Assembly (NCBI GenBank): GCA_002633005.1
Contig: NMRA01000382.1
Location: 384,899-434,255 of the forward strand
Length of the DNA stretch: 49,357 bases
Direction of reading: 5' to 3'
Origin: Phoronis australis
Taxonomy: Eukaryota > Animalia > Phoronida
Every line of letters begins with the position of its first letter. Positions within the stretch are counted from its first letter, which is position 1. The notes beneath the pieces are model-generated. The model searched no databases. It was not told where the DNA came from and was given only the letters and a program-made list of their open reading frames with translations. Positions 1-49,357 of this stretch are shown here, one piece after another. The translations under genes were made by a program, and so were the position numbers.

Positions 1-948
1 CTTTTCTCCAAAATACAAGGTTTTTATGTCGTGTTTCGCAAGCTAATTATATGTTCCAAGAGCCCCCTATTGGCAGCAGAGGCAACTGAGAACATGCAAA
101 AGGACGAAGTGCAGTTCGTGTAATGCTTCGTACGCAAAAACTACATTAGAGGCAAGATTTTTTATTTTAGATTATGAACAGGTTAGGAATGACTAAACAA
201 ATTATTATAAAGTCAGTTTCAGGAAAGTTGCGTTATGGCTGCTACAGAGTGCCAAATTTGGCCGAAAATGGCTTCAGTGAAAATCTGAAAAATAGCCATT
301 TTTGCCTCACAAATTCAAAACGTAAAAATTTAAAAATGGATTTTAAAAGTTATGCCATTAAATTATTCAGCCACTACCCTTTCAATTCGTATTATTCATT
401 TGTTTTGACCTTACCACACATGCTAGTAAAATGCATTCAAACATGCCTACTTCGACGCCCAGTTTTGTTGCAAAATGGAGGTACAGGTCATAAAAAGAAA
501 AATAATGAATAAAAATTCTTAGAAAGTGAGGTTTTTCTACATCTCAACAAACCAAACTCATGTGCTAAGTTTTAAAAAAATCGGTGATTTTGGGTATAGA
601 CTCTACCTGTTGGTTTTTATATGGAGTCATTCTTAATATCTTGATGAGAATGAGCTGAGAAAAGCGAAGGTGTCTTTTTTCATGAAATTTTGTCTTGGAC
701 TCCGGATAACTATTTCGCAAAAATAAAGAAAACTCAGTCTATCAAAGGAATGAGGCAGCTGTGAATAAAACCATAGCTGCTACATTCTAGGAAATTTTGT
801 ACAAATATATTTCCAGTCAGTGATGTGCTGATAGTCACATGACTAAACCTGTCTTTGATAATTTTGAAGTGGGAGTGTTAGACCAATTTCTGTTTTAGTC
901 TCTACACTTTTCGAGAAACGGGCACACCTTGTCCTTATGCATTTTCAG

Positions 949-1017
949 GTCGCGGTGGTGCCTCTATCTATGGCAGAGAATTTGAAGATGAAATCACCAG
1001 AGATCTCAAGCATACGG
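949..1017 (+). CDS. PPIL1: Penultimate coding exon of peptidyl-prolyl cis-trans isomerase-like 1 (cyclophilin); upstream exons lie outside the window
   Basis: ttttcAG acceptor (947-948) and GTATGT donor (1018). Translates (G)RGGASIYGREFEDEITRDLKHT(G), the cyclophilin GRGGxSIYG..FEDE..LKHTG segment. It is phase 1 at both ends and joins in frame to 2953. Confidence 0.93.
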
Positions 1018-1837
1018 GTATGTAATTTTAAATATTAAACACTGTGACAGCATTTTGTAATTTACACCTAATGCTATAATAATGGCCTCAACGTGTGTGC
1101 TACAGATTTAGAAGTTATTTATGGCTTATAAAAAACAAATTAATAAATACTTGTTACTGAAGACTAAAGGGATTTGAACTTAACAGCCTGTCACCATGGA
1201 AGCAATGTGTCACTAATTCTAATGGAAATGGACTGGTTCTCTGTTGAAATGGTTCTTATTAAGTTTAACCCATAACAAACTTGAAGATTTTTGGAAAAAT
1301 ACTGAAGAGCCTTATTTGGAATTTGTGCTGCCGTCTGCAGCGCCCTTACTCAGCCATGTTTTTTCATGCGTCCGAGAAGATTAATTAACTTTGTCGGCAT
1401 CTTGACTTCTATTCTTGAAATCTTGTAATTATAATTATCATTTTTCGGATTAAAAACAGAGAACATATTGACATCGTGTCCATGTTTGTCACATTTGGCA
1501 CACATGCACAATGATTCACAAGGTGTCGCCATGGGGACGTGTTCCTGAGGGGTGCTCTTTCTGAAATCTTTGGTGATGCCCCAAGTATGCATGGGATAAT
1601 GTAGTACATTTTCCATTAATGTATTGTATGACAAGAAGTGGTTCTTGTCTTGGATAGAAGTAACAGGTCGTAATTGCTAAAGTATGCATGGGTGTGTTGG
1701 AATTCATGTGGGCGACATTTTACGTTAACTCAGTTTCAATGTTATAGGCTGTCCCGAGTAACCAGGTCATCTACTCTGGATGGTCGAAATTTGTGTCAGA
1801 GCAAACTGGAAGTCTCCAGCAAATGAAGTGCCATCTT

Positions 1838-2351
1838 CAGGGCTTGGAATTTTCCGCGGAAACGCGGATTTCCGCTTTTTTCAAATGTGCTTTCCGCTTT
1901 TTTTATAATATTTCCACGTAAAAAAATCGGATTTGAAATGAAATTTCCGCGGAAAATTCCTTTCTTACCGCGGCGTTGCAGACGACGTTCACCTCGAAAA
2001 GCGGAAGTTGCTCTTTATGTTCGGAGGAACGTAAATTGTCAACATTGCCGGGGCATCTGGGATAGCATGGTGTGATTTTCAATAGCGTCTTGTGCTATTG
2101 TTAGGCGCGGCGACAAATACTACCACTCCGCAGCCAAAAATGTGTGGGTTGGGAGTAGACGGGCTAGCTAAAAGGATGCATGCTACTGAAGGTGGTAACG
2201 TTTTTTTGTTTTTTTTTTTTTTGTTTTTTTTTAGTCCTCGCGATTTTTGTCGGGGAAAGGTTCCCATTGACCAGTTCTAGGGTGGTTATCGGGCGATGAT
2301 TTGGGCCGTAAAAGTTTCCGCGTTTTTTGTCATTGGTCATTCCAAGCCCTG
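1838..2351. mobile_element. Non-autonomous hAT-like DNA transposon (MITE) in the PPIL1 intron
   Basis: Perfect 13-bp TIR CAGGGCTTGGAAT ... ATTCCAAGCCCTG. Flanks catctt / catcgt form a near-duplication. The interior is CpG-rich with repeated ttccgc/gcggaa subterminal motifs. Confidence 0.75.
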
Positions 2352-2952
2352 CATCGTATGCACGTGTGCGTTAAGCATTTCCATTAAAAATTCAGTTTGC
2401 CCTCTTTAGGTAGCTTAGAAATATACAAATATTAACACTGAATAAGGTCTTTTACTCTCAAAATGTGTGCTCAAAATTTGCGATGGGATTCTATTTACGT
2501 TTCCAACAAGAACATGGAAACTCCCAGCGACTCATGAAAACTATTCAAGGCTTATTTGGTTTGGCCAACCCTGATGTTGGCAATTCAAAATTGACACTTA
2601 TACATATTTCCTGTGACTAAAGTTTATTTTTGAATCGGAAACTTCTTACTATAGATGGCAAACTGCAGCTTTAAGATAATGTGAGATTTGTGCAACAAAA
2701 CAAATACTTTTGCTCCCACTTTTTGCTCCTCCGTTTGTTTGGTCTACTAGTACTCAAAATGAAGATAAAAGGGTGTCCATTTTAGTCACTGAAGCTCCTC
2801 AGATTGCATTGTTCTGATTTGGTGTTATGACATGTAAATGATATGGAGTGGAATGGGATAATGCTTGTTCCATGACTGAACACTAGATGGAGCTCTTGCT
2901 TCACAGCTTCAGCAGCTCCTGAAGCATCTTTTAATTCATTATCTTTCTTCAG

Positions 2953-3173
2953 GTGCCGGTATCCTTTCCATGGCCAACAGTGGTGCCAATACCAACGGCA
3001 GTCAATTCTTCATTACGTTAGCACCGACCAACTGGTTGGACAATAAGCACTCCATATTTGGACGTGTCAGTGAAGGCATGGAGACAGTGAAACGCATAGG
3101 TCTAGTGGAGACGGACAATAACGATCGGCCCACAGATGAGGTTAAGGTTGTCAGAGCATTCATCAACAACTAG
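2953..3173 (+). CDS. PPIL1: Last coding exon of PPIL1 cyclophilin
   Basis: tttcttcAG acceptor. Translates (G)[72 protein letters not shown]. The cyclophilin signature [16 protein letters not shown] is present, and the VETxxxDRPxDxVK ending is typical of PPIL1. Confidence 0.95.
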
Positions 3174-6100
3174 CCAGTAGTTAAGGACTTGAACTGTTGA
3201 AGAGGTCATGCTGATTGCAACGAAACATCTTTGCCTTGATATAAAATCACTTGGTCTACTGTTGATCATTGGTTGATTTCTTGGAAATTATTTGAATGCA
3301 GTAAGTAAATGCTGCATTAATTGGATCCAACCTGATTGAAAGTTATGAGTGAAATGTGTCTATCGAGTCCACAAACTACGACGACTCTAGCTTAGAGTCT
3401 CTAGGTTGGTACTTTGAAGATTTAAGTCAAGGTCTCTGATTCATGTGCAGCATACTTACAGGAGTTTTGCTGCAAACTTGAGTAATTCTTGTTCTATTCT
3501 TGAAATGTTTGATATATTGAAAGTGCAAGTTTTGTTAGGTGGTAACAAATGAAGTTAAGCTTTGCTGTAAATCTGAATTACCCCTATCCAGAATCTTGTC
3601 TAGGGTCCATCCCTTCTTTATCGTGTGCGTGGAAAATCAGTCCAGTTCAGGAGACATTATGTCGAAGGAGTGATTTTGTTCATGTTTTTTTTTCATAAAA
3701 GCCAAATACCACTAAAAAGGCTTCATCACTTTTAAATTGGGTAATTATTTTTGCTCTCTTATTCGAATATCTCCCAGTTCTGTCTTTAGGAGTATGCAGT
3801 TATTAAGAAGCAGTTGCCACTCTAGTATGTTTCATTGTCGACAATGTTGCTTATAAAAAGTTGTATGATATGCATTTGTTTGTAACAAAATACATGTATT
3901 GTATATTGTGTGTGCTGGTTCAATGACACTTCAAATTGTTGCTGATAAGAAATAGTGAAGCCTTCCCACAAAAGAGTAATACATGCTGAGTGGGATGTGG
4001 ACGGAGAAATTTAAAGCAAATTCGTTTTCTCTTCATGGCAAGGTTTCAATACTATTTATGCTCCTGGCTGTGGGGTTTATTTTCAGTGTCTCTCTTCAAT
4101 CGGCAAAATTCGTATTTTCAGTATGAGGTGTAGTTGTAATTTAATATGTTTTAAATACATGTAAATGGAACGACTGGAGATGTTGACTGTGATCACTTTT
4201 ATTTTCAATTAACATGATTCCTACACCAACTACAGCCTCTGATGGTACACTTATCTACTGACGGCATGCTGATGAATGTTCGAAAACGGGTGAACTGTGA
4301 ATGCCCTCTAAGGGTGTTACAATGGACTGCTGATGTGCCCCCTTGTGTAAATTGTATCTTCCGCGCTCCTCAACGGATTTTTATAAAATTTGGCTTATAG
4401 GCAGCTATTAGTGAGATGACGCTACCCTCCTGTTTTCGGATGGATTTGAAATATTTTGAGTCAGCTGGTGGCCATTTTTTCCGAGTCTGTGTTTTGGCTT
4501 CCGCCCCTCTATCAACCAACTGAACCACTGTAAGGATGATTGTGAAAATTGGCGTACATGCTGTTACCATGAAGAGTAAGACCGACAATGATTTTCCGAC
4601 GACTTCGACTACTGTAGCGCCTCCTAGTTGCAGTTTTGTTTTCTTTTTTGCGGCCGTGGCTGTATTTCCTAAACGATCTACAGGATGCTTACTAAATTTA
4701 GAAATTATCTATGAAGTTGACAACGGATGGTGACGACTTTCAGATCTGGCTACCAGTTTCCCCCCTATTGGCAATTTTGGGTTTTCGCTTTTACCTGTGT
4801 CAGCAAACGTCCTCTACGGATTTTCATCAAATATATGAGAAGTGATTGATGGCGTTTTCGTCTCAAGGTGTTCAGTTCTGCTAAAATAATCAAGAATTTT
4901 CTGATAGATCGTCTGAAAGGTATGTCATGTAATTAAAATGACTTGTTTTTCAAATTTCATCACACAATATCTTTGTAAATTCAAAATTTATTTCTTGCTG
5001 ATGTCAAACATATGGTAATACCTTTTCAGCTATTGTTTCTTTATTGTTCTGTAATGTCTATACGAGATGTGCTGAGATGGGTTGGTCGATCCTGTATTCC
5101 GAAGGACCTTTGATAGTCTCTAGTGCAAAGGAACTTTAGTTCGAAGGACTGTCAATCTGAAAGTGATCTAGGTGATGACATATTACAACAGAGCTTATAG
5201 AAGACTACTGTTTTAGTACATTTGAGCACAATTAAGAATTATTATGAATGCAAATGATAACGACTTTGTTTTGAAGATGCTCGCCTCTTTCGTCATTTTT
5301 CTCTTGCCATCTTAGCCCTGCCACCGACCAATCATGGTCATGGCAATATGGTTACCTGGCACTATTTCATGCTTGCTAATCAGATTTATTACAAGATGTA
5401 ATGCTCAGTGGACCAATCAGACCAATAGCCCTTCCGACCAAAGAAACTTCAGAAAATCAAAAGGAAGGCAAACTCGGTTTTGACTTATCAAAACATACAA
5501 AATCGACTTTACTATCCAGTTTTCTGTAACAAAATAACGGCGTGTAACTCTCGACAACTCTGAAAAGTTCGGCAAAATTTATACTCTTGAAAGTCAGCTA
5601 AACGGCCAAGCGCGACCTACGCTGTAGAGAATTACATGGCAACTGACTGGGAAAAGATCACCCACCAAGGATCAAAAGGCAAGATAGGGGTGTAAGTTTT
5701 TAGTAATTCCAGATCTTTCAAGTTTGATGCCAATGATGCATGAGCAGATGACTGGAGCAGGATTGGTTGAAATCATCAAAACATGGTTTAGTATCCTTTT
5801 TCAGTGAAGTCAAATTTTCACAAACAAACAAAGCACAATTTTCGGCTTAACACTCATTACAATAAAAGTCCTTCGGTTTACATGTACTCTTAAATCGTCT
5901 TTCCCTCTAACTCCCTTTTGGACTATCGACCTGCAGGAATGCTAAAGGGGACACACCTAACAGATTTGAACTACAAAGAAATCACAAATACTGTTTTTAT
6001 TATAATAGTTAATGTTATATTATTGTTTGTGTAAAATAGTGTATTTTAGTAAGAAAGTAGGATCCACGTCTGTGGTCTGAAGCTCCAGTGTTACCTCCAA

Positions 6101-7559
6101 TCCTTAGTGCGACAACACAAATTGGTTGCTCTAATGTGCAAACCTCGTAGGTAATACATGCTCCACTGTTGACAAATAGTTCACCATATGAACAAGACAT
6201 ATGCGTAAAGTACAACTAAAGATTTCATAACTAAATAAAAACCTCACAGGAATAACAGCTTTTGCAATGTGTGCAAGGATACCTGTCAAATGATTAAAGT
6301 TCTACTCTAAGTAAATTGTGAAAAGTGTAAAAAATTGAAACTAAGTAGATACCTGTCCGGCCTAAATTTAGGTTTAATAAAATATACAAAAAATGCTTAT
6401 AATTCCCTAAAATTAAGTCTTAGGTAGTGTAACAAAAGCTGTTTTATGACAGCTTTCACAATGCATTTATTATGAAAAAGAACATCCTGCTCAATCTTCA
6501 ATCTTTTATCATAGCAAAGTGTTGTTTGAAAATTTCAATTATATTTTCAGGCAATACATTGAATTAATGTCAACAAGAGTATGAAGTCTGGTAACTTTTA
6601 AGATAAAGGAAAATTTCCCAAACTATGCAATGATGCTGAGAGTGATGATGACAATACGACAGTAACCTCCATGGAGGTGGGAAAAGAGTCATTGGGATCT
6701 GTTTGTGATGCTCAAAGTGATGATAGCAGGACATTTGATAATGGCGTAGCGAAGTTACCAGGATCTGCCCTAATAATGATAGTGACAATGAATATCTTAA
6801 TTGTTTTTTTGTGTCTTAAGCAGTATAGTGCCACCTTCGTTCCTTAGGGTCTTCATCATCACCATCATCACTTCAACCACATCCTTTAAGAACATGAGTT
6901 TTGTTAATTAGACAATACAGGCAAATGGCATTGAAGTTTTTGCGGTTTAAACATCTTTATAAAAATAACTGATTTCAGTTATTGAGAATTGCATGAGAAA
7001 TTTTGTATGAAAAAAGCAAACACGATTTAACCTAAAACTGTCAAATTTTCTTTAATCACATTTTTAGTGGTAATTGTTACCAAGATGGTCGGATTCTAAA
7101 ATGTGATGACTGGAAGCCTGCTAAGATGCGCAAGATGAAACTGTTTGTACATGTATTTTTTTCTATGGCTGTATATGTATTCTCTATTTTTGGTGCCCAT
7201 CATTTGATTTTGAAGATAAAGTGGGTAATTATAGTTCACTATGTGCAAGTTCAATAAATGATTAAATGTTCATCTGTGAGAGTTTCTGTTGGCGAATTAA
7301 GCACGAATGTCATTCACAATGGTCTCAACGTATTAGTATAAGTGTATTTTTATCAAAGGTATCAAGTTACACCGTAGAGCCTGGCAGAGATAGTGTCATC
7401 TGCTCACGTTTCAGAATAATAAACACATAAAAGCATCATACATTTCTAAGTTTGAAAGTGTTAAAATCTGTTGTGGACGCATACATGTTATTAAAGTGGT
7501 CTTTGGAGAAGCGTATTTTTGCACATAAAGACTTTAACCGAATGTAACTCATATATACA

Positions 7560-7835
7560 TGTAGTTGCGGGGCTTGTATATTGGGTGGATTGTAAGAACA
7601 GTGGAAAACCGGGATATACAATACATGTATATTGGGGCATATCTTATGGGACATACAGTATAAAGTTGCGGGCCATATATTGTATACACTTAACGGGATA
7701 TATGTACTTGTGGGATATATATTGCACTGGGGTATATACCTAGTGAGGTATATATAATTGCGGGATATATATTGTTCCGGGGCATATACCCAATGGGGTA
7801 TATATAGTTGCGGGCTACATATTATATATATACCC
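7560..7835. repeat. Degenerate minisatellite (units like gcgggatatatattgt)
   Basis: About a dozen variants of (c/g)gggatatat(a/g)t/ggggtatatac at ~15-25 bp spacing. Confidence 0.7.
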
Positions 7836-7914
7836 CGAACAAGGTCTCAAAAATTTACCCCACTTCCAGGTTTCAGATTATAACCCCACATCTGCATACA
7901 AACATGTATACATG

Positions 7915-7935
7915 CACACACACACACACACACAC
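7915..7935. repeat. (CA)n microsatellite running into an assembly gap
   Basis: Direct reading. The N-run starts at 7936. Confidence 0.9.
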
Positions 7936-8127
7936 NNNNNNNNNNNNNNNNNNNNNNNNNNNNNNNNNNNNNNNNNNNNNNNNNNNNNNNNNNNNNNNNN
8001 NNNNNNNNNNNNNNNNNNNNNNNNNNNNNNNNNNNNNNNNNNNNNNNNNNNNNNNNNNNNNNNNNNNNNNNNNNNNNNNNNNNNNNNNNNNNNNNNNNNN
8101 NNNNNNNNNNNNNNNNNNNNNNNNNNN
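7936..8127. other. Assembly gap (192 N)
   Basis: Run of N. Confidence 1.
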
Positions 8128-8550
8128 CAGAGCACAATGAATTGTGTATAACGAGGATCTTTTACTGAGTTCACATGAACAGTGAAAACGATACCAGTTT
8201 CACAGTCTAAAACGCTGGCTAAAACGCGAAAATGCTTTCGCAGACGAGTATGCACGGGAGTTTTTTTAGAGTGTACCGAATGCTTAGAAAATGGTCCCGT
8301 CAATCCCATCCTACAGGAATTGATACCGACCAGAGAGAGACAGCACTGGCAGTTGACGACAAGGTCCAAAATCACTTACCCTGACTAGTGCACTCACAGT
8401 CACGAGACTTTGTCACACACATCGCCCACATTTACATGTGTGCTCTTCACAATCGGTGTGTGAGTGTGAAGAATTGTCCCTTCAGTTGCACTAAACTGGT
8501 CAGAAAAACCTAGGAAGAAAAACTATCGCTTAAGAATCTTAGATACTTAA

Positions 8551-10237
8551 AGGAGAATGCCACCCGATTTAATTAGTCTTTTTTACCGTCTTAATCGGTC
8601 TATATGCACATCGCCTCTTATACAGTCGACCTCACCTTGCCGAGAGGTGTCGCGTTAACCTATGAGGAAGGTGAGAAGCGACGCAGCTACGTCAGTGGTT
8701 CGTCTGCAGAGTGAATGCCGCTACATTGCGGTGCATCATTCCCGCTTGTCCGAACAATGAAGATGCGAAGAAAGCGGGTATGTCGTTTTTTCGACTTCCT
8801 CGAGAGCCCGAAATGCTTAGGAAGTAGCTCGCGGTAATGAAGTACGAGGCCGTGAAACATTTCCTTGTCTGTGGCCGGCATTTCGTCGACAGTGATTGTC
8901 TCTGACGAATTCCGGCTTACCAAAAAACTATCCATACCTTCCGTTGCCTATGCATGTTCACGGCCGTATTTCTTGATCGGTGTATTCCGGTTCGAACAGA
9001 TAGCCTGTGAAACCTAACGATCCGACCGGTGAAGTCTTCGTCGGATGACGCTCTTGACTAAGTCACCGGGATTGGCACCGGGCGAGTTGCCATGTAGACG
9101 TTGTTTCAAAATGAATTATTCTCATCCTAAAATGATTCTAACCAATGCTTATATGAGACTGAAACAAAGTCTGTCTCATTAGATACAATTTGTAATGCCT
9201 TGGAATGCTCGTGCATGAGTGCAAATGTTTTGAGAAGCCAGCAATGAATAAACCACTGCGTTACCGGCTTTTGATGCCGGCAACAAAGGTAATTGGCCGG
9301 GCATCGGTGCCGTGTGAGCGCATGCTAATTCAGTGTTTACTGACAAAAAGCTGTTGTGAAGCAATTACTCGATTTTATATCTATTGTCACATGTTAGGGG
9401 GATATTTATTAGAAATACAAATACATTGTTCAAATCATTGTTACTGTACGACCTTTGCCCTGAGGATCTGTGGAAGGGGAACCCGACTTCGCGTCCCCCG
9501 ACAAGCACCGGTAAGTACATTTTCAGTTTCGTGGCTAATTCACATAAATAATTACGTGTACATTATTTCTTTGGTTCACTATTATAGTTTTTTCGTGACT
9601 GGAGGTTTAGTTTCCAACTCAAGCTGGTTTATGGTCGTGACAGTCCCGGCGGCCGCGACGGACCTGATCGGGTTTAATTCCGAGCCACTGGCCAGGAAAA
9701 CGTGTCAGTCCGGCCGCGACGGGCCTGATCGGGTTCCGAGCCACTGACCGGGATAATGCAAGCGTTTTGTATGTTTAGAACTCAAAAATCACAAGTATAA
9801 ACAACACCAATCTATGTTCTCTTGTCTGTTTTTCACGGAAGAATACTTCGAATTTATCCCCGACTGACAGTCCCCAAACTCCTGCTACGGACCTTGGTAA
9901 ATTGAGCTGCCGAATTTTGTAGGTTACGGTGTGTCCGTAACAGCAAAATAAAACAACACGTTTTTATAAGAACTCGGTGTATTTTTAAGGGTTTTACCTC
10001 GAAGTTTTATGATTTATTGGTGTTAAACGATGAATTCAAGCGATAAGCTGACACCACTAACCCGTGTTGTGAACTGCTGAACAGACTGCGTGTGAAACCA
10101 ATTACGTCATTGGATAATTTCAACACCTCCGTCTGCCGTCAGGTGTCAGGTAACGCAACCGAGCGTGCCGTTATCGAGTAGAACTATTCGATCTAAATTG
10201 ATACAAAATAGGTTGTGTTTTCGGGTGGTATTCTCCT
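8551..10237 (+). mobile_element. Non-autonomous Kolobok-type DNA transposon, family 1 copy A
   Basis: TTAA on both sides (8547-8550, 10238-10241). TIR AGGAGAATGCCACCCGA versus reverse-complemented AGGAGAATACCACCCGA. Decayed THAP coding relic at ~8714-8890. Homologous along its length to 33703-35378 (inverted). TTAA TSD, RR..YY termini and THAP are Kolobok hallmarks. Confidence 0.85.
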
Positions 10238-12641
10238 TTAAAGCGTTTTAAGATTGTAGAGCGTAAAGATAAAATCTAAGATGTCGTGTATTCTACAATT
10301 ACCGAGGCGGGGCTCCAGGTAGGATTTAAATGGAACCATAGAAAACAAAAACAACCCTGATTAAGTTGAGAGCATCATAACAGAAATTGATGATTGAACT
10401 CGGATGACACTTTTAGAATGCATGGTCGCTGCAAGGAAAATTGCTTTGAGCTGTTAATTTACTTCTGCATGAGAGGTTATATAATAGTAATAGGTGTTTA
10501 TACATGAAATGAAATTTAAATGGTAGTTTAGAAAACTGCTACAGCTCTTCTTGAGATTTACATGTATATCAAATGAAGCTTGATAATAGCACTGACACCA
10601 TTGGTTAGATGTGAATATACCCTTTATTTTCGGAAAACTTTTAATAAAGAATGGATTGGTCACGTGACCCACCTTATAATAGAGTGATATGAAGTCTGTT
10701 TTCAGGTGTTCATCACTCAGAAAGTATATAGTTTTACTTAGTTACATTTGTATATGCATGTACATGTATTTAAGAAGTCCAACTATTTATCAAATGAGGT
10801 CCCAAATAAGCTAAACAAGTTGTTACTGAGCGAAAGGATATATTCTCAAAAATCACTTATGTAAGTGCTAGGAGCATGCTGTCGAGAGAATGTCCAGCAC
10901 TGAATCCAAAACTAACACTTTTCTTGCAGAGCTGTTGGATTTAGTATTCGTGACATTCGTGTATTGGCTGATTTTGACCTGATCACTGTCATGGGAGTCA
11001 AAGCCCTTATGTGCAAGGCTGTTGAAGACACCAGAAAAGGACATAGTTGACAGAACGTACACTCTATGGGGTTTCTCAAAAATTAAGGAATTCAACATAT
11101 CCATGCCTTTTTACCATGCTACAATCATCGTGAAAAAAACCGAAATGCCAATAATTACCAAAAAGTTAGGTTTGGCCATTTTTACCTAAATTTGCAAATT
11201 CACGACTGCCAGGAAGGAGAACATCATCTGAATGCATTTTTCACTCTAAATTCCAAAAATAAAATTTAAGTTAAAACATGTCATTACCTACCCGATTTTT
11301 GACAATTTCCACTCATCAGAAGGGTTCATGTACATGTACCTGTATTCGCGCCATGAATTCAGCACGCAACAAGGATGTGCTCTCAAAATGGGGGAACTTC
11401 CGTATCCTAGTAAACAAGAGCACAGGCCAAATTTCTGGGCTCAATTTACTCAAAACAACTTCAAATAACTACTGAATACCATTTCTACCATTCAATTCAC
11501 ATTTAATCCACAAAACTGCAGTCAATCCCGTTTTCTTCATTTTCGACTGGTACTCCTACTGTGGTCTAACATGCACATGTAGACCACGAGGCTGGAAGAC
11601 CTGGAACAGCCACTCTCTCTTGCATGCACGCACCCAGCCTAAAAATGGGGGGCTCGAATTTTTGGTAATGTGGACGTTTTACTAAAAAAGCGGGGAACAT
11701 TCACAGCTGTGAATTGAGCATTCGCCAAATTTAGGTAGTTCCTGTCTTGCCAGTAGACGTTTGTCTTGTTTTCTACTTTTTCGGAGTTTTTGTTTCTCCG
11801 TGGCGAAACTTTTTGCCCACGTCGCCAAACGGTGGCTCATTCGAGCCCCCGATCCCCCCTCCCCACATTGGATGCGTGCATGCGTTGCACAGCTCGTTCT
11901 CTTAGATCTCGTGGCTTGCAAGGTGGAAACGTCTAGCTGTCCCTACTGTCTTTACGGGTTTCTTCCACTGGCCTTTACCCGTCCGTCGGGCATGGTGGAC
12001 AGAGTGACCCTTCCCTTAGGACTCCGTCACGGCTCTGAATTGCGCTTTGCTACAGTTTGTGTTTCGAAGGTTGACTTAAACTGTCCTTTTTGGATTAGAT
12101 CTAGGAACATTATCACATATTACTCCCAGGATTCGATCTACTGCAACAGAGCAATCAACAATTTGTCGTGACAAAAAAATACCAGTTTTTGCTTCAAAGG
12201 TCTGCATTAATAGTAATCTCAGTAGTTCAACAATTTGTGCAGTTCTGACAAGTTTCGGTCCTGCAATGAGGCCTATCTAGATTCGATTTGGTGCAGCTAA
12301 CTTGTTGGTGTCCTACATGTAAATATGCAGCTATGTTTGAAAGATGTACCAAAGTGCCACACTCATGTACAGTACCTGAGAACGATAACAAGCCAGTTTT
12401 GTCATTCATGTTTACATGTAATTAGCAGTGGAAATTCCAGGAAGCCGGGGTAAATGCTGTAACTACCAATTGCCTTTTTCATGAACCGCAAATTTGTAAA
12501 GGTGTCTTTTGTCGGTGACACCTTTATCTCTCACTGGGTGAGAAACTTTATTTTGCGATGTCCATTTAGCCAAGTTATCAAGTGTTATTTCTCCCACGTG
12601 ATTTTACGCAATGTTATCACTACAGAGGGAAGAAAACAAAG

Positions 12642-12647
12642 TATAAA
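12642..12647 (+). promoter_or_regulatory. TATA box of the cysteine-rich repeat gene
   Basis: gTATAAAg 43 nt upstream of a caccATG start that opens a signal peptide. Confidence 0.6.
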
Positions 12648-12684
12648 GGTCGAGCGCTTTGGCAAGTTTGAACAACACATCACC

Positions 12685-12755
12685 ATGATACCATTGGTAC
12701 TTCTTTTACTGGTCAGTTCCCTAAGCGGAACACATGGTAATTACAGGACGTACAT
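12685..12755 (+). CDS. Exon 1 (signal peptide) of an 8-domain secreted cysteine-rich protein
   Basis: caccATG; MIPLVLLLLVSSLSGTHG-NYRTY(M) has a hydrophobic core and a T-H-G cleavage-type site. The perfect GTAAGT donor at 12756 is in phase 2 and matches the phase-2 acceptor at 17222 (AT|G = Met). Confidence 0.8.
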
Positions 12756-15303
12756 GTAAGTGTTGGGTTTTTTAATACTAAGGTAATGTATATCAAGAAC
12801 AATCTTCTACATTATTCTCATTGACGGGACATATCGCGGGTTGTTGAAAGTTTTAACGCTCCATTGACGTCTGCTCCTGACTTTCGTGAACGTCAATTCT
12901 AAATAAGATAAAAATAAATGGCTTCAAATTATAGGAAATTTCAACTGCTTCAGATGGCTCACTCCACAATCGAGTTATGATCACGTCATTTCTGTTTCTA
13001 TGATTTGTGTTTTAACCATTCTTTCATGACCGCAAGTGAGACGCACACCATCTCATAAAAATCTCGCATTGCAACATGTAGACATTTTCCACCAAGTAGA
13101 AAAATAAACGTTATTGGGTGTTCGCAAAAGTAAAGCTTTATCAAACTCTCGCACTTCATAGTACTAGTCTCCACCACGTCCGTCACATTCTGGTAATCGC
13201 ACCCTGCCAAACGGATTTTACTACTTGAGAGGCTAGTCTCCGGAGTTATCCCTCGTTTCATCTAAATTTTAAGTTTTCAGACCTTACCGCCTTATGCGCG
13301 TTACGAGTTTGCCGTGTGTTATATATATTTGGGAATAATTGAATTTCACTTTATTAGGGTGTCAAAAATGTACTTCTAAAATCACTGCAGTACACTGTAT
13401 TTGAGGGATATGAAAATGACGTAAGAAAATCCTATAGTTGGCTACGCAATCTGGAGTAATTCAGATACATGTAGAAAAAACATTACCTTCGAACACCGTC
13501 CCGAAAACTTCGATTATAATTTCGTCTAATGCGGAAAGTGAAAGATACATTTAGGCCTAGACTCACTTTGCAAGGTTTCAGTTTGGAAAATTTTAAAAGG
13601 ATGTGTATACGGTACAAAGTTGTCTGAGTCGTTGTTTAAAAATCTTTGTGGAAATTAATGGACGAGTACTGGATGGCTGCCCCCCAGAAGGAAAAAGATC
13701 AAATGATAAAGGCACGATCAGATTGTAAAAAATCGTTTATATAAAAGTCACTCGCTTTTAAGCGTCGGACGATGCAGCTTTAACCCCACGATTTTAGCCT
13801 ATGTACACGTAAGCTTGGTTAGACTCACCTAATTCTTACAAGATTGGTTTTAATGGCCAAAAACTGTTCAAATTAGTCGATTTTCGTAGATTCATAAATG
13901 TGAAAACAAAAATATATAAACCTTTTAATATCTTGGAACTCTCTTGGAAGAGCATGTTTATTTTATCATTACACGACCATCAGAAATATTGCCTTTGTAT
14001 AATACACAGATAGTTTTTTTCAAGGTAAATAAATGCTATTGATATTTTTAAATACAGTCTCACATTTTTGGTCGTTAAGGTTGCAAGTTTTGATTCCGTT
14101 CTGGTTCACATGGACGTGTTCTGCTTTGTCGTGCAAGATGCACTGTTAATTATTTCCCTCGTTACTGGTTGGAAAAGGTAGGGGGCTGCACTTCAAGAAA
14201 GGGCCTCTTCTGAAGGAGTTCCCGTAATGTGAAAGAATTATATACATGTCGTTGAGGAGAGTGCTTGTTAATTGCTAAATCTGGCTTCTATTTGAATGGT
14301 GACTTTCCCAAAGTAAAATATTATTGATTAAAATTTACGAAAACAGAAAGATAGACTATTCATCTCGACACCTTATAAATACAGATAGGCAAAAAAACCA
14401 TAGGTGCCACCAACAGGTCCTTTCAAATGTCTCAGACCCCGGTTTTTGAAATTTATAACTTCCAAAACAACGAACGCGTAGCGTAGCTCTCATGAAGGAA
14501 CTCATTCCGTTAGTTTCACAAAAATTTATACGCATTATACATGCAAGTCGTGTGCAATTTAAAAAAAAACATAGAAAATAGAGCGACATAATTCCACTAT
14601 TCTCTGCACTGTAAGAGTTCCACGAGGAATTGTCGTAGTGGATTTGAAAACATTAATCAATTTGATCTGTAGAATCTGCTCATTCCAAATGTTCTCCTAC
14701 TTCAAGTAAGTGTTTAGAATTACATGTACGTTTTCGTTTGAACAATCTACCTACAATGAAATCAAATGACAAGACTCCATTAATGATCAGAACTCGACCA
14801 CTAGCAATTGACAAACCTGTTCTGCCCTCTACACTGTACATGATTTGCTGCCCTTGGCCTGAGCTCTACACCTATATCAAAGTCCACGGTTCCGTCATGA
14901 CGCTTGCAAGTTATTTAACGACGCAACCGTGTCCTCACACAGGCTGCTACGGGCCTGCTCTCTTGTTAAAGGCGAAGGCAACCCTTTCCCATGTCATTTT
15001 GAGCTAAAATAAGGTTGGTTGGTTATCCTAGACATATTTTCCACTTAATTACAGCTTTTCGTAATTTCATAGATTACTCGTCCGCTACTCCGGAAGTGAC
15101 GTTTTAGGAGGCAAGCGTTTCCCGCCACTTGGTTTTGCGTTGACTTTAACGTGCGAATCTGTTCTATTCTACTTTTGTTTTGTGCTGTTTTTCAACAATT
15201 GTCGCCACCACTTTCCATCGGCGAGTATTCTGCGGCAAGATAGGTTAGTAGAGAACTCAACTACGTTTGATTTGGGGATTGTTTAGTGTGTTGGAAGCTG
15301 AAA

Positions 15304-15699
15304 ATGGCTGGAGTCGGTGACCCGTATCACAGTGACAGTAGTGTGAGTGACGGAGACCTTGTTCACAGCAGTGGTGACGAGGAATTTTTTCACGGACATT
15401 CAGTTGGTGGGTACATGTTTGAGCCCGAGTATAACGAGGCAGAGTACGCACAGGCACAGGCAGCTGTTGAGAGAAACGAGGCGGCTACTGAGGACAGACG
15501 TGGTGACACATCTTGGTGCAAATGCACTGTGTGCGTTGTTATGCCTACCTCAATGGAATGCTTGTGCTGTTCAGAGTTCGACGAGGCCAAGCCACTACTG
15601 GACATGGTTAAGTGGACCTCCGGCATACCACGGACAGAGGAACAACTGTCCCACTTGCCAGAGTGTCCCGCGACACACTCCCACTGGATGGTGACCTGA
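15304..15699 (+). CDS. Truncated KolX-like accessory protein (P2X7 C-terminal 'ballast'/Nanor-like Zn-binding domain)
   Basis: aaaATGg start and an acidic N-terminus, then YMFEP and R.GDTSWCKCTVCVVMPTSMECLCCSE. This is the YxFEP / WCxCxxCxxM...ExxCCxE motif known from KolX and the P2X7 intracellular domain. Homology ends near 15606. Confidence 0.8.
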   Translation: MAGVGDPYHSDSSVSDGDLVHSSGDEEFFHGHSVGGYMFEPEYNEAEYAQAQAAVERNEAATEDRRGDTSWCKCTVCVVMPTSMECLCCSEFDEAKPLLDMVKWTSGIPRTEEQLSHLPECPATHSHWMVT

Positions 15700-16397
15700 G
15701 CACCCAAACTGCTTACATCGTGTCGTGTGACTCCCTCGCCACACACCTGGCACCTTCTAAATAGCTCCAACACTTTAGACAAGTCCACAATAAACTTATC
15801 AAAGTTTGGCTCACCGATCTGTTCACTGGACGACGAACTGTCCTCTTCACTGGGTGTCGAACTGGGCCTGTAATCACTCCCACTACTCAATATCGCTGCA
15901 GGGCTGCTTAGAGGCTCTGGGCTGGAGAAAACAGCACAGGGCGAATCACTACTGGTTCCAGGAATTGCACGCTCTGGGGTACGTTCGGAGGCACGGGTGA
16001 CAGTAGATGAAGTGCCTCCACTGGCTCCAGTCACTGTACTGGCCACAGCTCGCGAGGCTTCTCGCTTCAAATACGCAATTCTCAGGGGTGGCGACGGGGC
16101 ACTGCCGGGAATCAACACAGACGGAATGGCAACCTTCTTCAGACGTTGTTTCGCAGGGACCTTCATCAGTTCAGTGTACAAATCCCTTTCGTAATCGGAC
16201 GGCAGAAAGTGCTTGCCACACACACGGTAATTCTCCACTGCTTTGTACGTTGCGTGGACGGGTAACGCTGCGTTCTTCACACGAACGAGCCAAGAACGGC
16301 GAAGTGTGTCATCCATCGGAAAGCAATGCAAAGGTACTCCCAAAGCGCGCGTGAGCTGATAATTAGTACATCCTGGTACGCACCAACAGTGTGGCAT
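15390..16397 (-). CDS. Truncated Kolobok transposase: THAP domain, Ser/Pro-rich linker and CxxC..C..GH..W region, with no DDE catalytic domain
   Basis: MPHCWCVPGC...LHCFP...W...RVCGKHF...RLKKVAIPS is a complete C2CH THAP signature. FIVDLSKVLELFRRCQVC...G...WECVAGH..KWDS resembles the conserved pre-catalytic block of Kolobok transposases. The sequence after ~15610 is antisense read-through of the other ORF. Confidence 0.8.
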   Translation of the reverse strand: MPHCWCVPGCTNYQLTRALGVPLHCFPMDDTLRRSWLVRVKNAALPVHATYKAVENYRVCGKHFLPSDYERDLYTELMKVPAKQRLKKVAIPSVLIPGSAPSPPLRIAYLKREASRAVASTVTGASGGTSSTVTRASERTPERAIPGTSSDSPCAVFSSPEPLSSPAAILSSGSDYRPSSTPSEEDSSSSSEQIGEPNFDKFIVDLSKVLELFRRCQVCGEGVTRHDVSSLGAQVTIQWECVAGHSGKWDSCSSVRGMPEVHLTMSSSGLASSNSEQHKHSIEVGITTHTVHLHQDVSPRLSSVAASFLSTAACACAYSASLYSGSNMYPPTECP

Positions 16398-17221
16398 GTT
16401 GTCTGACTAGTAAATGAAAGCAAACGACGACGGAACTTAACACAACCGAGGTAGAACAATGACTGACTCGACAGCTCTCACACTCAGACTATATGAAAAG
16501 AAATTGGCGCGAAATGCTTGCCTCCTAAAACGTCACTTCCGGAGTGGCGGACGAGTAATTAATAAAATTACGAAATGCTGTAATTAAGTTGAAAATATGT
16601 CTAGGATAACCAACCAACCTTATTTTAGCTCAAAATGACATGGAAAAAGGTTGCCTTCGCCTTTAAGCTTACTGTCAACTTATCGAGGCGAAGGAACGAA
16701 GTTAGTGCACGCATTTTTTTCCTTGCTGTCATATCGCATTGTTAAATGTATGGCGTTAAAGCTTTCATCAACAAAGACGTCTCACAATTCATTGCGCACA
16801 TTATTTTCCGTTCCTTCCGTAAAGTCAAAGCTGTAGGAAGTTAGAGCGTAAAGTAATGTATCTCAGTGAGGTCATTATATTGACTGTGGTAAGCTAAATC
16901 GAGACATTTCTCTCTAGGTTACCTGGACCTCGATTTTTAATGAGACAACATTCTTTATCTTGAAGGAAATGAATCCATTCTGTCAACGCTTGAAACTGAA
17001 CCTATTGGTTTATCACGACTTCATGTTTTCTTACATACTCTCGTCGTCGAGAAATTAATATAATTTTGATTTTATTTTGCGAATACAAACACCTGGCTAC
17101 ACTGCTCTTAATACACTGTATATCACTTCACTCTGTATCGTGCAGCTGCAGTGTTGATGAAAATCGTTTTTTGAAGTCTTCATTGCTGAACAGCTGTGGT
17201 TGTTTAATTTTTGTTCTTTAG

Positions 17222-17524
17222 GTGCACTTGTATATACAAGATAGGCAATAGGCAAGGCTTCGTCACCAACGTGGAGAACAGCATGAACCCTACAACTGCA
17301 TGTAGAGATTTACAATTTCGATGCCCAAGTCAGTGCAGATATAGCGCAATTGAGTATTTGAAGCTCACCACCGATGACGGAAAAAACCAAGTGTGTCAAC
17401 TTTACATAGGTCCAAGGACAACAGATGTGGTTGTTTATTCCGGTTCTATTGTGAATGGCTGTCAATTAGGTGTCGCAAAGTATGTAGCCGCAGTGGGAAA
17501 TGGGATTATATGCTGCTACAGGCC
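17222..17524 (+). CDS. Domain exon D1 (CxC type, 9 Cys)
   Basis: ttgttctttAG acceptor, GTAAGT donor, 303 nt, phase 2-2. CTC...TAC...RCPSQC...QVC...NGC...ICCYR(P). Confidence 0.88.
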
Positions 17525-19200
17525 GTAAGTATTATTATATGTTTTAGTAGTGCTACAAAGTACAACTTGTAACATAACCTTGGTATAGCAAAATTACGTT
17601 GGGCTAGGCGACTGTTTCTGATGTTGTCATTAACCTTGTCTAGTTCATCCTTACCGTAAGTACATGTGGAGTTTTGCAAATCCCGCACATGTGATGAATA
17701 CACCAAAAGTCTTGTTCAGGTGTATCAAAAATAAAATTTTCTTCATTCCAATATATAAAAGAATTTTGTAGTGTACTGAAAAAGCTGAATACCCCAATCA
17801 TGTTCTGTCGACAATGGCATGACTGTTTTGCTACGTATCCACTAAATGATGTCAATGTGCATTATAATTTTGTGCACTAGCTACGTGTCTAAAACTTGAC
17901 CTAACTGTGAACCTGCCAACAATGCATAAACAAGCAAAATGAATATTGATTTCAGACATACACTGTAGTCGCGACCTGATAAATATTCCCCTGGCTTGAT
18001 CTAGGGCTCTTGTCGTTACACGTGTAGTGATGAAACAGGGATCGTATTTCGTGCGAGGCCCTACGTGTACGCTTTGCTTATTTGGGTCAGTGAATTCCCC
18101 CACTTTCCAAAAACAGTGAATCGTACCTGCAAGAACGAGATGTGGCCCCTAATTCAGTTGCCCAGAACCCCATTCCGTAGCTTCATTTAGCTGAACGAAT
18201 GATCCGGTACTGCATACAGTACTCAACGTAGATTAATAATAACCAATACATTAAAACGCTAATTTCGGAGCCGGATGTTGAGTGGGCAACTGCCAATCAA
18301 CTCCGTCGCACAGACACTTCCCGGGAGCGGCCGCGAGGACACCCACCCTCGCCCGACGCCTTTTAGTCCAATTGATCCCTCGATGGAAAAGCACCTGGTT
18401 CTGTGGCCGCAAATCCCCTGAGTGTTTTTTTTTATTTTTTTTTTATTTTTTTTTCTTTGTCTTAATTAGTCGTGGCCTAGCTCGGTCGATGCAGCGTACG
18501 TGCTACTTTTTTGAAGTCAAACACAATTCGGATGTATCCGCCCGCAGCCTGCATTTTCCATTTACGCCTATTAGGTCGCATGCTAAAATATTCGGAGGCC
18601 AGAGAATTAAAAAAAAAACTTTGTCAACGTTGAATAATTTTCTGAAATTCGATTAAAGCTAAGGGGCGGCCTCAGTCGGTATTTTATGCGTAGGCGTAAT
18701 CTGTGGGCTGCGGTTATGAGTTTCACTAAACCCTGTTCTATTCATGAATTGCACACTCTCAGCCATTGCCCCAACAATATAGTAACGGTTACTAGGAAAC
18801 CCGCTAGGTATTTTTCTTAACTAATGATGTCTGCGTAATCGTCAGGCTGTTCGGCCTACATGTATGTTGAGAGCAATATCACCTCGCTTAGTGTGTCTCG
18901 AAGTGCCCAAACGTCAAACCGTGCAGCATAATGGGTGGTATTCATTGTTTTGATCGGGCAGGTTCTAAAATGGAAAGACTTAAATTTAAAATATGTACAG
19001 GCAATAAGTAGACCTATGTCACACTCACAAAAAGTTCTGTCAGAGAGTATATTTCGTTGGTTTTGGTGCAATTGCGGCTTATAGGCCCCTATGATTTGAG
19101 AGCAAATACAACATTTTAGATTAAAACGCCGAGGAATTTAAAATACATTTTAGGTGAACATTTGCTGAATCATTTAAACGAATTTCCACTCTTTTTTCAG

Positions 19201-19524
19201 TTGCCGTGCATGCCAACTGCATTACAGACTAGGGAGTCGGGGCACTCTTAAATATCTCGACAAAAATTGGAAACCACACGTACCAAACAAGGAGCCCTAC
19301 TATCCTTGCATGAGTCCTCACGAATTGACGAATGCCTGTTTCGCCGATTGCAAGAACGCAATGTCTGCCGAAGAAATTCCAAAAGACGTCACTTCGTTAA
19401 CAGCTCAAAAATTTTGCAACATCGTAAAGAGCCAAATTGCATATCCTGGTGCGACATTTCTTGTCTCATTTTCCGCCCCACACAATAGTGCTCTCGAGTT
19501 GTCAGGTCTGCCGATCTGTTGTGG
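19201..19524 (+). CDS. Domain exon D2 (CxxC type, 8 Cys)
   Basis: cttttttcAG acceptor, GTAAGA donor, 324 nt, phase 2-2. CRACQLHYRLGSRGTLKYLDKNWKPHVPNKEPYYPCMSPHELTNACFADC...KFC...ICC(G). The ORF track shows only the part from 19310. Confidence 0.88.
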
Positions 19525-20372
19525 GTAAGAGAACCAGAAAGAACGTACGCGAAGGCAGTGCTTGAGCTTTCTTTCACGTCATTCATGTACATGTATGCGA
19601 ATGCATGCATGTAAATACTGAATCTACAGACTCCTAAAAACATTTACATGTACATGTACCAGTGTTCTTGGGTGGGGAACTAATTTTTTACAAGAAATAG
19701 AACTTAAACGTTTCTTCTCAACCGCGGCATGAATTCAAGATAATGTACATGTACATGTACATGTAAGTGTCTACTATTCTGTGTATATTGTTGTTTACGT
19801 GGATGACAGTGTAATTTTCGTTTGCACTTGGTGAACCCGGCGTCAATGTCGTAATTTGAAGTTTTTACTCGAAATCTCGAATTTTCACTGAAGTTTGTAG
19901 TTTGAATTTAGAGGCCTTTAATAGTGAATTAGGATTACACACTGATTGGAATAATTCATAATAGAGTAAGCGATTATTATATGAAGTTCGTATTAAACGA
20001 GAACAGTAAACGCAAATGTATATTTGAGTTCAGCTTCGAGTAAACATGTCAGATCTCAGGCCCTGATGTACCCACGTTCTCTCAATTTGAAAACTCGCAT
20101 TCACAAATATATTATCATTGAAATAAGATAGTATTTGCTAGCATTAAAATTGCAAATTCATTTTTCGCGAGTTGAGTTATTGTCAAGATGAAATGTGTGT
20201 TAACTTCGGTAAGATACTATTTTGAGGGTTCAAGTTGAAAAAATGGATTTATGTCCATTTTTCCACAAGGCATGGCTCTCGTTGTTGACCGGGATCTAGG
20301 ATGTAGTTTTTAGCATTATGATAAACCCAGCACTGTTTCTCTCAGCGTATTTTAAGAGTCCTCAATTTTCAG

Positions 20373-20690
20373 GTGCATATGTGATTTAGAGGCAGTTGTC
20401 AATGGACGGTCTACGAGTTTGCCGGTTCGACTCCATCAGTCGAAAGAAAGAACAACCTTCGACTGCGCTAAGCAGTCTGACCAGTGTAAGGACTACTGTC
20501 GTTCAGTGATCGCATCGGCGCTGAACGTCAATAAAGCAAAGTTCTCATCCTTTGACCAAGCATCCGGAAACAAAGTCTGCGGGGTTCTGGGTGAGCACAA
20601 TTCTACCAACTCCCCGGGACATGTCGTGTATTCCAGCTACAACTACGGGAGTGGATTGAAGAAAGACTATCGAGGGGCAGTTTGTTGTGG
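20373..20690 (+). CDS. Domain exon D3 (CxC type, 8 Cys)
   Basis: aattttcAG acceptor, GTATGT donor, 318 nt, phase 2-2. CICDLEAVVNG...FDCAKQSDQCKDYC...KVC...VCC(G). Confidence 0.9.
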
Positions 20691-21039
20691 GTATGTACAT
20701 GTAGCGATTTCAAGATGGTTCGTTAATATGATAATTATGTAAACATTTATCGTAGTTCTGTGTATCTGTCACATCCTCGAGAGGTAAGACGGGCGGCAAT
20801 ACGGAAGGGAATAGTGGGTGAGACACAGCTGCAGTGAGAGAGAAGTATTAGAACCGCCAGGGATCTTAGAGGGAAATGATGGGGGTGGAAAAGTGGACGA
20901 GCGGATGCAAGACGAAAAAGGGAGATGAAAACAATTCACGTTTATTTGGGCGATGACCCAAATTGTGCACTTGTGAAAAATGTAAGTGGGCTAAACTAAC
21001 TACACCTTTGGGTTTCAACTGCTAATTGACTTTTCATAG

Positions 21040-21357
21040 GTGCACGTGTAATCTGAAAGCCTCTATTTCTTCGGGAAAGCTGGTGGATGTTCAACTTCCC
21101 TTAAAGCAATCTTCGAAAACCAAGTTTTACATGTGTCAAAAACAAAAACATGAATGCGCCAACGACTGCAGACGAGCTATTGGTGCAATTCTCAACAAAG
21201 ATAGAAAATCATTTGGAAACTTTGATGCCAACTCCAGAAGGAAAATTTGTGATCTTGTTTGGAAAAAGAATATCATTGCCGCTGGGATTTCAGTTTACTC
21301 ACAATACAAGTTCGGAAAGACCACTGAATTGGATCCATTAGGAATCGTCTGTTGCGG
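21040..21357 (+). CDS. Domain exon D4 (CxC type, 8 Cys, strongly basic)
   Basis: Branch-like ctaat plus ttttcatAG acceptor, GTAAGA donor, 318 nt, phase 2-2. CTCNLKA...YMCQKQKHECANDC...KIC...VCC(G). Confidence 0.9.
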
Positions 21358-22176
21358 GTAAGATCTTGTGTTTACGTTTTAAGAAACATAATTATGTCAT
21401 AATCTTGCACTATCTAATCAAAATTTTGCAAGCGCAGTAATGTTCTTAAAGTGTTATATCCGAATATTGGCATAGCTTTCATTTCGAGTTGAAAATGATG
21501 GGCTTGCCCGAAATTCACATTGTCAGAATTAAGTGAAGCGACACTTTAAATGTGTGTGCTCAGTTTGTGAATTTGTTTATATGCCTTGATACAGGCATCA
21601 GCCAACGCTGAGACACGCAAAAAGCGAGAAAAGGTATAGATTTGTGAACGTACCGTGATCCAGACTATGTAACACTCACTACTCTTGTGGTGTCGTATTA
21701 ACCTGTTCGGGTGCACGCCTTAAAAATGCCAATCTGTCGATCAAACCATACATGTAAGGTATGTTTAAACCAGTCATAACAGCGTTCTGGTATTAAGAAT
21801 CATTTACTACCAATACAGGCGCTACGATAGCAACGTCATCGTGTTCTTATGTTTTGTTTGAATTGAAGTTGGTAATCAAGGTAAGTCGCCTAAAGCCGTA
21901 CTTTCTGGACGACTGAAGCTAACCCGCCGTATATGTACACATGGCAAACAAACAACGGGCATGATTTGAACACAAGTCCCCTAAAACCCACACTCATCAA
22001 TGAGCCTTTCATTGACTTCGATGGAAAATGTCCATTGCTTAAGTGCTAGGCTGACTGAAGACATTACCGTGTAGCTTAAGGTGTATAGCTTCTTTGATAT
22101 TTTATAATCCAACCTGTTTTACTATAGAGTATTGGGATACTATCCTAGTAAATTTTGTCCTGATTTGGTCACAAAA

Positions 22177-22337
22177 CAGGGGCGGATCCAGGATTTTGAG
22201 TTAGGGGGGCCACGTCTGAGTAGTAGCCATGATTTTTCTCGTCAGACGTTCGAGCCCCTGAACTTCCAAATGGATCTAGGAGAATTTTAGGGGGGCATGG
22301 CCCCCTTGCCACCCCCGCCCCTCTAAATCCGACACTG
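22177..22337 (+). mobile_element. Short hAT-like MITE (CAGgGGCGGAT family)
   Basis: Termini CAGGGGCGGAT ... ATCCGACACTG; flanks caaaa / cataa. Both ends are shared in inverted orientation with 25628-25898. Confidence 0.75.
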
Positions 22338-24629
22338 CATAAGTTCTTCTATCTCTGATTAGATCGCTATTGCCTAATCTACTTGTTCATGTACAGAATG
22401 TCTTGTGTTTAGCAATCTTGGTTGCCAGTGGTCTTAGCAATTCACCGACGGTACAGTGTACATGTATGTAGGGTTCATCACATTACCTACTTGTAGTACA
22501 GTGAATGCTGGCGGGTAAGAAGGCAATAGCAGAGCATACTGAGGTCAAAACAACAGACCCTCCGGTGGAATAACATCCAGATGCTAGAGGGTAAAACAGG
22601 TTGACTAAAACATTGAGTGTTACGCAGTGTTTACTATATCACATAAAAATCGCCGCAGAAGTGAAAAAGCAAAGCGACATACCAATATATATACATAGGT
22701 TAGAGGTTGATGTAACCAGACAAAAAAATTAAACACGGGTTAAAATTGTAGCTTCATATTTACCCCATTTTAGTCACTTGAGATTTGGCCACCGGTCGTT
22801 TAATTGTCGTTTTAACCGACGTTTTGCTGAGTCAGCACGCAGGTATCAGACAGTAGGATATGTTTTATCATTGGTTGGTGTAGCCTCGGCAGCCATTGTT
22901 TAGCTTTACAACAAAGTGAGAAAATGGCAGACTAACAAATGGTTTTTAGCCTTGTCACACGCCGTCACCTGGTCGGTTTAACTAGTGTGTTATTCCTACT
23001 GTATGAATAAGGACAGCAACATAAACAAGTCAGTGACAGTAGAAAGATGCATTCCGAAAAGGTGCAACCACAATTTTCCGGAGATCACATTTTTCAACAC
23101 GAATTTTAAACAGTTACACACCATGGATTTTTGCACATTTTGAATTACCGGTGGCCATAGACTAAATGTATGAGGGAAAATTTAGGTACACCCATGTTTA
23201 TTTTGTGTAATTAGCTCGAAATTTTGATTTTTCTTTCAATTTTGCCAATTTTCACATTTGCCGCCATGTGACGTCTTGGGTGGAACACAAGAGGTCTGTG
23301 ACTAGTATTGAACACTGGCGGAGAGCAGGGAACTTGAAAGTGACGACGATTATGAGCAAGAATTGAACGAATACTATGAAGAAACGTACGGGAATGGTGG
23401 CCAGGATGAGGAAATGGGGTTGCACGAAAGCGAGAACAAGTTTAATGTGCTTCTGGCTGCGTACTTTTCTACTTTGAGCCTTACGAACTGGATCCTCCCG
23501 CGAGAGAAGCGGCCTCTGGCTCAGCGAGTCAACCCAGTCATCACAGACGATCCTGAATTAAGAGCTGATGTTTTGAATGATAAATATTGCCCTTTATTGA
23601 ACCAGGCCTTCATCGTAACGTCTCCTGTGACTGGAGTCGAGACACGAGTCCTCAAAGTGGGCAGAACACAGAGTCGGTGGCCCCGGACCGAATCGCTTGG
23701 TCCACGATGACGTCCCACACTCTCGTTCGGCGCACGAAGCGATGCCACTTCTGCACAACTTTGGTGTCCTTTGGAACACCGAGACGTTCTCCGCCTGGCT
23801 GCTGTTGCTGCAGCCTCCGGAAACACATCGTTTGATCCCTCTACGAACCTTCTCGACGCTAAATGTACTTTGCTTTCACTTCACTCTATACATGTACACT
23901 TTGTCTCTGATCCGAACAGTATGGCGAACGACTTGGGTTCAACCCATGACGTTGTATGTAATTACTATTTTTTTCAATTTTTGGGTGTTTCTTTATGAGC
24001 TGTGCACTAAAGGAACTTAAATCAAGTAAGATATAATTGTAAAATTTATTTTGAGGTACAAGAGTCATGCTGTGTACACTTTAAGCACCGATTTTTCTGT
24101 AAAACAGACCATATTTACATGTACACTTCCTCCATCAGTCATGCCAGTTTGTTTGTGTAAAGCGCTGCCTATTGAGAATTCGACCAGCCAATCAGAAACG
24201 TCGGTGTAACAAAATTCCCGAGAAAAATTAAGTGATACCCATTGAGATAAATATATCTAGAGTTGACATCACGTGGTTTTCGTTGAGCGGAGTGATCCGC
24301 CATCTTGCTGAATCGATGTCCCGAGACAATTAGTTGGGATATCGAGATCTTGAGATACTATAATCGGGATATCGAGATTCCGTGATTATTAAAAAGAAAC
24401 GTGCGACGTCATCTTTGACCACCGTATACAGTGCATGTACTTTCATGCAAAAGTGGAAAATTTTAAGAATAATTCCTTCCAACTTTTTGGTGGAGAGTGG
24501 ATGAAGTAGAGTATCCATCAGCTGCTCAGGAATCCTATGAATCCACTTCCAAGTTATAGTCCAGCCTTAGCCAAATTTAGTAATTTTTCTGGGTTGACAT
24601 CTCTGATTCCAAGTGTTTATTTTCACCAG

Positions 24630-24965
24630 GAAATGCCTTGCGTGTGGTGTACGGTACACTCAAAATGCCAACGATATTGTCGCAAAGGAGTACAAGTTGG
24701 ACGGCCCAAATGATACTTCTCCATATTATGACTGTTCACAGCGTTTAACGACCAAATGCGGAAAAGATTGTAATGCCACTCTGACAGCCGCAAGCAACAA
24801 TAATTACTTTGGAAGAAACTCCGTAGATTCCGTTTCAGCTCAAAAAGTATGTGATAACATTGGACGACCTATACCCACCCCTGGATTGCGTGTCGAAGTG
24901 ACATATGACATAGGCGACAATCACCATCACCATTTTGTGGTGCCAGGTGGAAGTGTTTGTTGTGG
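24630..24965 (+). CDS. Domain exon D5 (CxxC type, 8 Cys)
   Basis: ttttcaccAG acceptor, GTAAGC donor, 336 nt, phase 2-2. KCLAC...YDC...KCGKDC...KVC...DNHHHHF...VCC(G). Confidence 0.9.
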
Positions 24966-25627
24966 GTAAGCTGTATAGTTAACATTGTTACTATTGTATA
25001 ACATTGCCATTTTATTACAACCCCCAATGTGATATGGTAAAGGCCTACTCGTACATTTGTTGCTTGTTCTTTGCATGACTGAAGGCGATGGAATCGGCAA
25101 GTTATCAAATCGGTAGTTAACTCAGCCATGCGCTATCGATCGATGATCACTCATTTTACAGGTGTTAGCCAGAACATTTTGATTGTACAAAATTCAAAGC
25201 CCGATATTGGAAGGAAAATTGTTCTATACATTGAGTTAAGTGGCGAAAAAATCAATGTTACTGACCGTAAAAGCAAACTTTCTGTCGACATTTCTCCCTA
25301 CAATCGACGACTTGCCTGTGGCGAAACTACGGCTGTTTACAACGGAGGAAGTTTGCTGCAACTCGGCTGTGCCCAGTATGGTTCTGTTACGCAATCGGCG
25401 TACTATGACTTGTTCCAAAGCGTGGAAAATTCGTCGAAGACGCAAATCCGGCCATCGAGCGAGTGCGTTTCAAAGCCTAACAACTGATCATTATCCGTGT
25501 GAAGACAACTTGGTTGGCCAAAAGAAAGGGTGGAATGCAACGGAGGCCACTCCCATTGACGAGCCTTTACGGTTGCGTGACAAACAAAATTTTGAATATG
25601 GAAAGGCTTTTATTTTTTGTTACGACT

Positions 25628-25898
25628 CAGTGGCGGATTTAGGGGGGGCAAGGGGGCCATGGCCAACCTAAAATTCTAGAAGAAACCATTTGACTAGCAC
25701 ATCCAGGGGTCTCGGGTGAATAAACAATGCATAGGCCCTGAACAAACCCCGTTTATGTTTTTTTTAATCAAAAGGTACGCAAACCCAAAAATTCGACGCC
25801 CCTGCATCCCTACATTTTAGGGTGGGCGCGCATCTGCCGAAATTCTGGTTGTTCTTGTGCCCTGGCCCCCCTAACTCAAAATCCTGGATCTGCCCCTG
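25628..25898 (-). mobile_element. hAT-like MITE, same family as 22177-22337, inverted
   Basis: Termini CAGTGGCGGAT ... ATCTGCCCCTG with an exact 5-bp TSD CGACT. Confidence 0.8.
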
Positions 25899-28165
25899 CG
25901 ACTATTCGGAAATTAATACAATCCAGGTCAAATCCTTGCCCTACAGGTCTAAAGCAAGTCGAGGTAGATCCGGTCGTTGATAAGTGGGAAAAAATACATG
26001 TAGCCGACTTGCGTACTCATTCCTAGCAGACAGGCTATCGACCGCACTACCAACATCATGTAGAACCAACTTCAACGAATGCTCCTGAACAAACCGTTCC
26101 AAAAACAACTGATATAGTGTTTGATTTTCGAAAGTTTGACTGTAATAATGAAAAGTTGTTTTACTACATGCATGGCAAGAATTTAAAGAGAAAGCCTTAG
26201 AGTGTGATCATGATCCTTGTCAGTTTACCGACCCAAGTGGTGACCGAGGTATCGACTGTAAGCAGACTCTGTTGCTTGTCATTTAGACAGCCGATCGCCT
26301 ACATGTACTTGTAGCGGATCTGACACAAAAAATTCGGGACGTGCTCTGAAGTTCAATGGTCTGCAGGAGTTTTGATTTTGGTGGCGAAAATTGTGAAGTT
26401 TATTTAACTTACAATAGGTTGTAATATATCTCCATTATTCACACTTTGAAATTCCGTATACTGGCAACTGAGGCACTTGCAACGGATTGTTCCACAAAAT
26501 CCTCGACCCCTACACCCACCACCCTCTTGACCCACAACCCCCTCGATCCACGAGGTGTAACAATGAAAGTATCTTTGCCCTTTTTACATTTCATAATCAT
26601 ATTTCGTCGCTGAATGACCTTCCCATAAGACTCAAGTCTAGTAATTAAAACTGAAAGTGTAGAAAGAACATGATCTGAAAAAGCGAATTGTGAACGTACT
26701 GTCGTTGTCACGGAAAGTCCCACGAACGGCTACCAATATCCCTGTTCAAGTAAACTTAGGGAGAGAATAAGTTAACGTGACTGGACAAAATTTCACTTCT
26801 GATTACATGTATTTGCTTTATGTTGTATTTTCGTTTACAATATACTCCATGTCAGGTTGAGATTCTAGTTTAGTTAACAGTTTGTTGTTCAAATTGTCCT
26901 TTACTGAAGAAATTGCATATTCGTTGGTTCCTCGCACTCTCCCAAAAAACTTGAAGTTTTAGTTCAATGAAGAGCAGACGAGACGATTACACATTGCTGG
27001 ATACTACATTTGTAATGTTAATGCTTGTAAGTTTTTATTTGATTTGGTCACGTGTTTTTTTTTTCTTTTTTGGTTTCCAAACTTGTCGAATCGATTCTCT
27101 TAATCGCAGAAAAAAACTAGTGGGAAAATCCAGTCGAACTCATGGCCGAACTTGTTGTCCACATTGCCAGGGCTTGTTGTATGTTCAGATCGAGTCGAGC
27201 CTACGTAGACTGGGTCGAGCTATTCGGTCGTGGGTCATGCGAACACCAGGGGGTGGACTCAGGGGCTCCCCATTTGGCGAATTGGGCAAAAAGGTCCGCT
27301 CAGAGAAACATAAAGTCCGCGAAAACGAGACCAAAGTACATTAAAAAGATATGAATTCGGCGAATGCATAATTCATAGATCTGCACGTACCCTGTTTTTT
27401 TTAGTAAAAGGTCCACGTTCTCAAAATGTTTACGAATAAGACGCAGGGGACGGACCAAAGAAAGAATACTTGGGGAATATGTGTTGTGCGGATAAATCTG
27501 TAGTGGAGAAATCTGGTTCAAAAATGATGTACGTTCAGAGCTATGAATTGTGCATTATCCAATATGTGGGTCCGTTCGAGCCACCCTCCCCCCATCCCTG
27601 GGCGCGCACATGCTGCTACGAAGCCGATGAACTCCGGACGCGTTTTGCTAAAACTTCAAACTTGTTGAAATTTTACAGATCGCTTATAGACAGCTAAGGC
27701 TGCCGTAAGTTTTGGCGTCTTTAAGTAACGAATTTTCAACGAAACAAGAACCAGGAAACCGACATGAAATTCCTGAAGGCAAGGTACCACCTGATTATGG
27801 CCTTTATTTGGAAAATTTCTGAATCAAGTACGATCCCACTTGCCTTCGGAGGCAGAATTGTAGTTCGTAGTTTCATAGTTCTAGGGCGTTCGAGAGACAA
27901 CGCGTGATTTTACACTAGATACATGTGCACTTGATCGAAAGTGAAATGAAATTTCCGAATACAAAAGTAACCGATGAAGAAATGCAGTCAAAGGTACCTA
28001 GACATGTAGTGGGAGTGTCCATCAGGAGTCCCATGTAAGAAAGCATGGCGTTTCACCGTTCAGTTGTAGCAACTGTCAGAAAGTGTTTCTGCAATGCTAA
28101 TTTTGTGGTTGTAAAGAATCGCTCTAAATTCATCTACATGTACACATGTTCGTGCTTGATTGCAG

Positions 28166-28486
28166 ATGCAACTGTAATTTAAAAGCAAAGACTGTAACTG
28201 GTGACATTGTGAAGGTACCAATTACTCTTTTCCAATCTGCGAGAAACAAGTACTACAATTGCCAAGCTCAGGAAGAGGAATGTCGGAAAGATTGTAGGAT
28301 CGTTATTGGAAAGGCACTCAGTGCTGATAAAGGGCCATTTACTGTATTTGACAACCACTCTGGAGATACGGTTTGCCAAAATATTGACCAAAATATGCTT
28401 TTTAACGAAACAGGAATTCCATTATACTCAGAATATCAATTCGGAGCCATCGATGGCCTGGACTATCTGGGAAGTGTATGTTGCAG
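28166..28486 (+). CDS. Domain exon D6 (CxC type, 8 Cys; paralogue of D4)
   Basis: ttgattgcAG acceptor, GTAAGA donor, 321 nt, phase 2-2. CNCNLKA...YNCQAQEEECRKDC...TVC...VCC(R). Confidence 0.9.
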
Positions 28487-30897
28487 GTAAGATCTCAATG
28501 CAAGACGTGTGATTTGTCCAAATGATCGTTACACAAGGCATCCTGGTGATTGAAACCGGAGGGATGTAATGTGATTGTACTTCCAGTTCCGCAAGCAAAA
28601 CATGTCTCAAATCATCGTCCACACAAATCGTTTTCCTACCGTTTTGAAAAAATAATAAAAAGTGAGCACAGACACATACCTGTACTGCATGTCCAAATGG
28701 TTGCCGGCATCTAATTACTATACCTTGTCAAACGTGTGCTCGTTTTACTTGTCTAGACACGGCTCAGGAGTGCTTAGAACGCGTTTAGAAAGTAGGACTT
28801 TCTATCACCTGAGATCCCAATTATTCTGTTTTGAAGGGGCAAACTGAAACAACAGACCTGCTGGACCTTATTTAAAATATCCGTTTCTGTCTAATGGCTA
28901 TTGCTTCTATCAGAAAATATAAGATTCGCCACGTACATGTACATTAGCAGCCTGCTACATTCGATCAGAAAAGAACTCGATCTAATTAATACGCCGGTGT
29001 TCACATAAGAGAAAAAGTCATTTTTATGCAAAATTCCTTCTGAACTTGGGAGTTTCATTGCGTACTTTTGCAAGATGGATAGTCAAGCCACGTTAATTTC
29101 AATTTCGTTACAGCTGTAGCTTAATTGCTTTGTTGGATAAGTTGTTAAGATACAATAATTTGAAATAACGGATACCCGGTAATTTATTATCATCACCACT
29201 GTACTCAACACTACGCCCAGGTGCAGGCACATGTGATTTAAGATTGATCCTAATTTAGAATTCTTTACATATAATCAACTGTCAAACCAGAATTTTATTA
29301 GAAAATCAATATCATTTATTTTTACTTAACACTCACCAATCAAAGGTTCCATTATTATACCTGACATCGCATAAAACTAAATGAGATATCCTAGCAGTTA
29401 TCTCTGGTAAACATCCACCAAAACTAAATCTACTATTGAGTTCCTCCTCATACTTTTAATTAAAAATAACTATCACTACCCTTTTTATATTCCTTTTGTG
29501 GAAAAATGTCGAAAACCTAAATTCGTCACTCGTTTAATATAAACATTAAAACCGACCAGTTATTTTTAATTTGAATGTGTTTTTATATTTTGACGTGCAG
29601 CTGTAGGTGGCGATGTGATTTTAGCGCTAGTTTAGCCTATTTCGCTCGTGTAACCGGGTCCTGAAGTTATTGAAAACTATTCCCTGATGCTTCAGCTGTG
29701 CGCTTATGTTCAATTGTTTGTGAGTGGGGGAAATCCTGTTGGTCTTTTGTTGGTCATTGAACACAAAGGCCAATCCCGTAAGAAAATTAAATGCCTAAAC
29801 ATTCAATCAGTAAATTTTCCCTGAGTTTTTGAAATTGGTGAAACTTTTATTTTGATCAGTCTTATTTGACTTTAAAATTCGAGATGATTTCACAGTTTTG
29901 TATCGGTCTAGTTTTAATTGACATAATGAACTTCAGCAAAAATAGATGGCCATATGAGTTTCGACCACGATTTTTCTGGGGACATCGATAAAATTCTCGA
30001 AGATTACAGTTAGATATTGCATGGTTGACTCGCGGATTTGTAAAAATTTTGTAGCCAAATAAATGATCGTGATTCTTGCCTATGTATTAAAGTGAAAGTT
30101 CAATTTAACTTCAATTCAAGGTGTATCATTCTCCAAACTCAGGCTAAGAAACTATAAATTGGACTCTAGCACAAAACTGATCCTACATTCCCGTTCATTG
30201 AACAAATAATAGTCTTTGTTTCAATTTATGAGCACAAAAATATCCCTTAGGTAAAAATGAGTACAAAAGTAATTTTAATTTAAAAATTGGTTTTAATCGT
30301 GCAATCCGGAATTTGATTTAGAATACTTCATAATGTAAAGGGGTCTTGTCATTACTTACAGAAGAAAAGATTTTTGTTTTTTCTTTAAGTTATTCCTCGA
30401 GACAGTGCTCGGCGAATATAATGACACCACGTGACATCAGTCAAATTGTAGAGCCTGGTCTCAGGGAATAGCGAACTGTCAATGCTTAGGGAACCCACAG
30501 TCAACTATTGTGACTAACAATACTTTGAGACCAATGTCAAAATCATCAGTTGTTTGTTTTTGTGGGACAAATCTTGTTTATAAACGCTTTAAGCACCTGT
30601 CACGTAGAGTTAAAAATGCCGGTTACTATTAGAATGAGTGTTCATACATGTAGCTGGGGCCGATATATTATAGAAAATAAAGAAGTTTCCTATTGGCAAC
30701 CTGTTGCGTTTGACAACCACCAATGTAGCACCGACATGTGGCCACTTGACACGAAGATTTCTGCCAGCACACCGACGAAGTGTCCAGGTGGGGCTCAAAA
30801 GCTAGGTCCTTCAATACAACCAGGTGGCCAATAAGTAAGCTACTTTAATCCCTCTCTGTGTGCTTGTTCCAACTGAACAGTATGTCCTTTTTACCAG

Positions 30898-31230
30898 GAA
30901 GTGTCAAGCGTGCGTTTTACGATACCTTGAGAATGACAACGCTCAAGTGAAAAAAGAATTTGTTTTGGATGGTCCTCACAACGTCACGTCGTACCATTGT
31001 TCTCGACGAATAACCACTACTTGTGAGCAATCTTGCAACGCCACTCTGTTGTCTCCTAGCAACCATGAGTACTTTGGTAACACATTCGTTAACGCGGTTT
31101 CTGCTCAAAGAGTCTGCAGAAAGGTTGGACGATCGATACCCAGCCCTGGGTTACGTGTTGAAGTAAATTACGATGTGGGGGACAACAAGTATCACTATTT
31201 CCAGGTGCCTGGTGGGAATGTATGCTGTGG
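30898..31230 (+). CDS. Domain exon D7 (CxxC type, 8 Cys; paralogue of D5)
   Basis: ctttttaccAG acceptor, GTAAGT donor, 333 nt, phase 2-2. KCQAC...YHC...TCEQSC...RVC...VCC(G). Confidence 0.9.
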
Positions 31231-31827
31231 GTAAGTATACAGTGTACCTACAAAAATAGTAGGCAAACGTGCCATCACCAGAGCATGAATCGTCAAATAG
31301 TTGAAGTCTTTTATAGGTCGAATCTCAATGTTTTTTAAACGACTTGAACGATTCAGCTGGATTTTTGTGCAGCGTTTCTAGGCTTCAATTCTTTCTGTTA
31401 CCAACTGCAGTTAGGTTGTTACTACATGTAAATTATATATCTCATTGCCCGCATTTCGTTTCACATGTACTTTTGTCTCTTCAACAGTTATTTTGTCGGT
31501 CTTATTCTTTGATTTTTGGTTGACTTACTGCATTCTTAGAAGGATATACTAAAATGTAGAGAGAGTAAAATTATAAAGTTCGGGAGAAATTAAATGTTAA
31601 AATTCAGCAGCAATCGTTTTAAAAACCTAAAAAGACTTGGATTTGCAAATGACTTTCTTTGGAGAACGAAGTTTTGGTCGCAACTACAAAATGAGAGCTT
31701 TTTTGGGCATGAAATTTACTTTGGTGTCACAGTGCTCTGTGGGAATCCTGATGCTTGGAAATGGTCGTCTGGCAGGTTCGCTTTGATGGGTGTGGTCAGG
31801 GGAGCCAAGAGAATGACACTCAAAAAT

Positions 31828-32772
31828 TGAGCTAGATCAACTTTTCTCGAAACCACTTCAAACTGCCTTGGATACCTACTGCGAAATTCACTGTATCAAA
31901 ATTGGTCACTGCCAGACAACTGAAGTGGTGGGAATTATCAGCCAGACGGTTTTAAAAAAGGTAAAAAAATGAGCTATATCAATTCAGGAGGTAACCGCAT
32001 GAAACCAGTTGCGAAATATTCACCGAGAGCCCAGGTATCACGAATGAACACTGCCAGACAAATCTAGTGGTGGGTTAGCCCCGCCAGACACGCCAGATAC
32101 CCGAGTTAACCCACCAGGTATCCGTTTGAAACCCATTGCACGATGTTCAGCATCACTCTACATTGCACAAATGTTAGATGCCAGATAAATTCAATAGTGG
32201 AGGCCCCTGCCGGGCGATTATAAAAAAGGGTTAGAAATTGAGCTAGGTTAACCCAAGAGTTAACCGCATGAATCCAGTTGTAAAATATTCGCTGGGAGTT
32301 CAGGTATCAAGAACAATTACTGCCAGACAGATCTAGTGGTGGGTCATCCTCGCCAGACACGCCCAAGTACACTATACCTGAGTTGAGCTAGATCTACCCA
32401 ACATGTAACCATTTGAAACCAATTGCCCAATGTTCAGCATCACTGCACATGGCACAAGAGTAAGATGCAAGACAATTTCAGTGGTGGGTTTTCCCTGCCC
32501 GACGACTATAGAAAGAGCTAAAATTTGAAGTAAATCAACCCAAGAGGTAACCGCATCACACCAGTTGCAAAATATTCTCTGGAAGCCCAAGTATCATTAA
32601 TAAACATTGCGAGACAAGTCTAGAGGTGGATTAGCCCTGCCACTCACGATCAAATATCTGAGTTGGGCCAGATTTACCCGCCAGGTAACTGTTTGAAACC
32701 TTTTTACATAATGTCGAGCAACATTCTGCGTGCAACAAAACGTACTTTACAGACATTTCCAGTGGTGGGGCA
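31828..32772. repeat. Degenerate tandem repeat, ~270-290 bp period made of two ~140-bp subunits
   Basis: gtaaccgcat-like anchors at 31991, 32260 and 32547. tgccagaca...agtggtggg recurs at about half that period. Confidence 0.8.
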
Positions 32773-33702
32773 GTAGCATCCACAGATTTGGTCGATGCAG
32801 TGGCGACTTTTTGTTGGACTCCCCTATCGCATTTCTCAAACGCATATATCCTATTCAGGCCCGTTGCCAACATTCAAAAAGGTTGAAAACACCTCTGCGT
32901 CACCTGATATGCGTTCGTATGGTCGTGTTAGATTACATGGAAACTATCAAAGCTGTAATGTAGATAAAACATTCTTTTCGTGTTGCGACCTACTTATTCG
33001 CATTCAAAGGGAATAACAAGTCGTTATAGTTTTAGTTAGATTGAGAATCATTTCATTTGCAAATATCCCGGCAATGGAACTGTTCGCTTTTTGCCTTCAT
33101 AGTGAATATAAAACACATTCAAATTATTCATAGATTTTGTATATCGTGCTCAGTCATCGTGGCGACGGCCCCGGGCATCCACATTGGAGGATGGGGTATC
33201 CAACCACACTTTTTTGAAAATAGTGACGGATTTCAGTTGAACTTAATAAATATTGTATAGTTTATGTTTCACCTTTTTACTTTTGTCATTAATAGTACTG
33301 CCCCGTAGCGAAAGGGGGCGGGGTTCTGGGGGTTCGATCAAACTTTTCCCCGCCCCGGCCTATTGGTTAAAGATAGGATATAAATGGACAACAAGAACTT
33401 CATCTACTGGTGCTACTAACTACAATAATAACTAAGTTAGTAATAATTTTGAATTTGCTTCTGATTAAAAGCGCTTCACGTGGCATCGGGCCTTACTCGG
33501 CTAACTTCGCCCGAGTGCCGCTGTTTGTGTAGATGACAGTATCGTGCATATGATAAGAGGAGGCTTTATGTTATTCATAAACCACGCGCGTGGTAGCTAC
33601 ACCAAAGTGAAACAAGGGAGTGTCTAGCCCTACGGCCTAAATAAGGTACATGTATATAGCGAAGAGAGAGTTCCCCAAAAGAGTGCTGTGTGAATGCCTT
33701 AA

Positions 33703-35378
33703 AGGAGCAGGCCACCCAAAAAACAACCGAATTTGTATCAATTTAGATCGAGTAGCTCTACTCCATAACGACACGTACGGTTGCGTTACCTGACACCTGA
33801 CGGCAGACGGAGGTGTTGAAATTATCCAATGACGTCATAGGTTTCACACGCAGTCTGTTCAGCAGTTCACAACACGGGTTACTGGTGTCAGCTTATCGCT
33901 TGAAGTCATCGTTTAACACCAATAAATCATCAAACTTCGATGCAAAACCCTTAAAAATACACCGAGTTCTTATAAAAACGTGTTGTTTTATTTCGCTCTT
34001 ACGGATTTGTTCGTATTTGGACACACCGTAGCCTACAAAGTTCGGCAGGCCAATAAGGTCCGTAGCAGGAGTTTGGGGTCTGTTCGGAGATAATTTCGAA
34101 GTATTTTTCGTGAGATACAGACAGGAGAACCTAGATCTATGTTGTTTAGACTAATGATATTTTGAGTTCTAAACACAAAACGCTTGTCATCCTGGCTAGT
34201 GGCTCGGAGCCCGATCAAGCCCGTCGCGGCCGGCCGGATTGACTTCATCATTGTTATCCCGGCCAGTGGCTCGGAAACTGATCAGACATTACGAGCATAA
34301 ACCAGCCAAAGTTCAGTGGAAACTAAACTTCGAGTCAAGAAAATATTATACTAGTGAGCCAAAGTAATGTGCACTTGATTATGTTAGTGAATTAGCCACG
34401 AAACTGCAAATCTACTTACTCTTCGGGGGCCGCGAATTCACTCGGGTTCCGCTTTGGCCACAGCACCGTCTGGGCAGAAGTTGTACATTGACAATCATTA
34501 TTTGAGTAATGTAAACGTAAATAAAGATTCCCCTAACACCTAGCCGTGGGATGGAAATCGAGTTGTTTCACAACAATTTCTACCAGCAAACACTAAATTA
34601 GCATGAGCTCACACGGCCGCGGTGTCCCGTCAATTCGTTTTATTGCACCTAAAGCCGGTAATGCAGTGATTTATTTATTGCTGGCTTTTCAAATCATTTG
34701 CACTCACAAACACTCCAAAGGCATTACAAACTGCATCTAATGAGACAGACTTTGTTTCAATTGGTTAGGGTGAGAAGGCATTTTGAAACCAACGCTTAGT
34801 ACTAAACGCCAACATGGCAACTCGCAATCCCGACTTAGGACGAGCTAGAGCTCATCAGTCACGACTTCGCAGCTGGACCGTTAAGTTTTACAGGCTATCA
34901 ATTCGAACAGGAATACAGTGATGAAGAAATACTAGAGAGGCACCGTGAACAAGCTCAGACAACGGAACATGGAGTTATTTGGTAAGCCGGCATTCGTCAC
35001 TGAGGCACTGTCGACGTTTGCATGCCACAGACACGGAGATGTTTCACGGCCTCATACTTGCTATTTACAGCGTACATTTCATTCTTCACTACCATGAGCC
35101 ACTCCTTAAGCATTTCGGACTCTCGAGGAAGTAAAAAAAAACGATATACCCGCTTTCCTCGCAGCTGCCTAGTTCGGACAAGCGGGAACGATGCACCGCA
35201 ACATAGCGGCATTCACTCTGCATATGAACCACTGACGTCGCTAGCGTCGTTTCTCACCTTCCTCACAGGTTAACGCGACACCTCTTGGCAAGGTAAGTTC
35301 GACCGTATGCGAGGCGATGTGGATATAGACCGATTAAGACGGCAAAAAAGACTAAGTTAAATCGGGTGGCATTCGCCT
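33703..35378 (-). mobile_element. Non-autonomous Kolobok-type element, family 1 copy B (inverted relative to copy A)
   Basis: TTAA at 33699-33702 and 35379-35382. Termini AGGAGCAGGCCACCC and (reverse-complemented) AGGCGAATGCCACCC. Collinear with 8551-10237. Confidence 0.85.
34997..35212 (-). pseudogene. Decayed THAP domain inside Kolobok copy B
   Basis: ...FFLLPRESEMLKEWLMVVKNEMYAVNSKYEAVKHLRVCG aligns with FPMDDTLRRSWLVRVKNAALPVHATYKAVENYRVCG of the 15390-16397 ORF. Confidence 0.7.
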
Positions 35379-35570
35379 TTAAACTCAGCCAAGAAACAAA
35401 ACAGCAGATTCTGCTATTTTGGTTTAATTGCTAGCATAGTACGGTAGAAGTGCAGGCAGTTTCAAATTTTGAATCGAAAGTTATCGTCAAATGCAAATAT
35501 GTTGTTCATCCAGTGTCCACTTTGATTGTAAATAGTCCTTTTGCGAGTATATTACAATAACGCGAGACTA

Positions 35571-36565
35571 TGTGACGTCACCGGATGTGGGGCAAAAGCT
35601 TGTCGTTTGCCATTTGCCCGATACGGTAGCAGAGTGTATTCTGCTGTTTACTTCGAGTTTTTATCTTTTAGTGTGAAAAATGCCACTACACTATGTTCCA
35701 TCGCGTTCTGTACTAATTTCGTCCGCGTGTATTTCAAACGGGTGGTAGGCGAAATCCGCACACTGATTAAGTTTTCACCTCGTCAAAAATACATTCTACA
35801 CACCTAAAATTATCACCTAAAAAGTCCCTTACTTTCTTCAGTGATCCTTTTTGCTTCCGAACATATCTTCGATGAAGCATAGCTAGGGGAATGCAGGTGA
35901 CTTTGGTGAAGAATTCCAACTCCACTTTTGGTTAGGGCGCGATATCCACAAAGTATTTCAACTGAGTCAAGAGAGTATGAGGCAAAGGCAAGCGCGAGAC
36001 CGAGCGAAGCGCGGGACCTGGCGCGTTACACTTGTACATTAGCCTCGGAAAACATCAAGTGAACTTTTTAAGATTCTTGTCCCTTGGACTTTTAGTTCGA
36101 CAACAGGCGAGATTTCGCGTAATTTCCTCAAAATGGCGTCCGTTGAGAGAAACTCGAGCGAACTGCGAGGTTTTCATGGATATGTTCAAGTTATTTGCGG
36201 ACTAAATTGTATCAAGAGTCAGGGTATGTGCTAATTATAATTCCATGTGCACATATGCATGTTTCAATTGATTTTATTTGCTGTATTTTAAAATGAGTAA
36301 CTTTGTATGGGATATACTATCGAGCCTGTATGCCTGCGTCATTCAAGCCTAGACCGGGTCGTTCAGTCCGTTCACAACTTCGCACAGCATAATAAGTTCA
36401 CATTTTCTTCGTCCATTCACAGTTTTTCAACGATCCATCTACCATCCCTTAAATCGTGTTAACGTTTTAAGCTTAAAATTCACCATAAGAACTCCGGTAA
36501 GATTTCGCGTGTGTAGCAAAGACTGGGCAAAACAAAAACAATATGGCGGNTCCGGTGACGTCACA
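35571..36565. mobile_element. Non-autonomous TIR element (element X)
   Basis: Inverted 15-mer TGTGACGTCACCGGA (35571) / TCCGGTGACGTCACA (36551-36565). The interior ~35683-36330 is repeated inverted at ~38012-38643. The exact ends and TSD are not resolved. Confidence 0.65.
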
Positions 36566-37406
36566 TTGACTAACTGGAAACGGGCAAGTGAGCTATTGGT
36601 GGATTGACATCCATGCGTGTACACGTGTAAGCGTTTCCGTTCACCTTACGCTTACGGGCAGTTCGCTGTAGGCAGTCCTCCGTCGTGCTCAAAAACCAGA
36701 CCTTCAACTACCGTGTTTTCTTGCACTGAGAATACCCCGTCGAGCATTTTTGCGTTATGATGGAAAAGTAGGTCTAGACCTCAAATTTGGTCAATGAAAA
36801 TCTTCTCTAGGCAATCAATGTCAATGGTGCACAAACCTGCAGACTTCATACGAGCTACGAACTTGATGGAAAAAGATATCCAAATTTCCATGTCACTATG
36901 ACGAAAGTTCAACACTCCGAAGGTCCAGTAGGCCTACTCCGAATGTCCATTACTCCGAATGTTCGTTACATTCGAAAATTCACTACTTTGATTTTCCACT
37001 ATTCCAAAACCAGGGCCCGGTCTCTAATCTTTGTACTCGAAATTATTTTTGGCAATTTCTCTGCCCCTTTTGTGCGAACTCAAGATTAGTGGTTATCAGA
37101 CCGTGCTCGAATAATTATAGTTTATGCATACATGTACATGAGTTTCTAGTCAAGTTTAGACTTAAAGACCCTTACATTCGTTAAACAAACTCGAGTAAAA
37201 ACTCGAAATTTCGAGTTCAAATTTAAACTTTTAGCTTTAATGCTGCATTTATCAAATGCAAACTAGGATTAATAAATCCACGTAAGCCATTATATACTTG
37301 AGCATGAAATAAATATAGGTTATACAACGTACGTGTTTGTACCAGTGGTTATTATATCTCGATTCGTGATATGCAAAAGTATTTGAACGAGAGCGAATTA
37401 TCCTAT

Positions 37407-38828
37407 ACGGTCCATATCCATATAGCTTCGCATACGGTCGACCTTACCTTGCCGAGAGGTGTCGCATTAACCTGTGAGGAAGGTGAGAAACGACGCAACG
37501 ACGTCAGTGGTTCATTTGCAGAGTGAATGCCGCTATGTTGTGGTGCATCGTTCATGCTTGTCCGAACTATGCAACTGTGAGGAAAGCAGGTACAACCTTT
37601 TTCGATTTCCTCGAGAGTCCGAAATGCTTAGTAACTGGCTCGCGGTAGTGAAGAATGAAAAATAAGCTGTTAATAGCACGTATGAGGCCGTGAAACATCT
37701 CCGTGTCTGTGGCTGGCAGTCGTAGACAGTGAGTCTGACGAATGCCGGCTTACAAAGAACTATCCATATTTGCGGAGTCTTCGTCGGATGAACTCTCGTC
37801 TAGAAGTCGGGATTCTATAGACGTTCTGCGTTCTGTTTCAAAATGAAATATTCTCGCCCTAACCTATGGTTATATAGAACTCAAACAAAGTCTGTCTCAT
37901 TAGATACAACTTGTAATTTCTTTGGAGTATTCGTGAGTGCAAATGTTTTGAAAAGCCATCAATGAATGAACCGCTACGTTACCAGCTTCAGATGCAGTAA
38001 AGGTAATAGCTCAGGGGCGATAGTTTATCCCCATAAAAAGTTACTCACTTCAAAATACAGCAAATAAAATCAAATGAAACATGCATATGCGCACATGGAG
38101 TTATAATTAATTAACACATACCCTGACTCATATAACTTGAACCTATCCATGAAAACCTCGCGGTTTGCTCAAGTTTCTCTCACAGGGCGCCATTTAAGGA
38201 AGTTACGTGAAATCACGAACAATAAGTCCAAGGAACACAAATCTTACAAATTCGCTTGATATGTTCTCATGTTATTTTGCAAGTGTCACGCGCCAGGTCT
38301 CGCGCTTCACTCAGTCTCGCGCTAGCCTTTGCCTCATACTCACCTGACCAGTTGAACTACTTTGTGGTTATCGCGCGCGCGGTTTAAGTTAACAGTAACC
38401 ACAATGTGGAGTTGGAATTCTTCGTCAAAGTCACCTGGATTCCCGTAGCTCTGCTTCATCGAAGATATGTTTAGAAGCAGAAACGACCACTGGAGAAAGT
38501 AAGCGCCTTTTTAGGTGATAATTTTAGATGTAGAATGTATTTTTGACGTCGTGAAAACTTAATCAGTGAGCGGATTTCGCATATCGCCCGTTTAAAATAC
38601 TCGAAACGAAATTAGTACAAAACGCGATACAACGTATTGTAGTGCGAATCTGAATTTCATTTGCCCTAACAGCAATGCTTGTTTGGCGGTGTGTCCAAAT
38701 ACCAATAAATCCGTAACAGCGAATTAAAACAACGCGTTTTTATAAGAAATCGGTGTATTTTTGAGGGTTTCACATCGAAGTTTGATGATTTATTGGTGTT
38801 AAACGATGAATTCAAGTGGTAAGCTGAC
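37407..38828 (+). mobile_element. Truncated Kolobok family 1 copy C, with its middle replaced by an inverted fragment of element X (~38012-38643)
   Basis: 37407-38007 matches copy A ~8597-9290 and 38688-38828 matches copy A ~9930-10050. It has no TIRs. ORF 37474-37665 retains FRFPRESEMLSNWLAVVKNE. Confidence 0.75.
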
Positions 38829-39314
38829 CTGGAAAATATCGTCTGCTAAAGTAGGTAGCCACTAGTGACTGAGTATAATGATCAGGTCAAAAGATCCTTA
38901 AGTTATATCATAACCTTCGAATTGCCAATACAACCGTGTAATAACTATATTAGGCGGGAACCGAAGACGGTTTCGAACCCGGGCCGCAAGAGTTTCGAGC
39001 CGTCGACTTCACCACTACACCAACCAGTAGCTGACGTCATCGAACGTGAAAATCGAATACTTAAATGAGCACGCTCAAAAATCGCAGTTCAGCAAAGGGC
39101 ATTGTACCGACATTTATAGGCTATGACAAATAAGACGCATACTTTCCATAACAACGATATTTTAGTTCAGTGAAAATTTTCTCTCATGTTCTCTCACTTA
39201 AAATTCACCGATCTCCATTTTGAATGTGGATATCGTGCCGCCAGGATCCTTTGGCTTGAGCATTATACTCAGTTGCCAGTAGTAACCTACTTTAGCAGAC
39301 GATTTTTCCCGGTC
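38826..39314. mobile_element. MITE with ~70-bp imperfect TIRs containing a tRNA-like segment
   Basis: Left ggaaaatatcgtctgctaaagtaggt..actgagtataatg..aaaagatcct. Right (reverse-complemented) gggaaaaatcgtctgctaaagtaggt..actgagtataatg..aaaggatcct. Confidence 0.8.
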
Positions 39315-40382
39315 GAAGCTTGGCGTGATAAAATGTGTAGTGAGCTATAATAGTTGCTAAACCTTAATTTATAGATTCATTCTATTTCTACATGTATTTT
39401 GTTTAAATTTTCAGTTGAGTTTGATTAAAAGCATTATTTGACAAAAATAGCTCAGGTTTTCATAAAAGGTCACGACCTCCGACCCCTGGCCTATGACAGA
39501 GGTAGTTACAAAGCCGAGGCGAGTCGAGAAAGGTCGATCGATTCATTGCAATGTTTCTCGTTCAGTATGTGGTATAAATAAATTATTACATGTTCTCAAT
39601 CGTTGTCCCCCTTTTCTAGAGCCCTCGGGCTCTAGAATACGGAGGATAATGACTTCGCCATGTAATAATCTTTATATAATTGTATCAAGTATACCTTGAT
39701 GTGCCAAATAATTTATTGGAACTAAACTACAAAACAAGCGGTAACATTTGCATGCTGTATGAGACAATATGTGAAGAAAATTACTGATATTATGTAAGGT
39801 ATTAGGTGTTGCTAGTACACGAGAATATTCTCTGAAGCAGAAGTCCGAATAACAAGACATTCCAAGAATACAGAAAGTCATTACTTCCTATGGTCAATCG
39901 CGTAACAAGAATCAGGCCAGGATACTGCACCCCTTTTCATCTTAGACAAAAATTGAACTACGAGGAGCATACATGTACATTGTATACAGTACATGCCTTC
40001 ATAAACAAACAAACAATCAAGTTACGACGAAATTAATTAGAATGCTCTTTTAAAGTCACTTTAAAGGGTCATCCGGATGTTGTACATTTAACACAACGGG
40101 AGTTCCAAGTCGTGGTAGAATGTTCATCAGTCATACTTGTCAAAATAATGCTTTTCTTCTTCACAAAAACTTGTGTGCTTGGTTTGTACTGTGTCGACTT
40201 CTGATCATTGCGAATCAGAACAGCATCGCAAACCCTAACGTTACACTTACACGTACACTGTATAGGGTACTTTTACAGGTTTATGGGTACACTTACTTGC
40301 ACACGTATACATACAATTGTAAATACTCGTGTTTATGCGCTGCTTAAGTGTTGCTCACAAAATGTACATTGTCATGTTACAG

Positions 40383-40764
40383 ATGTAGTTGTGAAGTGAA
40401 GATAAGATACAAGATCAACGGAACTGTAAAGACGCTCGGCGTTGCCGCTGAACTGGCAGCTAGGCCAAAATACTTCGCTTGCGGTAGCCACGTCAGCCAA
40501 TGCAAGAACCAGTGTAGAACGGCTGCTGGTAAGGCCCTTGCTGGTGAAGAGACAGCAGTAACTTTGGTGGATGCGAACATCGCCAACAATGTCTGTATGC
40601 TTCTGAACACGACAGTGCCTAAGCCAGGCGCCTTAGTGTACACCGAGTACGACGTGGGAAGGGGAAGCCGGGAAGACCCTCTGGGAAATGTCTGTTGTTT
40701 TGTAACTCCTGAGGCATACTGGGCATTTGGACTTCCGCCAATCCTTGCGACCTTGTGTAAATAG
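40383..40764 (+). CDS. Terminal domain exon D8 (CxC type, 8 Cys plus a tail Cys, stop codon)
   Basis: gttacAG acceptor in phase 2. CSCEVKIRY...FAC...QCKNQC...NVC...VCCFVTPEAYWAFGLPPILATLCK*, with no donor after the CC. Possible poly(A) signal ATTAAA at 41070-41075. Confidence 0.9.
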
Positions 40765-42837
40765 ACTATTTAACGAGTTCCATGAAATTTGCTGCTCACG
40801 ACAACAACTTAACGAATGTAATTTTGAATCGTACCTTAACTTTATTGATATCAGTGACGTCTTAAACATGGTGTGTTGGGGGATATGATCTACCCCAATA
40901 ACATGGTGTGACATTCTTACCAATGATTTGCGTGCTTCAGGAAAGGAACAGTTTAGAGAAAAATCACAGCGAAACATGGAGAAGACATAAAATTCACGAA
41001 AAAGTGCTTCATTCACACTTTGAGGTCCCTGGCCATAACATCGATCGTATTTTGCAGCATAGAACGTCTATTAAATTGCATTTGAAAACATACATTTTAT
41101 CTTTCATAAAGCACAACTTCTGCAGAGCATGTTAATTCAATAGAGTTTTAAATTCAAGTAGGAAATTTTAAGGAATCCAAAACTGTACTGTATTTCTCCA
41201 GGGACCCCCCTCTCTCTAAAGGGTTACGGAGCCATCCCTCGCATCCCTTTTGCTCATTTTCGAGATTGTTAATAGCTTGAACAAATTGAAAACCTGGCAT
41301 ATAGCATTCAATTGCTGCTAATTTCCGCTTTTTTGGATTTACTTTCATTTCATTTCATTTATTTGCACTCGAGACCATAGGCCCACAGTACGTATATAAC
41401 ATACCGGGTCTATACAATACAATACATTGAGTACGCATACACAAGCATGTACTATTCTAAGCATCCATAATTTTTGTCTGTGTATAGAGGCGTAATACAC
41501 AAACGTTTCGGCACTCAAGGATGGGAAATCCTCAAAGGTGCAATTTTTTGGAAATTTAGGATTCGTTCACACTGAGTTGTCCAACCCATGGATGACATCC
41601 CAAGCATCCACTCCTGTTTTATTGATCATTTCGTAAGATCCCGCTCATGAAGAGAGTGTCCATTGTTTTCTGGCTGGCATCTAAATACTAAAAAAGACAA
41701 TAGACAGATTCGTAGAAAATCTTTAGCGATTAGGAGGTAAGATGGTAAGAACTGGTTATGCTTCAGCGAGTTTAGTTGCAAGCTGAAATAAGCAAAATCA
41801 AGCTTTTCCCTAATAATAATAACGTATTTTGCTTACCTATAAAACAGTAAAAAATATTAATAAGAGTTNACCTACAGCTCTGTGAAGTCGTGTGTATTGC
41901 CCGGTTAGTACATGTAGTTCTGACTTGTAGGAGAACATATTGTAAGTACTGTCACCACGCAATATTTTGTCATATGACTACGAAAGGTATTTCAAACTCC
42001 CTATTTATAAAGTTCCCACGTTTTGAGTTCACATTTTTTGTAAAAACCAAGGCCTTTATACATTAATCATTCACATACGTTGATGACTAGAGGACGTTGT
42101 AAACAACACTAGCCAATCATAGTATAGGAACTTATTTTGATGCCCGCAGAGATTGTAGATTATCTACAGGTATTTCACCCGCGTACCAGAGTGTCTGAAC
42201 AGTTAAAACAATGTATCCACAGTCTTTAAAAAAGTGAACTCTAAAAATGTCATTGCAAGCATAGAATGTATAAGAGTATTTCCGGAATTTTCCATGGATT
42301 CTGAAAACAATAGTTAAAAGTTTTAAGGAGTAATTAGTGAATTTATCAGAAAAACGTTTTAACCAAAATTTGTACAGTATGCTTCGTTTATGGTGAAAGA
42401 AATATATTGAAAGGCGTCATCAGAGGGAAATACATTCCAGTTAATCAATCTGGCTTCAGTTGAAATTTATTTTTCTACTAATTTTACCCGAAATGAAGTT
42501 CGCCGAAAAGTGTCTTTCACTTTTGCCATGGTTTTGGCACGAATCATCGAACGCCATTTTTAAGATCAAGTTCTCAGTGGCATAAAATACTGGGTAAATG
42601 GACACGACAGGCAAGAAAACTGAGTACACATGTAACACGCGTCTTTTTTTCTACAAAAAGTACAACCACAATTGACCTATCGCTAGGATTATGAAGGACG
42701 GCTTAATTGACCAATCAGAACGCAGCATTCTTGGTACACCTTTGTCAGCGTTTCCAAGCCGCCATTTTACCCGACAAACCACACGCAGTCGAGTAAAACT
42801 TACTTTAGTCTGTAGCTCAAGAAATTGTTCTCTAAGA

Positions 42838-43010
42838 ATGGGGAAACCGTGTTGATATGACGTGTGTAGCCTCGACAGCCGTTATGCTGCTCCAGAATAA
42901 TATCCCGTCATTTTTGGCATGTCCTAAGCCGAAAAATGATGTTGAAAAGCGTAAACTATGGATCAAACTGCCTGTACGGCCACACGAGCAGCTGAACTTA
43001 GCGATAACTC
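42838..43010 (+). pseudogene. Decayed THAP N-terminus of a transposase (Harbinger/ISL2EU-like style)
   Basis: MGKPC*YDVCSLDSRY... then, after a frameshift, CPKPKNDVEKRKLWIKLPVRPHEQLN. This follows the C....C.SD.RY...F..FPKP....EK...WI..C.RP..QLN pattern I recognise from invertebrate transposon THAPs. It contains stops and a frameshift. Confidence 0.6.
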
Positions 43011-43728
43011 GAAGGCTATAACATACACATATATATATATATTAGTTCCAAGATACGCACTTTTCAGCTTGGTGGCTATGGTGCAGGGCTATCTCAGATT
43101 TTGACTCCCCAGTTGGCTACGTCTGGCCGCCTTTGTCTCGGCACCTGCTGGATCTCAGCACTCTAGCGGTAGTCCCCGGAAACTGTTGTTTTTAAGGACA
43201 TTTTTATTTTATGTTTTTTTTTATTTATTTCAACCTAATGGACATTATTTTGTTTCGTATCAGAGGTACATTTTTGTTATTCATAAACCGTAAGCTGGCG
43301 TTCAACTGAACTTCTCTCCCGGTCAAAATTCAGAGATTCGATCGGCACAGGGAAGGGCACTGGATTACTGCCGGAACTCAAAGCCTTGGTCGAGCTGTTG
43401 TCACTAAAAATAAACTGTTGAATTACTTTTTGACGTGTACCTCTAGCATACACTATGTCTGTAGAGTTAGAGAGAGCTCATTTTGGTGTGGTTCAAACAT
43501 GATACTTAGATTTATGAAGCTTTAAAAAAGAATTTGAGTCATTTTTGTAACATACCCTATGTTTGCAACTACCACACCAAACTTGTAATCTTTTGTAACC
43601 ATACCACGACTTAGTGATCATGGTACCTTCAAAATTAAATGAAAGCCATCTTTATGGAATGAAACTACAAAAAATGCCAAGTTCATAAGAAGGTAGGCCT
43701 AATTTAAATGTCTTAATGGTGGAAATTC

Positions 43729-44055
43729 CATAGGCGGATTTAGGGGGGATCATCGGCCCCCCCCCCCCCCCTTGGCTGCCGCAAGCAAAATGAAACAGCA
43801 AGAGCGTGAGGAAATATTGAGTTCAATAACTAGGACCTGTAGCGGAAGAGGGGGGGCTCAGACCCCAGATCGCTGCGGAATCGGTGTTCCTGTTTTTTTA
43901 GTCCACCGATAGATTTTCTGAACAGAAGGTCCAACGGTCTACATCCCTGGCCCCGTGCAAATTACGGGCCGCCTGTCCACATACAATCGCACTTTGCCCA
44001 ATTCCACGAGGCAACATATGTTGGGCCCCCCTGTGGTATCATAGATCCACCACTG
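43729..44055. mobile_element. hAT-like MITE related to the two above
   Basis: Termini CATAGGCGGATTTAGGGGG ... GATCCACCACTG with an exact 5-bp TSD AATTC. Confidence 0.75.
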
Positions 44056-47000
44056 AATTCCAGACATTAATTTTACTTTAGCACAGCCCTAGACCTAGGC
44101 TACCGGAGCTAACTGTTTGCCAAGGACGAGATGAGTGTGTACCTGAGTTATGAACCTGAATTTTTTTATCAAAATATTTTGTGACAAGATTAGAAAAGCT
44201 ATCGAGTCGATCTAGTCAGAGACTATAGTGCATGTGTTGTCTGTAATCTATGACCTACTTTACTTCAGGAGTCCCACCAGTTGTGACCTACTTTTCATTG
44301 AGCGAAATTTAGCAGACGACAGAATAAAAATATCGGTGAATCTTCACTGATTTTATTCGAAAGATCATGAAATCTATGGAATCGTACAGATAACTGGACT
44401 TTAAGGTACACACCCAGCTTTACATGAACATATCGTATCAGTGGCCTTGTCATTTGTCAGGTGAAGGTAGCCCCGAGGCCGAGGGGTTCTTCGGATTTTC
44501 TCTGGCTCCTCGAGCACTTATTTTTTGATCGTCACCTTTACAAATTCCCATATCATGAACGTACGATTCACTGTTGAAAAGCATCGCCTCTTGTTTCTGT
44601 CGACGAGTTTTCAAATAGTGCAAAAACACTCATCGATTGCACCAGGAACGTCGTTTAGCGACAGTGTATTTGCCTCTGACATCTCGTTCGAATGTCGGGT
44701 ATCACGTGACTTTTCGCATAGGGGCGAAGCTTGCGATAGGTCAATTGCGCAAAAACCTGATAATTTATGTCACTGTGTACTCACCACCACACCAAATACG
44801 ATAGTGAATTATTAAGTCTGTGCAAAGAAACTGCATCAGCCTTATAGGCTTGGAACGCAAAAAAACAGGATAAATTGTATTATTGAAAGTGGTTCCCCAG
44901 CAATAAAACAAAAATCAACCTCATCACCCGGATATTTGAGGTTTGTTTGTAAAAATTTGAATTTCTGTTCATGTCAAAGCATTTTTCTTTAGTTTCAAAT
45001 TACATAAAAACGATTTGTCAACTGACCGCCACATAATTGATTTTCACCCACAAGACAAGCATTTGGTGCGGCTAGACACTGAGGTAGAATATTTCCCTGA
45101 TATGGAATATGAGACCTTTGATCTATTGCTGAACTCCTTGACATGGCTCATATAGCCCTGTCAAACTCAGATTCGAATTGCAATTACACATGGTGACCTG
45201 CTGTTAATAACCATCTTGTCAGTCAGCTGTTGGTCAAATGACTGCGAACACATGCGCGCTCCTATCTTAAGTGGTAAGGAAAATTGATAATCTGTGGTGA
45301 CGATTGTGACAGAGCTTTTTCTTCGCACGTATTTCAAAAATCGTGAGTGTTGATGTTTTTTCCTGGAAATTTCCTCACAGGGGAAAGTGAATAACATTGC
45401 AATAGACGTTGCAATATGGTATAATAGTCAGGAATTGTTTAAAGGAAGTTTTTAACAAGCATCGCGTCCCATGTCTCTTTAACGTTTAATCATAACATCC
45501 GTACAGTGTCACAGAGTTTGTAGGGCACACATTTTATCCAGGCACATTTAAGAACCGTTAGTTACCAACACGACGACATTTAAGAGAGATATCACCGAAA
45601 ACGTTTTCTCACTTGTTTGAATAAAACATTGGTGACAAAGATTCTTTAATTTTACCAAAATCCCAACTTAGGACTTTTGAAACAAATGTCCTTACCTTGA
45701 CGCACAATACTCTTCACGTTTTTTGAAATGTCCGAACATTGCAACTAATATTCAACAGCGTGCAGCATGTTTAAATGAATATTGGATAACATAACATTGT
45801 GATTCGTATTAAAGAGGCATGGAAGGCGAAAGATCGTTAACAATATCTGATAAACAATTCTTGGCGAAAGTACCATGTCACAACGTCTGTTACAGAGTTA
45901 TTCTTTTTCCCCTTGGAAGGAATTTCTAGAAAGTCACATAACTCAAGATTATTGAAATAGGCACGAAGGAAGAACTATGTATTCACCACGGACTTTGTAG
46001 TCTGTCTCCCTCTCATTTATGATAAGCGCTCCTGCTCTCAGTCATTCAACAAACAGCTAACTGACAGGGTGGATATTAACTGCAAGTTATCATGTGTGAT
46101 TGTACATGTACTTTGAATCTGGAGTCGACAGCACTACAATGATGCAATACATTGAAGAAAGAGATCATTCAAAAATCATTCGAGTGCACTTAAGACTATA
46201 TTTGAATACTATACGATACTTTTATGACTAATTTTGCATTGATAAGATTTAAATCAACTACCTCTTAATCAGACTGGCTGCTGATTTAAGTGGTCAATGT
46301 TTTGTTTCATCAAAAGTAAAAGGTCCCATTTTTCATATAAAGGAAATGTGTTTCGTCTACGTCTTATCATACCAAATCAGGAAACAGGCTTTGCCTTGTG
46401 AGCAAAAAATCGACAAAGTGGCGAGAAGTTGACACATCGTTTTTTGAAACTTAAAACTAAAAGAAAAATGCTTCGACATAAAAAGATATTCAAAAGCTTT
46501 ACGATCAAACCGTGAAAATAACTGGTAAACATGTCAATTTCTGTTTCAGTTACTAAAGACTACTTTGCATAATGACATCATTATTTTGTTTTTCAGGACT
46601 CTTTAATTATGCTTCTAGGGTGTTCACCATAATTGTCTCAAAATGCTACTGTTGATGGTAAATGATGTTTTACTTCAAAGCGGAAAGTTTCATAGGAGGC
46701 CAGGGTAGGTGGCGGACCAGGGGAACAGTGTTTGAAGAAGTTACTGTCCATTGAATTGTACCTTTCTATATCATTGTGATATCAAGTGAGTATCTTTGGA
46801 AAAGTCGACAAATTAATCCAGAATTGAAGTCTGCTTTTGTCTTTGCCCAACTGTTGCCTCACAATTCTTACTTTGTTCGACATTTTTTAACAAAATACTA
46901 TCTTACTTCCCATTTTCTTTCATTCGAAGCAGCCTGGAAGTCTCAATTCATCACTTGTTCGGTATAAACATCAGAATGGTATTTGCGATGGAACGTAGCA

Positions 47001-48259
47001 TAGCCAAGAGATTGTTTGAGTTACGCAACTCCTGTCTGGACCATGGTGTTGTGTCTAATTCAATTACACAAAGTAAACATCTGGGATATAAAGTTTCTCC
47101 ACAAAAAAGTAAAAAAGCTGAACGCATTGTGCTAATCCCGTGACTTTCACTCTTCGAATTAACCTAACTGCTCTCATAGTTGGGAAAATTTTCATTTCAA
47201 GTTGCCATAACGTATTCCCAATAGAGGAATGCAAAAAAACTTGGTCGCGTCTGTGATTTAACAGTGGACAGCCACAACAAAATTGTACATCTGAGACGCA
47301 TATTAACTGTCTCCCGATGAGGGATAGGGCTCAAAATCTGAATTGCTGACACCAGCCAATGCTGATCGTTCCCGAACGTAGTGAGCAAAACTCGGGTCAC
47401 TCGTCTTAGGAGAAAACTTGGCACGGGTTTCATACACTACCACTAGGTGATGATGATACTTCGTCTATTTGATTTCAATCCACTTTGCCTCTTTCTTTTG
47501 ATATTAATGTAATCACGAATTTTGCTTGTAAGAATGCCTGTGACACTATTTTTATCAATAATTACAAACTGTTCATGAACTCTGAATTTCCACATTTTAT
47601 TATTTTTTACGTTATCAAGAGCCGGGTAAAGATAGGAAGAGCCACACGTCACATCAGTGGCCAATCCGCATTCCTCCGTGTTACAAGACGTAAGTTAATA
47701 ATCGCCAAATACTGCGGCAAGTAGATATTGCTGTAGTCTGTTCTTCTTGGTTTCTCCGGCGTGTTTAAATTGCAAAACTTTAAAATCATTGACTAGCGTG
47801 TCCCTGTTAAACTATATTTTTTGAAAACTTTAGTTAAGGGATTAGCATTTACCATGAGATGCAGTTTGAGGTTAATGCCCAGGAAGTTTTATTGGTGTAA
47901 TTGACTTCATATGCAATGGTTAATTGTCATATAAATTTGAATGATTAGTCTCAAGTAGACTAATCATATGTAGTATAGGTGGAGAAATTTCACCTGGTAT
48001 CATTTCCGTTGTACCATGTGCGGTGTATGTTCCCTGGAACCGCATATATTATCCTGGACAACTATTAATACGTTGGAAAAATCAAATTTATTGTCATTTA
48101 TATAGCAGTTATTCCAGAACATAAATACTGTAGAAGTGCTAGGCTTCATGGCTGAGATATCTTTGATATTTTATGGATTGATATGTGTTGTCTTATGTAC
48201 ATTAAACATGGAATTTTTTCTAACAATTTAAGCGTTATGAAGATGTTCCAAGGGGCCTT

Positions 48260-48710
48260 GTGCGCATGCGTATTAGTGCCTAGTATTTGATGCCAAGTGG
48301 CACATTTCGCGATCTACGCTTTGCCATAAATGTCGCCGATTGATCGAGGAAAATCTGGAGGTCTTTATGGTTGTTTATCGGTTTCGATGTCAATAAATGT
48401 AACTAGTGAACGTGTGTCTGTCTCAGATAAAATGTTTGAGTTAAATTTCTCTCAGATTTGACATGCTTGGAGTTATTCCGGAAGTGCCCGGCAGGCGGCC
48501 ATATTGGATGTCAGTTGTATACATTTCTCTTTATTTAGTTCATAGTTGAGGGTTAATGAAAGGTGCCTGTGGTTAAGCATTGTTGTCCAGCGACCAAGTG
48601 TAAGCTCAATTTGTGTAGTTTGATGTTCAATGCATGTATCAGTGATTGATGCCTGTTGTGCGTTTTCTGATAATACAGTATTCTCTTTCTCACGTTCTCA
48701 AAATGGCGGG
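48260..48710. promoter_or_regulatory. Possible housekeeping-type promoter motif cluster
   Basis: TGCGCATGCG (NRF1-like, 48261), CCGGAAGTG (ETS, 48478), GCGGCCATATT (YY1-like, ~48496) and AAAATGGCGG (YY1, ~48700). No associated exon was identified, and such motifs also occur in transposon ends. Confidence 0.3.
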
Positions 48711-49357
48711 TTCACATTGACGTGTGCGACAGTCCAAGTAATGGAAATACCAGATAGCCCATCACGCAAAAAGCACCACTTTTCAATGCAGTTGTCCTTA
48801 CACAAGCTCCGCCCACGAAATCATGCGATCAGAATCACTTGTAAACAAACTCACGTGTATTTTTAATCAGTGTCAAAGATATTAATCATAGCACATCGTT
48901 ACTTATATGTGGGACTGGTTTTTAATTAAGTTTCTATTTGTGTTTCATGACTATTTTTACTTTTCTTAGTAATACAGTCCATGCATCTGGTTAAAGAAAG
49001 GACACGCAATGCTGGTCACGTGCCATCCAGATGAATGCAATTCACGCCTCACACGCGTTCCACAACTGAAAAAAACACTGTAATGTGTGTAAGATACTTC
49101 ACGTTTGTTTTCTCCGGGTGGCTCATGGTCACGTGTATATTCAAGGCTGAACAGACTGAATGTAATTTGCATATGACCTGACCCTCATTTCAGTATAAGT
49201 GTTGTGCGCTGACTCGATTTACTGACATTGTGGCAGTGCATATTTGGCGTCAGTGAGGAGAGCCAGGGAGCGGCAGTATTGAGAAATGAAACAGAGAAGA
49301 ACTGTGAAAATGTCAATGAGAAATGTTTCACGTCTCTCAATAAAGCACTTTTAAAAG

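Follow-up and report, generated by a model that had tools for sequence, protein, structure and literature searches.

The gene described here is real; in an undescribed family of cysteine-rich extracellular modules, no longer member was found. It lies in a window of 49,357 nucleotides (the whole stretch of Phoronis australis DNA that was analysed), where nine exons, all bounded by intact splice sites, likely encode a single secreted protein, predicted to have 901 residues and eight modules (D1 to D8). In the reading that we favour, and consider quite probable as a whole, the product would be a secreted glycoprotein of eight disulfide-bonded modules, stapled into a chain that is capped at both ends and acting as a multivalent scaffold or binder. 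The features of the gene are as follows.

12642 to 12647, + strand: TATA box-like TATAAA, 43 nt upstream of the ATG
12685 to 12755, + strand: exon 1, with the ATG, a hydrophobic signal-peptide-like leader and a phase-2 donor
17222 to 17524, + strand: D1, N-cap module, 9 Cys including a hairpin Cys found only in first modules
19201 to 19524, + strand: D2, internal module, 8 Cys, groups with D5/D7
20373 to 20690, + strand: D3, internal module, 8 Cys, groups with D4/D6
21040 to 21357, + strand: D4, internal module, 8 Cys, basic (net +11), 43% identity to D6
24630 to 24965, + strand: D5, internal module, 8 Cys, last hairpin with a His4 run, 58% identity to D7
28166 to 28486, + strand: D6, internal module, 8 Cys, acidic (pI 5.0), AlphaFold2 model with pLDDT 88.7
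30898 to 31230, + strand: D7, internal module, 8 Cys
40383 to 40764, + strand: D8, C-cap module, 8 Cys plus a tail Cys, stop codon, model with pLDDT 84.7
41070 to 41075, + strand: candidate polyadenylation-signal-like hexamer, the first past the stop

A sequence-only reading had proposed eight AG/GT-bounded exons with a shared cysteine skeleton, joined to a signal-peptide exon behind a TATA box, and the exon structure was borne out. All eight acceptors are an AG preceded by a pyrimidine-rich stretch, and all eight donors are GTAAG or GTATG, near consensus. Each module exon is open in a single frame, and eight cysteine positions are invariant across the eight modules. On recomputation the nine exons add up to 2706 nt, that is 901 aa and a stop, with 66 Cys, nine N-x-S/T sequons and a frame that stays open to the end of D8. 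The introns range from 349 to 9152 nt and are all in phase 2, thus making D1 to D7 symmetric exons of 3n length. A search of the + strand for stop-free 3n exons bounded by AG and GT and carrying the skeleton gave seven, exactly D1 to D7; there were none on the - strand and none in 20 block shuffles. No ninth module was detected in the six frames of the window by an HMM built from the eight modules (next match E 1.4). With the filter used, exon 1 is the sole ATG exon in the window that has a hydrophobic leader and a phase-2 donor, and the separate first exons that the same reading had named as evidence against a single gene were not found.

Homology search with the module returned 30 relatives at E<=1e-3 and 11 at E<=1e-10 (best 9e-24). 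They are secreted-type proteins, most of them with 2–4 tandem modules, and several sit on contigs of 6–13 kb. Two of the 30 are in named species (Brachionus and Apostichopus) and are titled just 'unnamed' or 'uncharacterized'; the 28 metagenome relatives are presumably rotifers. The gene and its relatives have in common the module skeleton CxC, C, CxxxC, C, G, CC and also a layout, with a hairpin Cys in the first module, 8 Cys in internal modules and a tail Cys in the last. This common layout supports one chain in which D1 is the N-cap and D8 the C-cap. Of the 83 aligned modules 15 have the hairpin Cys, each of these being a first module and D1 one of them, and the tail Cys is confined to last modules (aligned relatives and D8). 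Eight cysteines were counted in 19/19 complete internal modules of relatives and in 6/6 of the gene. Module pieces shorter than 60 aa were left out of the alignment and those shorter than 85 aa out of the trees. The module split merged modules 1 and 2 of P0030, whose first module has the hairpin Cys by eye, and the second row of P0006 in the tail column is an artefact of the split. With cysteines masked, D1 clusters with the first modules of relatives (14/15, SH-aLRT 89), as it does in the other tree (SH-aLRT 94), these being quick trees over 119–128 columns with long branches. The gap from CC to the next CxC is 2–5 residues inside the single ORFs of relatives as against 1–2 in the predicted splice product.

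Of the 14 complete relatives 11, with P0030 counted in, have three modules, which makes this the most frequent number, and no relative with more than four was found by profile and word-index protein searches. The word-index search gave 0 of 6081 candidates of 222–2000 aa and is insensitive, having missed relatives known from the profile search; two further such searches gave four and five matches, all known family members. Metagenome locus scans with P0011 and P0003 brought no confirmed relative. Full-text literature search over the main texts of largely non-subscription papers gave no paper on the module. The concatemer is less new than the earlier reading supposed, because tandem relatives of 2–4 modules are already in the databases, unnamed.

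One of the closest parallels is XP_071846670.1 of Apostichopus japonicus (P0016, 263 aa). Like the gene, where the N-x-R-T stretch forms the end of exon 1, it has a signal-type leader and a similar N-x-R-T stretch before the first CxC, and its first and last modules have 9 Cys each, by virtue of the hairpin and the tail Cys respectively. Unlike the gene it has two modules and no internal ones, and identity per module is about 23–30%. CAF0853428.1 of Brachionus calyciflorus (P0001, 521 aa) and the metagenome relatives share the module, the layout and the short CC-to-CxC linkers with the gene, but their modules are longer and number at most four, and one subgroup is without the hairpin Cys and Cys3. 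The rule of one exon per module does not extend to this group because its module junctions lie inside single ORFs. Arrays of EGF, WAP, TSP1, LDLa and sushi domains are also formed by symmetric exon duplication, with one exon per disulfide-rich module and a signal peptide, and classic shuffled extracellular modules are mostly phase 1-1. The gene differs from such arrays in being phase 2-2, in having no Pfam match and in the extra Cys of its end modules.

The Pfam gathering score was reached by none of the eight modules and none of the 30 relatives, in agreement with the earlier claim of a secreted disulfide-rich protein outside the EGF, WAP, Kazal, Kunitz, vWC, TIL, ShK and LDLa families. Membrane_bind (E 0.007), DUF7772, KWL1 and PspB were below cut-off and not common among the modules, and were set aside. 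PDB sequence search gave a best E of 0.72. The likeness to small single-domain invertebrate proteins that had been proposed earlier survives in part. ESM Atlas clusters contain arthropod and mollusc single-domain hypothetical proteins (104–159 aa) with feature scores of 0.82–0.90 to D6 and P0016 and TM 0.51 and 0.58 (by target) to part of P0016. They differ from the gene in having one module, and belong to no Pfam family; their homology to the module is a lead. The IRP30 label is unsupported, as no link to the module was found. IRP30 proteins contain leucine-rich repeats. No LRR family appeared in the Pfam scan, and the named relatives belong to a rotifer and an echinoderm. By description IRP30 does not fit the module, being in PMC7136008 a Hymenoptera-specific haemolymph protein; passages of PMC8933548 and PMC7430831 give IMSP1-like shell matrix proteins as names only.

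The fold predicted for each module has two helices placed between two beta-hairpins, and in the D8 model the tail is a beta-strand ending at the last Cys. Foldseek gave no match at E<=0.001 for the D6 model in PDB and BFVD. VIA-align against 48,161 chains gave a best Z of 3.9 both for D6 (rmsd 3.3, 74 aligned) and for D8 (rmsd 3.4, 68 aligned), which does not imply a new fold. For D5/D7 dN is 0.30 and dS about 2.9, and for D4/D6 dN is 0.52 and dS 1.8, indicating purifying selection; synonymous sites are near saturation, yet every frame and splice site is intact. It appears that D4-D5 was duplicated as a pair to give D6-D7, as the latest visible step. The gene could have grown from an ancestor consisting of N-cap and C-cap by phase 2-2 exon duplication.

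The cysteine pattern would be explained if each internal module had three internal disulfides and two Cys stapling it to its neighbours, a pairing to which we lean slightly. With similar reserve, Cys3 would reach back to the preceding module and bond with one of its Cys, probably in the CC. In D1, Cys3 would be satisfied by the hairpin Cys of the same module, and in D8 the free Cys by the tail Cys, so that with both caps satisfied the result would be a capped, semi-rigid chain. Five first modules are without the hairpin Cys; all five also lack Cys3, and the tail Cys is kept. The joint loss, probably one evolutionary event, suggests inter-module staples. In two of the 14 complete relatives, P0005 and P0010, a Cys lies near the cleavage site and would break the even count if kept in the mature chain.

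It could also be that exon 1 and D1 are spliced to a subset of D2–D7, in the extreme case to exactly one, and then to D8, giving a set of isoforms. Since the internal exons are all phase 2-2, any subset would be in frame, by skipping or by mutually exclusive use. A product with one internal exon would have three modules as in the commonest relatives, the internal modules vary widely in charge (pI 5.0–9.5), and a 36-nt inverted repeat lies on both sides of D5. We nevertheless regard such an array as rather unlikely, as joint inclusion would meet no steric or frameshift obstacle (introns of at least 349 nt, D1–D7 of 3n length, donors near consensus), module number in relatives differs genomically (2, 3, 4) and D4-D5 appears to have been duplicated as a pair. 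Docking/selector complementarity amounted to 7–9-mers, no better than in 95–100 of 100 shuffles, when 600 nt after D1 or before D8 were compared with 280 nt beside the internal exons. Neither such complementarity, in the intron parts scanned, nor an obstacle of that kind was present, which speaks against a mutually exclusive cluster of the Dscam type.

Another arrangement retains the eight-module chain with four internal disulfides in each module, and the D1 hairpin Cys would pair with the D8 tail Cys to form a ring or a head-to-tail polymer. It would fit the confinement of odd Cys counts to D1, D8 and the first and last modules of relatives, the modelled strand of the D8 tail and the high confidence with which a lone internal module was modelled. 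On the other hand, five relatives have a first module with neither hairpin Cys nor Cys3 and still retain the tail Cys, which would need re-pairing here and none under staples. Nor does the tail become clearly longer or shorter with the number of modules (9 aa for four modules, 12–17 for three, 14–16 for two and 19 in the gene). A complex prediction of D1 with D8, in which alignments were not used, scored 0.03 and bears neither way. We consider this arrangement improbable.

Three raw RNA runs, of which about 18–19% of the reads were used, showed zero depth in the bins of exon 1, D1, D3, D4 and most of D2 and D7, and at most 0.83 in those of D5/D6; of the 15 joints listed, out of 90, none connects one exon to another. 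This null is weak because the scanned stretch has no unique expressed control. A row of small independent genes, or a silent gene relic, would accord with this near absence of reads, with the several transposons within the introns and with the single-module look-alikes of arthropods and molluscs, but is very improbable given the single leader exon, the stop that six of the seven exons D1–D7 reach one codon into the following intron, without a tail, and the frames and splice sites, all intact despite near-saturated synonymous sites.

The capped and stapled chain would work as a multivalent extracellular scaffold or binder, in mucus, matrix or adhesive, and this is the most likely role. As a guess, a structural or adhesive function has about an even chance, immune recognition is possible though doubtful, and any other function is unlikely; no evidence for a venom role was found in the analysis. 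A bolder view, which we hold to be distinctly unlikely, is that of a new disulfide-rich alpha/beta fold across protostomes and deuterostomes, built into stapled chains with N- and C-caps, where six phase 2-2 cassettes yield up to 64 secreted binders in an undescribed combinatorial system of recognition or material.

What emerges is an extracellular animal module not described before, whose structure is predicted with confidence, and a rule of cap, repeats and cap common to this organism, a rotifer and an echinoderm. With its two modules, the sea cucumber protein allows the fold and the disulfide map to be tested directly. Two points had escaped the earlier reading: the specialisation of D1 and D8 as end modules, and the scope for in-frame alternative splicing that the symmetric exons give. 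If the internal exons are alternatively spliced, the gene would add a new example of combinatorial diversity among secreted proteins of invertebrates; if they are not, it would be an ordinary modular secreted protein of an unnamed family.

All nine exons proposed by the sequence-only reading were confirmed, namely exon 1 (12685..12755, + strand, a signal-peptide-like leader) and the eight one-exon cysteine-rich modules D1-D8 (17222..40764, + strand). Their acceptors are AG and their donors GTAAG or GTATG, and joined they reach 2706 nt and code for 901 aa with 66 Cys and 9 sequons, as claimed there. Exon 1 is 71 nt long, thus all introns are in phase 2 and D1-D7 are symmetric. The window has 40% GC, with spliceosomal introns and transposons. 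A pattern search for module exons recovered exactly D1-D7 on the + strand, with none on the - strand or in 20 shuffles, and an HMM built from the eight modules found no ninth module in the window. When the window was filtered for ATG exons that look like a leader and end in a phase-2 donor, exon 1 alone passed; TATAAA lies 43 nt ahead of its ATG. The translations show no obvious further hydrophobic segment. The gene is real and intact, and it is fairly likely that it yields one eight-module product. Outside the exons lie a run of 192 N (7936-8127), an assembly gap that follows a CA repeat, and single N at 36550 and 41869.

The eight modules, which are 19-58% identical to one another, share eight Cys and one Gly as invariant residues. 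In the AlphaFold2 model of D6 (pLDDT 88.7, pTM 0.81) a hairpin is followed by two helices and a second hairpin; D8 (pLDDT 84.7) has the same arrangement, with one short helix and one strand more in its tail. When 1.84 billion representatives were searched with a profile, 30 proteins scored E<=1e-3, and 30 relatives were looked up (29 of these hits and P0065, an assembly-derived protein). No Pfam family reached its cut-off in the eight modules or the 30 relatives, which bears out the earlier exclusion of known Cys-rich domains. A species is named for two of the 30, Brachionus calyciflorus CAF0853428.1 (rotifer, 4 modules) and Apostichopus japonicus XP_071846670.1 (sea cucumber, 2 modules); all others derive from metagenome or run assemblies. 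Where a relative is complete, it shows a hydrophobic leader followed by 2-4 modules. From CC to the next CxC there are 2-5 residues within one ORF in relatives, as against 1-2 in the predicted product here. Module junctions in several relatives are likely to be encoded without splicing, since their tandem-module ORFs sit on 6-13 kb contigs. The nearest neighbours in the ESM Atlas are unnamed single-domain arthropod and mollusc clusters (feature score 0.82-0.90, TM 0.51-0.58), and serve as leads only to proteins akin to the module.

An extra Cys in the last hairpin was present in 15 of 83 aligned modules, all of them first modules and D1 among them, and in these modules an extra C-terminal tail Cys is restricted to last modules, D8 among them. 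Internal modules have exactly 8 Cys without exception, both in the relatives (19 of 19 complete ones) and in D2-D7. In a quick tree with long branches D1 clusters with the relatives' first modules (SH-aLRT 94), and with Cys masked it still does so (14/15, SH-aLRT 89, in a tree of the same kind). On this Cys pattern and grouping, D1 and D8 form the ends of one gene of the family, with the six exons between them as internal modules. The splice from exon 1 to D1 is supported because the sequence preceding the first CxC resembles its counterpart in the sea cucumber protein. The identities of D5/D7 (58%) and D4/D6 (43%) point to a duplication of D4-D5 as a pair; dN is well under dS in both comparisons (0.30 against about 2.9 for D5/D7, 0.52 against 1.8 for D4/D6).

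The upstream neighbour of the eight-module gene is a cyclophilin-type isomerase gene, which we take to be PPIL1-like, and mobile elements occur both outside and within the introns:

949-1017 and 2952-3173, + strand: last coding exons of this peptidyl-prolyl isomerase gene (the last exon matches Pfam Pro_isomerase at E 1.6e-24)
14966-16666, intron 1: DNA transposon whose ends are 171-bp inverted repeats (92%)
about 22900-24200, intron between D4 and D5: remnant of a second THAP-like transposon (E 8e-4)
8547-10247 and 33693-35382: a 1.7-kb repeat element, present as two copies in inverted orientation (77%)

More fragments of the 1.7-kb repeat lie at 34639-38828. Both strands of the intron 1 transposon carry an ORF, THAP on the - strand and P2RX7_C-like on the + strand.

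In three raw RNA runs that bear the same species label the intronic transposons were deeply covered and the exons nearly empty. Copies related to the intron 1 transposon are abundant in these runs, and the D4-D5 intron remnant is covered by reads from related copies. Among the depth bins from exon 1 through D7, depth was zero for exon 1, D1, D3 and D4 and for the greater part of D2 and D7, and at most 0.83 for D5 and D6. Junction reads, to which the sequence-only reading had looked for confirmation, did not link any exons among the 15 of 90 joints listed. As the stretch holds no unique expressed control, this emptiness points at most to restricted expression. Since the internal exons are symmetric, their use as cassettes or as mutually exclusive exons would be in frame, and D1 plus one internal exon plus D8 would reproduce the relatives' commonest layout. 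However, the introns are long, the donors are near consensus, no docking-like complementarity was found in the intron parts tested, and the relatives' module number differs at the genomic level, all of which speak against such use. A 36-bp inverted repeat (97%) lies on either side of exon D5 (22177-22212 and 25863-25898), each probably a terminus of one copy of a small mobile element; speculatively, the repeats could pair in the pre-mRNA and favour D5 skipping.

The Cys counts of D1 and D8 are odd, and two disulfide schemes fit. In the first, Cys3 of the module skeleton (CxC, C, CxxxC, C, G, CC) would be bonded as a staple to a Cys of the preceding module, the hairpin Cys of D1 would be a substitute partner and the tail Cys would cap the last module. 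In the other, the hairpin Cys would be bonded to the tail Cys, closing a ring. Cys3 is missing as well in each of the five first modules without the hairpin Cys, and the complete proteins among them retain the tail Cys. This joint absence is what staples predict and argues against the ring. However, in trees these five are placed among internal-type modules and the loss is probably one event, so staples are only slightly favoured on this sequence pattern. The pairs P0002/P0013 and P0004/P0009 (P0045/P0048), metagenome or run-assembly proteins, sit on equal-sized contigs (7088; 5771 and 17267), and each has one member without hairpin Cys and Cys3. In these relatives paralogues may thus lie close together, but metagenome locus scans found no confirmed relative.

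The chain would pass into the ER, fold one module at a time, become N-glycosylated and then be secreted. Module surfaces vary (D4 has net charge +11, D6 a pI of 5.0 and D5 a His4 run), which would suit a putative multivalent scaffold or binder. The likeness to IRP30 suggested earlier is not supported: PMC7136008 describes IRP30 as Hymenoptera-specific, and no result of the analysis ties it to the module. No description of the module was found in the literature searched. The gene resembles other modular secreted proteins that grew by symmetric exon duplication, but their modules are mostly of phase 1-1, whereas those of the present gene are 2-2 and belong to no Pfam family. The earlier statement that no eight-domain concatemer is described stands in so far as none with more than four modules was found, and has to be amended for the unnamed relatives with fewer. 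With 8 modules, where the relatives reach 4 at most, the P. australis gene is the longest member found in an unnamed family of animal secreted proteins, the design of which is cap-repeat-cap.

Follow-up and report, generated by a model that had tools for sequence, protein, structure and literature searches.

Symmetric phase-2 domain-exons in a Phoronis australis gene for tandem cysteine-rich domains: a likely trace of exon duplication

Does an array of symmetric exons mark a gene that is diversified by splicing, or one that grew by exon duplication? The question is raised by a locus of Phoronis australis, analysed here within a window of 49,357 nucleotides (the whole stretch of DNA considered). 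The gene consists of a signal exon followed by eight exons (D1-D8) of one cysteine-rich domain, and all eight introns are phase 2. Exon junctions were inferred from the DNA alone and give the following features:

12642..12648, forward strand: putative TATA-like box (from sequence), about 40 nt 5' of the start codon
12685..12755, forward strand: coding part of exon 1, signal peptide; phase-2 donor after 12755 (GTAAGT)
after 12749 and after 12736, forward strand: alternative donor sites of exon 1, a phase-2 rival and a phase-1 GT, respectively
17222..17524, forward strand: D1, first-type domain, N-terminal cap; 303 nt, 9 Cys including C7
19201..19524, forward strand: D2, internal domain, type A; 324 nt, 8 Cys
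20373..20690, forward strand: D3, internal domain, type B; 318 nt, 8 Cys
21040..21357, forward strand: D4, internal domain, type B; 318 nt, 8 Cys, net charge +11
24630..24965, forward strand: D5, internal domain, type A; 336 nt, 8 Cys, 58% identity to D7
28166..28486, forward strand: D6, internal domain, type B; 321 nt, 8 Cys
30898..31230, forward strand: D7, internal domain, type A; 333 nt, 8 Cys
40383..40764, forward strand: D8, last-type domain, C-terminal cap, with tail, C10 and stop codon
41070..41075, forward strand: ATTAAA, the only candidate poly(A) signal up to 1.7 kb past the stop

As a preliminary description of the locus had stated, the common intron phase holds for 8/8 introns and the internal exons D1-D7 (303-336 nt) are all multiples of three. 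The introns, 349-9152 nt long, are all GT-AG, and the donors, strong at every exon, read GTAAG in seven of eight cases and GTATG in one. Every one of the 128 subsets of D1-D7 that can be placed between exon 1 and D8 is in frame and stop-free, again as first described, and this holds for either phase-2 donor of exon 1; the donor after 12749 places Arg-Thr immediately before Cys-x-Cys, as in the homologous proteins P0017, P0029 and P0030. Out of 1281 six-frame pieces, a profile built solely from 77 domains of homologues picks exactly the eight exons, with E values from 8e-17 to 0.008, against 0.86 for the best other piece. ORF X (25162-25487), considered as a ninth domain, was rejected. The hydrophobic signal exon is the single one found between 12000 and 40400. 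The full chain is likely a secreted protein of about 900 residues and 66 cysteines, with eight domains resembling Clf/FCP3C.

At six of the seven donors of D1-D7, transcripts that run on into the intron meet an immediate in-frame TAA, as might be expected if the D exons were alternative last exons or parts of separate or decayed genes. This is highly improbable. Such a TAA results from any phase-2 GTAA donor, products of this kind would lack C10, and AATAAA lies within 600 nt after just two of the seven exons, while separate or decayed genes are at odds with the single signal exon, the intactness of all exons and dN values below dS.

The domain-exons are paralogues (19-58% identity). In a tree, D2, D5 and D7 form group A (97/93), within which D5 and D7 join at 100/95, and D3, D4 and D6 form group B (90/84); D1 joins the first domain of a sea cucumber protein at 90/79, on a long branch. 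D5/D7 (dN 0.31, dS 1.77) and D4/D6 (dN 0.54, dS 1.44) are old duplicates under purifying selection; positive selection between paralogues was not detected, at dS values near saturation. As independent events, the shared phases would have a chance of (1/3)^8 = 1.5e-4, but because the exons are paralogous the eight phases are not independent, and the symmetry would be inherited from one duplicated exon. It thus likely goes back to exon duplication instead of serving splicing. The preliminary description had taken it as a pointer to combinatorial splicing, a view weakened by this paralogy and by human data: the 2-2 class accounts for 5.79% of exons used alternatively and for 4.55% of those that are constitutive, so that symmetry is weak evidence for alternative splicing, and 108 of 118 highly similar adjacent exons have a common symmetric phase (PMC3632108). 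Ancestrally, a phase-2 intron may have lain one base 5' of the codon for the domain's first cysteine. A copy of a last-type exon could then have acquired a donor just past the Cys-Cys pair, lost the tail and C10 and become symmetric, and its duplication would have given types A and B.

Tandem chains of the same domain occur in rotifers and a sea cucumber; 31 relatives were found (best profile E 1e-24), mostly with a signal peptide and two to four domains; four is the maximum and three the commonest count. Rotifer CAF0853428.1 (Brachionus calyciflorus) and sea cucumber XP_071846670.1 (Apostichopus japonicus), both uncharacterised and identified as profile homologues, share with the phoronid gene the signal peptide, the first, internal and last domain types and the cysteine rule given below, but such proteins have two to four domains and linkers of at least two residues, against eight domains here. 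Two genomic loci of relatives, L001 and L002, have both of their domain junctions intron-free within one open frame, so tandem chains arise there without splicing. The 36 relatives parsed carry only this domain, and nothing among them points to its having been shuffled into other proteins. Word-based protein searches returned no relatives, and a wider alignment gave seven. Pfam had no match at cut-off for nine window peptides or 32 relatives, the PDB searched by sequence gave a single match (E 0.74), and named Clf/FCP3C proteins were absent among the sequence-search matches. Similarly, Foldseek at E 0.001 found no match for the D8 model (pLDDT 86) in the PDB or among viral models, nor any for the model of a three-domain relative (pLDDT 89.9, pTM 0.79), which would fit a fixed domain arrangement. 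Atlas matches of D8 and of P0017 domain 1 were unnamed arthropod clusters of 104-159 aa (scores 0.91 and 0.89; TM 0.61).

The Clf/FCP3C domain is likewise secreted and of ~100 residues (PMC6391395, PMC5493777), and its signal peptide has a counterpart in the hydrophobic exon 1. The scaffold C-x-C...C...C-x3-C...C...C...CC...C is present, its ten positions split between D1 and D8. Counted by eye, the spacing of Sv-Clf1 (PMC6391395) is C-x1-C-x23-C-x5-C-x3-C-x26-C-x22-C-x15-CC-x7-C, and that of D1 is C-x1-C-x23-C-x6-C-x3-C-x19-C-x21-C-x16-CC. The Clf/FCP3C proteins compared are single domains with ten cysteines, whereas here eight domains distribute the ten-cysteine scheme. Clf proteins are also small (about 100-200 aa, one domain); with eight domain-exons and one signal exon, the gene is therefore classed as a related tandem variant and not as Clf. 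Clf is acidic, whereas net charges of the domains here range from -3 to +11. Kinship to the arthropod proteins is suggested by cysteine spacing and the unnamed Atlas clusters, not by alignment. If correct, a scaffold described as arthropod would also be present, in tandem, in rotifers, an echinoderm and Phoronis australis. The 2019 Clf/FCP3C paper reports that TSA sets of annelids, molluscs, echinoderms and hemichordates contained nothing similar, and tandem Clf/FCP3C-like proteins outside arthropods are not described in the literature covered, mostly open-access. Armadillo-FCP3 models have been described (PMC6391395), and reported functions comprise chitosan binding, calcite inhibition and follicle or larval expression (PMC6391395, PMC5493777). 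The nearest characterised proteins are cuticle and egg-coat proteins, and the initial label of 'effector' finds no support.

The cysteines follow a rule. Among the relatives, non-first domains have C3 and lack C7 in 47 of 47 cases, and last domains carry a single tail cysteine in 27 of 28. Domains without a preceding Cys-Cys (n=19) contain both C3 and C7 in 14 cases and neither in five; one of the five is P0030 domain 2, which follows a domain whose Cys-Cys pair is short of one cysteine through loss. Two beetle FCP3C sequences (PMC6391395 supplement), judged by eye, also lack both C3 and C7. D1 obeys the rule for first domains and D2-D8 that for the others; C7 is restricted to D1 and C10 to D8, and no domain holds all ten cysteines. 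Cysteine co-loss, rather than coordinates, thus predicts that each exon junction is spanned by a disulfide and that D1 and D8 cap the chain. In the first domain C3 would pair with C7; in every later one its partner would be the extra cysteine of the Cys-Cys in the domain before, likely C9; and the last domain's own extra cysteine would pair with C10. This would be the first disulfide scheme for the Clf/FCP3C scaffold. The 128 isoforms first envisaged are all in frame, but each of the 64 that omit D1 has an odd cysteine total and is left with an unpaired one, so that at most the other 64, all with D1 and an even total, are balanced. The rule leaves D2-D7 freely removable, a point against a constitutive chain.

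Paralogy, tandem relatives, the cysteine rule, strong donors and the want of a docking/selector word argue for a mainly constitutive, secreted structural protein of eight domains, its neighbours disulfide-joined across junctions and its symmetry derived from duplication; we give this reading roughly an even chance. It may be a rigid extracellular component of cuticle, egg coat or a similar matrix, probably expressed at a restricted stage or in a restricted tissue. In the absence of splicing variants, this would be an ordinary exon-duplication gene with an uncharacterised fold. At four of the seven junctions a single residue separates Cys-Cys from the cysteine that follows, whereas none of the 56 linkers of relatives is that short (minimum 2, mode 3); these junctions count against a constitutive chain.

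RNA was mapped at 90% likeness over 12300-31500, using reads of three runs and contigs of a fourth; the interval contained no control gene. Depth was zero in the bins of exon 1, D1-D4 and D7, with traces in X7 at the D5 (0.6) and D6 (0.19, 0.06) bins. None of the 15 listed of 90 joints in this interval, where exons are barely covered by reads, joins exons. With coverage this sparse, the RNA data leave room for D2-D7 being used as cassettes or mutually exclusively. That these data show spliced reads for no isoform, the full one included, also counts against the constitutive reading.

Were D2-D7 skipped in a regulated way, chains of two to eight domains would result, with at most 64 forms balanced in cysteines, and the length or surface of the rod could be tuned. 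Every subset is in frame, all 64 forms with D1 are even in cysteines, D1 plus D8 alone copies the two-domain sea cucumber protein P0017, and symmetric modules are fit for skipping (PMC8001218). However, symmetry raises the odds of alternative use just 1.2-1.3 fold in human data (PMC3632108), half of the 128 forms are cysteine-unbalanced, and skipping reads were not seen in the barely covering runs, which makes such skipping rather unlikely. Schistosome micro-exon genes (PMC5825161) and Dscam-type clusters (PMC3228551) resemble the locus as symmetric exon arrays in a secreted-protein gene with potential variants, but the micro-exons, which form most of the coding region, measure 6-36 bp (PMC5825161), whereas the exons here are long folded domains (303-336 nt), ten times that length.

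Mutually exclusive splicing, in which exon 1 and D1 are followed by one of D2-D7 and then D8, appears similarly doubtful; it would yield six proteins of three domains that differ in the central one. Six adjacent homologous exons, 318-336 nt long and alike in phase, are what the WebScipio criteria take to predict such exons, and the authors of these criteria judge constitutive look-alikes rare, at 90 of the 16180 exons on the fly X, in 6 genes (PMC3228551). The products would be cysteine-balanced and match the relatives' commonest count of three, and the D1 tail would supply the usual linker of 3-4 residues to any internal domain; the criteria, this count and the ceiling of four domains in relatives also weigh against the constitutive reading. 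However, no mechanism of exclusion was found among steric block (shortest intron 349 nt), U2/U12 incompatibility (all GT-AG), frame or NMD filtering and docking-selector pairing, donors are strong at all exons, and relatives have unspliced chains of up to four domains and whole-domain exons. A simple pairing test, which compared 10- and 12-mers with one mismatch over flanks of 330 nt and can miss real sites, gave no complementary word shared by more than 2-3 of 5 flanks; its 12-mer matches were a genome-wide palindrome, TACATGTA.

Tentatively, D2-D7 could be interchangeable modules set between fixed caps, every module offering a free disulfide donor and a free acceptor, from which exclusive or combinatorial splicing would produce up to 64 stitched rods differing in length and surface. 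If so, class 2-2 exons would serve diversification, and the fold would be one without a solved relative (Foldseek, E 0.001); any splicing variants would make frame and disulfide logic both modular, which is rare.

Class 2-2 is atypical among extracellular modules (PMC8001218), as had been remarked at the outset. The usual class 1-1 modules (Patthy, PMC8001218) also have one folded, disulfide-rich domain per symmetric exon, and same-phase introns stand at both domain borders here as in exon-shuffled modules; here, however, the class is 2-2, duplication took place within one gene, the fold is modelled as alpha/beta and the modules are likely not self-contained. The unusual points are the 2-2 class in an extracellular module and the predicted stitch across the junctions. 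The locus would provide a clean natural example, of traceable origin, of a class missing according to the exon-shuffling literature.

The gene comprises a signal-peptide exon followed by eight exons (D1-D8), each encoding one copy of a cysteine-rich domain:

Exon 1, starting at 12685, + strand: encodes the signal peptide
D1-D7: domain exons of 303, 324, 318, 318, 336, 321 and 333 nt, respectively
D8, 40383 to the stop at 40764, + strand: last domain exon

The exon structure and symmetry given in the preliminary description were borne out: every one of the eight introns has GT-AG ends and is in phase 2, at junctions inferred from the DNA, and all 128 computed subsets of D1-D7 between exon 1 and D8 are in frame and stop-free. 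A profile of 77 homologue domains, window sequences excluded, recovered exactly D1-D8 among the 1281 frame pieces of the window, and only one signal exon was found. The end of exon 1 (12749-12756) carries two phase-2 donors 6 nt apart, of which the weaker gives the junction seen in relatives. The D5-D6 intron holds a 107-codon open frame (25162-25487, + strand) with a good phase-1 acceptor and a stop. It was rejected as a domain member and has no Pfam match; an alternative last exon, reached via the signal exon's phase-1 GT after 12736, would fit, as would chance.

D1-D8 are paralogues with eight cysteines common to all and 19-58% identity. D2, D5 and D7 group in the tree (97/93), as do D3, D4 and D6 (90/84). 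Six paralogue pairs were compared, three of them saturated; by the values for D5/D7 (dN 0.31, dS 1.77) and D4/D6 (dN 0.54, dS 1.44), the exons duplicated long ago and have stayed under constraint. As a duplicated exon retains its phases, the eight phase-2 introns represent a single inherited state. Of 118 highly similar adjacent exons in human genes, 108 are reported to have a symmetric phase in common, and 2-2 exons form 4.55% of constitutive vs 5.79% of alternative exons (PMC3632108). The Patthy review assigns all shuffled extracellular domain types to class 1-1 (PMC8001218); against it, class 2-2 is unusual for an extracellular domain, in agreement with the earlier claim of an atypical module.

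The domain matched no Pfam family, and no solved relative was found for it. D8 is modelled with confidence (pLDDT 86) as two helices and two strand hairpins. Among 1.84 billion representatives searched, 31 relatives were found, usually a signal peptide followed by two to four domains; two of ten looked up were named (Brachionus calyciflorus, Apostichopus japonicus). Atlas look-alikes were small, unnamed arthropod proteins. Counted by eye, the spacing of D1 agrees with that of Clf/FCP3C, secreted ten-cysteine domains (PMC6391395). Sv-Clf1 is reported to bind chitosan and hinder calcite formation (PMC6391395), and the planthopper chorion to require Fcp3C (PMC5493777). PMC13339497 names the Clf paper in its reference list only. 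Membership of D1-D8 in Clf/FCP3C is likely, at a "works like" level based on cysteine spacing rather than direct alignment. In L001 and L002, the two metagenome loci taken from 130 pattern matches, both domain junctions fall within one open frame; domain chains thus arise there without splicing, and the window gene's border introns are not common to those genes. The single intron of L001 (73 nt, phase 0) falls towards the end of domain 3. L002 (1-2420) carries two genes of the family head to head, their frames ~70-100 nt apart.

The sampled RNA shows next to no expression of the gene. Depth was zero at exon 1, D1-D4 and D7 in three runs and one contig set, taken with no control gene within the stretch; sparse reads turned up near D5 and D6 in one run. 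For every run, 11-13 million records, roughly a fifth of its total, were compared with the exons before D8. The reads located lay on intronic repeats, and no exon-exon joint was among those listed for the three runs and the contig set. The proposed combinatorial splicing stands in its frame arithmetic and is not supported in use; the check for exon-skipping reads, in the three runs, met a gene barely read. Upstream of exon 1 lie the final exons of a gene for a cyclophilin (950-3173, + strand; PF00160), usable as an expression control.

We put roughly even chances on one constitutive eight-domain chain, against which stands the maximum of four domains per relative. Mutually exclusive splicing of internal exons is rather unlikely. 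D2-D7 resemble mutually exclusive exons by published sequence criteria (PMC3228551), and D1 plus one exon plus D8 would be the relatives' commonest architecture; however, no exclusion mechanism was found among introns of 349-9152 nt with strong donors. The exon flanks share no complementary word besides the palindrome TACATGTA, present in 39 window copies vs ~1.4 expected by base content. A further point against the constitutive chain is that constitutive look-alikes were reported in only 6 of 1705 genes, though these genes accounted for 90 transcript-counted exons, whereas exclusive exons numbered 26 by annotation and 39 by new prediction (PMC3228551).

Cysteine positions (C1-C10, with a Cys-Cys pair near the domain end) were counted over 36 relatives, excluding four proteins of the same 90% clusters. 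C3 is present and C7 absent in 47 of 47 non-first domains. The 19 domains without a preceding Cys-Cys have both (14) or neither (5). Of the five, four stand first in their chains, and the other, domain 2 of the relative P0030, follows a domain 1 whose pair is reduced to a single cysteine. Two beetle FCP3C sequences likewise lack both (PMC6391395), and 27 of 28 last domains of relatives have one tail cysteine. All these counts come from related sequences and equal about three independent co-losses. In the simplest scheme, its bonds drawn from these counts rather than model coordinates, C3 would pair with C7 in a first or single domain, the preceding pair's spare cysteine with C3 in later domains, and the last spare with C10 at the chain end. 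In the window, C7 occurs in D1 only and C10 in D8 only. The predicted fold of a three-domain relative (pTM 0.79) is consistent with a fixed packing. With 66 cysteines in the full chain, the number is even in every one of the 64 subsets containing D1 and odd in the 64 lacking it, which halves the 128 combinations originally counted. D2-D7 remain removable under the scheme, a point against the constitutive chain. Cassette splicing is a reading that we also doubt; the known combinatorial case, schistosome micro-exon genes, has exons of 6-36 bp (PMC5825161). One-residue linkers at four of seven window junctions, shorter than all 56 linkers of relatives, fit a donor gained right after the Cys-Cys pair but do not discriminate, because any internal-exon model puts one before D8. 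Other explanations appear very improbable.

Several repeats lie in and around the gene:

14966-16666, intron 1: THAP-domain element bounded by terminal inverted repeats of 171 nt, its family having many RNA reads
31910-32648, shortly after D7: three diverged copies of a ~270-290-nt unit
34200-38830: large decayed inverted duplication occupying much of the 9-kb D7-D8 intron, its repeat present also at 8570-10220
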